A stretch of 40,314 nt of DNA from Gemmatimonadales bacterium. Its GTDB lineage: Bacteria > Gemmatimonadota > Gemmatimonadetes > Gemmatimonadales > GWC2-71-9. Positions within the stretch are counted from its first letter, which is position 1, and each line of letters opens with the position of its first letter. The stretch spans positions 1-40,314 of the forward strand of contig JBFHWR010000001.1 of NCBI GenBank assembly GCA_041599395.1. The letters run 5' to 3'. Positions 1-40,314 of the stretch are shown one piece after another. The notes under the pieces are model-generated. The model had not been told where the DNA came from, did no database searches, and saw only the letters and a program-made list of their open reading frames with translations. Position numbers and translations under genes: made by a program.

Positions 1-809
1 GCATTGGATTGTATATAGAACTTGTTGTTCGAATCGAAGACGTATTTCCAATAGTCATAATTGAGCTTGACCTCGAAGCGGACGAGGTTCGTTCCGGGGT
101 CGCTCGGGTCGGGGGTACCCCTCCACACCAACGGCTCGACAGGCAGGCCGCGCACGTGACAGCACGGCGCATTGGGATTGTTTGCGCAATACCCTGGACT
201 CTGGCCGCACAACTGATCGGGCGATTCCAGTGCCTCGGACGGCACCTCAGCCACTTCGTCGAGGCTGTTGACCTTGGTCGCCCCAGCGATCAGGCGTGTA
301 TCGGCAGGCACGGCACTGCCATCGCACATCCGAACCCCGTGCACCGCGTTGTAATAGTTGACGTTTGAATTCCAGTTGTTGAAGTCGATGGAGTCCTGCC
401 GGGTGAACCCGTACACCGGCGTGACCATCGCCCCTGGCGGGTAAACGAAGATCTCGCGCTTCTCCTTCCAGGTCTCCCACACCAGCTCGGCGCTGGGCCT
501 GGCACCGGCGAAGCTCCGCGACGCATCCGGGAAGCCCCGCTGTTTGTTGTGGGTATCGGGATCGAGGGCAGGCCAGTTGGCGGCGATGAAACTGTTCCAC
601 GCAAAGATGTCGTAGTTAGGCGGGCTGCTGAATTTCGGATCCGGTAACTCGGGACAATCGAGGTCCAACACGTCGCCCGTCGCTTTTTCGCAACTGGCCG
701 GTTCGGCGAGGAACTCATCCACCGCTTGTGGGCGCTCACATCCGAGAACGAGCAAAGAGAACGGAAGCACAACGAATACGCCCGCGTGAGCGCGACGGCG
801 CTGTTTCAT
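1..809 (-). CDS. Putative lipoprotein, function unknown; C-terminus cut by window edge (absent from supplied ORF track)
   Basis: Hand translation of the third reverse frame is open from ATG 809-807 down to base 1 (269 codons, no stop). GAGGAGG at 822-816 lies 6 nt upstream of the ATG. N-terminus MKQRRRAHAGVFVVLPFSLLVLGCE contains a lipobox (LVLG|C). No family recognised. Confidence 0.65.
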   Translation of the reverse strand, partial: MKQRRRAHAGVFVVLPFSLLVLGCERPQAVDEFLAEPASCEKATGDVLDLDCPELPDPKFSSPPNYDIFAWNSFIAANWPALDPDTHNKQRGFPDASRSFAGARPSAELVWETWKEKREIFVYPPGAMVTPVYGFTRQDSIDFNNWNSNVNYYNAVHGVRMCDGSAVPADTRLIAGATKVNSLDEVAEVPSEALESPDQLCGQSPGYCANNPNAPCCHVRGLPVEPLVWRGTPDPSDPGTNLVRFEVKLNYDYWKYVFDSNNKFYIQSN

Positions 810-1065
810 GGTTCGCCTCCTCAGGCCAGTCACGTGCTGCCGGCAGGGTAACGTTTCCCAACCGGCTCAATATGAACGGCACTATTTATTCGAACGTATC
901 AGTCACGCGAAGGCGCAACAAGCGTAGCAGACAGCGGCGACGGGCAGGATGACGCGCTTTGCGATCTTGTGTCGTGATATGAGTATTCCGACGGGTCGGA
1001 ACGCGGTCGCGGATTGTCGTCCGGGGTCGGACGGAGGCACCGACGCCCAGGTAAACACTCTCACT

Positions 1066-2385
1066 TCATCGAATCAATAGAATCCGATCAATCACCGGAT
1101 ACAGCCATTCAACCCCGCGTTCCGTCACCACCGCGTCGTCCTCTATCGGGATTCGCACTTTCGCGCCGTTCCACTCGGCTGCTCGTGTATACGCAAAGAA
1201 CTCGATCGAGAGCAGGTTGGACGGCTTGACCTCGAACGTGAGGCGGAGCGGGTTGAAAAACGCGATCGACGGGCCGATCCCGTGGCCCAGATTCCCGACC
1301 GAATGCGATCCGACGATCACGTCGGTGTCGTCAGTATCAGAGGGCCGGTTGAATTCAGCCATCACAGAGTAGCCCGGCTCTGCCGCGATACGGGCATTGA
1401 TCTGGTCGTAGTTGGCCTGCGCGGTGCGGCCGGGTTTGATCGTCGCCTTGATGATGTCGCGCACCCTGAGCGCCCGGTCGAAGGCATTCTGGATACCCCT
1501 GGGCACTTCGGTCTCGCCATCACGCAATACGTATGCGATGCGCTTCATGTCAGTATAGAAGTTGAGATACCCGACACCCCAATCGATCATCAACAGGTCA
1601 CCCCGTTGAATTATCCGCTCGTTGGACGTTGCCTCGATGCCGTTGGGTCCCGTGATATAGACTGACGGCATGTCGAACGAAGAGCCCAGCCCATTGGCCA
1701 GCAACTGATCCCACATCCACCAGGCGACGTCTTCGAGCGCAGTCACACCCGGCGTGATTACCTCATTGGAGAACGCGCGCTCGGCGATACGGCGTGACCA
1801 TTCTCCGGCTTCCCCAAACGCCACGATCTCCGATGCCACTCGGCGTGACCGGAAGTCGGACACGAGTTTCTCCGCGGACACGAGGCGTTCCGCATAGGGC
1901 TCGCCCAGGGTTTCGGCCAGATGGAGGTAGCCGGTGTGGGAGAGGCCATCGGCTGCGCCAATGTTGCGTGACATGTTGACGCCGATCCGCCGGGGATCGC
2001 GTTCCGCTACGAATTCGAGGAGATCGAAGGCGCCGCCCACGCGGTCGTACACGCCGCAGGCCTCGAGCATCCTGCCGCCCACGCCGGCGGCGACGCGCTC
2101 GATTCGATCGGCTCCACGATCGGTGAAGATGTAGTAGCCGATGCTGCCAGTGTATCCGCGCCCGAGGTCCTCATACAGCGGATCGTTGTGCCCTTCCTTC
2201 TGCATCACGATCCACATGTCGATGCCGTTCTCCCGCATGGCCTCCGGGAGAATGAGATCGAACTTTTCTTTGCGGATTTGACACATCCGATCCCACCTTC
2301 GGCGCGACTCCTGGGCTCTGCCCACGTCGGCGGACACGCTAATCAGGACCAACGACGCAACCGCTACAAACAGATGTCGGAACAC
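1066..2385 (-). CDS. M24-family metallopeptidase (Xaa-Pro aminopeptidase / creatinase-like), probably exported
   Basis: Track ORF 1066..2478. Pita-bread metal ligands are readable (MIDWG...TDMKR Asp pair, GHSVGNLGHGIG His, SIEFF and PIEDD Glu). Signal-like segment FRHLFVAVASLVLISVSADVGRAQE. Start placed at GTG 2385 (AGGGG about 10 nt upstream); any in-frame start up to 2478 is possible. Confidence 0.8.
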   Translation of the reverse strand: MFRHLFVAVASLVLISVSADVGRAQESRRRWDRMCQIRKEKFDLILPEAMRENGIDMWIVMQKEGHNDPLYEDLGRGYTGSIGYYIFTDRGADRIERVAAGVGGRMLEACGVYDRVGGAFDLLEFVAERDPRRIGVNMSRNIGAADGLSHTGYLHLAETLGEPYAERLVSAEKLVSDFRSRRVASEIVAFGEAGEWSRRIAERAFSNEVITPGVTALEDVAWWMWDQLLANGLGSSFDMPSVYITGPNGIEATSNERIIQRGDLLMIDWGVGYLNFYTDMKRIAYVLRDGETEVPRGIQNAFDRALRVRDIIKATIKPGRTAQANYDQINARIAAEPGYSVMAEFNRPSDTDDTDVIVGSHSVGNLGHGIGPSIAFFNPLRLTFEVKPSNLLSIEFFAYTRAAEWNGAKVRIPIEDDAVVTERGVEWLYPVIDRILLIR

Positions 2386-2485
2386 GGTGATAACCCCTGT
2401 GTTGACGGAACCTGAGGAAGCAAACCGTGCAATGAGCATTACGTACGTTGCACACTGCTCCACCCGGACCCCGAACATTGTTGAT

Positions 2486-2519
2486 ACTCACCACTCACCA
2501 CCTACCACTACCACCTAAT
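2486..2519 (-). repeat. Heptamer-periodic degenerate tandem repeat (ACTCACC ACTCACC ACCTACC ACTACC ACCTAAT on + strand)
   Basis: Read directly. Lies in the divergent region between the M24 gene and the 2599 gene. It is the reverse complement of the GGTAGGT/GGTGAGT unit family seen at 11021-11132. Confidence 0.75.
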
Positions 2520-2598
2520 CATTCAGCTTGCAGCCTCGGGTTTTTGAGGTCAAGTTTGCTCCCTCGTGCAAAACCTCTTCCCCCTCCAGGAGGTCTCC

Positions 2599-3348
2599 AT
2601 GAAGCGCATTGGCATGGCGGTAACCGCAGCGATGATCGCCTTCGGATCCTCGGTACTCGCCCAAGACCAGCCGAATCCGGTGATATTCGGCCAGTACTAT
2701 CGCTGCAACCAGGGTCAGGAAACGCGGGTCGATGACATCGTGCGCGGCGTGGTGGGACCCGTGGTCCAGAAGCATGTGGACATGGGCCATTTGACCGGCT
2801 GGGTCTGGTTTGCCCACTCGCAGGGTGGCGCGTGGCGCCGGCTATTTGCGATCGTAGGGACAGACCTCGCCCAGATGATGGATGTCAGGGAGCAGATGGT
2901 CGCAGAGTTGACCGAGCAGCATGCCGACGCGCTAGGAGAACTTGGCTCGATTTGCGGGAGCCACGACGACTATATCTGGGTCGGTATTTCCACCTCTACG
3001 CCGGATCCTGCCGCCGTTGGCGGCGCGACCTTTTCGACCTACTATGCCTGCGATAACGCCCGCGAAGGTCGCACCAATCAGATCTTCGAGGACGTCCTCG
3101 CACCTCTGTTCAAGAAACACGCTGACATGGGCCACCTTGCGTCGTGGGGCTTCTACGCGCACCGCTCGGGAGGCATCTTCCGCCGTCTCATGACGTTCAG
3201 CGGGGCGAATCACAAGACGCTGCTCAACATGCAAAACGCAATTTTCCAGGAGGCGAACCAGACGAACGCACTCGCGATGAACGAGTTCCGGGAGATCTGC
3301 AATTGGCACACGGACTATATGTGGAACAACGCGACGACGGGGCAGTGA
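2599..3348 (+). CDS. Secreted protein of unknown function built from two tandem homologous ~100-aa domains
   Basis: Track ORF 2566..3348. ATG 2599 is preceded by GGAGG. Signal peptide MKRIGMAVTAAMIAFGSSVLA|QDQ. The two halves align by eye (YYxC...KHxDMGHLxxW...H..GG..RRL...ICxxHxDYxW). Confidence 0.8.
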   Translation: MKRIGMAVTAAMIAFGSSVLAQDQPNPVIFGQYYRCNQGQETRVDDIVRGVVGPVVQKHVDMGHLTGWVWFAHSQGGAWRRLFAIVGTDLAQMMDVREQMVAELTEQHADALGELGSICGSHDDYIWVGISTSTPDPAAVGGATFSTYYACDNAREGRTNQIFEDVLAPLFKKHADMGHLASWGFYAHRSGGIFRRLMTFSGANHKTLLNMQNAIFQEANQTNALAMNEFREICNWHTDYMWNNATTGQ

Positions 3349-3531
3349 GCCGCAGATAGACGCAGGCCAGGCGGATGCACCCAGATCGGCGCATCGGTCG
3401 TTCGAGCGGCCGGTGCGCCGTGTGCTCTCAAGGTGTCCTAGCAGATGCATTTTCTGAAATGTGCGACGAAACAGGCCAGCCACGGCCACAGCGCTGTCGC
3501 GCTGTGCAAGCCAGCGCGGGCGGTCCAGGAG

Positions 3532-3563
3532 CAGTGACCTTCAGTGACCTCCCAGGGTATTAT
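3532..3563 (+). promoter_or_regulatory. Candidate promoter/operator: perfect direct repeat CAGTGACCT-t-CAGTGACCT overlapping a -35-like GTGACC, 18 nt upstream of TATTAT
   Basis: The 9-mer occurs at 3532-3540 and 3542-3550 (10-bp period). TATTAT at 3558-3563 lies about 33 nt upstream of ATG 3596. Confidence 0.35.
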
Positions 3564-3595
3564 TGCCAGGTTGAACGGAGCTACCAAACGTTCCT

Positions 3596-4027
3596 ATGCG
3601 TGCACGATGGTTCCCACTGCTTCTACTCGCGGCCGGCTGTAACAGCGCGGTCAGTCCGGCGGGAACTGCCCAGTTCGAAGTGGTGGCCAGCCTGGGTGAG
3701 CCTTTCGAGCTCAAGGTGGGCGAATTGGCACTGGTAGAGGACGCAAACATCAACGTGCGGTTTTTCGAGGTGGCCTCAGATTCCCGTTGCCCCAGCCTTG
3801 CGTTGATCTTGTGTGTGTGGGAAGGTGACGGCGCGATCCTCGTCGAGAGTGCCGGGTCGAACTTTGCGGGCCGCATCGACACGCTACACACCACGCTGGA
3901 CCCCAAGATCATCGAGCTGGGCAGTGTCCTCCTGGAATTGCTGCGTCTGGATCCCTATCCGGAGACCACGGACCCTATCCCGACTGAGCAGTACACTGCG
4001 CGGCTTGTCGTGCGGAACCGGGCATAG
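3596..4027 (+). CDS. Small lipoprotein, function unknown
   Basis: 143-aa track ORF. N-terminus MRARWFPLLLLAAGCNS has a lipobox (LAAG|C). No family recognised. Confidence 0.7.
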   Translation: MRARWFPLLLLAAGCNSAVSPAGTAQFEVVASLGEPFELKVGELALVEDANINVRFFEVASDSRCPSLALILCVWEGDGAILVESAGSNFAGRIDTLHTTLDPKIIELGSVLLELLRLDPYPETTDPIPTEQYTARLVVRNRA

Positions 4028-4081
4028 CTCCCAAGATTTTGATCAAGTATCGATTTGGGATTTGGCCAGGAGCGTGGCGCC

Positions 4082-5410
4082 CTAACCGGCAACGGTAACC
4101 GCGGCTCCTCCCTTGCCCCAACGCATACGCTTGCGTGGCTCCCGTGAGCGCCGTTCCCTGAGCAGCTTATGCAGCATCGTGCTCCGCTGAAACGCCGCCA
4201 CGACCTGTGGGTCGAAGTGAGTGCACGAGCATCGCGTGACTTCGGCTACCACCCGGCCGTAGGGGATGGGAGCACGGTACGGGCGTTCCGTGGCCATCGC
4301 ATCGATGGTGTCGGCGACCGTAATCACCCGGGCGCCCAGCGGGATCTGATCGCACTGCAGGCCGTCTGGATACCCCTTGCCGTCAAACCGTTCGTGGTGG
4401 CTCCTGATGCACGACTCGATGTAGCCCCGCAGGCTCGTGACGGTTGCGGCCAACTCCGCCCCCTTCGCGGGATGGCTCTCCATCAGCTCCTGCTCTTCGG
4501 GCGTCAGCTTCCCTGACTTTTGGAGCAGGGGGGCGAACTCCTCGTAGATCTTCCCGACGTCGTGCAGCATCGCGGCATGCTCGATACGCTCGACCTCGCT
4601 GGGCGACAACCCCATTTCTTGCGCAAGGATCTTGGCGTACTTCGAGACACGGAGCGAATGGCCCGAAGTGTACCGGTCACGTGCCTCGATGGCTTTGACC
4701 ATTAGCTCCAGCGTGTCGCGACCGGCCTGTTCCAGTTGGAGATTCACCGAATTGACGTGTCGTACGAAGAACAGTGGGATCGCGATGATGGCAAAGCCAA
4801 GCAGACCGAGTTGGATATAGAGGAACGCGAGCAACAAGCCCATTGAGCTGGCAAACATGTCGTAGATCAGCCAACGCCCGACGAGCCGGCTCCACCCCTC
4901 GCGAAAGCCCACCTTGCCGGAGAGCGCCACCGCCGTGGTCACCGCGCCGTTACCAACCACGAAGTAGACTGCGACCGCGAGGATAAAGGCCGGCACGTGT
5001 ACCGTAAACACCTGAACCGACGGTACGCCGCCAAGCGCGACGTAAATCAGACCCGCCAGGCCGACACCAACGATTTCCTTTGAGGTGTTGTGCGTGATCT
5101 TGATGAGCGGCCGCCGCCGCATCGCTCCCTCGGCCACGACCTCGGTGAGCCCGGCGACCGCCATTGCCCACGCGGGTCCCAGCAGGACAACCGCGGCGAG
5201 GAACGGAACGAACGATACCGCATTGATGGTGGCGCTGGTGTCGTCGCGGAGCGTGAACGCCTCGGTCAGGAGTCCAAGCGTCACCAGTGCCGCAAATGCG
5301 ACCCCGTGGGACGTCGAGAGACTGTTCCAACTGGTCGTCACCAGGAGGGCCACGGCCAAGAGGCCGAGCGCCGAGACGTAGAGCGACAAGATGGTGTCGC
5401 GAGTGTGCAT
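4082..5410 (-). CDS. Membrane-anchored HD-GYP domain protein (predicted c-di-GMP phosphodiesterase)
   Basis: 442 aa. The N-terminal ~220 aa are multi-pass hydrophobic. The C-terminus carries HSLRV...MLHDVGK...HHERFDGKGYPDGL (HD and GYP motifs). Confidence 0.9.
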   Translation of the reverse strand: MHTRDTILSLYVSALGLLAVALLVTTSWNSLSTSHGVAFAALVTLGLLTEAFTLRDDTSATINAVSFVPFLAAVVLLGPAWAMAVAGLTEVVAEGAMRRRPLIKITHNTSKEIVGVGLAGLIYVALGGVPSVQVFTVHVPAFILAVAVYFVVGNGAVTTAVALSGKVGFREGWSRLVGRWLIYDMFASSMGLLLAFLYIQLGLLGFAIIAIPLFFVRHVNSVNLQLEQAGRDTLELMVKAIEARDRYTSGHSLRVSKYAKILAQEMGLSPSEVERIEHAAMLHDVGKIYEEFAPLLQKSGKLTPEEQELMESHPAKGAELAATVTSLRGYIESCIRSHHERFDGKGYPDGLQCDQIPLGARVITVADTIDAMATERPYRAPIPYGRVVAEVTRCSCTHFDPQVVAAFQRSTMLHKLLRERRSREPRKRMRWGKGGAAVTVAG

Positions 5411-5472
5411 CGAGTCCTAGAGGCTAAATGGAATGGCAGGCGCCGGGACGCGCCCCACCACGTCGTATCCCC

Positions 5473-6189
5473 TCACTCCTTCTGGTACCGCGACTGCAGC
5501 CAGCGGTTGGTCGCATCCAACACAGCCAGCACGGCGGCCGGCTCCTGCGAATCTCTCACACCGCCCGTGCCCACCAACAACTCGCTGGTCCGCCCCACCG
5601 AAACGTGCAAGCCCGCTACGACCAAGTTCTTCCCAAACGCTTCGAGGATTCTCACCCCTTCCAGCTCGAACGTGATCGCGGGCATCACCTTCTCCAGCCC
5701 AGCGACTGCGGCACGTGCGGCCGCCATCAATCGTGCCTGTTCGGAATCGGCGGCCAGTGCCTCTCCCCATACCTCTTCGCCGTCCAGCTCCAGGTTGGCG
5801 ATGAAACGCACTTTGGCGGGACCCGCCGAGACGACTTCCAACTTCTTGTAGAGAATGAGGCGGTTGTGTGGCGACTCCTGCACGGCCCGCTCTTCGACCG
5901 CGCGGAGCGGCTCGACCTCGGCTGTTTTTGCGACGCTGATCTTTCGGTGATCGACCTTCAAGCCCAGATGGGCAAGCAGAGCGCTCTCGACGTTGCGAAC
6001 CACCTGCTTCGGGACGGCGTCGCTATCGGCGAGTATATGAATCTCGATGATTTCACCCACCGGGGAGACGACCATGCGCGCAGAATGAACGCCCTGCAGG
6101 CTCTGCAGGAGGTTTTCCGCACGCTTGACTCCCCATGGGTCGGGCTTTGCGCCCTCGTCGGCGGCTCGTGCCGCGTCTGCCGCGCTCAA
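5473..6189 (-). CDS. Hypothetical protein (238 aa) translationally coupled to the upstream GGDEF gene
   Basis: Track ORF. The start codon is TTG, overlapping the GGDEF gene stop (TTGA at 6189-6186). No ATG/GTG alternative occurs in the first ~38 codons. No motif recognised (no PilZ RxxxR/DxSxxG). Confidence 0.6.
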   Translation of the reverse strand: MSAADAARAADEGAKPDPWGVKRAENLLQSLQGVHSARMVVSPVGEIIEIHILADSDAVPKQVVRNVESALLAHLGLKVDHRKISVAKTAEVEPLRAVEERAVQESPHNRLILYKKLEVVSAGPAKVRFIANLELDGEEVWGEALAADSEQARLMAAARAAVAGLEKVMPAITFELEGVRILEAFGKNLVVAGLHVSVGRTSELLVGTGGVRDSQEPAAVLAVLDATNRWLQSRYQKE

Positions 6190-7913
6190 ATTTGCTCGCT
6201 TTCTTGGTTCTCTAGGTCTTCCCCGAACACAACCACAATGTTACCACCGCGTCCCTTCGCCTGATACATCGCCTTGTCTGCCGCTTCCATGACGTCTTCG
6301 TCCTCGGACGATCCGGGATCATGACAGGCGACGCCCACCGACACGGCGATCTCCCCCCGCGCGAACCCCAACGACTCTCCCAGCGACTCGACAGATTCCC
6401 GTACAACCTCCCCGACACGCCGGGCTCCGTCTGTGTCCGTCATCACCAACACCACGACGAATTCGTCACCGCCGTATCGGGCCGCCAAGTCGGTCTGCCG
6501 CACCGACCGAAGGAGAACCTTGCCGACGCCGGCGAGCACCTTGCTCCCCATTTCGTGACCGTGGAAATCGTTGACGAGCTTGAAGTCGTCCATGTCGACG
6601 AACAGCACGGCAAACTGTTCGCCGTTACGGCCGCTCCGGGCTTTCTCCTGCTCCAGGCGGTCTCGCAGGACCTTGATGGTCGCGAGCCCCGTCAGCTCGT
6701 CTCGTGTCGACTGCTCGATCGCAACGCTGGCGCGCCGTTCATGGTAGGGCGGACACTGGCGAAACGCCGCACGCCCCTTGAGCATTGCCGTCGCAAAGTC
6801 GACGCAGGTGGGGTATCCGCAGGCTCCACAGTCCCAGTCCATACCCGTTGGCGCGCGGCCGATCTGCTCGATCACACCCTCGATTTCCTTTGCCGTGGGA
6901 GTGTGCGGCACCAGGACGAAGTCGAACGCGGTGGCCACATCGACCGGGACGGCGGCATCCAGAACGGGCTCGGACGATCGGGGAGGTTCCGATTGGGCGA
7001 CGAGCTGGCGGCGCCAGAAAAGCTCTTCCTTCGGGCCGAGTAGTGGGTGATCAAGCGTACCCTCGAACGGCAGCAGGTCGACAAACCCCAGATCGATCCG
7101 CCGGTCGGTCACCGCGTGCGCAATGGCGCCGAGCGAATCGAGCCCACGAACCCGGCGCACTGAACGCTGCGCCGTATGCGCTCCTCGCGCATTCAAGACC
7201 GCGAGCGGAAAGCCACCCGGCGCGCTCAGGTGACGCTGCCGGATGACGGGTAGGCGCCTCAGATAGTTGGGTTGATCCGCCGCCGTGACACCGCGGCGGT
7301 GAAATAACGTCTCCAGCTCGGAAAAAGTCAGAGAGGCGTCGGCGATGTTATTGCTCTCTTCGAGGGCGACGCCGGCATAGACGAGCTTGACATGCTCCCC
7401 ATAGACGGATTTCAGGTAGTCCGCTTCAGCTCTCAGGGGTGTCTTCACCGGCGCGAGGTATGGTACCAGCTCGGGGTGGTCGTGACGGATCCGCTGAACC
7501 ACCAGTGGGCTGGTGGAACGAATCAACGTCCCCCAATCGGGGTCGTCCCACAGCCGGAGGTACTCCTCCGCAACCAATTCGTCCCCAACGACACCCCGCT
7601 CCACCGACCTGAACCCGGCTTCATAGCACGCGTTCACGACCTGTTCGGGCGCGAGCGGATAGAAGTGAACGGCGGACTCGACGGACAGGATCATCACGGC
7701 GTTCCCAGAAGACGCGAGCGCTATCGCGTCCTCGAGGTCGCCTCGCACACCCACGGCATCATGGGGGCACTCGGCCATGCAGGCGCCGGACAGAATACAC
7801 GAGTCGTCATCGATCCGGACCACGTCGCCGTCGACCTCGATCGCCTGCGAATCGCAGACCCGGACGCAGGCCATGCAGCCCACACACTTGTCCGTCAGGA
7901 TCTCGAACTTCAC
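6186..7913 (-). CDS. Diguanylate cyclase (GGDEF) with N-terminal ferredoxin-type Fe-S motifs, degenerate [FeFe]-hydrogenase-like domain and a CxxCxxxxC...C Fe-S domain
   Basis: 575 aa, GTG start 7913 with GAGGAG upstream. N-terminus has CVGCMACVRVC and CILSGACMAECP. Mid-region is hydrogenase large-subunit-like (GFRSVERGVVGDELVAEEYLRL). Then WDCGACGYPTCVDFATAMLKGRAAFRQC. C-terminus is a GGDEF domain (RYGGDEFVV) with I-site RQTD five residues upstream. Confidence 0.9.
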   Translation of the reverse strand: MKFEILTDKCVGCMACVRVCDSQAIEVDGDVVRIDDDSCILSGACMAECPHDAVGVRGDLEDAIALASSGNAVMILSVESAVHFYPLAPEQVVNACYEAGFRSVERGVVGDELVAEEYLRLWDDPDWGTLIRSTSPLVVQRIRHDHPELVPYLAPVKTPLRAEADYLKSVYGEHVKLVYAGVALEESNNIADASLTFSELETLFHRRGVTAADQPNYLRRLPVIRQRHLSAPGGFPLAVLNARGAHTAQRSVRRVRGLDSLGAIAHAVTDRRIDLGFVDLLPFEGTLDHPLLGPKEELFWRRQLVAQSEPPRSSEPVLDAAVPVDVATAFDFVLVPHTPTAKEIEGVIEQIGRAPTGMDWDCGACGYPTCVDFATAMLKGRAAFRQCPPYHERRASVAIEQSTRDELTGLATIKVLRDRLEQEKARSGRNGEQFAVLFVDMDDFKLVNDFHGHEMGSKVLAGVGKVLLRSVRQTDLAARYGGDEFVVVLVMTDTDGARRVGEVVRESVESLGESLGFARGEIAVSVGVACHDPGSSEDEDVMEAADKAMYQAKGRGGNIVVVFGEDLENQESEQI

Positions 7914-8169
7914 GGATCTCCTCTACCCGAACAATGGGCAGCAGACAGGGACGGACTCGGGAGCGGAAACACGGCCAAAGCACCTCGATGTGTGACCGAA
8001 ATCTACCATACGTCGTGCCCTCGAGAGCGAATCTGGAGGTTGGGGGGAGCACACTATGGGACGGAACGGTCTTTCTGTCAATCCCCAGTTCTGATTCAAC
8101 ATCTTGTAGTATAGTTACTTAGCGGGTTCACCGGAGAAATTACTGTAGCTCAGGCACAACATAATCACA

Positions 8170-8277
8170 CACTGTTGCGACAGTGATCGAACACAGGTCG
8201 ATCGGCAGCGTGACCTGTGGGAGGTCTTATTCGGGTGGGGGGTGACGAAAGTATACCAGGTATACAATCGTCTCCCC
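8170..8277. other. Three consecutive stem-loops / palindromes in a 650-bp non-coding divergent region
   Basis: CACTGT-tgcg-ACAGTG (8170-8185). CACAGGTC-12 nt-GACCTGTG (8192-8219). GGGG.GACG-aaa-GTATAC-cag-GTATAC-aat-CGTC.CCCC (8239-8277). All read directly. Confidence 0.4.
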
Positions 8278-8400
8278 TTGCGTCGCGAAACACCCCCACA
8301 AGCCCACGACCCCCGCCTCCCGGCCACGCGGCCCGCGATGCCGGTTGCCCGCCCTCCAGGCACAATCTCCTCCGCCCGCCGCCAACCTGAGCCCGGATGA

Positions 8401-8459
8401 CCATCCCTCCACCACTACCATTTACCACTCACCAACTGACCACTCACCACCTACCACCT
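8401..8459 (-). repeat. Heptamer-periodic degenerate repeat tract (…ACTACC ATTTACC ACTCACC … ACTCACC ACCTACC ACCTG on + strand)
   Basis: Read directly, about 105 nt upstream of the copC ATG. Same ACCTACC/ACTCACC unit family as 2486-2519. Confidence 0.75.
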
Positions 8460-8564
8460 GCTCGAAATAACCTCCCCCAGGACCCCCAACTATATTCTTC
8501 TGGCACCATGTCTAACTCAGGTTGCAGTGGCAGGGATATCGATATCGAGAAGGGGCACCCAACT

Positions 8565-8999
8565 ATGACATTTCGGCCCACAGCGTTAGCCGGCGGCCGC
8601 GGGACGAGAAGGCCCGCCGTTCTCGCGGCTGCGCTCGCGTTCATTGGGATCACCGTGAGCGGGGCAGCTGCATTGCACCTCCGCATGACAGACAGCCTTC
8701 CGAAGCAAGATCAGACGGTGACCGAGTCACCCGACGAAATCCGCGTCTGGTTCAATCAGAAGACGTCACTCGCCGTGAGCCGGCTTGGATTGGACGGACC
8801 GGGCGGCAAGGTCGAAATGGGGAAGGTCGAGCCCACCGACAATCCGCGATCGTTCAAAGCCCGTGTGAGCGACGCGCTCTCGCCTGGCGTATACACGGTC
8901 TCCTGGCGCACGGCCGGGGATGACGGGCATGTGATCCGCGGCAGATACTCTTTCACGATGGCTGAAACGAGTCCTTTGGCCGACTCGGGACGACCCTAA
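8565..8999 (+). CDS. copC: CopC-domain periplasmic copper-binding protein
   Basis: Track ORF 8397..8999. ATG 8565 gives an RR-containing signal (GTRRPAVLAAALAFIGITVSGAAAL|H). The mature part, HLRMTDSLPKQDQTV...EIRVWFN...YTVSWRTAGDDGHVIRGRYSFTM, matches the CopC pattern. Confidence 0.85.
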   Translation: MTFRPTALAGGRGTRRPAVLAAALAFIGITVSGAAALHLRMTDSLPKQDQTVTESPDEIRVWFNQKTSLAVSRLGLDGPGGKVEMGKVEPTDNPRSFKARVSDALSPGVYTVSWRTAGDDGHVIRGRYSFTMAETSPLADSGRP

Positions 9000-9036
9000 C
9001 GTCGTGAGCCCGACTCGCCACCGGCTTGCAGGACAC

Positions 9037-9067
9037 ACGGCAACCAAGGATTCCGGTTGCCGTTTTT
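9037..9067 (+). terminator. Intrinsic terminator/attenuator between copC and copD
   Basis: ACGGCAACC (9037-9045) pairs with GGTTGCCGT (9055-9063), with a 9-nt loop. It runs into TTTTT (9063-9067). Confidence 0.6.
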
Positions 9068-9086
9068 GTTACCAAGGCCCACGCAA

Positions 9087-10010
9087 ATGAGCGCCGAGTT
9101 CGTCGCTTTTGTGTTACAGGCCGTCGGGCGACTCACGCTCTATCTCGCGGTATTCATGTTGGTCGGCGTCGCGGTTTTCTATACTCGCGTCTTTGCCCCG
9201 GTGGCTCGGGCCAACCCCTCTCTGGTGCGTACCAACATCGAGCTGGCATTGAGCCGTGCCGGCTTGATTATCGCCGCCACACTCGCCGGCATCGGGATCG
9301 TACGTCTCTTTGCCCAGACCTATGCCGTCTTTGGCGTCGATGACGACATGTCGTTCGGATCCGTTCGCATCATCGCGCTCGAGACACCGTGGGGGGTCGG
9401 CTGGAGGCTGCAATTCGCCGCTGCGTTTGCGGTCATCGCGGCGTTTGTGTGGGTACGGCTTCAGCCGCGCGTCGGTTGGTATGTAGCGGTCGTTGCAACC
9501 CTGCTGGTCGGGGCGACGATTCCGCTCACGGGACATGCCATGGCCCAGCCGACGGGGCAGCTCGTGGGCGTCGGGCTCCAGGTCGCCCACATCCTGGGGG
9601 CCACCGTCTGGATCGGGACCCTCCTGATCCTTTATACGCTCGGCCTGGGAAGCGCGGGTGTGGGTGAGCGCGGAGCGAAATGGGACTCGGATCTGATCAA
9701 CGCCTTCTCCCCGCTGGCGCTCGGCGCGGTGGGTTTCCTCCTCATGGCCGGTGTCACCAGCGCGTTCGTTTTCCTGGATTCATGGAATCAGCTCTGGCAC
9801 ACGGCGTACGGGCGTACACTCCTCGGAAAGATTGCGTTCTTTGCGGGAACGGGCGCTGTCGGCGCATACAACTGGCGCATTTTGCGGCCGCGGCTCGGCG
9901 AGGCGGGGAGCGTGCGTGCGATTCGCCGCTCCATCGCCGGTGAACTCCTCGTTGCCCTCATCGTGCTTTGTGTCACCGCCGTACTGGTGGCGTTGCCGTT
10001 GGAGCATTGA
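9087..10010 (+). CDS. copD: CopD-family integral membrane protein
   Basis: Track ORF 9057..10010. The 9057 start lies inside the terminator hairpin, so ATG 9087 (MSAEFVAF...) is preferred. Multi-pass hydrophobic protein immediately after copC. Confidence 0.8.
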   Translation: MSAEFVAFVLQAVGRLTLYLAVFMLVGVAVFYTRVFAPVARANPSLVRTNIELALSRAGLIIAATLAGIGIVRLFAQTYAVFGVDDDMSFGSVRIIALETPWGVGWRLQFAAAFAVIAAFVWVRLQPRVGWYVAVVATLLVGATIPLTGHAMAQPTGQLVGVGLQVAHILGATVWIGTLLILYTLGLGSAGVGERGAKWDSDLINAFSPLALGAVGFLLMAGVTSAFVFLDSWNQLWHTAYGRTLLGKIAFFAGTGAVGAYNWRILRPRLGEAGSVRAIRRSIAGELLVALIVLCVTAVLVALPLEH

Positions 10011-10028
10011 AGCGGGATACGGACAGCG

Positions 10029-10052
10029 CCCGGACGCCCGGACGCCCGGCGC
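10029..10052 (+). repeat. Short octamer repeat CCCGGACG CCCGGACG CCCGGCGC just after the copD stop
   Basis: Read directly, 19 nt downstream of the TGA at 10008-10010. Confidence 0.4.
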
Positions 10053-10200
10053 TGGGCACCCCGACGCCGGACGGGGATGAACCTTCCGCCGCAGCCGAGG
10101 TATATTTCACGGCGCGCCTTGTATGTGAGACGACGGCCAAACACTTTCTTTGTACACCGAGCACTTTGCACCGATAACTCAGAACACCGGACATTGTACA

Positions 10201-11019
10201 GTGGCTAACGGATTGAAAACCGCGGCATTACTCGGAATCTTGAGCGCGTTGTTCCTGGTCTTGGGCGAGCTCGCCGGCGGCCAAACAGGACTCATCATTG
10301 CGTTCGGCATCGCCGTGGTCATGAACTTCGGCTCGTACTGGTTCGCCGACAAGATCGTGCTGAAGATGCACAAGGCTCAGGAGGTCGGGCCCGACCACCC
10401 GTTGTACCAAATGACCCAGCGCCTAGCGCAACGGGCAGACCTGCCGATGCCGAAGGTCTATGTCATTCCGACTGATTCACCCAATGCTTTCGCCACCGGT
10501 CGCAATCCGGAGCACGCAGCGGTCGCTGCCACCCAGGGAATCATGCGGGTGTTGAACGAAGACGAGCTTGCGGGCGTGATGGCCCACGAGCTGGCGCACG
10601 TGAAGCACCGTGACATCCTCATCAGTTCGGTTGCCGCAACGATCGGGGCCGCCATCATGATGTTTGCGCGGTTTGCGATGTTTTTCGGAGGCGGCCGCGA
10701 CCGGGGCGGCAACCCCATCGCGATGATAGCCATGATGCTGCTCGCGCCACTGGCCGCGATGATCATCCAAGCGGCGATATCCCGCTCACGCGAGTTCGCG
10801 GCCGATCGCGGCGGCGCCGAGATTGCAGGCTCACCGCGCGGCTTGGCGGGCGCACTTCGCAAGATCGAGGCGGCGGCCAAGCAGCGACCGCTCGAGACCA
10901 ACCCTGCCGTCCAACACATGTACATCGTCAAGCCTTTTTCCGGACGCGGTATGCTGTCGCTCTTCAGCACGCATCCGCCCACCGAACAGCGGGTCGAGAG
11001 ACTGATGGCTATTCGATGA
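10201..11019 (+). CDS. htpX: Zinc metalloprotease HtpX
   Basis: [10 protein letters not shown] (HExxH), four hydrophobic segments, C-terminal [11 protein letters not shown]. Start placed at GTG 10201 ([12 protein letters not shown]...); the track start is 10150. Confidence 0.9.
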
Positions 11020-11020
11020 T

Positions 11021-11132
11021 AGGTGTTGGGTGGTAGGTGGTAGGTGGTAGGTGGTAAGTGGTAAGTGGTAAGTGGTAGGTGGGAGGTGTTGGATGTTGAA
11101 TGTTGGGTGTTGCATGTCCGGTGTTGGGTGGT
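11021..11132 (+). repeat. 16 in-register heptamers (AGGTGTT GGGTGGT AGGTGGTx3 AAGTGGTx3 AGGTGGG AGGTGTT GGATGTT GAATGTT GGGTGTT GCATGTC CGGTGTT GGGTGGT)
   Basis: Counted base by base. TG at unit positions 4-5 is invariant in all 16 units. The tract begins 1 nt after the htpX stop. Confidence 0.9.
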
Positions 11133-11285
11133 TGGCATCACCTCACCCACTTGAGCTATGTATCTGCAACTTCTCTGTTCGTGTACGAAAACACTCCCAA
11201 TCAACTTCAGCCAGAACGCGCCGCACCGGTCAAAGCGCTCGACAGGCAATGCCTGCCGCTGACCAACTACATAAGGAGTAGTGTC

Positions 11286-14036
11286 ATGCCATGTAGCGTA
11301 TTCTCTTCGCGACCGATGTTCACCAGCCTCCTCTTCGTTGCCGCAACTGTTGCCACGCCGCTCTGCGCGCAAGATGTGACGGGGGGAGCCACGGTGGAAG
11401 GCATCACCGAGTACACGCTCCCCAACGGCCTCCAGGTGTTGCTGTTCCCTGACGCGAGCAAGCCCACCACAACGGTCAACATCACGTACTTTGTCGGCTC
11501 GCGGCATGAGGCGTACGGCGAAACAGGAATGGCGCACCTCCTCGAACACCTCGTGTTCAAGGGCACCCCCAACCACCCCGACATCCCCCAGGAGCTGACC
11601 GAGCGCGGCGCCCGGCCCAACGGGACCACGTGGTTCGATCGCACCAACTACTTCGAAACCTTTCCTGCGACCGACGAAAACCTCGAGTGGGCACTCGACC
11701 TCGAGGCAGACCGCATGATCAACAGCTTCATCTCCGCTGATGACTTGGCGTCAGAGATGACGGTCGTCCGAAACGAGATGGAGGCGGGAGAGAACAGCCC
11801 GTTTGCCATCTTGATGCAACGGACGCTTTCGACCGCGTATCTGTGGCACAACTACGGAAACTCGACCATCGGTGCTCGCTCCGATGTCGAGAACGTACCG
11901 ATCGGTCGCCTCCAAGACTTCTATCGGAAGTATTATCAGCCGGATAACAGCATGCTTGTAGTGGCCGGCAGGTTTGACGAACAACGAGCCTTGGAACTCA
12001 TCGTCGAAAAGTTTGGCGGCATTCCGCGTCCGGACCGAACCGGGGCCAACTACATCTATCAGACGTACACAAGAGAACCTACCCAGGATGGCGAGCGAAG
12101 GGTCTCGCTCCGTCGGGTCGGGGACACGCAGTTCGTCATGGCGTCGCACCATGTTCCGCCGGGTTCGCACGAAGAATTCGCTGCCGTCAGCATCCTGTCA
12201 CATGCACTCGGCAATCAACCATCAGGGAGGCTGCACAAGGGCCTCGTCGAAACAGGCAAGGCCGCAAGGGTCGGTGCTTTCCCGTTTCAGCTTCGGGAAG
12301 CAGGTCCCTTGCTGCTGTTCGCGGAGGTGCGGAAGGACAGCTCGTTGGACGGCGCCTGGAACTCTATGCAAGAGATTTTGGCGGATGTCGTCACGAATCC
12401 GATCACCGACGAGGAACTGGAGCGTGCCCGCCAGGCATTGCTCCGCACCATTGAACTGACATTCAACAATTCCGAGCGCATCGCACTACAGCTGAGCGAG
12501 TGGGCGGCGATGGGCGACTGGCGGTTGTTCTTCATTCATCGTGACCGCATCAAGGACGTTGGACTGGAGCAGGTGCGCCGAGCAGCCGCGCTGTACTTGA
12601 AGCCGCAAAACCGGACACTCGGCTTCTTCATTCCAACCGACGAGCCCGACCGTGCAGAGATTCCCACTGCCCCGGACATCGTCGCGCTGGTCGATGATTA
12701 TGCCGGCGGCGAGGAAGTGGCAATGGGTGAAGTGTTCGACCCATCGCCCGCAAATATCGAGTCCCGCACGTCCAGGATGACGCTTCCGAGCGGGTTCAAG
12801 CTCGCCCTGCTGCCAAAGGACACGCGCGGCGAAACCGTGTTTGCGACGTTCAGGGTGCTGTTCGGGACCGAATCGTCGCTCATGCACAAGGGAGATGCCG
12901 GGAGTCTCGCCGCCGCAATGCTGATGCGCGGTACGAAGCAGCGGACACGGCAGGAGATCACGGACGAGTTTGCGCGGTTGAAGGCGCAGGTCTCCATTGG
13001 CGGCGGGGTTTCCTCGGCAACGGGACGCATCGAGACGACCCGTGAGAACCTCCCGGCGGTGTTGCGTCTTGTTGGGGAGGTCATGCGCGAGCCGGCCTTC
13101 GACTCTGCGGAGTTCGAGCAACTCAAGCAGGAACGTCTGGCGAGCTTAGAAGCGGCTCGCTCACAGCCAAACGCGCTGGGGTCAATCGCGTTCAGCCGTC
13201 ATCTCGCGCCATGGCCCAAGGGTCATCCCCGTTACACTGCAACGATCGGCGAGGACATCGAGGGTCTACAGAACGCCACGCTCGAGGACGCGCAGGCATT
13301 CTACACCGACTTCTACGGGGCGAAGCGGGGGCACATGGCCGTGGTGGGTGACTTCGAACCCGACCTCGTCACCGAGATCGTGAGCGATATCTTTGGCGAC
13401 TGGCAAGCGCCCATGGCTTCGGAGCGGGTCGCTTCCGTGTATCGCGACATCAGCGCCGAGCGTCTTTCCATTGAGACGCCCGACAAAGCGCAGGCGTTCT
13501 TCGTGGCCGGGATGAACCTGAACCTGGGCGACGACCACCCCGACTACCCAGCCCTCGTGCTCGCCAATTACATGCTGGGCGGCGGATTTCTGAACTCTCG
13601 TTTGGCCACGCGCATTCGGCAAAAGGATGGTCTGAGCTACGGCATCGGGTCGCGTTTCACTGCCCACCCTACGGACGGGAACGGGCAGTTCACGACCTTC
13701 GCCATCTACGCGCCGGAGAACGTCGGCCCGCTCGAGGCCGCGTTCAAGGAGGAAATCACCCGTGCACTGGAGGACGGGTTCACTGACGAGGAAGTCGCGG
13801 CGGCGAAGGCAGGATACCTCGATTCCCGGGGTGTGAGCCGGGCACAAGATGCCTCGCTAGCGAGTATGTTGTCGCAGCACCTCTACTTCAATCGCACGAT
13901 GGATTGGGACGCCACCGTCGAAAACAGGATCGCGGATCTCACTCCGTCGATTATCGCGCAGGCGATGCGACGCCACATCGACGTGGACAAGATCACCGTT
14001 GTCGTGGCGGGAGACTTCTCGCAGCCGGTGCCATAA
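11286..14036 (+). CDS. M16-family (pitrilysin/insulinase-like) zinc peptidase, long single-chain form, exported
   Basis: Track ORF 11100..14036. ATG 11286 has AAGGAG upstream. Signal MPCSVFSSRPMFTSLLFVAATVATPLCA|QD. Inverted zincin motif HLLEHLVFKGT. About 916 aa, consistent with two active/inactive M16 domain pairs. Confidence 0.9.
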   Translation: MPCSVFSSRPMFTSLLFVAATVATPLCAQDVTGGATVEGITEYTLPNGLQVLLFPDASKPTTTVNITYFVGSRHEAYGETGMAHLLEHLVFKGTPNHPDIPQELTERGARPNGTTWFDRTNYFETFPATDENLEWALDLEADRMINSFISADDLASEMTVVRNEMEAGENSPFAILMQRTLSTAYLWHNYGNSTIGARSDVENVPIGRLQDFYRKYYQPDNSMLVVAGRFDEQRALELIVEKFGGIPRPDRTGANYIYQTYTREPTQDGERRVSLRRVGDTQFVMASHHVPPGSHEEFAAVSILSHALGNQPSGRLHKGLVETGKAARVGAFPFQLREAGPLLLFAEVRKDSSLDGAWNSMQEILADVVTNPITDEELERARQALLRTIELTFNNSERIALQLSEWAAMGDWRLFFIHRDRIKDVGLEQVRRAAALYLKPQNRTLGFFIPTDEPDRAEIPTAPDIVALVDDYAGGEEVAMGEVFDPSPANIESRTSRMTLPSGFKLALLPKDTRGETVFATFRVLFGTESSLMHKGDAGSLAAAMLMRGTKQRTRQEITDEFARLKAQVSIGGGVSSATGRIETTRENLPAVLRLVGEVMREPAFDSAEFEQLKQERLASLEAARSQPNALGSIAFSRHLAPWPKGHPRYTATIGEDIEGLQNATLEDAQAFYTDFYGAKRGHMAVVGDFEPDLVTEIVSDIFGDWQAPMASERVASVYRDISAERLSIETPDKAQAFFVAGMNLNLGDDHPDYPALVLANYMLGGGFLNSRLATRIRQKDGLSYGIGSRFTAHPTDGNGQFTTFAIYAPENVGPLEAAFKEEITRALEDGFTDEEVAAAKAGYLDSRGVSRAQDASLASMLSQHLYFNRTMDWDATVENRIADLTPSIIAQAMRRHIDVDKITVVVAGDFSQPVP

Positions 14037-14041
14037 CAGCC

Positions 14042-14095
14042 GGTGTTAGGTGGTGGGTGGCAGGTGGTCCGACCTACCACCTTCCACCTAGCACC
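14042..14095. terminator. 24-position imperfect hairpin made of four G-strand heptamers facing four C-strand heptamers, between convergent genes
   Basis: 14042-14065 pairs with 14072-14095 (20 Watson-Crick pairs, 2 G-T, 2 mismatches), loop GGTCCG. It lies 5 nt after the M16 stop and 20 nt after the minus-strand 14116 stop. There is no U-tract. Confidence 0.5.
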
Positions 14096-14115
14096 TGAGG
14101 ATGTGTGGCTGCGGG

Positions 14116-14313
14116 TTACGCCACCGCGCACGTCATGTCCTGACCACAACACATCGGCGACTTGATCTTGCCGTGCCCTTCGGGACATTCGGAGATGTGA
14201 ACGGTCGTCCCGTTATCCAGCTCGAGCGTCCCGTGTTCGAGTTCCGCGCCGCACTTGCCACACGTCATCGTCCCCACGCTCATGCCGCATTTGTCACAGG
14301 TGTAAGCCGCCAT
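14116..14313 (-). CDS. Cys-rich 65-aa protein (zinc-ribbon-like CxxC...CxxC plus C, H, CC, C)
   Basis: ATG 14313 with GAGG about 10 nt upstream (the track start 14349 is TTG). Sequence: MAAYTCDKCGMSVGTMTCGKCGAELEHGTLELDNGTTVHISECPEGHGKIKSPMCCGQDMTCAVA. Confidence 0.6.
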   Translation of the reverse strand: MAAYTCDKCGMSVGTMTCGKCGAELEHGTLELDNGTTVHISECPEGHGKIKSPMCCGQDMTCAVA

Positions 14314-14403
14314 TCTCGTCCGCCTCGCTCGTACGCAGGTGAATACCAAAGTGATTACCGGTTCGTGAGATCCGGCTCAACAAAGATACTTGGCGGCATG
14401 CGT

Positions 14404-14520
14404 GATTCAACATTCAACATCGAACATCCAACATCCAGCATTCCGGAGCTCAACTGCGCACTCACCCACCCTGCCACCTGCCCCCCCCGAACGGCCCGAC
14501 CGCCTGACCGCCTGACCGCC
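14404..14520 (-). repeat. Heptamer/octamer repeat tract (AACATTC AACATCG AACATCC AACATCC AGCATTC ... CTCACCC ACCCTGCC ACCTGCC ... CCGCCTGA CCGCCTGA)
   Basis: Read directly. The AACATCC units are the reverse complement of the GGATGTT units at 11091-11104. The tract ends 2 nt from the stop of the 14523 gene. Confidence 0.8.
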
Positions 14521-14522
14521 CG

Positions 14523-15440
14523 CTACGCTGCCAGTCTCCAATCGGGATCGGACTGCTGGCACGTGAGATAGGCCAGTCTGGAAGACAGCTCGGCCTGGCT
14601 CAGCCCTGCGAGATCGGGGGAGATTTCGCGTAGCAAGCCGGGCAGCCGATTACTGCCGTAGGAGTAACCACGCCGTCGCACGGAGTACGACACCGCCGGT
14701 TCACGGGTTACCGGACGGCGAGGCAGCATCTCCACGAGCCGCTCATCCAGCTTGAAATTGCTGAATCGCTTGGCGCATTCGCGGGCCAGAGCCGTGACCT
14801 CGCTTCCCGTGTCGCCGGACGGAATCGAACAGACTCCGGCGAATTCCGACTCGCCTTCGACAAAGGAGCCGCGCATGAGCCCGGTGCTGGTGGGGATGTA
14901 GAGATCTAGCATGGCTGGACCCCGGCGAACGGTATCAGCCACCGCGTCATTCTCCTCGTCTTGGTTGGGTTCCCGGCCGGGCGATCCGCCCGCAGCACTC
15001 AACAGACGTTCGATCGTTCGCGCCAACCCCTGCCCTGGTTCTTCTCCGCGAGGTGGTTGCGTTGCGCACCGGGGGCTACACACCACACCGGTGGTCGGGG
15101 TATGGTACGGTACCTCGACATCCGGTCCCTCGCACATGCGGATGACGAGACCATGCTCCCCAAAGCAGAACGATTGCACCACCCTTTGTGGCGGCAACAA
15201 GAGTTGGCTTCCGCGGATGACTGCCAGCTTGTGTCCTGCGAGGCGGAGCGTTTGCGCGGTCGCGGCGACCCGAATCCGGCTGCGGTCGGCAACCCATATC
15301 TCGGGCACGTTGTACCTTGATTTCATGCGCACCTGAGCAGGCGTCAGTCCGAAGCACGGGGCAGCGGAGCGCACGTCCACCTCCCCCTGTGGCGGATCCG
15401 AAACGATGAGGAATTGTTCTGGCGGCGCCCGTGTTTCCAA
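14523..15440 (-). CDS. Hypothetical protein (305 aa by track; start uncertain)
   Basis: Only long ORF here that is co-directional with its neighbours. The track start is TTG 15440; an in-frame ATG occurs at 15326. No motif recognised. Confidence 0.55.
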   Translation of the reverse strand: METRAPPEQFLIVSDPPQGEVDVRSAAPCFGLTPAQVRMKSRYNVPEIWVADRSRIRVAATAQTLRLAGHKLAVIRGSQLLLPPQRVVQSFCFGEHGLVIRMCEGPDVEVPYHTPTTGVVCSPRCATQPPRGEEPGQGLARTIERLLSAAGGSPGREPNQDEENDAVADTVRRGPAMLDLYIPTSTGLMRGSFVEGESEFAGVCSIPSGDTGSEVTALARECAKRFSNFKLDERLVEMLPRRPVTREPAVSYSVRRRGYSYGSNRLPGLLREISPDLAGLSQAELSSRLAYLTCQQSDPDWRLAA

Positions 15441-15600
15441 TCCTGTTCCTTGTCGCCAAGCCTGCTCGTGCCAGAAAGGGCGATCGGGGTACGGACGCTG
15501 AGGTGACGTCTACTCGTTTACCGTGATATCGCGCAATGGGTGTGATCCATCTCACACGCTCATTCCGCGTCGCATTACACATAAATTGTGTGAGAGGTGT

Positions 15601-15755
15601 GTGGCTGACTGTGAGGTGGGTTACAGGTGGTTGGCGCGTTCAACGTCCAAGGTCGGGAGCCGGGAAACCGGGAGGCAGCGTGTCAGGAACGGATGTCGGA
15701 TGTTGCTGAACGTTGCACGGTTCGAAGTCGAACGTTGAATATTGAGTGTTGATGT
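15601..15755 (+). repeat. Heptamer-periodic tract (GTGAGGT GGGTTAC AGGTGGT ... GTCGGGA GCCGGGA ... GGATGTC GGATGTT ... GTTGAAT ATTGAGT GTTGATG)
   Basis: Read directly. It ends 4 nt from the stop of the sigma54 activator gene. The G+T-rich strand here is antisense to the flanking genes. Confidence 0.7.
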
Positions 15756-15759
15756 TTTC

Positions 15760-17355
15760 CTACTCCTCCGAGGCCACTTCGACCGACGACTCGGCCGCCG
15801 CCTGGTAATCCTTGATCTTGCGATAGAGTGTCCGCTCCCCGATGCCGAGCTTCTCCGCGGCGCGGCGACGATTGCCTCTCGTCTCCGTGAGCACCGCCTC
15901 GATCGCCGCGCGTTCCACGTCCGCCATTTTCATCCCCGGCCGGTATACCACTTGCCCCTCCGCTTCCGGCGCCACCCGCTGGTCCAGAGGTTCATCGCCG
16001 CCCGCGCCGCCCACGCCCCCCACGCCGCCCGGCACGATCTCCTCATACTGCACCGGCGCACCACGACCCACATCGATCACTTCCACGCGCTGCGGCCCCT
16101 CCTCGAAGCGATGCCGCAGGTCCTCGACTTGCAGTTTCAGTTCCACCAGCGTCCGGAAGATGAACTCCAGCTCCTTGCCGGGTATTTCCCGCATCTGACT
16201 TGGCAGCGGCATGGGCAATAACCGCGACCCGCCTTCACGGACATCGGCAGGGATGTCACTCGGTTTGATCTCGGCGCCCGGCGCAAGCACCACCATCGAA
16301 TCGATCAAGTTCCGAAGCTGACGGACGTTGCCGGGCCAATGCGCGTTCACCAGGATATCCATCGCTTCCGGCGAGATCCCTCGGAACGAGCGCCCGTGTT
16401 GCTCGCTCAGCTCCCGCACGAAACGCTTCACCAAGATCGGGACGTCGCTCTTCCGTTCCCGGAGCGGGGGCAGATAGAACCGGAGCACATTGAGACGGAA
16501 AAAGAGATCTTCGCGAAACTCACCGACCGCGACGCGCTCGTTGAGTGGCTTGTTGGTGGCGGCGACGACGCGTACGTCCACGCGGATCGGTACGGTACCG
16601 CCCACACGGTAGAACGCGCGGCTCTCCAACACCCGAAGCAGTTTGACCTGGGTGGAGAGCGGCATCTCACCCACCTCATCGAGCAGCAGCGTACCGCCGT
16701 CCGCCAATTCGAAACGGCCCAGTCTCCGTTCGGCGGCGCCGGTGAACGAGCCCTTCTCGTGACCGAACAGCTCCGACTCGAGCAGCGATTCCGGGAGTGC
16801 CGAACAGTTGACGGCGATGAACGGACCTGCACGCCGCGGGGACAGCATGTGAATCGCCTGCGCGACGAGTTCCTTCCCGGTGCCGGATTCGCCCTCGATG
16901 AGAACTGTGCTCGACACGGGCGCGATCTGCTCGATTTTGATCAGGACCTCGTGAATCGCGGGACTCTCACCGATGATCCCCGTGCGTTCCTGCAGGCGGC
17001 GCCGTTCGATGAGCCGGCGCGCCGCCGCCACAATGTCGCGCGGGTCGGCCGGCTTCGGCATCCACGCCGTCAGGCCCAGCCGGCGCGCGAGTTCCAGAGG
17101 ATCGCGGTCACCCGGCTCCTCGAGGCCTACCGTGGAAATGGACGCATCCCGCGCGAGCGCGATGAGTTGCGCCGCACGGTGCTCGCGCAACCCGCCCGTG
17201 AGGATGACGACGTCCGGCGGTCCTGCGCGCATGATACCTCGTACGTCATCCATTGACGACACCATGACGGTCTCGAAGTCCGCATTCTCGAACGCCGCGT
17301 TGGTGGGGACCGCGGTTTCGAGATCATCCATGGTAATCAGGGCTCGGTCGGGCAT
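15760..17355 (-). CDS. Sigma54-dependent transcriptional activator (NtrC family) with atypical receiver domain
   Basis: Walker [15 protein letters not shown]-type loop [16 protein letters not shown]-terminal Fis-type HTH ([17 protein letters not shown]). The N-terminal receiver-like fold has DD and K, but the phospho-acceptor position reads DVVILTGGL (Thr, not Asp). Confidence 0.9.
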
Positions 17356-17840
17356 CAGTGATCCGTCGGCTCGCGTCTCAAGAGTTGCACGGCATGCTCG
17401 ATCACCGGTTCGAGCGTCGCCATGCCATCCTTCACGCCACCAGGACTCCCGGGCAGGTTGACAATCAGCGATGCCTTGCGGATTCCCGCAACGGCACGTG
17501 ACAGTATCGTTCTCGCCATTGCCCCACGCGCATCGGCGCGCATCGCCTCCGCAATTCCCGGCGCATCGCGCTCCACGACTGTCCGAGTGGCTTCCGGTGT
17601 CACATCACGTGGCCCGAAGCCCGTGCCGCCGGTCGTGAGAATCACATCGGCCACCGCCTCGTCCGCCCAGCGTATGAGCACACCGGCGATCAAATCCGTT
17701 TCATCCGGTACCACATCACGATCCACCAGCTCGTACCCGCGCCGCTCTACCCACTGCACGATTGCATCTCCCGACGTGTCGTCACGCTTTCCCGCGGCGC
17801 TCAGATCGGAGACGGTGAGCACGGCAACCCGGACGTTCAT
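17355..17840 (-). CDS. mog: Molybdenum cofactor biosynthesis protein, MogA/MoaB family
   Basis: 161 aa, [17 protein letters not shown] motif. Its stop overlaps the activator ATG by 1 nt (TGATG). Confidence 0.85.
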
Positions 17841-17855
17841 CCGCTCAACCCGCGA

Positions 17856-18968
17856 TTACGTCCGTTTGACGCTTCCGCCCTTGTAGAAGGGCATCTTTAC
17901 CACGCTCGCAGGCACACGTTTGCCCCGGCAATCGATTTCGATTGCCGTGCCCGGCTCAACCGAGTGGTGCGGCAAGTATGTCGTGCCGATACCGTGTTTC
18001 AGCGTGGGGCTGAACCCGCCACTCCGCACGACGTCGACCTTATGCCCGTTCAAGTACACGTCATACCCCTGCCGCGGGATGGCGCTCTTTTCACCCACCG
18101 TGAACCCGACCAGCCTTCGCCGAGGCCCGCCGCTGCTCTTGATCGTTTGAAGCGCCGGTAATCCTACAAAGGGCGCCCCTTTGTTCAGTTTGACGATCCA
18201 ACCCAAGTTTGCTTCGTACGGATTGACCGTGTCATCGATGTCGTTGCCGTAAAGCGCCAGCCCGGCCTCCAGCCGCAGGGTGTCACGCGCTCCGAGTCCG
18301 ATTGGAGCGGCGCGGCCGTGACCAACCAACGCATTCCACATCGTCGTAGCCGATGCCGGCCGAAAATACAGTTCAAACCCGTCTTCGCCGGTGTAGCCAG
18401 TGCGTGAAATGAAACAGTCGATGCCTGCCACCTGGCCGATCTCGAACCGGTAATAGCCGAGTTGCGCGACGTCGGTCGAGGTGAGCGACGCGACCAACTG
18501 TTCGGCTTTTGGTCCTTGCACCGCGAGCAAGACCACCTGCTCGGAAATATCCTTCATGCGTACGTTGATCGTCCCCTTCTTGGCGATGATGTGCGCCCAA
18601 TCTTTGGCGATGTTCGCTGCATTGACGACGAGCATGATCCGGTCGTCGAACCGGTAGACCAGCAGATCGTCGACGAACGTCCCTTCGTCGGTCAGCAATG
18701 CCGAGTAGTGAGCCTGACCTTCATCCAGGCGAGACACATCGTTGGACGTCAGCCGGTTCACAAACGCATTCCGATCCGGTCCCGAGATCTCAAACTCGCC
18801 CATATGAGACACGTCAAACACGCCAACAGCCGTGCGCACGGTCTCGTGCTCCTTGGTGACGCCATCGTACTGGAGAGGCATCTCGAACCCGGCGAATGGA
18901 ACCATCTTCGCCCTGAGTGAGACGTGCACCTCGTGGAGCGGTGTCCGCTTCAGTGTTTCCGTACCCAT
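17856..18968 (-). CDS. gcvT: Glycine cleavage system T protein (aminomethyltransferase)
   Basis: LKRTPLHEVH...MVPFAGFEMPLQY N-terminus with full-length similarity pattern. ATG 18968 with GGAAAGGA upstream is preferred over the track GTG 18983. Confidence 0.9.
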   Translation of the reverse strand: MGTETLKRTPLHEVHVSLRAKMVPFAGFEMPLQYDGVTKEHETVRTAVGVFDVSHMGEFEISGPDRNAFVNRLTSNDVSRLDEGQAHYSALLTDEGTFVDDLLVYRFDDRIMLVVNAANIAKDWAHIIAKKGTINVRMKDISEQVVLLAVQGPKAEQLVASLTSTDVAQLGYYRFEIGQVAGIDCFISRTGYTGEDGFELYFRPASATTMWNALVGHGRAAPIGLGARDTLRLEAGLALYGNDIDDTVNPYEANLGWIVKLNKGAPFVGLPALQTIKSSGGPRRRLVGFTVGEKSAIPRQGYDVYLNGHKVDVVRSGGFSPTLKHGIGTTYLPHHSVEPGTAIEIDCRGKRVPASVVKMPFYKGGSVKRT

Positions 18969-18969
18969 T

Positions 18970-19878
18970 TCAGTCCTTTCCACCCATCAGCGTTACGAGT
19001 AGCGCCTTTTGCACGTGGAGCCGGTTCTCGGCTTGATCGAATACTCGAGACTGCGGCCCTTCGAAAACGGCAGCGGTCACTTCTTCACCGCGGTGGGCCG
19101 GTAAGCAGTGGAGAAAGATGGCGTCGGGGTGCGCCCGCTTCATCAAGGATTCGTCTACCGTATAGCCCGCAAACGCTCGCTCCCGCTCGTCGGCCTCGCC
19201 CTCTTGGCCCATCGACGCCCACACGTCCGTGTTCACGACGTCAGCATCCTCTACCGCCTCCGCTGGATTGCGGGACAGCGAAACGGTCGTCGCCACTCGC
19301 GCGGCTTCCAGTACCGCCGCATCGGGGTCGTATCCCTCGGGGCAGGCGAGCTTGAGCTCGAACCCGAGCAACGTCGCCGCATTGAGCCACGAGTTCGCCA
19401 TGTTGTTCCCATCGCCGACCCAGGCGACGACCTTACCGCTCCATGTGCCCAACGCTTCCCGGATCGTGAACACGTCAGAGAGCACCTGACACGGGTGCAG
19501 CAGGTCGGTGAGCCCGTTGATCACCGGAATGGTCGCGTAACGCGCCAGCTCCTCGACATCACGGTGATCGAACGTGCGGATCATGATGCCATCGACATAG
19601 CGCGAGAGCACACGCGCCGTATCGGCAATCGGCTCGCCGCGACCCAGCTGGATGTCCCGCGCCGACAGGAACAGGGCGCTCCCCCCGAGCTGATACGCGC
19701 CGACCTCAAACGACACCCGGGTCCGAGTGCTGCTCTTGGTGAACAACATCGCCAGGGTCTTGCCGGCGAGGGGGGTCCCGCGAAACCGGCCCGATTTCAG
19801 GTCCGCAGCGAGTCCCAGCAGGGTTGAGACCTCCTCCCGCGAGAGGTCAGACATCTTCAAGAAGTCACGTTTCGGCAT
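18970..19878 (-). CDS. argF: Ornithine carbamoyltransferase
   Basis: STRTRVSFE, HPCQ, DVWASMG, HCLPAHRGEE motifs. Confidence 0.9.
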   Translation of the reverse strand: MPKRDFLKMSDLSREEVSTLLGLAADLKSGRFRGTPLAGKTLAMLFTKSSTRTRVSFEVGAYQLGGSALFLSARDIQLGRGEPIADTARVLSRYVDGIMIRTFDHRDVEELARYATIPVINGLTDLLHPCQVLSDVFTIREALGTWSGKVVAWVGDGNNMANSWLNAATLLGFELKLACPEGYDPDAAVLEAARVATTVSLSRNPAEAVEDADVVNTDVWASMGQEGEADERERAFAGYTVDESLMKRAHPDAIFLHCLPAHRGEEVTAAVFEGPQSRVFDQAENRLHVQKALLVTLMGGKD

Positions 19879-19972
19879 GTTTCAGGCACAGACGTGCGTC
19901 AAAATGACAGGTTTTGGAGAAAAGGATTGTAGCTGAGCTGAGGGGAGGTGTAAAGACGGACGAACCGCGTCG

Positions 19973-21520
19973 TTACAGGATGAACTTCCGGAGGTCCTCG
20001 TCTTCTACGATTCTCATGAGTCGTTCGCGGGCCAAGTCGCTTCCGATGACCAGGTTCTTGTCCGGAATATCCGGAAGCTCGAACAGAATGTCTTCGAGCA
20101 GGGTGGTCATGACGGTATGCAGCCGCCGCGCGCCGATGTTTTCCATCCGTTCGTTCATGAGCATCGCGATACGGGCGATCTCTTGGACGCCGTCCGGCGT
20201 GAATTCGAGCGTGGCCTGTTCAGCGTAGCAGAGCGCTTGATACTGTTTGATGAGCGAGTTTTCCGGCTCGGTCATGATCCGAACGAAATCATCCGCGGTG
20301 AGCGGCGACAGCTCCACGCGAATGGGGAATCGGCCCTGCAACTCCGGAATGAGATCGGACGGTTTTGCGACATGAAACGCGCCGGCTGCTATGAACAAAA
20401 TGTGATCGGTCGCGACGTAACCGTAGCGAGTCTGGACCGTGGACCCTTCGACGACCGGCAAGAGGTCGCGTTGCACACCCTCGCGGGACACATCCGGACC
20501 GGCCTGCCCGCGCTCACCGGCGATCTTGTCCAGCTCATCGACGAAGATGATGCCGTGGTTCTCGACGCGGTCGAGCGATTCGTTCACCACGTCATCCATA
20601 TCGACCAGCTTTTTCAGTTCTTCGTCGATGAGAATGCGGCGGGCATCGCTCACGCGCACGACGCGGCGTTTGGTGCGCTTGGGAAGAAAATCCTGCAGCG
20701 CCTCGGTGAGGTTGACATCCGGCTGGTCCATCCCCGGTTGCGACTGCATGAAATCCAGGATCGGAATTCCCTGCTGGGTGATCTCGATCTCGACTTCCCG
20801 GTCCTCCATCTTCCCATCCTTGAGGAGCTGACGGAGCTTTTCGCGCGTGCGCTTATGCCGCTCGGGGGTACTCTCGTCGCCTTCGGTTTCACGCTCGGCA
20901 CCGGACGCACCACCCGGGCGCACTTCCCCTCTCGATGACACCACGAACAGCGGGCGGGTTTCGGCCTCATCATCAGATTCTCGTTCTTCTGAGGCCTTGA
21001 GACCGGCGGCACGCTTGGATGGTTGCTTGGGAGGAGGCGGCAACAAGAGGTCCAGCAGCCGCTCCTCAGCCCGCTGCTCCGCGGTTGGGAACACTTCGTC
21101 TTCGCGCTCCCCACGCACCATGTTGATCGCCGAGTCGACCAGGTCGCGAACCATGGATTCCACGTCCCGGCCCACGTACCCAACCTCGGTGAACTTCGAC
21201 GCTTCCACTTTGATGAACGGCGCGCCGGCGAGCCGCGCCAAACGCCGTGCGATCTCCGTTTTGCCAACACCCGTCGGTCCGATCATGATGATGTTGTTGG
21301 GCAGGATCTCGTCGCGGATGTCTTCCGGCGCCCGTTGGCGCCGCCAGCGGTTCCGAATTGCAATCGCGACGGCCTTCTTGGCGTCACGCTGACCGACGAT
21401 GTACCGATCCAGCTCGGCGACGATTTGCCGGGGCGCGAGCTCTTCGAGCCAGGGCGCCGGATCGGGGCTGTGCACCGCGCGGGTGTCTTTCTGATCGAAA
21501 GCTTCAACCTTGATACTCAT
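19973..21520 (-). CDS. hslU: ATP-dependent protease ATPase subunit HslU
   Basis: [25 protein letters not shown], Walker [17 protein letters not shown]-terminal [19 protein letters not shown] 21520 (the track start 21523 is TTG). Long acidic I-domain. Confidence 0.95.
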
Positions 21521-21559
21521 CAACGCATTCCAGTTGTTGCCCGCCCTGGAGCCGCCATT

Positions 21560-22099
21560 TTAGTCCAGCTCCAAGAGGGTGATGTTGTCGTTGGTAAACA
21601 CGCAGATCCCCGCCGCGATGACTAGGCTCTGCTGCACGATATCCTGGGCAGAGAGATCCGAGTGGGCCGCCAACGCACGGGCGGCGGCGAGTGCGTAGTT
21701 GCCGCCACTCCCAATGCCAACCATTCCGTCATCTGGCTCGATCAGTTCGCCGGAGCCGCTCACGACAAATGAATGCTCCAGATTGGCAACAACGAGCAGC
21801 GCTTCCAAGCGGCGAAGCACCCGATCGCTGCGCCAATCCTTGGCTAACTCGACCACGGCACGCTGCAGGTTGCCGGGAAATCGCTCGAGCTTTTCTTCGA
21901 AGCGCTCGAACAGCGTAAACGCGTCCGCCGCAGCCCCGGCAAACCCGGCCAACACCTTTCCGTCGGCCAGCAACCGGATCTTCTTGGCGTTCGCCTTCAT
22001 GACCGTCTCGCCGACCGTGACCTGCCCGTCACCGCCCATGGCGACCCGGCCATTTTTGCGCACGCTGAGAATCGTCGTCGCGTGGGTGGGGTGTTGCAT
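21560..22099 (-). CDS. hslV: ATP-dependent protease subunit HslV
   Basis: [22 protein letters not shown]-terminal Thr nucleophile region. AGGAGG upstream of ATG 22099. Confidence 0.95.
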
Positions 22100-22106
22100 G
22101 AGCCTC

Positions 22107-23033
22107 CTACGCCCGCGGATGCGCGTCTTGGTATACCTTCTTCAGACGCTCGACACTCGTATGAGTATACACTTGTGTCGTACTCAGTGAAGCGTGCCCC
22201 AGGAGTTCCTGAACGGAACGGAGATCCGCGCCCGCGTCGAGCAAGTGCGTGGCGAAACTGTGGCGCAGGCTGTGCACCTTGAATCCGGAACTCTCGTCCA
22301 ACGTCCCGAGCCATCGCCTGACGATCAGTTGCACGCCGCGGGGCGAGAGCCGCTTGGCCCGTCGCGAGAGAAAGACCGCTCGTTTGTCGCCGCCGAGCAC
22401 GCGCTGCAACAGGTCATCGCGCAATTCGAAGTACTGACGCAGAGCACGGGTCGCGTATCCTCCAAGGGGGACGATCCGTTCCTTCTTGCCCTTGCCGCGC
22501 GCCTTGACTTGATCCGACACGAGGTCGATGTCCCCCATGTTGAGACCTGCAAGCTCGGCAAGGCGGAGTCCGGTCGAGTAGAACACCTCCAACATCGCGA
22601 GGTCCCTGAGCGGCCCGAACCCGCCATCCGCCGCCACCTGGTGGGCATACTCGAACATCATGTCCACCTGCGCGCGGTCGAGCACGGCGGGGAGTCGCTT
22701 GTCCTGTTTCGGAAGCTTGACCGCCGCGGCCGGATTGACGTCGATGTTGTAGTGATTGTTCAAGAACTGATAGAAGCTCCGGAGGGCCGAGATCGCCCGC
22801 GCAACCGAGCGCTTGGCGAGTCCCCGTCGCACCAAGTCACCCATGAACCCTCGCACGGTGAGGCGGTCCACCGACGCCCATTCCCAGGTTGGATCACCAA
22901 AGTACCGGTCGCCGAATGACTGAAACGCCAGGAGGTCGCGGCGGTAGGCCTTGACCGTGTGGACGGAATCATTCCGCTCCTTTTCCAAATACTCGAGGAA
23001 CTGGCTGATCTCGGGGCGCTGAGCGTCCGTCAC
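22107..23033 (-). CDS. xerC: Tyrosine recombinase XerC/XerD family
   Basis: N-terminal SAM-like [26 protein letters not shown]. Catalytic region ...[12 protein letters not shown]...[14 protein letters not shown]. Start set at GTG 23033, overlapping the trmFO stop (GTGA). The longer track ORF (to 23531) overlaps trmFO. Confidence 0.85.
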
Positions 23034-24343
23034 ACTCCCACCGCGGCCGTCTGTTCCGCGAACACGCGCATCGCCGCGAGCGCGCGTTGGGACAGGCGTT
23101 CGCGTTTGACCCGCTTGTCGCGCACCGGCTGCTCGAGGGGCGGTACCAGACCGAAGTTCGCGTTCATCGGTTGAAAGTCCGTTGGGTCTGCTCCGTGAAG
23201 ATAACGCAGCAGGGATCCCAACATCGTGTCCGGCGGCGGAACAATGGGTGTCCGTCCTTCCAGCAGCCTCGCGAGGTTGATACCCGCCAGGAGGCCCGTA
23301 GCCGCCGATTCGGTGTATCCTTCGCCGCCGACGAGCTGGCCGGCGAACAACAGGCACTCGTCGTCCTTGGCCGACAAGTACGGGGTGAGCGCCGCCGGCG
23401 TGTTGAGGTATGTATTGCGGTGGATGGACCCGAACCGATAGAACTCCGCGTCGGCCAATCCCGGAATCATCCGGAAGATGCGCCGTTGCTCCGGAATGCG
23501 GAGCCGTGTTTGAAACCCAACCAGGTTCCACATCTGCGCGGCTTCGTCTTCCTGTCGCAACTGCACGACCGCGTACGGCACGCGTCCAGTGCGTGGGTCC
23601 GGCAAACCGACCGGCTTCATCGGCCCGAAGCGGAGTGTCTCGCGCCCACGAGCCGCCATCTCTTCAATCGGCAGGCACCCCTCGAAGTACGGCACACGAT
23701 CAAACTCGTGTCCCGGATACTGATCACCCTCCAGCAACGCATCGATGAACGCATTGTATTCCGCTTTGGAGAGCGGAGCGTTCCAGAAATCGGTTCCTCC
23801 TCCCTTCCCGTACCGCGAGAGCCGGTAGAGCCGCGTTTCATCGAGCGACTCCGTACTCACGATCGGCGCGATGGAGTCGTAGAATGCCAGCGCGTCGAGC
23901 CCAAGCCGTTGCGTGATGACCTCGGCCAGCCGATCGGAGGTCAGCGGTCCCGTGGCGATGATTGCGGGAGACGGGAGTTCTGTGACCTCGGCCCTGCGGA
24001 TGGTGACGTTGGGATGTGAGGATACACGGTCCGTTATGACTCGACTGAACACGTCCCGATCGACCGTGAGCGCGGTCCCACCCGGCAGCCGTGCGCGCTG
24101 TGCGACCTCCAACAACAAGCTGCCGAGTATCTCGATCTCCGCCTTGAGCAAGCCGTGGGCGTTGATCAGCTCGGTGGATTTGAAGGTGTTGCTGCAGACC
24201 AGCTCGGCCAGACGATCGGTTTGGTGCGCCGGTGTTGTGGTGTGTGGCCGCATCTCGAACAGCGTGACGTCGATGCCCCGCTCGGCGAGCGCCCACGCGG
24301 CCTCGCAGCCGGCCAGGCCGCCACCGACGACCGCTGCGTTCAC
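23030..24343 (-). CDS. trmFO: Methylenetetrahydrofolate--tRNA-(uracil-5-)-methyltransferase TrmFO
   Basis: VVGGGLAGCEAAWALAERGIDVTLFEMRP FAD-binding N-terminus with Gid/TrmFO-type length. GTG 24343 overlaps the topA stop (GTGA). Confidence 0.9.
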   Translation of the reverse strand: MNAAVVGGGLAGCEAAWALAERGIDVTLFEMRPHTTTPAHQTDRLAELVCSNTFKSTELINAHGLLKAEIEILGSLLLEVAQRARLPGGTALTVDRDVFSRVITDRVSSHPNVTIRRAEVTELPSPAIIATGPLTSDRLAEVITQRLGLDALAFYDSIAPIVSTESLDETRLYRLSRYGKGGGTDFWNAPLSKAEYNAFIDALLEGDQYPGHEFDRVPYFEGCLPIEEMAARGRETLRFGPMKPVGLPDPRTGRVPYAVVQLRQEDEAAQMWNLVGFQTRLRIPEQRRIFRMIPGLADAEFYRFGSIHRNTYLNTPAALTPYLSAKDDECLLFAGQLVGGEGYTESAATGLLAGINLARLLEGRTPIVPPPDTMLGSLLRYLHGADPTDFQPMNANFGLVPPLEQPVRDKRVKRERLSQRALAAMRVFAEQTAAVGV

Positions 24344-26607
24344 GAAGCCGCCTTGGCGGCGGACTCCTCCTCGATCTCGAATTTGTGCTCGCACGCGACA
24401 CAACGCCGATATTCGCCGCGCGCCTTGCTGGACCGCTTCTCAGCGCCCACGTATCCGCAACTCGGACACGTGTCCGGCACCGGCCGGTACCACGTCGAGA
24501 ACTCGCAGTCCGGATAGTTGGAGCACCCGAAGAACGAACGCCCGCGGCGGGTGCGGCGCTCGATCACGTCTCCCGTGCGGCACTGCGGACATTTCACGCC
24601 GAGCGGCAGCGGGCGAGTGTGCTTGCACTTGGGGTACTGCGTACACGCCAGGAACTCACCGTACCGTCCGGTCTTGATGACCATCGGCGCTTTGCACTCC
24701 TGGCAGATCTCGTCGGTGGGCCGATCCGGCACCTTATCCCGCTTGAGCGGCTTGGTGTATTTGCACTCCGGGTACGTGGTACAAGCAATGAAGGGTCCGA
24801 ACCGCCCGCTCTTTACCGTGAGCTTCCCGCCGCACTCCGGACACGGTTCCTTCTCGATTTCGTCCACGTCGTGGGCTTCGCGAATCATCGCCGCGGTGTC
24901 CACCTTGTCGAGCGCTTTCTTGAACGGGCCATAGAAGTTCTCGAGCACCTTGCGCCACTTGAGTTCTCCCTCCTCGACCTTGTCCAGCTCCGTCTCCATC
25001 TCCGACGTGAACTCGACGTTGAACACATCCGGGAACCGGTTCACCAACACCTTGGAAACCGTCTCGCCCAGCTCCGTCGTGTGGAACCTGCGGTTCTCCA
25101 ACTTGACGTAGCTCCGTTCCCTGAGGGTCGACACGATGCTGCTGTAGGTGCTCGGACGTCCGATCCCGAGCGCTTCGAGATCTTTGACCAGGCTCGCCTC
25201 GCTGTACCGCGGCGGCGGCTCGGTGAAATGCTGCTTTGGAGTGATCCCGATGACCGTCGCCTTGTCTCCCTTGTCCAGGCTCGGGATCGGTGACAGGTCT
25301 TCGAAGGTGGGCTTCTCTTCTTTTTCCTTGGCCTCGGCGTAGAGCACATGAAACCCGTCGAACACGATCACCGATCCCGTCGCGCGGAAGAGATACTTGC
25401 CGATTTCGAAATCGAGGGTAGTCGTGTCGTACACGGCCGGCATCATCTGCGAGGCGACAAACCGTTGCCAGATGAGCTGATAGAGTTTGAACTGATCCGG
25501 CGTCAAATGCTTCTTCAGGTTCTTCGGCTGCCGATTCACGTCGGTGGGACGAATCGCCTCGTGCGCTTCCTGCGCCCGCGCGGCTTTTTTGACCTTGTAG
25601 ACGTTGGGCTTGGCCGGAAGGTACCGCTTGTCGTACGTCTCGAGAATGAACTCCCGCACGTGGTCGATGGCGCCCGGCGCAACGCGCGTCGAATCCGTTC
25701 GCATGTACGTGATCAGACCAACCGCTCCCTCGTCACCGAGTTCGATACCCTCGTACAGCTGCTGCGCAGCCGACATGGTGCGCCGCGAGGAGAATCCCAG
25801 CCGCTTGGACGCCTCTTGCTGCAACGTACTCGTGATGAACGGCGGCGCGGGGCGCTTGCGACGCTGTTTCCGGGTGACTGCCGAGACGACGAACGGTTTT
25901 CCTTTGACCGCCGTCACGACGGCCTTCGCGGCCTTTTCGTTTTTGAGAGTGGGTTTCTTGCCGCTGATCTTGTGCAGCTTCGCGACAAACTTCTTCTTTG
26001 CCGCCTCGAGTTCGGCCTCAATCGACCAATACTCTTCCGGCTTGAACGCGCGGATTTCGTTCTCGCGCTGGACAATCAGTCCGAGCGCAACGGTCTGCAC
26101 ACGCCCCGCCGACAGCCCGGCCTTCACCGAGCGCCACAGTAAGGGGCTCGCCTTGTACCCAACCAACCGATCGAGAATGCGGCGCGCCTGCTGGGCCTCG
26201 ACCTTTTTCTTGTCGATGCCAGCCGGGTTGTCCATTGCCTCGGCAACGGCATCCTTGGTGATCTCATGAAACAGCACGCGATGAACCCGCGCGCCATCGC
26301 CGATCTGGTCTCTCACGTGCCAGGCAATCGCCTCGCCCTCGCGATCGGGGTCCGTTGCCACGTAGACGGCCGACGACTCTTCGGCCGCTTTCTTCAGCTC
26401 GGCCAGCGTTTTCGCCTTACCTCGGATGGTCACGTACTTGGGCCGGAACCCCTTGTCGATCTCGACGCCCAGCTCACGGGGAGGGAGGTCGCGAATGTGT
26501 CCAACCGTGGCTTTCACCGTGTACCGCTTCCCAAGGAACCGGCCAATGGTCCGGGCCTTGGTCGGCGACTCGACGACCACCAGGGCGTTGTTCTGCTTCT
26601 TCACCAT
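24340..26607 (-). CDS. topA: DNA topoisomerase I
   Basis: LVVVESPTKARTIGRFLG Toprim start, active-site region, four C-terminal Cys4 zinc ribbons (CPECGG.., CQECKA.., CPQCRT.., CPSCGY..). ATG 26607 with AAGGA upstream is preferred over the track start 26682. Confidence 0.95.
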   Translation of the reverse strand: MVKKQNNALVVVESPTKARTIGRFLGKRYTVKATVGHIRDLPPRELGVEIDKGFRPKYVTIRGKAKTLAELKKAAEESSAVYVATDPDREGEAIAWHVRDQIGDGARVHRVLFHEITKDAVAEAMDNPAGIDKKKVEAQQARRILDRLVGYKASPLLWRSVKAGLSAGRVQTVALGLIVQRENEIRAFKPEEYWSIEAELEAAKKKFVAKLHKISGKKPTLKNEKAAKAVVTAVKGKPFVVSAVTRKQRRKRPAPPFITSTLQQEASKRLGFSSRRTMSAAQQLYEGIELGDEGAVGLITYMRTDSTRVAPGAIDHVREFILETYDKRYLPAKPNVYKVKKAARAQEAHEAIRPTDVNRQPKNLKKHLTPDQFKLYQLIWQRFVASQMMPAVYDTTTLDFEIGKYLFRATGSVIVFDGFHVLYAEAKEKEEKPTFEDLSPIPSLDKGDKATVIGITPKQHFTEPPPRYSEASLVKDLEALGIGRPSTYSSIVSTLRERSYVKLENRRFHTTELGETVSKVLVNRFPDVFNVEFTSEMETELDKVEEGELKWRKVLENFYGPFKKALDKVDTAAMIREAHDVDEIEKEPCPECGGKLTVKSGRFGPFIACTTYPECKYTKPLKRDKVPDRPTDEICQECKAPMVIKTGRYGEFLACTQYPKCKHTRPLPLGVKCPQCRTGDVIERRTRRGRSFFGCSNYPDCEFSTWYRPVPDTCPSCGYVGAEKRSSKARGEYRRCVACEHKFEIEEESAAKAAS

Positions 26608-26766
26608 AATCCTTATATCTACCTTACCTGTCGGGCGGGGATCCGCGAGGATCAAATGTGCCCCCGAAGGGAACATTTCCACCCGGCATTATCTGTAACA
26701 TCAATCACAACAAATACTTAGTTCGCCGATCCGGTTGATTGCCCCCGGATGAGGCGGGGCGGATTA

Positions 26767-27291
26767 TTACTCCGAGAGGCTCTGGCGCGCAAGCTCGACC
26801 ACGTGGAGAGCGATCTCCGTCGCAGGCAGCTCTCCGACCGCGATCCGATGATCGGCCTGCCGGTAGGCGGGCTCACGTTGGGCGTAGAGGGCCCTCATCC
26901 GGGCCAGAGGGTCCGAACCGCCGAGCAGGGGACGGGTGCCTGGCGCAGCCCGCAGAACGGCGGTTTCCGGCGGAATCTCGAGGTAAACCGTGATCGCCCG
27001 GCCGCGGGCGGAATCGACATTCCCCGCTTGCGCGGCCCAACCACCACCAGGCACGATGACGGCCGGCGACGGGGTGCTCAGGGCCCGGCCGGTCTCCCGC
27101 GCCTCAACGGTTCGGAACCACGGCTCTCCCCGAACCTGGAAGATTTCAGCAATGGAACGCTTCTCGGCCCGCTCGATTTCCCGGTCGATGTCGATCAGCT
27201 CGACGCCGAGGCCTTGGGCGACCAGCGCCCCGACGGTGGATTTGCCTGAACCCGGGAGGCCGATTAAGACGAGGTGCTTGCTCAACCCCAT
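26767..27291 (-). CDS. aroK: Shikimate kinase
   Basis: LIGLPGSGKSTVG P-loop, 174 aa. Confidence 0.9.
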   Translation of the reverse strand: MGLSKHLVLIGLPGSGKSTVGALVAQGLGVELIDIDREIERAEKRSIAEIFQVRGEPWFRTVEARETGRALSTPSPAVIVPGGGWAAQAGNVDSARGRAITVYLEIPPETAVLRAAPGTRPLLGGSDPLARMRALYAQREPAYRQADHRIAVGELPATEIALHVVELARQSLSE

Positions 27292-27312
27292 CTTACCCTA
27301 CCCTTCCTTCGA

Positions 27313-27347
27313 GAGTCGGGAGTCGGGAGCCGGCGGCGGGAGCGGCG
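27313..27347 (+). repeat. Heptamer tract GAGTCGG GAGTCGG GAGCCGG CGGCGGG AGCGGCG
   Basis: Read directly, in the aroC-aroK intergenic region. Confidence 0.5.
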
Positions 27348-27389
27348 ATCCAGCAACTAACCGGGAACCACTATGATCGATCAATCTCA

Positions 27390-27445
27390 AATCGCCGATC
27401 GCCGATCGCCAATCGCCAATCGCTCACCTACCACGTATCACCTAA
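27390..27445 (-). repeat. Eight in-register heptamers AATCGCC GATCGCC GATCGCC AATCGCC AATCGCT CACCTAC CACGTAT CACCTAA (+ strand)
   Basis: Counted base by base. The last unit overlaps the aroC stop codon (27442-27444). Confidence 0.8.
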
Positions 27446-28617
27446 TCTTTCGTAATCCGCCCGACATACGCATCATAATTCGCTCGCATCTCACGCAGCG
27501 AGTCACCACCGAACTTCTCCGCCATCGCGTCGGCGAGCACCAGCGCCGTCATCGCCTCGGCGATCACACCCATGGCGGGCACCGCGGTGACGTCGGATCG
27601 CTCCGACTGCGCCTTGGCCGCTTCACCCGTCGCCACGTCCACCGTGCCGAGCGGACGACGAAGCGTCGAGATCGGCTTCATCGCGACACGAAGGACGAGC
27701 GGTTCCCCGTTGGTCATGCCACCCTCCAGCCCGCCGGCCCGGTTTGTTTCACGCTCGAAGCGTCCGGTCGCGTCCGACGCGCCGGGCGCGATGACGTCGT
27801 GGGTATGTGAACCCGGCCGGCGGGCGGCCTCAAAACCGAGGCCGACCTCGATTCCTTTGACGGCGGGAATCGACATGATGGCGCGTGCGAGCCGACCGTC
27901 GAGCTTCCGATCCCATGAGACGTGTGACCCCAACCCGACAACCAATCCGCGGGCCACCACCTCCACTATTCCGCCCAGTGTGTCGCGTTGTTTCTTCGCC
28001 GTGTCGATTGCCGCCACCATCGCCTCACTCGCGGCGTCATCGAGACAGCGGACGGGTGAGCGGTCTGCTGTTTCGTTGATCGGTTCGGGAAGCTCTCGTT
28101 GCGGCGTCGCACGAACCGCTCCCAATTCCACGACGTGGCTCCCGATCTCGACGCCAAACTCAGCGAGCAGGCGACGGCACACGGCACCACACGCGACGCG
28201 TGCAACGGTTTCCCGCGCACTCGCGCGCTCCAGCACATCCCGCGCGTCAGTCCGGCCATACTTGAGGAGTCCGGTGAGATCGGCATGACCCGGCCTGGGA
28301 CGAGTGACGCGCCGCCGCCGCTTGGTCCCCGCCACATCCGGTTCGGCGGCCATCACGTCCGCCCAGTTTTCCCAATCGCGGTTCCGGATCAGCAGTGCAA
28401 TGGGTGATCCGATGGTTTCTCCCGCCCGCACACCAGAGAGAAACTCGACCGCGTCTGACTCGATCTTCATGCGTGCGCCTCGGCCGTATCCCGCCTGGCG
28501 ACGCGTGAGCTGGCAGTCGACGTCATCGGATACCAGCCGCAGGCCGGCCGGTATCCCCTCGAGAATCCCGACCAGTGCTTTACCGTGCGATTCGCCTGCG
28601 GTCGTGAATCGGATCAT
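27442..28617 (-). CDS. aroC: Chorismate synthase
   Basis: MIRFTTAGESHGKALVGILEGIPAGL N-terminus, 391 aa. Confidence 0.95.
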   Translation of the reverse strand: MIRFTTAGESHGKALVGILEGIPAGLRLVSDDVDCQLTRRQAGYGRGARMKIESDAVEFLSGVRAGETIGSPIALLIRNRDWENWADVMAAEPDVAGTKRRRRVTRPRPGHADLTGLLKYGRTDARDVLERASARETVARVACGAVCRRLLAEFGVEIGSHVVELGAVRATPQRELPEPINETADRSPVRCLDDAASEAMVAAIDTAKKQRDTLGGIVEVVARGLVVGLGSHVSWDRKLDGRLARAIMSIPAVKGIEVGLGFEAARRPGSHTHDVIAPGASDATGRFERETNRAGGLEGGMTNGEPLVLRVAMKPISTLRRPLGTVDVATGEAAKAQSERSDVTAVPAMGVIAEAMTALVLADAMAEKFGGDSLREMRANYDAYVGRITKD

Positions 28618-28676
28618 CTAGACACCACAACGTCCAACGTTCAACGCGGAACCTTCAGTGCTCAGGGAAAACTCCG

Positions 28677-28725
28677 CATTCAAACATCCAACATCCAGCG
28701 TCCAGCGTCCAGCGTCCCACCTAAG
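28677..28725 (-). repeat. Seven heptamers CATTCAA ACATCCA ACATCCA GCGTCCA GCGTCCA GCGTCCC ACCTAAG (+ strand)
   Basis: Counted base by base. Directly abuts the terminator at 28726. Confidence 0.8.
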
Positions 28726-28751
28726 AAAAAGGCCCGACGAGAAGCCGGGCC
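28726..28751 (-). terminator. Intrinsic terminator of the secretin / giant-lipoprotein operon
   Basis: On the minus strand: GGCCCG-9 nt-CGGGCC followed by TTTTT (plus-strand A run at 28726-28730). It lies 29 nt after the stop at 28781. Confidence 0.7.
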
Positions 28752-28780
28752 TTGCAAGTACCACCGGATTCACCTTCGCG

Positions 28781-31700
28781 TCACCGTCGTCGGATATTGA
28801 CGCTCCGCCGACTCCCCATGCCGCTCACTGGGAAGGGGTTGTCGACTTCCGGCAGCTGCACCATCACGACGCCCTCCGCAGTCACACCGATGATGAGCTG
28901 GTCGCCCGACGGGAGCCGCGCCACGCGGAGCGGCCCAATGATCGGATTCTTGACCGGAACGGTGGCGACTCGGCTGAAGAAGAACGTGTCGAACACTTCG
29001 ATGACCGGATTATCCGACGCCATGAAGACCACACGGTTGGTCGAATCCGCCGTGCCGCCGAACGTGCCCGGCGTGCCGCCAATTCCGGCTTCGAACGCGT
29101 GGTCGAAGTTCAAGTCCATACCCGAGTTCTGGCCGCCGACGGCGATCAGGCCCTTGAGACGGAGCGGCTCGTTCAGAACGTACACCGAGTCGGTCGTGCG
29201 AATCAGGTTCGTCAGCCCGTTGAAGTTGATCCCAATCGAGTTGACGCGCGTGGCGGTGTTGCTGATGAAGTCCCGCACCCGAATGCCGGGGGTCACGCCA
29301 AAGTCCCGCTTCTCCGGGCCATCCGGCAACGAGAATGTGGAATCTCCGACAGTAATTTCCCCGCTGCACACCCTGGTGCTGACTGAATCGCTTCCATTGT
29401 ATCCGACAGCCCGAGCGAAGCCTTCGCCGATGACACCGCCCTCGCCGATCAGCGCGTGGGTGAAGTTCCCGGAGTTCCGGACAAACGTCGTGTCGCGGAA
29501 CACGAGCTGCTCGATGTCCACCATGACACCGCAGGAGGCCGCGAGGATGGTTTCCTGTCCGGCAATCGGACCACGATCCACAATCACTTGCAGCGTGTCG
29601 AACGACGGGTCAGGCGGCACCACCGCTTGCTCCCAGAAGAAGTGCGATTCCGAGAACGCAGGTGGACCCGCGGTCAACGATGGGCCGATGTTTTCCCAAC
29701 GGATGGAGCCGCGTTTGGGGAAATCGCCCTGATCGATCGTCGGGGTCGTCGAGTAGACGGCGTAGATCGAATCGGGGTGACACGTCGTCAAGCCCGCAGT
29801 CCGGCACGTCGTACCGAGGTACTGTGGACGGTCTGAGAAATCGTACTCAGTAATCTTGATTTGGATGACGCCGGTTTCTTCGTCGCGCTCCGTCGTCACC
29901 GCTTGGATGATGAAATTGGGCAGTGCATGTCGATTGATTTCCCGACGCGCAGCCACATCCACAATCGAGAGATCCGTGCCGCCGGAGTTTGCGACGACGA
30001 CGCGGTCGTCATTTGCACCGAGGGTGTCGGCCGGCCAGAGCGCAATGCCCCAGGGACGCGACCCAACCGGCACCGGGCTCCCGAACGAGATGGACGCGAC
30101 ATCGAACACCTCGAGCTGTTCGAGGCTGACGTTGGTCATGTAGACTTCATTCAGGTTCCGGTTATAGATCGCATCGGCGATGGTCCCACCCATTGGCAGG
30201 GGTACCGTTCGCCCGGCGACGATCGTCACCGTATCCGCGGCGCCACTGCTCACCGGCAGACCGGTGCGAGAGACCTCGCCGCGGTTCCCAACCGAGTCGA
30301 TTCCAAACGCGGTCACCACGACCTGCAAGGGGAACGTCGTGACCGTATCGAGACCGAGCGCGAACGTCCGGCTGACGTCGGTACTGGTTCCGGCGAAATC
30401 AGCGGAATCCCCGGCCAGCGTGGCGGCGCCGGTCAAATCGGTCACCAGGAACCCGACCCGGGTTATTCCACCCACGTCGATCGCCCGAACGATGATCGAG
30501 TCATCGACTTCTGCGCGGAGATCGACCACGTCTGTGACCAGCGGCGGGACGGTGTCCCCGACTCCTGCGCTGGCGACCAACTCAACGGTGATCGATGAGC
30601 CGGTGCCGGGGTTTCCGACCGAGTCAGTTCCAAACGGGTGGATGTTGAAGAATCCGAGCGGCGTCGCTCCCGGGACCGAGAGCACAAACGTCAGCGTCGT
30701 GTCAGCCACCTGCGGATCGGTCGTCGGAAGTACGACGGTATCACCTGCGACGAGCACGCCGGACGTGAAGTAGCCGAGCTTGCCGATCCCCGTGGCCGCT
30801 TGGCCGCGAATCGTAATCGTCATGTCTTTCCCGGGCGCTGCGACCGAGCTATCTCCGGGAGCGATGATGTTGAGCGCGGGACCGACGACCATCTCGATGC
30901 GTACGCTGTCTTTCGCTGAGTTCCCCGAGGAATCCCGTGCGCTCACCACGATGTAGACGGGCTCCGCCGTCTGCTCGTCGGGATCGGAGAGGAGATCTCG
31001 GGTTATGGTCGTATCCGGCGTCGCCTGAGTGAGCGTCACGCCTTTCGGCCGAAGGCGTGTGACGACGGTGTCCGTGCCGAGGTTTGGATCCCCGCGATGC
31101 GCGACACCGACCAAGGACAGATTGGTTACGCCGCGGTTGTCCTGGACCTGCACGGCCACACGAACGCTGTCGCCCACCCGCACCAGCGTGCCGGGGGATG
31201 GTTGCACAAAGGCAATCGTTGGTGGCACGCCATCCGTGAGCGTCACGCGGCTGGGGGCGCCAAAGAAGCGCTTGCCGATCCCATCGACCGCAAACGGAAT
31301 GACCGTAATGGTCCCGAGGTCTGCGGTCGTGGGCACCGGCAGGCTCAGCATGGCGAGCACGCTATCGTCGGGCGCCCCGGCAAACTCCACCGAATCGGCG
31401 CCGCTGACAACACCGGTTGCGATGAAGCCGGCATACTCCACGTTGTTGGGGGAGCGCGCAGCCACGTCGATCGTCAGCGGCGTCCCAACCGGCTGTTCCG
31501 ACCCGTCTTCCGGCTCTACCACGCGGACGAACGGTCCGCGTACCACCTGAATCGTGGACGTGATGACGGACGAGTTGCCGCCGACGTCCGTGATCGTCGC
31601 TTCGAGGGTCACCCGCTCCGGTGTCGAGTCCGACACATCGGGCAGCAAGTAGCGTTGGAATGTCGTATCGGTCGCGCCGTTGAGTCGAGCCGTTTTCGGC

Positions 31701-32650
31701 ACGAATCGCGTTATCGTGACCGCCGTACCCAGCGCGCTGTCGCCACGAACCACGATACCGCGCAGTCGCACGGAATCGACACCCGTCAAATCCTGGGCCC
31801 GGAACGTCACAAGCACGCTGTCGCCTGCCACGACCATCGAATCCACTGGCGGCGAAACGAAGACGCCTGTGGGTCCGAGCAGATCGATGATGCCGGCGTT
31901 GATGGCCGGCCCGTCTCCCCGGTTGCCGGCCGCGTCGACGGCGAACGTTCCGAGTTGATAGGTGCCCGGATTCAACGTGTCGGGAATCGCAACGCGCAGC
32001 GTATCGGTCACGCCGAACTGCGGCGTTGCATAGGAAACGGAATCCGCACTGATCGTGATGGGCTGGCCCAACGCGTCCAACAAGAAGAGCCGCGCACCGA
32101 CTTTGGTCACCCCCGATGCATCGTTACTCCGCACGATGACTGTCGCGGTGTCGCCCGCGCCGAAGGCGGTTCCCGGTGCCGGAGCCAGTATGGTTTGTTG
32201 CGGCGGGACCGGATCGAACACGGCGATGGTCGTCGTTGCCGAGTTGGCGTTCCCGGCGCCGTCCGTCACGTTCAGACCGACGGTGATCGGCCCACCCGCT
32301 GCGCCGGCTGCAATCGTGATGTCGAAGGTCTTGGTGAAGGACAAGACGGGCGTGGTGAACGTGGTGTCGAACGAAAAAACGACCGCACCGGTGACGACGA
32401 CGCTGACCGTTTTCAACCCGACGTTGTCCGTCGTGCTGACCGTGAACTGGAGCCCCTGATTGATGTCGACGGTATCGACCGCGCTCTGGATGCTTGCCGT
32501 CGGCGGGATATCGTCCGGGACGACTCCTGAGGGGAGGCGCTGCTCGTTGCAGGACACCATCGCAGCCGCGCACGCGCCGGCCAGTACCCACCGGCCGAAC
32601 CGCGCCAAGCGGTTCAATCTCACCGTTGTCTTGTGATTCATTGTGATCAA
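28781..32650 (-). CDS. 1289-aa surface lipoprotein: seven tandem Ig-like (~105-115 aa) repeats followed by a ~475-aa beta-propeller-like region
   Basis: Lipobox AAAMVS|C (Cys34). Repeats delimited by recurring ...D..GN....(V)..P(P) ends at aa ~47-812. The C-terminus has YVTN-like blades (EVYMTN, RVVVANSGGTDLSIVDV, SVYVLN, VVFMASDNPVIEVFD). Starts 13 nt after the secretin stop (TTG 32650 with GAGGA 7 nt upstream; ATG 32641 is the alternative). Confidence 0.85.
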   Translation of the reverse strand: MITMNHKTTVRLNRLARFGRWVLAGACAAAMVSCNEQRLPSGVVPDDIPPTASIQSAVDTVDINQGLQFTVSTTDNVGLKTVSVVVTGAVVFSFDTTFTTPVLSFTKTFDITIAAGAAGGPITVGLNVTDGAGNANSATTTIAVFDPVPPQQTILAPAPGTAFGAGDTATVIVRSNDASGVTKVGARLFLLDALGQPITISADSVSYATPQFGVTDTLRVAIPDTLNPGTYQLGTFAVDAAGNRGDGPAINAGIIDLLGPTGVFVSPPVDSMVVAGDSVLVTFRAQDLTGVDSVRLRGIVVRGDSALGTAVTITRFVPKTARLNGATDTTFQRYLLPDVSDSTPERVTLEATITDVGGNSSVITSTIQVVRGPFVRVVEPEDGSEQPVGTPLTIDVAARSPNNVEYAGFIATGVVSGADSVEFAGAPDDSVLAMLSLPVPTTADLGTITVIPFAVDGIGKRFFGAPSRVTLTDGVPPTIAFVQPSPGTLVRVGDSVRVAVQVQDNRGVTNLSLVGVAHRGDPNLGTDTVVTRLRPKGVTLTQATPDTTITRDLLSDPDEQTAEPVYIVVSARDSSGNSAKDSVRIEMVVGPALNIIAPGDSSVAAPGKDMTITIRGQAATGIGKLGYFTSGVLVAGDTVVLPTTDPQVADTTLTFVLSVPGATPLGFFNIHPFGTDSVGNPGTGSSITVELVASAGVGDTVPPLVTDVVDLRAEVDDSIIVRAIDVGGITRVGFLVTDLTGAATLAGDSADFAGTSTDVSRTFALGLDTVTTFPLQVVVTAFGIDSVGNRGEVSRTGLPVSSGAADTVTIVAGRTVPLPMGGTIADAIYNRNLNEVYMTNVSLEQLEVFDVASISFGSPVPVGSRPWGIALWPADTLGANDDRVVVANSGGTDLSIVDVAARREINRHALPNFIIQAVTTERDEETGVIQIKITEYDFSDRPQYLGTTCRTAGLTTCHPDSIYAVYSTTPTIDQGDFPKRGSIRWENIGPSLTAGPPAFSESHFFWEQAVVPPDPSFDTLQVIVDRGPIAGQETILAASCGVMVDIEQLVFRDTTFVRNSGNFTHALIGEGGVIGEGFARAVGYNGSDSVSTRVCSGEITVGDSTFSLPDGPEKRDFGVTPGIRVRDFISNTATRVNSIGINFNGLTNLIRTTDSVYVLNEPLRLKGLIAVGGQNSGMDLNFDHAFEAGIGGTPGTFGGTADSTNRVVFMASDNPVIEVFDTFFFSRVATVPVKNPIIGPLRVARLPSGDQLIIGVTAEGVVMVQLPEVDNPFPVSGMGSRRSVNIRRR

Positions 32651-32663
32651 ACCGCGTTCCTCG

Positions 32664-34481
32664 TTACGGACTTCGGGTCGAGGAGGCCTCGCTGTCGAGA
32701 ATGTGCGGCGTCACGAGGATGAGGAGATCCTGGCGCTCCTCCCGCCTCCTCGTGTTACCGAACATGCCTCCGATGATCGGCAGGTCCACAAGAAACGGAA
32801 TTCCGCTCTTGGCGACCGTGACTTCCGTCACCGTCAGCCCACCAACCACGGCGGTTTGACCGTCGTTGACCAACAACTGGCTTTGCGCTTCCTGCGTCTG
32901 GAACGTAAACCCGACGTCCACCGGCGCCTCGGTGACCGACGAGTTTTCAACCCGCACGTCCAAGAGAACCTGGCGGCTCTGGGTCACGTGCGGCGTGACT
33001 CGCAGCAGTAATCCGGTTTCGACGATGTTCGTAACGGCTCGGGGCGCTCCGGTGCCCTGCGCGCCGCCCTGTGCGCTCGCATCGATCTGACGAATAGGCG
33101 TTTTCTCACCGACCAGGATGTACGCTTCGGTGTTATCGGCGGTCGTCGTGAGGGGCTCCGCTTGCAGGTCCGCCAGCTCGACGCGCTGCAATGCGTCGAT
33201 AAACGTCGTCAGGTTGAAGTTCCCAATGGCCGTGGAAAAGATCAGGTTGAGCGCGGGCGACAGCACCTGGGATTCCGCATTCGCAATCGCTGCCAGCGCG
33301 TTCCCCCCGAGGTCGATGATGTTCACGTCCTCTTCGAAGAAATCGGTGGACCGTAGCTCGTCCGGAACGCCGTCGCCATCGGTGTCCACCGCAATGGCCG
33401 ACGAGGGATCCGGTCGCTGAACCAGTTTGTTGAAGAATTGATTGGACGTCCCCAAATCGTACTTGACGCCCAACTCTTCAATGTCGGTGCGATCGACCTT
33501 GATCAACTTCGCTTGGATCGACACCTGGGGAGTCGGAATGTCGAGCTGCGCGACGAACGCGGCGGCGTCGGCTACCTGGCTCTGCGTGTCGGTGATGATC
33601 AGGCTGTTCGTACGCGTCTCGGCCACCACGTTGCCACGCGGTGAGACAACGGTCTGCAGGACCGGAACCAGATTGGCCGCGACCGCATAGTTGACCGCGA
33701 CGGTGGTCGTTGTGAGCGGTTCCAGTGAATCGCGAGCCGCGATGGTTTCACGGCTGTCGATTTGAATCAGTCCAATCGGGTCTTCAGTCGCGGACAGCCC
33801 ATACGCGTTGAGGATTCGCTGGAACGCCATGTCCCACGGCTGATCTTGAATCGTGGCATTGACGGACACCTCGACATCGGGCCCGACAATGATGGACTTG
33901 CCGCTGAATGCCGCGAACGCCGCGGCGACGTCCCGGATGTTGGCGGAGTCGTACGTGACGGTGATGCTGGGCAATTGCGATTGCTGCACCGGCGCCGGGG
34001 CAGCCGTGGGTACGGGGTCGGGCCGCGGAACTTCGCCGACGGGGCGTGCGCTCTGCGCGGTTGACGACCACGCTTGAAAGACCTGGTCCGAGCCAAACGT
34101 GATCCGGATGGTCTCGTCCACATACTCGAGTTCGTAATCTTTGAGCGCGTCCAACTCGAGCACGATCCGCACCACGTCGGAGCGAAACTGGGCCGAGCGA
34201 ACGTTCAACACTCCACCCCGGTTGGTACGGTCATAGCGGAGGGCGGGTACCCTGAGCTTCGCGCCCAAAACGTCGACCACGAGCCGCGGCGGGTTTTCCA
34301 GCGTGAAATCTTGTACCGTCACGCTCCCGCGTACATCGATCACGACGTGGGTGCGTCCCGGTCCGGGCAGCACACTGACCGCGGTGACCTCGCCGGGCGC
34401 TGTCGGATCCGGGCCCGCCACTGACGGGGGCGCCGTCACCATGGTTCCGGCGGCGGCTGCCAACACGAGCGACCACCTCAT
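32664..34481 (-). CDS. pilQ: PilQ-type secretin with N-terminal AMIN domain
   Basis: Signal peptide. AMIN-like THVVIDVRGSVTVQDFTLENPPRLVVDVLGA. N0/N1-like modules. C-terminal secretin core (LLRVTPHVT...VVGGL...GIPFLVDLPIIGGMFG...LLILVTPHIL). AGGAGG upstream of ATG 34481. Confidence 0.9.
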   Translation of the reverse strand: MRWSLVLAAAAGTMVTAPPSVAGPDPTAPGEVTAVSVLPGPGRTHVVIDVRGSVTVQDFTLENPPRLVVDVLGAKLRVPALRYDRTNRGGVLNVRSAQFRSDVVRIVLELDALKDYELEYVDETIRITFGSDQVFQAWSSTAQSARPVGEVPRPDPVPTAAPAPVQQSQLPSITVTYDSANIRDVAAAFAAFSGKSIIVGPDVEVSVNATIQDQPWDMAFQRILNAYGLSATEDPIGLIQIDSRETIAARDSLEPLTTTTVAVNYAVAANLVPVLQTVVSPRGNVVAETRTNSLIITDTQSQVADAAAFVAQLDIPTPQVSIQAKLIKVDRTDIEELGVKYDLGTSNQFFNKLVQRPDPSSAIAVDTDGDGVPDELRSTDFFEEDVNIIDLGGNALAAIANAESQVLSPALNLIFSTAIGNFNLTTFIDALQRVELADLQAEPLTTTADNTEAYILVGEKTPIRQIDASAQGGAQGTGAPRAVTNIVETGLLLRVTPHVTQSRQVLLDVRVENSSVTEAPVDVGFTFQTQEAQSQLLVNDGQTAVVGGLTVTEVTVAKSGIPFLVDLPIIGGMFGNTRRREERQDLLILVTPHILDSEASSTRSP

Positions 34482-34559
34482 ACCGTTCCTCCTACCTGCG
34501 CCTCGTTATGCGCCATATGTGCCTACAGATCAAGGAGATACGAGTGTTGCGCGGTTCCA

Positions 34560-34588
34560 ACAGTATGCCTCTCTCCTGGGTTTGTCAA
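34560..34588 (-). promoter_or_regulatory. Candidate sigma70-type promoter for the secretin operon (TTGACA-17 nt-TACTGT)
   Basis: The reverse complement of 34583-34588 is TTGACA, and of 34560-34565 is TACTGT, with a 17-nt spacer. It lies about 80 nt upstream of ATG 34481. Confidence 0.35.
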
Positions 34589-34774
34589 GCTGTGTTTTCC
34601 CGACTCAACTGGTACCAAGTCTCAGGTCGACAGTGACTTACACTGGTCGCGTTCCTCGCCGTTGCTCACTCAACGTGGCGGCGGCGACAGCGAAGCGAAC
34701 GAAGGGAGCCTCGTGACCCACACATTAAGCGCGGGACTGCCCGGAGCGATGTGATCTTGGTCATGAACGAGATG

Positions 34775-34815
34775 AAAAAAACCTGCCGCGCTCCTCGAGT
34801 GGGGGTCGCGGCAGG
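34775..34815 (-). terminator. Intrinsic terminator ending the minor-pilin operon
   Basis: On the minus strand: CCTGCCGCG-16 nt-CGCGGCAGG followed by TTTTTTT (plus-strand A7 at 34775-34781). It lies 32 nt after the stop at 34848. Confidence 0.75.
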
Positions 34816-34847
34816 CTTGGCGGCCGGCATCCGCGAGGCGAGACTCG

Positions 34848-36086
34848 TCAATACATCCGGGTGTGGCGCACTCCGGGAACTGCGCGGATCACCATCGCCT
34901 GCATCCAGGCGGTCTCGACTTCACACTGATTGTACTTCACCCCAAGATGCTTGCCGTCCAGCTTGTTTCGGCAGGTTCCGGCCGCGAGTTCCGCCGGCGT
35001 ACATGTCAGGCCGGTCACGACGATACCCTTCGCGTGCAAGTGCGCATCGTACACTTCAATCTGTTTGCCCGTCAGGATAACGCCCTTCCAGTCGAGCTTA
35101 CCGTCGAGCAGGAGGATGGGACCGTCCACCATCAAGAGTCCCCACCCCTTGATGTCGCTCGTAATCGTGAGCGTGTCGCGGATCAGGATCAGCGGCCAAA
35201 CGCGGCTGTCTTTCTTCCCCTTGGGGAACTGGCTCTTGAAGTCAATCGTTGCCAGATCGGGGTCGAGCGCCGAGACGGGAACTGTCCCGTTGATCACGGC
35301 ATTGCGCAGCTTGGCCCACGGGACATCGAGACTATCGACCAGTTCCTGGTAGTCGTCGTACGAGTCGTCGATCTCGTCAAAATCGTCCTCGCCCTTGATG
35401 TGCGCCTTGATGCGAATATCGTCCTCACCAAACGGCACGGCCATCGGCGGCACGCCGGAATCGCCGCACTTGCCCACCTTCCCGCCGTCGACGTGGAAGT
35501 GGTCGCTGTCCTCGACTACGTCGATCCCGTTAGGCGCGGCGAACGCACCCATGGGGTTGAACGGCGCCCTGAACCGGCCAAACGTGCGGACGGTGCGCTC
35601 GGCGTTGGGACGATTGCCCCGCTTATCCGGCACGACCGCGGCGGCCTCGAACAGCCATGTGTCTCCCCGCGTCGATTCCGTCACCTTGCGCGGCGTGACC
35701 ACGACGCTGATCGGACCATTGGTGAATGTCTTGGGCTCGAGCTCCGTGCCGAGTTGATCGACGATCGCATCAGGGTCGACGGCGTCGTCGTCGGCATCCG
35801 GGTCCACCGGCTCGCCGGGATCCTCCTCCGAGGTTATCTTCGAGGTCTCGATCTCGAATTCGTCGGCGACGCCCCACGTGGCCATGTACTCCGCCGTCGC
35901 CTGCTCAGCCGCGTACAGGCCGCGAGCCTCCATGTCGAAATTGTCGGCGATGACCCGGTCACTCGACGCGATGTAGTGGACCGTGAGTCCCGTTACGGCG
36001 ACGCTCGCCAACGCGACCACGACCCAGAACATGGCGATCCCCCGTTGATCCTTCCGCCATCTATGCCGCTGTTCCCACTCCCGCAT
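34848..36086 (-). CDS. PilX/GspK-like minor (pseudo)pilin, 412 aa
   Basis: N-terminus QRGIAMFWVVVALASVAVTGLTVHY...YAAEQATAEYM resembles the PilX N-terminal domain (no Glu at +5). GAGGGAG upstream of ATG 36086. Last gene of the pilin operon. Confidence 0.7.
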   Translation of the reverse strand: MREWEQRHRWRKDQRGIAMFWVVVALASVAVTGLTVHYIASSDRVIADNFDMEARGLYAAEQATAEYMATWGVADEFEIETSKITSEEDPGEPVDPDADDDAVDPDAIVDQLGTELEPKTFTNGPISVVVTPRKVTESTRGDTWLFEAAAVVPDKRGNRPNAERTVRTFGRFRAPFNPMGAFAAPNGIDVVEDSDHFHVDGGKVGKCGDSGVPPMAVPFGEDDIRIKAHIKGEDDFDEIDDSYDDYQELVDSLDVPWAKLRNAVINGTVPVSALDPDLATIDFKSQFPKGKKDSRVWPLILIRDTLTITSDIKGWGLLMVDGPILLLDGKLDWKGVILTGKQIEVYDAHLHAKGIVVTGLTCTPAELAAGTCRNKLDGKHLGVKYNQCEVETAWMQAMVIRAVPGVRHTRMY

Positions 36087-36122
36087 TGTTGTGCTCCCTC
36101 ACTCAGCTACGAGTGTTCAAAT

Positions 36123-37112
36123 TCACCGTGAGTTCTGCAATCGCACCCATGGATGCACGGCGAGCGTATCCACGCGCGCTCGTCGCTCATCCTCTAGCTT
36201 CGCCGGCAGTCGAAGCTGCACCGCACGGATGCGATCCAAGTCACCTGCCGGCACGCTGGCCACCTCGGCCCCGTTGTCCAGACGGTAGCGGAATCCGGCG
36301 CTCGCCCCAAAGGGCCACGCCAATTTCTGGGCGCCCTCTCCGGTTCCACGGTAAAGAATGACGCCGGGTCTCCCGCTCTCCGGTGCGTAGTAGTAGCTCA
36401 CGTAGTGATACGTATACAGCAACGCGCCGTCGCTGGGCATCGAGTCCACGAACGTGCTGATCTTGTCGAACTGGCCGTAGATGTTCTTTTCGACGAAGTT
36501 GCTGTCCGCGCCGCCGAGACACGCGCTGTACGCGGTGGTGTCGCTCGACTGCACGTCGTCCCAATTGGCAACGTCATATAGCTCCCAGGTGAGACCCCCG
36601 TACGACAGTCCAAACCCCTCTGGTGTCGGCGCACCCAGTGCCTGCGGGAGCGGCTCCATGTAGATCGCCGCCGTATCTTCGAATTCTGGCATCGGCGGCG
36701 GAGGGTCGCCTTTCTTTTCCTTTTTCTTCTTGTCCTTGCGCCACTTCTTCCACTTGTCCTTCTTCTTCTTCATCTTCTTTTCGTCTTGACGCTGGATGTC
36801 GCCGCACACGACCCCCCACGAAAGCGGCAGCCGAATCGTCAACGAGTCCGCACCCGCATGCGCTACCGCCCCTCGAGGAAGGTCACGCAACTCGGTCGCA
36901 ATAAAATTGCTCGCGGCGCGCATCTGCCCCAGCTGCATGGCGCCCGCCCGCATCCGATCGGAGAACCGGCTCTGCGACACGACCACGGTCACTACCGCTC
37001 CCACGATCAGCGTCGTGAGGCCCATGGCCATGATCAGCTCGAGCAACGTAAACCCGCGTTCACGGGCTTGGCGTCGCTGTCTGTGGCGGGCATCGTTCAT
37101 CAACGGCTTCAT
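36123..37112 (-). CDS. PilW/GspJ-like minor (pseudo)pilin with Lys-rich insertion, 329 aa
   Basis: Prepilin motif RERG|FTLLELIMAMGLTTLIVGAV (Glu+5). ATGA overlap with the upstream gene. Internal EKKMKKKKDKWKKWRKDKKKKEKKGDPPPP. Confidence 0.75.
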   Translation of the reverse strand: MKPLMNDARHRQRRQARERGFTLLELIMAMGLTTLIVGAVVTVVVSQSRFSDRMRAGAMQLGQMRAASNFIATELRDLPRGAVAHAGADSLTIRLPLSWGVVCGDIQRQDEKKMKKKKDKWKKWRKDKKKKEKKGDPPPPMPEFEDTAAIYMEPLPQALGAPTPEGFGLSYGGLTWELYDVANWDDVQSSDTTAYSACLGGADSNFVEKNIYGQFDKISTFVDSMPSDGALLYTYHYVSYYYAPESGRPGVILYRGTGEGAQKLAWPFGASAGFRYRLDNGAEVASVPAGDLDRIRAVQLRLPAKLEDERRARVDTLAVHPWVRLQNSR

Positions 37113-37522
37113 TTGTAATCGTCCCTCTGAATCGCAACAGTGAACCGCTGCAGCTCACGCCCTCGGGGATCCACCACCGAGACTGTGACGTCCTTGAGGT
37201 CATTTGCGTCGGTTCGCTCCTGGATACTCGTGACCACTTTCAACTGAAACCGCCCCGCATCGGCGTCTTTCTCGGTCGCGCCCGGCGATGCGTCGTCGTA
37301 TCCCTTGGCCATTATTTCGTCAATCGCTTCTCTGGCCATGACGGTGGCCACCGAAATCGCCTTGGAGCGACGCATCTCACGCGCCCCCATTGACGCCGTC
37401 GCCGCCATTCCAATCAGCACGGTGCCGAGCAGCGCCGTCGCAACCATGACTTCAATCAGTGTAAACCCACCGCGCCCCCTAAGGGTCGCGGCAATCGGAC
37501 GTTGCGGACGTTGCATCATCAT
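37109..37522 (-). CDS. PilV/GspI-like minor (pseudo)pilin, 137 aa
   Basis: Prepilin motif GRGG|FTLIEVMVATALLG (Glu+5). ATG 37522 overlaps the upstream stop (ATGA). The track ORF extension to 37633 overlaps the upstream gene. Confidence 0.75.
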   Translation of the reverse strand: MMMQRPQRPIAATLRGRGGFTLIEVMVATALLGTVLIGMAATASMGAREMRRSKAISVATVMAREAIDEIMAKGYDDASPGATEKDADAGRFQLKVVTSIQERTDANDLKDVTVSVVDPRGRELQRFTVAIQRDDYK

Positions 37523-38016
37523 TTGCTTACCCTCATTTCCGTCCTGCCCAACAGACCTATCTCTAAGAAATATTCCTTCTCGTGTGCGCGGACGTAGATA
37601 CGCGTCGGGACGCCGGACGAACAGTTCATGCACAGGCCCCGACGGCTGAAGACCAAGCTGTCGCCGTCGACGTCGAGATCGAGCCGTTCGAGCACGTAGT
37701 CGGATTTCGGACCGAAGGCTCGGCGGAACGCTACAGTTCCTGCGGTATCGCGCACAACGACGTCGCGCTTCGCTTCATCCACCGCCAATGTCATCTGCGA
37801 CCCCGCGCGAATTGCGTAGGTCCGCGCGACCTGCACCGACCAGGCCAGCGCCTGCGTGGCCTGCCGGGCACGCTGTTGCCGAGCGTAATCCCGCATGCCG
37901 ACGAATCCGATGCTCAGCAGAAGGCCGGTCACCGACATAACGACCACCAACTCGATCACGGTAAACCCCTGCGGGACCTTGCGGTGCTTCGGGTTCCTAA
38001 ACGACTTCATCGGCAT
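37519..38016 (-). CDS. FimT/GspH-like minor (pseudo)pilin, 165 aa
   Basis: Prepilin motif VPQG|FTVIELVVVMSVTGLLL (Glu+5). First gene after the -24/-12 promoter. Confidence 0.8.
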   Translation of the reverse strand: MPMKSFRNPKHRKVPQGFTVIELVVVMSVTGLLLSIGFVGMRDYARQQRARQATQALAWSVQVARTYAIRAGSQMTLAVDEAKRDVVVRDTAGTVAFRRAFGPKSDYVLERLDLDVDGDSLVFSRRGLCMNCSSGVPTRIYVRAHEKEYFLEIGLLGRTEMRVSK

Positions 38017-38078
38017 TTCATCTCCAAGCCAACTACATTATCGGCCACGATTCCTAATGCGTGACCGGCCAGAGAAGA

Positions 38079-38093
38079 GCAACCGCCGTGCCC
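38079..38093 (-). promoter_or_regulatory. Sigma54 (-24/-12) promoter of the minor-pilin operon
   Basis: The minus strand reads GGGCACG-GCGG-TTGC, versus consensus TGGCACG-N4-TTGC, with correct GG-to-GC spacing. It lies about 60 nt upstream of ATG 38016 and directly downstream of a sigma54 activator gene. Confidence 0.6.
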
Positions 38094-38323
38094 GGCGCCC
38101 TTGCCGTGATGGGGATCACGTCACATCGCTCTGGTACCGCCGCGTGACGGCTTTTCACCGTGGTGAGCGTTGCAAAGTGCCTGCATAGACGACGTTCTGC
38201 GGCGCCGGCGTCCCCGTTTTGCCTCCGCGATCGGGAATGCGCCGGTTACCCGCTTCCACGAAGTGGCTCAGTGCGAGGCGATTTGCATGAACAGTTCTGC
38301 ACATCGTGCACCGCGTTGCAGTC

Positions 38324-39676
38324 TCACGCCGCCAGGTGCTTGAGCTTGTAATACAACGTGCGCAAGCTCACACCGAGGATCCTGGCTGCTTCGACACGAT
38401 TTCCCGCAGTGGCGTCCAATGCGATCTCGATTGCGATCCGTTCTGCTTCGTCGAGGGCGGCTTTCAGGGTCCGTGGGCGCCGCTCCGAGAGCGTCCGTGT
38501 TCGCTCGCTTGGGCTCTGCAGGCGTCGCTCAGATCCGAATGCCTCGGCTCGTATGACGCCATCGGGTGAGAGCACCGCGACTCGTTCCAACGCATTCTCC
38601 AACTCGCGAACGTTGCCCGGCCACGACCGTTCTTTGATGGCTTCAAACGCTCCCGGCGCCAGGGTGAGCTTACGGCCCGCACGGGCCGACTCGCGCTCGA
38701 GCAGTCTCGCCACCAGGCCGTCGAGATCGCCCGGTCGCTCGCGGAGCGGCGTGACGTGGATGCGCACGACATTCAGACGGTAGAAGAGATCTTCGCGAAA
38801 GGCGTTGGAACTGACGGCTGATTCCAGATCGCGCGCCGTTGCGGAGATGAACCGAACATCGACTTTACGCACTCGGGCATCGCCGACGCGCCGGATTTCA
38901 CCTTCCTGCAAGACCCGCAACAACTTGACCTGCAACGGAAGGGGCAGATCGCCGATTTCATCGAGCAGGAGCGTGCCGCCTGCGGCGCTCTCGATCAGCC
39001 CGGTCTTGTTTGTCGTCGCGCCGGTGAACGCCCCCCGCACATGACCGAACAGTTCGGACTCCAGGAGGTTCTCCGGAATCGCGCCGCAATTGACGGCAAT
39101 GAACGGCGCAGCCCTCCTGGGACTCATGCGATGAATCGCTCGCGCAACGACCTCCTTGCCGGTGCCACTCTCGCCCGTGATCAGGACCGTCGTGTCGTGC
39201 GGCGCCACCAGCGTCGCGAGTTCCATCACCTTGCGCATAGACGGAGAGTCCGCGACGATATCCAGTTCCTTCGCGCGCGTGAGCTCGGCCTCGAGGCTGG
39301 CGACGCGGCCCTTGAGGAGTTCCCGCTCTTCGGCCTTGCGGAGCGTTAACAGGACCTCGTCCCGTCGAAACGGCTTTGGCAAGTAGTCGTAGGCCCCTTC
39401 TTGCATCGCCTCGAGCGCCGCGTCTTCACCACCGTAGGCGCTCATCATGATGACGAGGGCGCTCCCCCCGCGCCGCGCATATTCGCGTAGAAATTCCAGC
39501 CCGTTCAGGTCCGGCATGCGAACATCGCACAACACGATGTCGAACGTGTCGGCCAGCGCCCGCTCCAAACCGTTCTTCGGGTTGCCTTCCGTAACGACCT
39601 CATGGCCTCCGTCCTGAAGAATGAGGCTCAGCGAATCACGCAGCCCCAGGTCATCGTCCACGACCAGAATCTTCAT
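38324..39676 (-). CDS. NtrC-family sigma54-dependent response regulator (PilR/AtoC-like)
   Basis: Canonical receiver (VVDDD...IVLCDVRMPD...YLPKPF). AAA+ module with GESGTGKE and ESELFGHVRGAFTGA. HTH AARILGVSLRTLYYKLK. ATGA overlap with the kinase gene. Confidence 0.9.
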   Translation of the reverse strand: MKILVVDDDLGLRDSLSLILQDGGHEVVTEGNPKNGLERALADTFDIVLCDVRMPDLNGLEFLREYARRGGSALVIMMSAYGGEDAALEAMQEGAYDYLPKPFRRDEVLLTLRKAEERELLKGRVASLEAELTRAKELDIVADSPSMRKVMELATLVAPHDTTVLITGESGTGKEVVARAIHRMSPRRAAPFIAVNCGAIPENLLESELFGHVRGAFTGATTNKTGLIESAAGGTLLLDEIGDLPLPLQVKLLRVLQEGEIRRVGDARVRKVDVRFISATARDLESAVSSNAFREDLFYRLNVVRIHVTPLRERPGDLDGLVARLLERESARAGRKLTLAPGAFEAIKERSWPGNVRELENALERVAVLSPDGVIRAEAFGSERRLQSPSERTRTLSERRPRTLKAALDEAERIAIEIALDATAGNRVEAARILGVSLRTLYYKLKHLAA

Positions 39677-40314
39677 GCCGCCTCCGGCAAAAAAATCTTG
39701 AACGCCGCACCACCTTCGCGGGCTTCATCAACCCACACGACTCCACCAAGCTCGTCTACGGTGCTTTGCACGATGGCGAGACCCAGGCCCGTTCCCTTCC
39801 CAGGTTCTTTTGTCGTGACAAACGGATCGAAGATGCGCTCACGCTCCGATTCGGGGACTCCGTCGCCCGAGTCCGCTACCCACAGCATGACACCCTCCGT
39901 CCCGTCGGCGACTTCCGGACGCCACGGCCGACGCCCGAGGTGCAGTTTCGGACCAATAAAGCGACGGGTGTCCGTCCGCCGTCCATCCGCACCCGGTCGC
40001 GTGCGATACCGTTGCCGTGACGCGCCAACCAATATCGAACCGTCGGGCGCTGCATCAGTCGCGTTCAGTATCAGATTGACCATGACCTGCTCAAGCGCAT
40101 GCACCTTGCCGCGAATCAACGGAAGCGCCGACTCCACCTCGACGCGAAGATCCATCTGCTTCAATGCACCCTGGCCGGTGAGGAGATCCACCACCTTGCG
40201 CAGGAGTCGCCCAACGTCGATGTCTTCAACGCCCCCCGATTCCGGACGGGCATATTCCAACAACCCTCGCACGATTTGATCGATGCGCTTCGTTTCTCGA
40301 TTCAACGCCGCAAC
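39673..40314 (-). CDS. Sensor histidine kinase, N-terminus beyond window edge
   Basis: The frame stays open to base 40314 (the track M at 40305 is a TTG codon). HATPase_c motifs are present: NLILNATDA (N box), DSGDGV (G1), GTGLGLAIV (G2). Confidence 0.85.
   Translation of the reverse strand, partial: VAALNRETKRIDQIVRGLLEYARPESGGVEDIDVGRLLRKVVDLLTGQGALKQMDLRVEVESALPLIRGKVHALEQVMVNLILNATDAAPDGSILVGASRQRYRTRPGADGRRTDTRRFIGPKLHLGRRPWRPEVADGTEGVMLWVADSGDGVPESERERIFDPFVTTKEPGKGTGLGLAIVQSTVDELGGVVWVDEAREGGAAFKIFLPEAA

Follow-up and report, generated by a model that had tools for sequence, protein, structure and literature searches.

Intergenic heptanucleotide repeat arrays and their strand preference at stop codons in a Gemmatimonadales bacterium

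Results

Arrays of period 7 in intergenic DNA

The window, that is, the whole stretch of 40,314 nt from a Gemmatimonadales bacterium (GCA_041599395.1, contig JBFHWR010000001.1) that was analysed, carries a genuine family of tandem repeats, mostly of period 7, that is restricted to non-coding DNA. The tracts and one associated terminator are as follows.

T1, 2486–2519, minus strand: heptamer array (Tandem Repeats Finder, TRF, period 7, 4.3 copies, and sequence) in a divergent intergenic region; the ATG of the M24 peptidase (2478) lies 7 nt downstream of the array's end, and the G-rich minus strand is TTAGGTGGTAGTGGTAGGTGGTGAGTGGTGAGT.
T2, 8401–8460, minus strand: heptamer array of the GGTGGTA/GGTGAGT family (TRF period 7, 7 copies, and sequence); the plus strand is nearly without G, and the copC start (8508) is 48 nt downstream.
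10027–10049, plus strand: octamer variant, 2.9 copies of CGCCCGGA (TRF period 8, 100% matches), 16 nt past the copD stop codon.
T3, 11020–11135, plus strand: the longest composite array (TRF period 7, 9.9 + 7.1 copies), beginning immediately past the htpX stop (TGA, 11017–11019); four TAGGTGG units, then three TAAGTGG units, then GGTGTTG/GGATGTT/GAATGTT variants. An ATG at 11100 lies inside it, but the true M16 gene start is at about 11286.
T4, 14040–14099, both strands: inverted pair of heptamer arrays (TRF; fold energies on both strands), G-rich arm 14042–14068 and complementary arm 14072–14096, flanked by two convergent genes, M16 (stop 14036) and a 65-aa Cys-rich gene (stop 14117–14119); no difference in two other assemblies.
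T5a, 14404–14441, minus strand: heptamer array (TRF period 7, 4.9 copies), GGATGTT GGATGTT CGATGTT GAATGTT GAAT.
T5b, 14455–14520, minus strand: remnants of the GGTGGG/GGCAGGT family, a C8 run and an octamer array (TRF period 8; 3.4 copies of GGTCAGGC on the minus strand), which lies 2 nt from the stop of a 305-aa ORF (14523–14525).
T6, 15601–15757, plus strand: degenerate tract (lag-7 self-match and sequence), whose left part has remnants of AGGTGG type and whose right part has GGATGTC/GGATGTT followed by GAACGTT/GAATATT/GAGTGTT/GATGTTT, ending 2 nt from the stop of a sigma54 activator gene (15760–15762, minus strand).
T7, 27309–27347, plus strand: short G-rich array (TRF period 7), 3.6 copies of TCGGGAG and then GGCGGCGGGAGCGGCGATCC; the start of the shikimate kinase gene (27291, minus strand) is 17 nt away.
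T8, 27382–27445, minus strand: array starting with the aroC stop codon (TRF period 7, 6 copies), TAGGTGA TACGTGG TAGGTGA GCGATTG GCGATTG and then GCGATCG GCGATCG GCGATTT GAGATTG; also present in Logan contig L001.
T9a, 28628–28646, minus strand: short array (TRF period 7, 2.7 copies), GTTGAAC GTTGGAC GTTGTGG; the aroC start (28617) lies 10 nt downstream of it.
T9b, 28683–28725, minus strand: composite array (TRF period 7, 3.4 + 2.1 copies, 100%), AGGTGG, three GACGCTG, two GATGTTG and AATG.
28727–28755, minus strand: canonical intrinsic terminator (hairpin and U-run, GGCCCGGC...GTCGGGCC UUUUUCUU; sequence, and a stem of the MFE fold) at the end of the lipoprotein gene, whose stop is at 28781.

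An earlier note on this DNA had located the tracts from the sequence alone, and TRF matched its coordinates with calls of period 7 at 2486–2517, 8409–8460, 11020–11135, 14042–14068, 14072–14096, 14408–14441, 27309–27347, 27382–27423, 28628–28646 and 28683–28717, and of period 8 at 10027–10049 and 14494–14520. The stretch 15601–15755, which is too degenerate for a TRF call, was recovered by its lag-7 self-match of 0.46 (0.54 in the right half, 15686–15757), with values of 0.19–0.31 at other lags. In a sliding self-match scan at the 0.75 level, lag 7 gave 92 windows and other lags 0–6, with more than 6 windows only at lag 7 and its multiple 14. The 3.5 kb of intergenic DNA in the window contains 5 stringent period-7 arrays (221 bp), against a mean of 0.02 and a maximum of 1 in 300 dinucleotide-preserving shuffles. 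No stringent array of another period from 4 to 12 was found in this intergenic DNA except for period 8 (n = 2), and no array was found in the supported coding sequences of the window. Chance was ruled out by the shuffles, and an assembly artefact by three independent assemblies (98.99–99.9% identity) that reproduce the same tracts; such explanations, which also conflict with the occurrence of similar arrays in dozens of unrelated assemblies, including submitted whole chromosomes or megabase-scale contigs, can practically be dismissed.

Many intergenic regions are occupied, though the claim of the note that most of them are was overstated: tracts occur in 9 of the 15 regions of at least 50 nt between 2486 and 28725 and in 9 of 18 in the whole window. 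Different intergenic regions have 132 9-mers in common (shuffle mean 54, maximum 83); ACCTACCAC is present in five of them and AACATCCAA in three, and the unit families GGTGGTA/GGTGAGT, GGATGTT/GAATGTT, GGCGATY and GGACGCT recur across separate regions. Stepwise drift of the units inside tracts, also described in the note, is directly visible in the sequence.

Position and strand relative to genes

The six contacts with gene ends reported earlier hold, with gaps between stop codon and tract of 0–1 nt for htpX, 5 nt for M16 and 2 nt for both the 305-aa ORF and the sigma54 activator; the aroC stop TAG belongs to the first unit of its tract, and T9b follows directly on the hairpin and U-run of the lipoprotein gene. 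In five of the six, as had been claimed, the terminated gene has the G-rich strand as its sense strand; the exception is the sigma54 activator (T6, antisense). Window tracts that break the strand rule are 2486–2519, 15690–15757 and 28628–28646.

The rule extends to a sample of 130 loci, whose gene boundaries came from a crude home-made caller. Among 70 arrays at most 50 nt from a stop codon, the G-rich strand was sense in 57 (57:13, p = 1e-7), whereas array-free control DNA beside stop codons had no bias (235:203); the metagenome loci, of which some may belong to the same species, had been selected by a single G-rich unit. The preference was 39:8 for single stop-adjacent arrays, 17:1 at convergent gene pairs, and 17:5 and 22:6 for units other than the search seed, and in inverted array pairs the G-rich arm came first in 46 of 50 (46:4). 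G-C skew predicted the orientation better than stop-codon content. Over all intergenic arrays, at any distance from a stop, no strand bias was found with respect to transcription (58:45) or local GC skew (49:34). Arrays also lie closer to stop codons than to start codons (Mann-Whitney p = 0.02 and p = 0.009), with median gaps of 7–10 nt and 24–49 nt, respectively.

RNA structure and G-quadruplex potential

The note had suggested terminators as a possible general role, which the folding does not bear out. Only T4 is predicted to fold strongly, into a hairpin that is long on either strand (MFE −51.6 kcal/mol, z = −6.21, on the plus strand; −44.6, z = −5.08, on the minus strand) and that has no U-tract, and T9b even lies downstream of a canonical terminator. 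No other tract folded better than shuffles: T3 as RNA is unstructured (z = +0.78), and the C-rich plus strand of T2, as a 131-nt RNA, reaches only −11.5 kcal/mol and is almost structure-free.

G-quadruplexes, proposed in the note and also for the GGGAATC repeats of Xanthomonas and GGGGAYT of Nostoc, are not supported as a general role. With G4-aware folding, two-layer quadruplexes are predicted in T2, T3 and T5 (3 of 10 tracts), all of the GGTGGTA family with its GG-N1-2-GG spacing, and the MFE of T3 falls from −18.2 to −39.3 kcal/mol. However, no tract has four runs of at least three G, the other 7 of 10 gain nothing, and GGATGTT, GGCGATT and GGACGCT offer only one GG per unit. Moreover, the orientation rule holds for units of relatives that do not form quadruplexes (GCTGTTG, GCTGATA, CAGGTAT and TACTCTG), and a regulatory role of quadruplexes in general is very improbable.

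Related Gemmatimonadota and turnover of copy number

Loci of related Gemmatimonadota contain the same kind of array, at 3.9 arrays per 10 kb of intergenic and 0.06 per 10 kb of coding DNA (0–0.9 arrays at other periods); at a strict threshold, 28 arrays were intergenic and none coding. The units are lineage-specific, with several families per genome, and those listed above include units without GG. Every genome has a limited repertoire of G>C-skewed units of its own, which it uses again at many loci.

The note had also considered slippage-prone minisatellites, and this idea is directly supported. The strain GCA_041629155.1 (98.99% identical) has exactly one 8-nt unit fewer at 14498–14505 in T5b, which is direct evidence of slippage, and has C7 in place of C8 at 14481. 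Two congeneric relatives, L068 and L063 (79–91% identical over aligned DNA), have arrays of the same units at the same atp-operon junctions with different copy numbers and one arm lost. At the site just past the M16 stop, four lineages carry arrays, each of a different unit, and four further lineages have no array. Sites persist while copy number and arm content change fast between relatives.

In L079, a composite element made of an array, a conserved linker, a terminator hairpin, a second hairpin and an inverted array, with covarying hairpin stems, is present at three to four loci. Such dispersal, together with the recurrence of the same families at many window loci in similar order (AGGTGG-type, then GGACGCT or GGCGATT, then GGATGTT/GAATGTT) and the breaks of Logan contigs inside tracts, would suit spread by a mobile, MITE-like or recombination-driven mechanism, the arrays being parts of dispersed elements and not born locally. 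This is distinctly improbable, since neither target-site duplications nor a transposase were seen, the arrays were the only terminal inverted repeats seen, the array boundaries are ragged rather than fixed, and the sites are stable between congeneric genomes and between strains.

Discussion

On balance, the arrays are probably generated by slippage, with their orientation filtered by selection at the transcript level. Slipped-strand mispairing would account for their origin and turnover, and the blocks of identical neighbouring variant units would be its trace. Arrays may grow until they reach constrained sequence, which would account for their abutting stops and lying further from starts. The C-poor, G-rich strand would be tolerated as mRNA sense immediately past a stop codon, and its C-rich, G-poor, unstructured complement would then be met only by polymerases entering the gene from the antisense side. 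It is established that Rho loads at sites where the RNA is rich in C, poor in G and unstructured. Rho is our preferred candidate for the reason behind the filter, because a C-rich tract in sense orientation past a stop would cause polarity, and the same tract read in antisense would halt incoming transcription. An array with its inverted copy would form a long transcript hairpin, as predicted at 14040–14099, and would then act like a 3' hairpin of REP type. There is probably no specific information in the sequence of the unit.

Several observations count against parts of this explanation. With lengths of 25–115 nt, the tracts often fall short of a classical Rho loading site, and no rho gene was found in the window. 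If avoidance of polarity in operons were the sole aim, the bias at convergent pairs should be weak, but it was strongest there (17:1), which fits the antisense-blocking version or another benefit of G-rich 3' ends. T9b (28683–28725) obeys the rule beyond a canonical terminator, though it would be hardly transcribed in the sense direction, and this also speaks against the filter, as do the three window tracts that break the rule. Local slippage alone accounts neither for the recurrence of the same units at many loci of one genome nor for the preference for period 7, and the literature explains neither of them.

A stronger role would make the arrays functional 3'-end RNA elements maintained by selection and not just tolerated, G-rich arrays and G-first hairpin pairs acting as directional punctuation that stabilises the upstream mRNA 3' end, while the C-rich complement loads Rho on opposing polymerases. 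The strong orientation rule at stop codons and the chirality of inverted pairs point in this direction, as do the hairpin of T4 at a convergent gene pair, the hairpin arrays at conserved junctions inside the atp operon of L068 and L063, the arrays between stop codon and intrinsic terminator in L079 and L005, and the Xanthomonas repeats, mostly transcribed and conserved in position. Nevertheless, half of the window intergenic regions are without an array, arrays come and go at the same site among relatives, units are wholly different between lineages and most window tracts have no structure, so that we regard this role as rather unlikely.

The constancy of period 7 while unit sequences differ, and the strand-skewed, unstructured nature of the tracts, would be expected of platforms for a protein that binds single-stranded nucleic acid in a 7-nt register with one protomer per unit, for example an OB-fold protein such as the cold-shock family, S1 or the Rho N-terminal domain. 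A precedent, as summarized in a review, is CspB of Bacillus subtilis, one molecule of which binds to each heptamer of direct repeats (PMC4679880). However, units are unrelated between lineages and several per genome, so any binding would need to be nearly sequence-independent; period-8 variants accompany period 7, no candidate protein was identified here, and a platform of this sort is improbable.

Returning to slippage with orientation filtering as the preferred explanation, the arrays are the Gemmatimonadota counterpart of known intergenic heptanucleotide (occasionally octanucleotide) SSR families, and resemble the intergenic heptamer repeats of Xanthomonas, Beggiatoaceae, Geobacter and Chloroflexus and the cyanobacterial STRR heptamer repeats of Nostoc and Calothrix. 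An excess of heptamers among long SSRs of prokaryotes, with polymerase slippage as the proposed cause, was reported earlier (Mrazek 2007, as cited in PMC4679880 and PMC4692102). The earlier note overlooked that such arrays, together with the rules for their position, had been described before from Xanthomonas and Nostoc (PMC4692102). The same rules as here were published for Xanthomonas in 2015: its GGGAATC repeats lie at most 50 bp from stop codons on the sense strand, form 70–75 convergent inverted pairs, are 83% conserved in position between species with varying lengths, and are mostly transcribed (PMC4692102). The kind itself was therefore known before, and what is new here is that Gemmatimonadota are carriers of intergenic heptanucleotide repeat families.

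Period-7 arrays in the window

An earlier note, made from the sequence alone, had described period-7 tracts that lie between genes, abut stop codons and present their G-rich strand in sense. This observation was confirmed overall, and the interpretation given with it is supported in part. TRF detected period-7 arrays at ten sites with copy numbers of 2.7-9.9, which match the tracts of the note, and period-8 arrays at 10027-10049 and 14494-14520. In our own sliding self-match scan, 92 scan windows reached the 0.75 level at lag 7 (and its multiple 14) versus 0-6 at other lags. The degenerate tract at 15601-15755 was below TRF detection, with a lag-7 match of 0.46-0.54 versus 0.19-0.31 at other lags. 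The manual gene map leaves 3.5 kb of intergenic DNA in the window, where five stringent period-7 arrays (221 bp) were found; 300 shuffles of this DNA that preserve dinucleotides gave 0.02 on average. Other periods within 4-12 gave no array in the same 3.5 kb, except for two at period 8. The main tracts are as follows.

8401-8460, tract T2, GGTGGTA family
11020-11135, tract T3, GGTGGTA family
14040-14099, tract T4, inverted pair that separates the convergent M16 gene from a gene for a 65-aa Cys-rich protein
14404-14520, tract T5, GGTGGTA family
15601-15757, tract T6, degenerate
28683-28725, array next to the lipoprotein gene

No array was found in coding DNA of the window, as had been claimed, and none of the tracts lies inside a CDS, one of the two places (the other being between promoter elements) where unit changes of a phase-variation (contingency) SSR would switch expression. 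The statement that they occupy most intergenic regions was generous, with tracts in 9 of the 15 regions that measure 50 nt or more in the range that the note covered and in 9 of 18 in the whole window. The distances to stop codons were correct, and the stop TAG of aroC is itself the beginning of the first repeat unit. The G-rich strand is the sense strand in five of the six stop-adjacent tracts of the window. Moreover, different intergenic regions have 132 9-mers in common versus a shuffle maximum of 83, and ACCTACCAC is present in five of them, this recurrence of unit families being judged on 40 kb of this genome. Read on the G-rich strand, composite tracts share one order of units, from AGGTGG-type units through GGACGCT or GGCGATY to GGATGTT/GAATGTT, and identical neighbouring variants form blocks, such as four copies of TAGGTGG followed by three of TAAGTGG.

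Gene map, independent assemblies and slippage

The window has a G+C content of 62%, the closest relative of its M16 peptidase is a Gemmatimonadales MAG protein with 74% identity, and the majority of the best 80 related loci are from Gemmatimonadota. Exact-protein look-ups with htpX, aroK, M16, M24 and copC gave no match. Pfam supports most genes, including those for M24 peptidase, HD-GYP-like, GGDEF, CopC, CopD, HtpX (M48) and M16 peptidase proteins, two sigma54 activators, GcvT, HslUV, XerC, TopA, AroK, AroC, an ornithine/aspartate carbamoyltransferase-family protein (OTCace domains), a GIDA-family protein (TrmFO/Gid-like), a 1289-aa Ig-domain protein, a secretin and pseudopilins. Rfam (gathering thresholds) and tRNA scans of the window gave zero hits. 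The 305-aa ORF and the other hypothetical ORFs have no homologue in the 80 related loci; by its GC1/2/3 of 0.67/0.53/0.70, the 305-aa ORF looks roughly gene-like. Apart from the tracts, we observed the following features.

6186-7913, GGDEF diguanylate cyclase fused to 4Fe-4S ferredoxin domains and an Fe-hydrogenase-like domain, an uncommon redox-sensor architecture
7914-8507, unusually long non-coding region (about 595 nt) upstream of copC and copD, very C-rich on the + strand at about 8270-8460, with no supported ORF and no Rfam hit, possibly a long leader or an RNA not yet described
36744-36787, 15 copies of CTT (period 3) within the pseudopilin-like gene 36123-37112 (- strand), encoding a low-complexity peptide

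The tracts yield false starts and spurious ORFs, for example at 8397-8507 upstream of copC. The longest M16 ORF begins at ATG 11100 inside a tract, while the signal peptide and the 916-aa gene called in another assembly place the start at about 11286.

Independent assemblies matched 11177-15458 (Logan contig from SRR29257436, 99.86% identity), 13367-17322 (NCBI contig JBFKNV010000315.1 of GCA_041629155.1, 98.99% identity) and 27390-28631 (Logan contig L001 from SRR29257408, 99.9% identity), and the strain comparison covers 11177-17322 and 27390-28631 only. Both ends of L001, 27390 and 28631, lie inside heptamer tracts, as one would predict for tract k-mers that have several copies in that genome and interrupt short-read assembly. 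Short-read contigs break at the tracts, which could also serve as strain-typing markers. The strain of GCA_041629155.1 differs from the window over about 4 kb by 31 substitutions and two indels, one of them the loss of an exact 8-nt unit from the octamer array (14498-14505) and the other the shortening of a C8 run (14474-14481) to C7; the heptamer tracts T4, T5 and T6 are the same in both strains, whose DNA is about 99% identical. A slippage-prone minisatellite was among the proposals of the earlier note, with unit number in related strains as the check, and the exact one-unit loss in the octamer array demonstrates slippage directly.

Arrays in related Gemmatimonadota

To extend the sample, we took 53 Gemmatimonadota loci surrounding the M16 orthologue, 0.93 Mb in total.

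Table. Density of tandem arrays in the related loci
Period-7 arrays, intergenic, 53 Gemmatimonadota loci: 3.9 per 10 kb
Period-7 arrays, coding, 53 Gemmatimonadota loci: 0.06 per 10 kb
Any other period, intergenic, 53 Gemmatimonadota loci: 0-0.9 per 10 kb
Period-7 arrays, intergenic, 26 loci not labelled Gemmatimonadota: 0.5 per 10 kb

At a stricter threshold, the relatives have 28 intergenic versus 0 coding arrays. Their units are lineage-specific.

Table. Repeat units of related loci
L068 and L063: GCTGTTG/ATTGGCT, CAGGTAT
L079: GCTGATA, AGGTTCG
L032, L037 and L038: GTGAGAN
L005: TACTCTG
L002 and L004: AAGCGGG, GTAGGGA

Four lineages (the window, L002, L005 and L079) each have an array at the site just past the M16 stop, with units that differ from one lineage to the next, and four other lineages have none there. 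In L068, whole inter-gene spacers are filled by arrays, often as inverted pairs. L068 and L063 are 79-91% identical over aligned DNA and have arrays of the same units at the same junctions of an operon that, from gene sizes and order only, appears to encode ATP synthase; the copy number differs, and one arm exists in one genome only. Copy number therefore varies at conserved sites both here, with the arms, and in the octamer tract between strains. These results show that the arrays are confined to unconstrained DNA, change by whole units and turn over fast at persistent sites. The elements that stand out among the relatives are listed below.

L068:12844-17262 and L063:4683-9047, hairpin-forming array pairs at two gene junctions, the sites being common to both genomes
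L079 (Gemmatimonadaceae MAG), 9606-9768, 14136-14290 and 17278-17475, copies of a composite element
L079, 12669-12740, half copy of the same element

In the composite element, an (AGCTATC)n array leads over the conserved linker AGTACTTTGGACTG to a GC-rich hairpin that resembles a terminator; beyond a variable segment follow a second hairpin, which lies on the other strand, and a (TGATAGC)n array in inverted orientation. The stem sequences vary between copies with pairing kept, and the L079 pairs are among the few with the C-rich arm first.

Metagenome contigs and the orientation rule

A search with three copies of GGTGGTA recovered more than 120 metagenome contigs with G+C contents of 33-75%, among which the species of the window was absent. 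The flanks of these contigs gave 240 further period-7 TRF rows with other units and at most 115 rows at any other period. Because period-7 rows of other units exceed other periods in the flanks, richness in heptamer arrays is a genome-level trait across many taxa. The extreme case is the metagenome contig L127 (Ga0315279_10012019).

L127:1-9948, 25 period-7 arrays of about a dozen units in 9.9 kb, with many inverted pairs

Arrays of this contig that lack stops on one strand yield a spurious 1244-aa ORF.

Orientation was analysed in 130 loci, with genes called by our own simple codon-usage caller. Arrays between co-directional genes, all taken together, favoured neither strand with respect to transcription (58:45, p = 0.24), and replication direction, which the earlier note had also raised, gave no significant bias when judged by local GC skew (49:34, p = 0.12). 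The relation to the gene just ended was borne out: for arrays within 50 nt of a stop codon, the G-rich strand is the sense strand in 57 of 70 (p = 1e-7). The rule is found for single arrays (39:8), for convergent genes (17:1) and for units that differ from the seed, in both the Gemmatimonadota set (17:5) and the metagenome set (22:6), while array-free DNA at stop codons, taken as a control, has no bias (235:203). Moreover, the G-rich arm comes first in 46 of 50 inverted pairs (p = 4e-10), a count that needs no gene calls and includes a few TRF rows duplicating the same pair. The median gap is 7-10 nt to stop codons versus 24-49 nt to start codons. An apparent preference for C-rich sense strands before start codons (40:17) was discarded as not array-specific, since the background is the same (295:184) and divergent regions give 6:6; it is probably an artefact of our caller taking the most upstream start.

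Orientation is predicted better by G-C skew than by stop-codon content, and the bias is absent for A-T skew. Several other sequence-based ideas do not hold in general. Back-up stops in three frames are disfavoured by the better prediction from G-C skew and by several units of the relatives being stop-free. Seeding by duplication of the stop heptamer fits aroC and fails for L002, L005 and L079. The unit AGGTGGT can pair with AUCACCU, the conserved 3' tail of 16S rRNA, if one G·U pair is allowed, and a Shine-Dalgarno-like function could be relevant for T1, which is 7 nt upstream of an ATG. Against such a function in general, the units of the relatives are dissimilar, and over 150 nt separate T3 from the next start. 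A CsrA-type GGA motif in GGATGTT is not general across units.

Structure, terminators and other element classes

Of the roles that the earlier note had considered, that of a termination element found no general support, as only T4 forms a hairpin. Its folding energies are -51.6 and -44.6 kcal/mol for the two strands (z = -6.2 and -5.1, respectively), and nine of the ten tracts that were folded do not exceed shuffles in structure. Intrinsic terminators were ruled out, since this sole hairpin (14040-14099) is followed by CACCUGAGGAUG, with no U-run. Likewise, the array at 28683-28725 is not the terminator of the lipoprotein gene, which has a true and separate hairpin-plus-U terminator (28727-28755) with the array just beyond. 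A consensus promoter/terminator scan gave 7 terminator-like sites versus 9.9 expected, and promoters of this phylum are not placeable by such a scan.

G-quadruplexes were proposed for the Xanthomonas repeats. The three-tetrad motif, with at least four runs of three or more G, was found in no tract. Under G4-aware folding, T2, T3 and T5 of the GGTGGTA family were the only tracts with a predicted two-layer quadruplex, so that the two-tetrad quadruplex of the earlier note does not stand as a general role. Because the strand rule holds for units without three-tetrad capacity, quadruplex formation is unlikely to be the general cause.

The tracts were correctly separated from CRISPR and REP-like elements. 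CRISPR arrays have direct repeats of 23-47 nt with unique spacers of similar length, while the copies here are contiguous 7-nt units without spacers. REP, BIME and REPIN elements resemble the tracts in being intergenic, often at gene 3' ends or within operons, in forming hairpins from inverted pairs and in being lineage-specific. However, a REP unit of 20-40 nt is imperfectly palindromic, lacks an internal 7-nt periodicity and is linked to RAYT transposases, whereas our units are 7 nt and non-self-complementary, and no transposase is among the Pfam hits of the window. A hairpin arises here only where two opposed arrays meet, and most window tracts are one-sided and unstructured.

Proposed origin and possible role

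We infer that the arrays grow by slippage until constrained sequence is met, which would explain why they abut stop codons and avoid starts. Selection at the transcript level may then filter their orientation. The reason that we prefer for such a filter is Rho, which loads on C-rich, G-poor, unstructured RNA at rut sites of roughly 60-80 nt. A C-rich tract in sense just past the stop would cause polarity via Rho; in the observed orientation, the C-rich reading would be met only by polymerases moving antisense into the 3' end of the gene. The C-rich strand of 8380-8510 is almost structureless (-11.5 kcal/mol over 131 nt), and the + strand of 8401-8460 is nearly G-free. The inverted pairs would form hairpins, possibly acting as REP-type 3' hairpins. 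The Rho filter has weak points, since the array at 28683-28725 obeys the rule yet lies beyond a terminator, and many tracts are shorter than 60 nt, below the length of a rut site. Moreover, the reuse of units across loci and the preference for period 7 are not accounted for by slippage and filtering.

Alternatively, heptamer arrays might be a widespread directional punctuation of genomes (G-rich sense after the stop, G-arm-first pairs) whose 7-nt register is set by a protein, a reading that we regard as improbable. The C-rich complement would be an entry site for Rho or for an OB-fold single-strand binder with a 7-nt register, polymerases would be kept from invading the gene at its 3' side, and the period would be set by the binding register and not by polymerase slippage. 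This reading draws on the occurrence of the rule in Gemmatimonadota and in metagenome contigs of 33-75% GC, with unrelated and non-G4 units, for which it would imply one shared mechanism.

Comparison with known repeat systems

Intergenic heptamer repeats have been known in cyanobacteria since 1990, and their general surplus among prokaryotes since 2007-2015. The STRR sequences, first found in Calothrix PCC 7601, are tandem heptanucleotides with several unit families per genome and are mostly intergenic; their hosts are AT-rich and without Rho.

According to Mrazek et al. (2007, as related in PMC4679880, PMC4692102), heptanucleotides are the most abundant class of long SSR in most prokaryotic genomes, which was explained by polymerase slippage. 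The arrays described here are a heptanucleotide SSR family of this known kind, in Gemmatimonadota. Two Xanthomonas genomes have about 185 GGGAATC arrays each, and Nostoc PCC 7120 has arrays of GGGGAYT (Rehm et al. 2015; PMC4692102). The Xanthomonas arrays are intergenic, rare between divergent genes and located on the sense strand at most 50 bp from a stop codon. There are 70-75 convergent inverted pairs, most arrays are transcribed, and 83% are position-conserved between species with varying length (PMC4692102). In Nostoc, the G-rich strand favours the non-coding strand, and inverted pairs are few (PMC4692102). Common to these systems and ours are the 7-nt unit, drifting variants, hundreds of intergenic arrays per genome and paucity in coding DNA and between divergent genes, as well as stop proximity on the sense strand including overlap, inverted pairs, and conserved sites with varying array length; these features were re-derived here. 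Our results show that the rule on stop codons and strand known from the Xanthomonas repeats also applies to our arrays (57:13 for stop-adjacent arrays, 46:4 for G-arm-first pairs), without the three-tetrad motif. The differences are several unrelated unit families in one genome, the host phylum, and units with only GG or no G run, to which the three-tetrad rationale is inapplicable.

TAACTGA direct repeats of marine Beggiatoaceae, Microcystis and some Bacteroidetes (MacGregor 2015; PMC4679880) are likewise intergenic heptamers with variant units mixed in, for which a post-transcriptional role is only proposed; they differ in lying just upstream of starts, in forward orientation and 2-6 copies, with one dominant unit across phyla (PMC4679880). 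Geobacter metallireducens has GGGACCG x 4 and MTYCTGA x 5 (PMC2700814), Chloroflexus aurantiacus (GATAGRA)n and Burkholderia 6-8 nt repeats (PMC6749651). These are genome-wide, species-specific tandem families for which regulation or transposition was speculated and no orientation rule was described (PMC2700814, PMC6749651), and the Geobacter elements differ further in their fixed copy number and presence also inside genes (PMC2700814).

Our literature search found no report of such repeats in Gemmatimonadota, so that the window adds this phylum to the known hosts. Moreover, the rule extends beyond the G4-capable Xanthomonas repeat to arrays without three-tetrad capacity, which argues against the G-quadruplex as a unifying explanation and points instead to the skew of G over C relative to the end of the upstream gene.

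Follow-up and report, generated by a model that had tools for sequence, protein, structure and literature searches.

The DNA analysed here (the window) is a stretch of 40,314 nucleotides from the draft genome of a Gemmatimonadales bacterium, in which two peptidase genes lie one behind the other on the forward strand. An htpX-like gene of the M48 peptidase family occupies positions 10201-11019 (Pfam PF01435, E 1.2e-34); its GTG start at 10201 was inferred from the point where the orthologue alignments begin, and its TGA stop codon lies at 11017-11019. The next gene, which encodes an M16 peptidase (Pfam PF00675 and PF05193), extends from an ATG at 11286 to 14036 on the same strand, and the two genes are separated by a spacer of 266 nt. 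Just behind the htpX stop codon lies a tract of tandem heptamers (11021-11132, + strand). A first-pass annotation, made from the sequence alone, had described this tract as 16 in-phase 7-nt units with no indel, starting 1 nt past the stop codon in a spacer of that length, and a base-by-base reading confirmed each of these points. It also bore out that TG is invariant at unit positions 4-5 (16 of 16 units), that position 7 is a T in 14 of the 16 units, and that C is scarce, with three C per 112 nt (A16 C3 G56 T37). In order, units 1-8 are AGGTGTT, GGGTGGT, three copies of AGGTGGT and three copies of AAGTGGT, and units 9-16 are AGGTGGG, AGGTGTT, GGATGTT, GAATGTT, GGGTGTT, GCATGTC, CGGTGTT and GGGTGGT, respectively. 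The unit family is AGGTGKT (within AGGWGNT), grading into GRATGTT, and units of the latter type are shared with two other arrays of the window (14405-14441 and 28683-28717) as well as with the relatives G001 and G002. Tandem Repeats Finder splits the tract into two rows, one at 11020-11088 (9.9 copies, 90% matches, 0 indels) and the other at 11085-11135 (7.1 copies, 70% matches). As read from the letters, the heptamer CGATGAT at 11014-11020 (+ strand) also fits the unit pattern and contains the htpX stop TGA, which is directly followed by a TAG at 11020-11022. With 24 GG dinucleotides and 20 G runs in its 112 nt, the tract is the richest GG run of the window on the + strand, as had been claimed; on the other strand the claim does not hold, since the C-rich tracts near 8291-8460 are richer.

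The rest of the spacer (11133-11285, + strand) is a unique, non-repeat sequence of 153 nt that includes the ribosome-binding site of the M16 gene (AAGGAG, 11273-11278). No second copy of this right flank was found in the genome and no relic of an array was seen in it; a mobile element with fixed flanks as the carrier of the tract was ruled out at this locus, since the flank is unique in the genome. Six nucleotides past the end of the tract lies a C-rich piece of 12 nt, CACCTCACCCAC (11139-11150), which can pair with the last unit and may be a vestigial C arm: when positions 11100-11170 are folded, a short imperfect hairpin (11126-11148, + strand) forms between the last G unit and part of this piece. 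This fold was no better than those of shuffled sequences (z +0.43), and the same was true of the RNA of the whole htpX-M16 spacer (z +0.9). A partner array, i.e. a complementary arm that would form a long stem, was not found for the tract, while other loci of the genome have one; the tract is a solo G arm. Neither a sigma-70-like promoter nor an intrinsic terminator was detected between 10900 and 11400, and positions 10000-15000 gave no match to an Rfam 15 covariance model at E values up to 1.

Similar arrays are found elsewhere in the window. The paired form of the element occurs at the other end of the M16 gene (14042-14096), where a G arm (14042-14068) abuts the M16 stop codon and a C arm (14072-14096) abuts the stop codon of the convergent gene. 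Two arrays are G-rich on the - strand, namely one at 14405-14441 with GGATGTT and GAATGTT units, downstream of a - strand ORF ending at 14523, and one at 28683-28717 with GGACGCT and GGATGTT units, downstream of a large lipoprotein gene. A further spacer on the - strand (27309-27423) has GCGATTG-type G arms past a stop codon, and 17 nt separate its C arm from the start codon that follows. Arrays that are C-rich on the + strand lie at 8410-8460, upstream of a + strand gene and with units that are the reverse complement of GGTGGTA and GAGTGGT, and at 2486-2517, in a divergent spacer, with ACTCACC and ACCACCT units.

The tract belongs to a genome-wide class of heptamer arrays and is not a local oddity. 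The genome is an 84% complete draft of 3.74 Mb in 450 contigs with 62.5% G+C, and its genes were called by a home-made ORF scorer based on codon usage, in which stops are exact and starts approximate. Tandem Repeats Finder returned 504 period-7 rows genome-wide, far above every other period, and a lag-7 detector found 240 period-7 arrays, compared with two in block shuffles and with at most 23 arrays for any period that is not a multiple of seven. By length, the tract ranks fourth among these 240 arrays. As many as 230 of the 240 arrays (96%) are intergenic, while intergenic DNA makes up only 12.7% of the genome bases. Seven contigs end in an array and the genome is a draft, so all array counts and lengths are lower bounds. 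An expectation-maximisation procedure sorted the arrays into three unit families, AGGWGNT (102 arrays), GNGAGTG (83) and CNGGACG (55); by a strict count, the consensus AGGWGNT is present in 82 of the 240 arrays (34%) and in 0.5% of background intergenic heptamers. When 300 genomes of the phylum were scanned for three AGGWGKT units, 122 matches were obtained in this genome and 1-15 matches each in 17 other genomes, belonging to 13 of 128 genera. In samples of 100 kb, four period-7 arrays were found in G018, and none in G033 and G041. The genome is therefore an extreme case within a patchy distribution.

The positions of the arrays follow clear rules. Convergent spacers are the most densely populated, with 64 arrays over 38 kb, and divergent spacers the least, with 33 arrays over 111 kb; in co-directional spacers the arrays lie preferentially near the stop codon of the upstream gene (KS p 7e-8). 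Array starts show a sharp peak 0-3 nt from stop codons genome-wide, and the arrays abutting a stop mostly begin at or just past it and do not extend into the gene. Moreover, the strand of the G-rich sequence depends on the distance from the stop codon, a bias that is invisible when all distances are pooled and strong once the arrays are split by distance. Among strand-skewed arrays within 3 nt after a stop codon, the sense strand is G-rich in 51 and C-rich in one (51 of 52); at 4-20 nt the corresponding numbers are 23 and 4, which gives 74 against 5 for all arrays within 20 nt, and at 61-400 nt the bias is reversed, with 17 G-rich and 61 C-rich. The same dependence is present separately in co-directional and in convergent spacers. 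Within 20 nt before a start codon, eight arrays are C-rich and one is G-rich on the sense strand. The remark of the first-pass annotation that the htpX sense strand is the G-rich one thus mirrors a genome-wide rule, and the tract, abutting a stop codon with its G-rich strand as the sense strand, behaves as the class does. The idea that arrays abut stops in order to supply stop codons was ruled out (stop-abutting arrays closing all three frames on both strands: 19 G-sense, 0 C-sense). The strand rule near stops points to some strand-specific selection or mechanism, for which we consider three candidates: the avoidance of C-rich, Rho-loading RNA just behind terminating ribosomes (Rho is present in the genome), the avoidance of G-rich, Shine-Dalgarno-like RNA ahead of start codons, and a partner protein. 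Array orientation showed no association with the GC skew of the contigs, used as a proxy for the direction of replication.

When two neighbouring arrays are opposed, their order is nearly fixed: without any use of gene calls, the G array precedes the C array in 22 cases and follows it in one. A pattern scan of five genomes found the G-then-C order at five loci here, two in G148 and one in G077, and the reverse order at none. The units are complementary in nine of the 22 G-then-C pairs (20% expected by chance, p 0.02) and non-complementary, at a unit distance of at least 2, in the other 13; since complementary units are limited to 9 of the 22 pairs, the strand rule is more general than hairpin formation. 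Spacers with arrays nevertheless tend to fold well, a z-score below -2 being reached by 36% of them compared with 9% of the spacers lacking arrays, and convergent spacers with arrays have a median z of -2.75. Duplex energies between arrays and their flanks were uninformative, as nearly any sequence can pair with G-rich RNA.

Several observations bear on how the arrays grow. In arrays of at least eight units, unit identity falls from 0.87 between neighbours to 0.67 between units at least seven units apart, with the caveat that the lag detector itself favours similar neighbouring units; in the tract, it falls from 0.79 between neighbours to about 0.60 with unit distance, and identical units are grouped in adjacent blocks. 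Such a decay of identity with distance is the pattern left by local duplication followed by point mutation, and some arrays are perfect, as with the ten copies on contig C199, and have thus grown recently. Turnover between species was seen at a locus other than htpX-M16: the congener G001, which has about 73-76% nucleotide identity in syntenic blocks, carries an 88-nt AGGTGTY array directly after a stop codon, and the orthologous site here is a 31-nt spacer with no array. The decay of unit identity and the gain or loss between congeners fit growth by slippage and a fast turnover. The first-pass annotation had offered ongoing replication slippage, gene conversion or selection on a 7-nt structural period as the cause of the strict phasing; the part concerning slippage is supported by the adjacent identical units, the identity decay and the turnover, and the view of the tract as a one-off product of local selection gives way to that of one member of a genome-wide class.

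At the htpX locus itself, none of nine orthologues from relatives at the family or order level has an array after the gene or an M16 gene as its neighbour, and an orthologous htpX-M16 junction was not found in the relatives searched. Likewise, a close orthologue of the M16 gene was not found in G001 or G002, and look-ups of the exact M16 and HtpX proteins returned no further assemblies. In soil metagenomes, the relatives of htpX have at most 76% amino-acid identity, and M16 stands beside htpX in none of them. Nevertheless, the 313 kb around these metagenomic relatives contain 12 period-7 arrays, against 0-1 for other periods. At four of the metagenomic loci (L063, L087, L128 and L122), the htpX stop codon is followed, either directly or after a few nucleotides, by an array whose units are quite different, and a fifth (L092) has C-rich arrays about 70 nt and about 130 nt downstream of it. 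As these loci carry other heptamers, it is the type of site that has been reused, and the sequence is not conserved.

Some arrays of the class frame a gene. The genome has seven matches to PF05635, an Avd-like family of the type found in 23S rRNA intervening sequences (IVS), six of them above the Pfam cut-off, and none of the matches lies in the window or on its contig. In four complete cases (contigs C260, C278, C7 and C144) the PF05635 gene has a G arm on one side and a C arm on the other, and in two others (C66 and C183) a G arm lies ahead of the gene, whose far side is cut off by the contig end. The arms on C260 belong to the AGGWGNT family, as do the units of the tract; a search of G001 and G002 for an empty site of this cassette returned array matches only. 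The association of PF05635 genes with such arms extends to three relatives, as the gene has tandem arrays on either side at all six loci examined in G001, G018 and G033; the units are mostly 7-9 nt long, the downstream repeats clearly mirror the upstream ones at most loci, and at one G033 locus the repeats are longer and more complex. In addition, similar paralogues share their arm units, with GRCGG-type 8-mers on C278 and C66 and GGGAGT-type units on C7 and C144, a covariation that rests on six genes. PF05635 proteins resemble Avd of the diversity-generating retroelements. It might be asked whether PF05635 cassettes make or maintain the heptamer arrays, with units specific to each paralogue, the G arm placed by the stop and the C arm beyond it, and with pairs that lack a gene and solo arms such as the tract as relics that go on growing by slippage; we put this forward as a tentative proposal that is more probably wrong than right. 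The nearest solved structure to the protein on C260 was chain 2gsc_A, named XCC0516, in which XCC is presumably a Xanthomonas campestris locus tag. Xanthomonas, the genus so read from the name, is also where such repeats were first counted.

The 2007 report on over-represented heptameric repeats is said to be that of Mrazek et al. As cited in Rehm et al. (PMC4692102, reference 33 there), it found heptameric long simple repeats to be over-represented between bacterial genes. Rehm et al. 2015 (PMC4692102) themselves found two Xanthomonas genomes to have about 185 arrays of the GGGAATC type each, and described similar arrays of GGGGAYT units from Nostoc. About 90% of these arrays are intergenic, at a mean distance of 28 nt from the upstream and 160 nt from the downstream ORF; arrays downstream of an ORF have the G-rich sequence on the coding strand, and those upstream of one have it on the non-coding strand; each genome has 70-75 convergent inverted pairs, arrays are scarce between divergent genes, and array length differs between the two Xanthomonas species (PMC4692102). 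The arrays described here resemble them in being tandem 7-nt units at about 200 arrays per genome, intergenic and nearer to the upstream ORF, in the strand rule, in the many convergent inverted pairs (here seen genome-wide), in their rarity in divergent spacers and in a length that varies between species. They differ in the phylum, which is Gemmatimonadota, in having at least three unit families in place of one, and in units that contain GG doublets where those of Xanthomonas and Nostoc have GGG or GGGG runs; furthermore, the tract is a 16-unit solo arm, and what could correspond to the second half of a convergent pair is here only the 12-nt C-rich piece. Every positional rule that we have found matches those of the Xanthomonas and Nostoc heptamers, and the class is therefore of a kind already known. 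Our literature search found no paper on such heptamer repeats in Gemmatimonadota.

Other repeats of bacterial genomes are less similar. The REP/BIME sequences of enterobacteria are dispersed palindromes, imperfect, fixed and about 35 nt long, at the 3' ends of genes and between co-transcribed genes. They share with the present elements the palindromic and dispersed character and the location at gene 3' ends, and differ from them in having no tandem heptamers and no known sequence relation. The cyanobacterial heptamers known as STRR (short tandemly repeated repetitive) sequences were reportedly named, and their units described, by Mazel et al. in 1990. Like the arrays described here, STRR comprise several heptamer units per genome and are tandem, intergenic and unexplained; their unit sequences are different. 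In Calothrix PCC 7601, according to a reference in Rehm et al. (PMC4692102), there are three tandemly repetitive heptanucleotides. The TAACTGA repeats of marine Beggiatoaceae, cyanobacteria and Bacteroidetes (MacGregor 2015, PMC4679880) are also intergenic direct repeats of a heptamer, with many sets per genome and a patchy phylogeny, but they consist of 2-6 copies of a single fixed unit and mostly lie a few nucleotides upstream of start codons, whereas the arrays here have many units, are longer and prefer the stop-codon side. The IVS of 23S rRNA with an S23p/PF05635 ORF, as in Coxiella and Leptospira (PMC4990558), compare with the PF05635 genes of this genome, which also lie between arms able to pair, with the same unit families as the arrays that enclose no gene; in Coxiella, the arms form a stem that is cut by RNase III (PMC4990558). 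Here, by contrast, the arms are tandem heptamers, which are absent from the description in PMC4990558. The tract has neither an ORF nor a partner arm, and lies between protein-coding genes and not in 23S rRNA.

Taken as a whole, the tract is probably a solo G-rich arm that has grown by slippage, is non-coding and has no locus-specific job, an explanation to which we give somewhat better than even chances. It would have grown from AGGTGKT-type units through replication slippage or local duplication, and point mutations would now be degrading it. Such arrays would be tolerated at the kind of site it occupies, immediately past a stop codon, and in its orientation, in which the sense (non-template) strand is the G-rich one. 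If arrays of the class act at all, they would do so as paired arms of long inverted repeats, in the fixed order G arm to C arm; such paired-arm elements would sit at gene ends, with some copies enclosing a PF05635 gene as in the intervening sequences of 23S rRNA. No locus-specific job is assigned to the tract because it has no real partner arm, and its effect would be limited to a longer 3' untranslated region and spacer behind htpX and to stops in three frames after the gene. Three observations sit uneasily with this explanation. The strand rule of 51 against 1 is hard to obtain from neutral slippage alone; the choice of units is far from random and recurs in distant genera, which hints at a sequence-specific partner; and an array of 16 units with fresh identical blocks could be under selection.

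An alternative is that the tract acts as a G-rich 3'-end element, in which two-tetrad or DNA:RNA hybrid quadruplexes, or stable R-loops, pause or terminate the polymerase after htpX or protect the 3' end of the mRNA from exonucleases. This would agree with the rule that places the G-rich strand in the sense orientation right after stops genome-wide, and with the number of canonical terminators, which in the first 20 kb of the window is at the level of chance (17 versus 14.4 +/- 4.2 in shuffles). The related heptamers of Xanthomonas and Nostoc, whose units contain GGG, are for the most part transcribed, and they adopt quadruplex structures in vitro (PMC4692102). With quadruplexes allowed, ViennaRNA folds the tract at -29.8 kcal/mol with three two-tetrad quadruplexes in the minimum-energy structure, but this energy is within one standard deviation of that of composition-matched shuffles (-21.1 +/- 9.8). 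Of the 20 G runs in the tract, 16 are doublets and four, scattered along it, are GGG; because the units contain GG and not GGG or GGGG, canonical quadruplexes are not available, and any quadruplex would be of two-tetrad type, perhaps a weak two-tetrad or hybrid structure. The G4Hunter score averages 0.96 over the tract and reaches 1.32 in the best 25-nt window. With these values, the tract is a poor candidate for the G-quadruplex that the first-pass annotation had suggested on the htpX sense strand. Nor is quadruplex formation the uniting feature of the class, as at least four GGG runs are present in 21 of the 240 arrays, and many of the units (GTTGAAT, GCGATTG, CACAGTA) cannot form quadruplexes. 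Moreover, no function or regulatory role was found for the quadruplex-forming arrays by Rehm et al. (PMC4692102), and relatives have no arrays at orthologous sites. We therefore regard a 3'-end element as unlikely.

The fixed G-then-C order of paired arms, which are common, would also suit a different origin of the tract, as a decayed paired hairpin or PF05635 cassette that has lost its C arm and possibly its loop gene, and whose G arm went on growing by slippage. The 12-nt C-rich piece 6 nt past the tract, able to pair with the last unit, would then be what is left of the C arm, and the shared AGGWGNT family links the tract to the arms on C260; but PF05635 is absent from the window, the other 153 nt of the spacer are unique and show no array relic, and with 13 of the 22 G-then-C pairs non-complementary, arms need not originate as pairs, which makes this history rather improbable. 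The tract may alternatively be a putative binding array for a protein that recognises AGGWGNT in DNA or RNA, for instance a nucleoid protein or one of the four-helix-bundle paralogues of PF05635. Such recognition would account for the excess of this consensus in the arrays over the background, for the identical units in scattered genera and for the similar arm units of look-alike PF05635 paralogues (C278/C66 and C7/C144). Given that the paralogue covariation comes from six genes, that G033 has two PF05635 genes and yet no array in its 100-kb sample, and that binding to the tract's degenerate 3' half would be poor, we think it very unlikely. Finally, the fresh identical blocks suggest ongoing slippage, and changes in unit number could make the spacer a phase-variable contingency locus tuning the expression of M16 or htpX, as the heptamer repeats in the promoter region of Haemophilus hmw1A are described as doing. 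The tract, though, begins next to the htpX stop codon and is separated from the M16 start by 153 nt, outside any promoter or ORF, and the roughly 240 arrays adjoin genes of all kinds, the same reason for which Rehm et al. (PMC4692102) argued against phase variation; this last alternative has hardly any probability in our judgement.

The rules of position and strand known from Xanthomonas and Nostoc are reproduced here in another phylum and with other units, and hence belong to the class and not to one particular unit or to quadruplex-forming G tracts. The excess of heptamer repeats is, according to Rehm et al. (PMC4692102), one with no established function or cause. The link with PF05635, confirmed in four genomes, makes this family a candidate partner for heptamer repeats, and the cassette proposal, if true, would give the bacterial excess of 7-nt repeats a protein partner. 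The arrays also matter for annotation and assembly, as the C-rich strands of arrays are open in all frames and give rise to false long ORFs, and contigs sometimes terminate in arrays.

Seven genes for PF05635 proteins (23S rRNA IVS protein, Avd-like) were found in the 3.7-Mb draft genome G000 (loci L157-L163), located at C260:4209-4523, C278:167-454, C66:38-319, C144:2416-2727, C7:5644-5919, C183:7828-8019 and C298:10-285 (C numbers denote contigs), with the copy on C144 containing an in-frame TAA. Most of these genes have a G-rich tandem array on their 5' side and a C-rich mirror array on their 3' side, and the units of these arms are alike where the PF05635 paralogues are alike.

Heptamer arrays located at the htpX stop codon or immediately behind it, where the tract of the window (11021-11132) also lies, were found in four distantly related htpX loci of soil metagenomes. 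The unit differs from locus to locus, i.e. TTCAAGG in L063 (3835-3950), GGGCTGA in L087 (3557-3640), CCCTGAG in L128 (3826-3881) and GGGATTC in L122 (3832-4045). A second, mirrored arm is present in L063 and L087. L128 breaks the strand rule, its array beside the stop codon being C-rich on the sense strand. The nearest htpX orthologue, L002 (G002:C38, from a related genome), shares ~71% amino-acid identity; its alignment is split into residues 20-238 and 239-286 in different frames, which reflects either a frameshift or an assembly error. In the phylum scan, for which the identical units read backwards served as the control pattern, G089, G311, G180 and other genomes had no AGGWGKT arrays and matched the control pattern; such genomes, matching the control pattern only, probably carry other heptamer families.

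Seven contigs of G000 (e.g. C199, C147, C273 and C111) end inside a period-7 array, and such an array lies within 150 nt of 22 of the 900 contig ends, versus ~11 expected; therefore, these arrays sometimes break the assembly. Arrays of the tract's type can also mislead gene callers. All frames on the tract's C-rich strand are free of stop codons, so that two long minus-strand ORFs, of 372 aa (10458-11576) and 94 aa (10831-11115), pass through it. These ORFs, which overlap with the htpX and M16 genes, appear to be spurious.

Period-8 arrays form the second commonest class genome-wide, and all 23 of them in G000 are intergenic. In the window, a perfect octamer repeat, CGCCCGGA x2.9 (10027-10049), lies between the end of the preceding gene (10010) and htpX. 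The Rho RNA-binding domain has two matches above Pfam's cut-off in G000, C275:97-318 and C33:3340-3552, possibly representing two rho-like genes.

Follow-up and report, generated by a model that had tools for sequence, protein, structure and literature searches.

The region at positions 28781-40314 of the DNA analyzed here probably belongs to a canonical type IVa pilus (T4aP) supercluster, of whose contiguous genes it forms the downstream third, because the genes for PilMNOP, PilA, PilBTC and PilSR continue upstream in a sister contig and in relatives. The analyzed stretch of 40,314 nt, hereafter the window, comprises one contig of a Gemmatimonadales MAG in full and terminates within a sensor kinase gene. 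We are highly confident of the overall picture when it is taken jointly as an architecture, comprising the supercluster, a clade-specific cassette inserted between pilP and pilQ, and the regulatory mechanism proposed for that cassette. An exceptionally large lipoprotein is encoded after pilQ, and the odds are slightly in favor of a functional tie between this protein and the pilus.

Gene organization at the contig end

The initial annotation placed all genes on the minus strand with prepilin motifs, overlaps, gaps and terminators, and these were confirmed by the coordinates and a Pfam profile search. The features were as follows.

39673..40314, minus strand: 3' part of a sensor kinase gene, 213 codons, HAMP-HisKA-HATPase type (Pfam HATPase_c), cut by the contig end
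38324..39676, minus strand: NtrC-type response regulator/bacterial enhancer-binding protein, 450 aa (Pfam Response_reg, Sigma54_activat at 2e-72, AAA_lid_14, HTH_8)
38284..38320, minus strand: four TGCA half-sites, candidate enhancer (UAS) for the regulator, read from the sequence just past the regulator stop codon
38078..38093, minus strand: -24/-12 sigma-54 promoter-like element GGGCACGGCGGTTGCT (motif match GGCACGGCGGTTGCT at 38078-38092), some 60 nt ahead of the first pilin gene
37519..38016, minus strand: FimT/GspH-like minor pilin, 165 aa, G|FTVIE (Pfam N_methyl and weak GspH)
37109..37522, minus strand: GspI/PilV-like minor pilin, 137 aa, G|FTLIE (Pfam N_methyl)
36123..37112, minus strand: minor pilin in the PilW/GspJ position, 329 aa, G|FTLLE (Pfam N_methyl)
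34848..36086, minus strand: PilX-like fourth member, 412 aa, hydrophobic N-terminus without Glu+5, separated by a 36-nt gap from the 329-aa gene
34774..34818, minus strand: intrinsic terminator ending the minor-pilin operon, 12-bp GC-rich stem followed by U7 (-25.6 kcal/mol, z = -2.6)
34482..34590, minus strand: pilQ promoter-like element and conserved leader (TTGACA at 34588-34583, 17 nt, TACTGT at 34565-34560)
32664..34481, minus strand: PilQ, type IVa pilus secretin, 605 aa (Pfam AMIN, N0, Secretin_N, Secretin)
28781..32650, minus strand: giant lipoprotein, 1289 aa, last gene of the pilQ operon, with a lipobox, about 7 Ig-like domains and a C-terminal YVTN/YncE-type beta-propeller with insertions
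28729..28753, minus strand: intrinsic terminator ending the pilQ-giant operon, found by a terminator scan (10 pairs, 7 GC, then a T-run) and also visible in the sequence

The tblastn search detected no major pilin, PilB/PilT ATPase, PilC or PilMNOP across the entire 40.3-kb window, so that the absence of these genes from positions 28781-40314, as first described, was correct. The module looked incomplete because the contig edge had cut it. A sister contig (L083), which shares 99.8% identity with the window over the overlap at 35451-40314, continues directly past position 40314 with the genes for PilP, PilO, PilN and PilM, a first PilX/W/V minor-pilin set (378-, 281- and 116-aa proteins) and a pair of PilA-type pilins. 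Another contig, L001, encodes a response regulator identical to that of the window and begins at the PilP C-terminus. Two further contigs of the window's clade, L090 and L091 (77% kinase identity), supplied the genes for a ComEA-like protein, PilB, PilT, PilC, PilS and PilR. With pilA, pilMNOP, pilS/pilR, pilC, pilT and pilB thus provided by the sister contig and same-clade relatives, the description of the module as having a "non-standard composition" no longer applied, and the secretin was not the "orphan" it had been called.

The gene order of the supercluster was reconstructed from the relatives and the sister contig; sister assemblies, rather than the contig of the window itself, supply the part upstream. 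The order is comEA-like, pilB, pilT, pilC, pilS, pilR, methyltransferase, GT2, GT39/PMT_2 and TPR genes, then pilA, pilA, pilV1, pilW1, pilX1, pilM, pilN, pilO and pilP, then the cassette (HK, RR, fimT2, pilV2, pilW2, pilX2), followed by pilQ, the giant lipoprotein gene, aroC, aroK and topA. The complete genome CP070666.1 has an equal gene order minus the cassette, and its pilP overlaps pilQ. The 5.7-kb cassette between pilP and pilQ was found in the window's clade only. Elsewhere in the Gemmatimonadota, pilP directly adjoins pilQ, and the homologous HK-RR-fimT module, where present, lies upstream of pilV-pilW-pilX-pilM.

PilQ orthologues were located immediately downstream of pilMNOP in about 60 loci. 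The best NCBIfam match of the window's PilQ was IV_pilus_PilQ, at 224 bits below the cut-off of 284. The initial annotation had proposed that the secretin would be redundant or unrelated if the flanking genome carried a standard pilMNOPQ and a second pilQ. The pilMNOP part was essentially borne out beyond 40314, but no second pilQ was found in the clade's cluster. The window's pilQ is the cognate pilQ of the cluster, parted from pilP by the clade-specific insertion.

A cassette with a second minor-pilin set

The cassette encodes a kinase with a HAMP domain and an NtrC-type regulator, followed by a predicted sigma-54 promoter and a second, divergent set of minor pilins, and the earlier proposal of a sigma-54/NtrC-type cassette ahead of a four-gene minor-pilin operon was supported. 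The full-length kinase is a 380-aa protein with HAMP, HisKA and HATPase_c domains (P0034), identical on L083 and L001, and its gene overlaps the regulator gene by 4 nt. The regulator has the GAFTGA motif, and its NCBIfam ntrC-like match was under the equivalog cut-off.

The search for GGCAC-N5-TTGCW gave GGCACGGCGGTTGCT as the sole match in the window, with 0.2 expected by chance and at least one match in 19 of 100 shuffles; such a sequence match by itself would be a weak indication. The promoter was instead called because of where it lies and because relatives conserve it. The element is identical in L001 and L083, takes the form CGGCATATCGGTTGCT in the 77% relatives, and occurs as variants with a degenerate -12 in other clades. 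TGCA-rich clusters were also present at the equivalent position in L017, L022, L033, L037 and L038, and the element and the clusters recur between the response regulator gene and the first pilin gene across several clades. We infer that the TGCA cluster is a candidate UAS of the NtrC-type regulator. An rpoN gene was not seen in the sequences examined.

The genes for the 165-, 137- and 329-aa pilins are joined by 4-nt overlaps, and the gene calls on the identical contigs concur. The best NCBIfam match of the 165-aa pilin was gspH (4e-10, under the cut-off). The 137-aa pilin matched the type II secretion system protein XpsI (1.4e-8), gspI (1.5e-8) and PilV (5.5e-6), all under cut-off, and showed 30% identity to the phylum-wide PilV-like proteins. 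The similarity of the 329-aa pilin to the phylum-wide PilW-like proteins was confined to the N-terminus, and this protein contains a Lys-rich low-complexity insert (CTT repeat at 36744-36787). The 412-aa protein (PilX2) had no match in Pfam or NCBIfam. Its alignment by hhalign to the Gemmatimonadota PilX-like family nevertheless gave a probability of 84% (E 7.5e-6, C-terminal 93 columns), and by this profile comparison PilX2 carries a C-terminal module common to that family. The first set is orthologous to the phylum-wide minor-pilin set (E 4e-17, 2e-48 and 1e-52); for the second set of the window no orthology to it was detectable outside the N-termini, apart from the PilX2 module.

In the mechanism that we propose, the HAMP kinase would phosphorylate the NtrC-type regulator, which would bind the TGCA-rich site beside its own gene and activate the -24/-12 promoter. 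The operon would then yield an alternative four-protein priming/tip complex using the shared PilA, PilBTC and PilMNOPQ machine. This would give the cell a signal-dependent switch of pilus tip properties, like that of bacteria in which several sets of minor pilins occur.

pilQ and the giant lipoprotein gene

The stem and U-tract of the terminator past the 412-aa gene are kept in L082, an 86% relative. The promoter-like element and leader of pilQ, together about 110 nt, are almost 100% identical to those of L082, and the remaining spacer is far less conserved. The -10 hexamer fits the consensus at 3 of 6 positions and was thus not called by a consensus scan. Because the cassette finishes in a terminator, pilQ has, judging from these sequences, gained its own conserved promoter-like element and leader in the window's clade.

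The gap between pilQ and the giant lipoprotein gene is 13 nt in the window (22 nt with NCBI's ATG). The order pilQ, giant gene, aroC, aroK, topA was found in about 70 of the 80 fetched loci with enough flank, and also in Longimicrobium terrae and a JGI contig. Homologues of the giant protein thus do co-occur with the secretin from Gemmatimonadales to Longimicrobium. A median of 8 nt separates pilQ from the giant gene, and the two lie a few bases apart or overlap at nearly every locus; the giant-to-aroC gap has a median of 124 nt (70-383 nt) and contains the terminator in the window. The small gap on one side, and the large gap with a terminator on the other, place the giant gene in the predicted pilQ transcription unit, unlike the housekeeping genes. 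The proposal that both genes form one unit was accordingly upheld at the level of sequence, where tight spacing and terminator position are the two features that argue for it. Synteny is a weak argument for the function of the giant protein, since the unrelated housekeeping genes aroC, aroK, topA, trmFO, xerC and hslVU are equally conserved in order from Gemmatimonadales to Longimicrobium.

Pfam matches of the giant lipoprotein were Big_7 and DUF4625. AF2 models (pLDDT 85 and 84) predicted Ig-like domains and a YVTN/YncE-type propeller of about 480 aa with large insertions; the last 13-14 residues were disordered in both models. The profile search against the PDB gave 1l0q at 1.7e-15, and the Foldseek top 50 were WD40, YVTN and YncE propellers. 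Homologues range from 800 to 1970 aa (median 820), as the stalk of Ig-like domains varies in number from about 3 to about 12, with a conserved core of three Ig domains and the beta-propeller. The lipobox was present in 22 of 22 aligned homologues with a nearly invariant Cys. The Longimicrobium homologue is named 'YncE family protein' by NCBI.

Possible roles of the giant lipoprotein

If the giant lipoprotein serves the pilus, it would be a lineage-specific accessory in the envelope, working at the outer-membrane end of the T4aP machine. The most likely version of such an accessory, which we put forward tentatively, is a partner of PilQ that resembles an adhesin or receptor, is anchored in the outer membrane and is probably exposed at the surface; the one ground for surface exposure is the varying stalk length. 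The protein might instead have nothing to do with pili, being an envelope protein (adhesin, S-layer-like protein or enzyme scaffold) that was fixed between pilQ and aroC in the ancestor of the phylum and kept by frozen gene order. Most genes in the syntenic run pilQ-giant-aroC-aroK-topA-trmFO-xerC-hslVU are indeed functionally unrelated, and, among proteins of solved structure, the closest by sequence is an archaeal S-layer YVTN/PKD protein; we consider this unlikely, however, as the few bases to pilQ stand against the far wider, terminator-containing spacer to aroC. A periplasmic, outer-membrane-anchored partner in secretin assembly or gating, either pilotin-like or a ring/plug like TsaP or SlkA/SlkB, appears distinctly unlikely. 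Its gene is close enough to pilQ for co-translation, the cluster showed no gene for a small TPR pilotin, and the discovery of new secretin-interacting proteins continues (PMC13392014). Known pilotins are, however, small TPR or beta-sandwich proteins, in contrast to the 800-1970 aa found here, and a stalk of so variable a number of Ig domains would fit poorly in a periplasm of fixed width.

The two roles originally suggested for the giant protein fared worse. One made it the substrate of a dedicated T2SS-like exporter formed by the four pseudopilins and the secretin. More broadly, it could be cargo pushed through the secretin by the pilus machine, or by the second set and PilQ, and remain lipid-anchored on the surface. 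The T2SS brings PulA (pullulanase) or SslE to the cell surface, where they are lipid-anchored. The lipoprotein gene adjoins the secretin gene in every locus examined, the variable Ig stalk suits a surface-displayed protein, and the second-set pilins score highest on T2SS pseudopilin models (XpsI, gspI and gspH), though under cut-off. In every tested respect, however, the system is T4aP, with PilA-type pilins, the PilT retraction ATPase, PilMNOP and an AMIN-bearing PilQ; it has no GspC, GspL, GspM or GspG, and position +2 after the lipobox Cys shows no consistent acidic residue. As the giant gene occurs in clades without the second minor-pilin set, that set cannot be its dedicated exporter. We therefore regard the cargo role as very unlikely, although secretin-dependent surface display, as something separate from a dedicated exporter, may occur. 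The least probable role is that of a Gemmatimonadota equivalent of PilY1/PilC, docking through its C-terminal propeller or tail on the minor-pilin complex, priming assembly and acting as the tip adhesin, with its gene relocated beside pilQ. A PilY1-like gene is absent from every minor-pilin cluster seen (about 90 loci), the protein has the PilY1-like layout, and its disordered end matches the C-terminal tail that forms the plug motif of PilC (preprint 10.64898/2026.09.18.752573). This tail is not conserved across the family, however, and placement in the PilY1 family failed by Pfam (no PF05567 match), by structure (PDB profile search without a PilY1 chain; Foldseek top 50 generic and without 3HX6), by signal-peptide type and by gene position, which is never within a minor-pilin operon. 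All homologues have a lipoprotein (SPII) signal rather than SPI, which would tether the protein to a membrane.

Comparison with known pilus systems

A literature search turned up neither experiments nor publications on the pili of Gemmatimonadota. Like the T4aP clusters of Pseudomonas, Myxococcus and Neisseria, the supercluster encodes PilA-type pilins, PilB, PilT, PilC, PilS (6TM_PilS)/PilR, PilMNOP and an AMIN-bearing PilQ, with aroK near pilQ; the proteobacterial order is pilQ-aroK-aroB. Unlike those clusters, nearly everything here is gathered in a single supercluster of about 30 kb, the pilMNOPQ genes of the window's clade are split between pilP and pilQ by the cassette, the extra large lipoprotein gene ends the operon after pilQ, and there is no PilY1 gene.

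In P. aeruginosa, fimS-algR lies upstream of fimU-pilVWXY1Y2E, and the cassette likewise has a two-component system directly upstream of a four-gene minor-pilin operon. Myxococcus xanthus has three differentially regulated minor-pilin sets (PMC7541494, PMC9109919). As in these multi-set systems, two sets here share one common machine, but the regulator is an NtrC-type sigma-54 activator rather than of the LytTR or phosphorelay type, the set is without PilY1, and the cassette lies inside pilMNOPQ. An NtrC-family activator with a -24/-12 promoter-like element ahead of a pilin gene also resembles the PilS-PilR control of pilA. The cassette is nevertheless a second system with a HAMP-type kinase and a minor-pilin operon as its predicted target, and the true PilS (6TM_PilS-PAS)/PilR pair is encoded elsewhere in the cluster.

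The giant lipoprotein is similar to PilY1/PilC in its large size, variable N-terminal part, conserved C-terminal beta-propeller and disordered C-terminal tail, but differs in the YVTN/YncE type of its propeller, the lipoprotein-type signal peptide and a gene located after pilQ and not among the minor pilins. The propeller resembles the Methanosarcina S-layer protein 1L0Q and E. coli YncE (3VGZ) in sequence profile and fold, and is joined to Ig/PKD-like domains as in 1L0Q. Unlike both, the giant protein has large insertions in its propeller, an N-terminal lipid anchor and tight operon coupling to a pilus secretin. The interest of this locus lies in an extra, apparently separately regulated set of pilus-tip genes ahead of the pore gene and a large lipoprotein gene after it.

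Gene content of the pilus region

The window spans the whole of a 40,314-bp contig from a Gemmatimonadales metagenome-assembled genome. The genes that the initial annotation had listed on the minus strand from 40314 to 28781 were confirmed by their translations and by Pfam and NCBIfam searches, as follows.

Genes read from 40314 to 28781 of the window
Up to 40314 (-): sensor kinase, 3' part, cut at the contig end
(-): NtrC-type response regulator, with sigma-54 interaction domain and GAFTGA loop
(-): three prepilin-type genes (G|FTVIE, G|FTLIE, G|FTLLE), chained via 4-nt overlaps
(-): 412-aa gene, with hydrophobic N-terminus and without Glu5
32664-34481 (-): AMIN-bearing secretin, PilQ being the best model
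28781-32650 (-): 1289-aa giant protein, 13 nt beyond the secretin gene

The proposed regulatory signals were also recovered. The -24/-12 element GGGCACGGCGGTTGCT at 38078-38093 was the sole such match in the window, a strong hairpin followed by a U7 tract lay 3' of the 412-aa gene, and a second terminator was present 3' of the giant gene. The Rfam search of window 26000-40314 gave no match, and the G+C content (approximately 62%) was even along the whole length of the window. Heptamers repeated in three short tandem arrays (TGGACGC x3.4, GGATGTT x2 and GACGTTG x2.7 on the minus strand) occupied 28628-28717, between the terminator of the giant gene and aroC. Elsewhere in the window, a diguanylate cyclase was encoded at 6186-7913 (-) with the domains Fer4, Fe_hyd_lg_C, FeS and GGDEF, its N-terminal sensor being composed of a 4Fe-4S ferredoxin and an Fe-hydrogenase large-subunit-like domain. 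It was adjoined by the gene for an HD_5/MASE9 protein at 4082-5410.

The secretin as part of a type IVa pilus machine

The secretin had been described as an orphan in a filament module of non-standard composition, and tblastn indeed detected no PilM, PilN, PilO or PilP gene in the window. A 24-kb NCBI contig of a sister assembly (L083), with 99.8% identity to window 35451-40314, ran 10 kb beyond position 40314. Just past this position, it encoded in the direction away from the kinase PilP (a 141-aa lipoprotein), PilO, PilN and PilM, followed by proteins of 378, 281 and 116 aa, two PilA-type pilins (139 and 135 aa), a TPR protein and a GT39/PMT_2 glycosyltransferase. A Logan contig (L001) encoding a response regulator identical to that of the window opened with 46 codons matching the PilP C-terminus. 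As the window ends inside the kinase gene and the sister contig continues from there, the secretin is not an orphan but a member of a complete pilus cluster, and the apparent non-standard composition was largely an artefact of the contig edge.

The same gene order was seen in relatives with 77% kinase identity, which carried further upstream the genes for GT2, a methyltransferase, PilR, a 6TM-PilS kinase, PilC, PilT, PilB and a ComEA-like protein. Proteins with the domains MshEN+T2SSE (569 aa), T2SSE (378 aa) and T2SSF (397 aa), corresponding to PilB, PilT and PilC, were found on the relatives' loci L090, L091 and L092; these components were thus read from the 77% relatives and one more distant genome, not from the window's own assembly. 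The secretin itself had the PilQ domain set in Pfam, namely AMIN (3e-15), N0, Secretin_N (1e-13) and Secretin (6e-38). Its top NCBIfam match was PilQ at 224 bits, under the 284-bit cut-off, and the GspD model scored lower. The locus encodes a type IVa pilus (T4aP) machine, with the secretin, alignment complex, major pilin, ATPases and platform all found. A type II secretion system (T2SS) was rejected, as PilMNOP, PilA-type pilins, PilT and the AMIN-bearing PilQ were present instead of GspC, GspL, GspM, the major pseudopilin GspG and a GspD without AMIN, and a T2SS would have no retraction ATPase.

In three lineages, the stretch separating pilR from the pilA pair encoded a methyltransferase, a GT2, a GT39/PMT_2 (GT-C type) glycosyltransferase and an approximately 615-aa TPR protein (L090, 8548-13824; L092, 8617-13869; L083, 1-3374). 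This block may be a pilin glycosylation module. The TPR protein encoded ahead of pilA (614 aa) could alternatively be a pilotin, but as it is preceded by the GT39/GT2/methyltransferase block, it may equally serve pilin glycosylation. A ComEA-like (HHH_3) gene was located directly upstream of pilB (L090, 561-1175; L092, 1-37), a hint at a role of the pilus in taking up DNA.

A regulatory cassette between pilP and pilQ

The PilMNOP genes were directly upstream of the kinase on L083, L084-L086, L090 and L091, and abutted pilQ in other clades. The kinase, the regulator and a second minor-pilin set stood between pilP and pilQ only in the clade of the window (the window, L001 and L082-L086, plus L090 and L091, which are further stretches of two of these contigs). 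In the complete genome CP070666.1, pilP overlapped pilQ with no kinase/regulator cassette between them. A homologous module of HAMP kinase, NtrC-type regulator and FimT was located in other clades upstream of pilV-pilW-pilX-pilM, and the simplest reading of the cassette is that such a module was duplicated or transferred into the pilP-pilQ junction.

Such an insertion would require pilQ to have its own expression signals. A perfect TTGACA, a 17-nt spacer and TACTGT were found within approximately 110 nt before the pilQ start. In an 86% relative, this segment was almost 100% identical to that of the window through to the ATG, while the remaining spacer had diverged. The terminator stem in the spacer was also kept in that relative, and no relic of pilP was detected in the 366-nt spacer preceding pilQ.

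The cassette kinase (HAMP-HisKA-HATPase, 380 aa) and its regulator constitute a second system beside the PilS-PilR pair of the same cluster. The regulator matched Sigma54_activat in Pfam (2e-72) and contained GAFTGA in its translation. In several clades, clusters of TGCA half-sites occurred immediately after the regulator stop codon and before the first pilin gene, and a -24/-12 element was located 40-70 nt ahead of the first pilin start codon. By relaxed scoring, the -12 part was degenerate outside the clade of the window, and the strict pattern TGGCAC-N5-TTGCW gave no match across the loci. Among the clades the -12 part read TTGC, TTGT, TTGA or CTGT with the -24 part GGCAC/GGCAT retained, as seen 100-300 nt past the regulator gene in L033, L037, L038, L042, L043, L017 and L022. 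In one locus (L074), the gene next to the regulator encoded a PilA-type major pilin, not FimT.

These features suggest a conventional circuit for the alternative minor-pilin operon, in which a signal would act through the cassette kinase to phosphorylate the regulator, and the phosphorylated regulator would bind the TGCA-rich site predicted from the sequence and activate the sigma-54 promoter. No rpoN gene was present on the 40-kb contig. Use of sigma-54 by this genome is nevertheless shown by a second sigma-54 activator, of 531 aa and without a receiver domain, encoded at window 15760-17355 (-). In Pseudomonas, the fimS-algR pair is located upstream of the minor-pilin operon, and the position of the two-component pair here is similar. 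Separate control of several minor-pilin sets, as would apply here, is also known from bacteria such as Myxococcus (PMC7541494, PMC9109919).

Two minor-pilin sets

The class III signals were present in the translations of all three prepilin-type genes, and Pfam N_methyl was above cut-off for each of them. The 412-aa protein, a candidate fourth member of PilX/GspK type, had no match in Pfam or NCBIfam. When compared by hhalign with the PilX-like family of the phylum, of which one member has a weak PilX_N match, it aligned with a probability of 84% (E 7.5e-6) over only the C-terminal 93 columns. The 116-, 281- and 378-aa proteins on L083 were orthologues of the phylum-wide PilV-, PilW- and PilX-like genes preceding pilM (E values of 4e-17, 2e-48 and 1e-52, respectively). 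Judged from these comparisons, the four minor-pilin genes of the window are a second, strongly divergent set, whose kinship to the first was recognisable only at the N-termini, in the PilV-like protein (30%) and in a module at the C-terminus of the PilX-like one. The globular part of the PilW-like minor pilin (gene at 36123-37112) carried a Lys-rich low-complexity insert, EKKMKKKKDKWKKWRKDKKKKEKKGDPPPP, at window 36744-36787, encoded by an imperfect CTT/AAG repeat.

In other lineages, a second PilV/W/X-like set was found in tandem upstream of pilM (L017, 3561-5181; L061, 2831-4928; L069, 2789-5108; also L018 and L040). Having more than one minor-pilin set is therefore common in the phylum, and the second set of the window is unusual only in its position.

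The lipoprotein gene following pilQ

A pattern scan with one genome per species gave 424 stretches encoding a relative of the giant protein, and the best 80 of the 424 were fetched. All of these 80 loci belonged to Gemmatimonadota by name or content, as did the nearest relatives of the window's protein. The order secretin, giant gene, aroC, aroK, topA was seen in essentially every one of these 80 with enough flank, and pilM-pilN-pilO-pilP stood directly ahead of the secretin in approximately 60. The arrangement of PilMNOP, PilQ, giant gene, aroC, aroK and topA also held on a distant JGI contig and in Longimicrobium terrae, where it was preceded by genes for a response regulator, a pilin, FimT, PilV, PilW and PilX and followed by trmFO, xerC and hslV. 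One locus labelled Candidatus Kuenenia stuttgartiensis (L070, CALQGY020000034.1) contained the full Gemmatimonadota pilMNOPQ-giant-aroC-aroK-topA locus and is probably a mis-binned contig.

Between the stop codon of pilQ and the earliest start that the giant ORF could have, the median distance over 72 loci was 8 nt, and the two genes often overlapped. The gap to aroC was 70-383 nt and in the window included the terminator. The tight gap on one side and the wide one on the other indicate that the giant gene closes the pilQ transcription unit in the loci examined. The pairing of secretin and giant gene proposed from the sequence of the window was thereby borne out. The aroC and aroK genes directly after the pilus operon (26767-28617 in the window) were in the same place in approximately 70 loci. 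In Proteobacteria the order is pilMNOPQ-aroK-aroB, which the present order resembles. By this comparison, the giant gene appears to have been inserted where pilQ and the aro genes had met in an older arrangement.

A lipoprotein signal was found at the N-terminus of all 22 aligned homologues, with a nearly invariant Cys. The AlphaFold2 model of residues 470-1289 (pLDDT 85, pTM 0.69) comprised three Ig-like sandwiches and a large all-beta propeller and ended in 14 disordered residues; this C-terminal tail was not conserved across the family. The propeller alone was modelled with pLDDT 84 and pTM 0.85. Further Ig-like domains (Pfam Big_7, DUF4625) occupied the N-terminal 470 residues. The median length in the family was 820 aa, corresponding to the lipobox, three Ig domains and the propeller; with lengths ranging from 800 to 1970 aa, the protein of the window is a long variant. 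The family profile matched 1L0Q, a YVTN-propeller/PKD S-layer protein, in the PDB (1.7e-15), and Foldseek with the propeller retrieved generic propellers with seven or eight blades, among them 1L0Q and 3vgz (E. coli YncE; TM 0.67 on target). By sequence and fold similarity, the C-terminal domain belongs to the YVTN/YncE beta-propeller family. Foldseek matches of the 820-residue multi-domain model to multi-Ig and tandem-WD proteins were discarded as meaningless (TM < 0.2). A phmmer search of 1.84 billion representative proteins gave 614 clusters at E <= 0.001, 64 of them at E <= 1e-30.

Possible roles of the giant protein

The initial annotation had offered a PilY1-like protein or the cargo of a dedicated T2SS-like exporter. 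The general layout of the giant protein is like that of PilY1, and no PilY1 gene was seen in the examined clusters, as would suit an analogue taking its place. The propeller type is contrary to this reading, since there was no PF05567 match in Pfam at E <= 0.01 and no PilY1 chain at E <= 1 in the PDB profile search, and 3HX6 was absent from the Foldseek top 50. The signal peptide and gene position also disagree: all homologues have a lipobox with the nearly invariant Cys, not an SPI signal peptide, and the gene is always next after pilQ rather than in or beside the minor-pilin operon. Display of the giant protein through the secretin as a lipoprotein cargo has a precedent in PulA and SslE. All the features tested, however, make the system a T4aP, and the giant gene is found in clades that have no second pilin set, so that a dedicated exporter built from that set did not hold. 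We regard it as unlikely that the protein is a new obligatory T4aP component, which could take the place of PilY1 as non-pilin partner of the minor pilins, or else a lipoprotein delivered by the pilus machine through PilQ to the surface.

A periplasmic secretin partner or pilotin would agree with the lipobox, but a pilotin is a small outer-membrane lipoprotein of TPR or small beta fold, whereas the family has 800-1970 aa of Ig-like domains and propeller. A stalk with anywhere from three to twelve Ig domains would also fit poorly in a periplasm whose width is fixed. Conservation of the core suggests that its partner is conserved too, and the variation in stalk-domain number that part of the protein faces the outside. 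Taken together, these traits favour an outer-membrane-anchored, probably surface-exposed accessory of adhesin- or receptor-like character that would work with PilQ. The absence of any functional link to the pilus was retained as an explanation because the unrelated housekeeping genes downstream are equally syntenic, and we lean only slightly towards the giant protein being tied to the pilus at all.

No publication on Gemmatimonadota pili was found in the literature search. In this clade alone, pilMNOPQ is split by a sigma-54 two-component cassette that comes with an alternative minor-pilin set. The split is a variant of known systems, and represents a rare break in an otherwise very stable unit by a self-contained regulatory cassette and an alternative tip set. 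The PilQ operon-partner lipoproteins, in the Gemmatimonadota loci examined, are likewise a variant of known systems, and form an uncharacterised family of approximately 600 clusters at 50% identity, tied to PilQ in loci from Gemmatimonadales to Longimicrobium. If the giant protein is a pilus component, it would show how the functions of the T4aP tip or secretin can be solved without PilY1; if it is delivered through PilQ, a T4aP would be taking on work like that of a T2SS.
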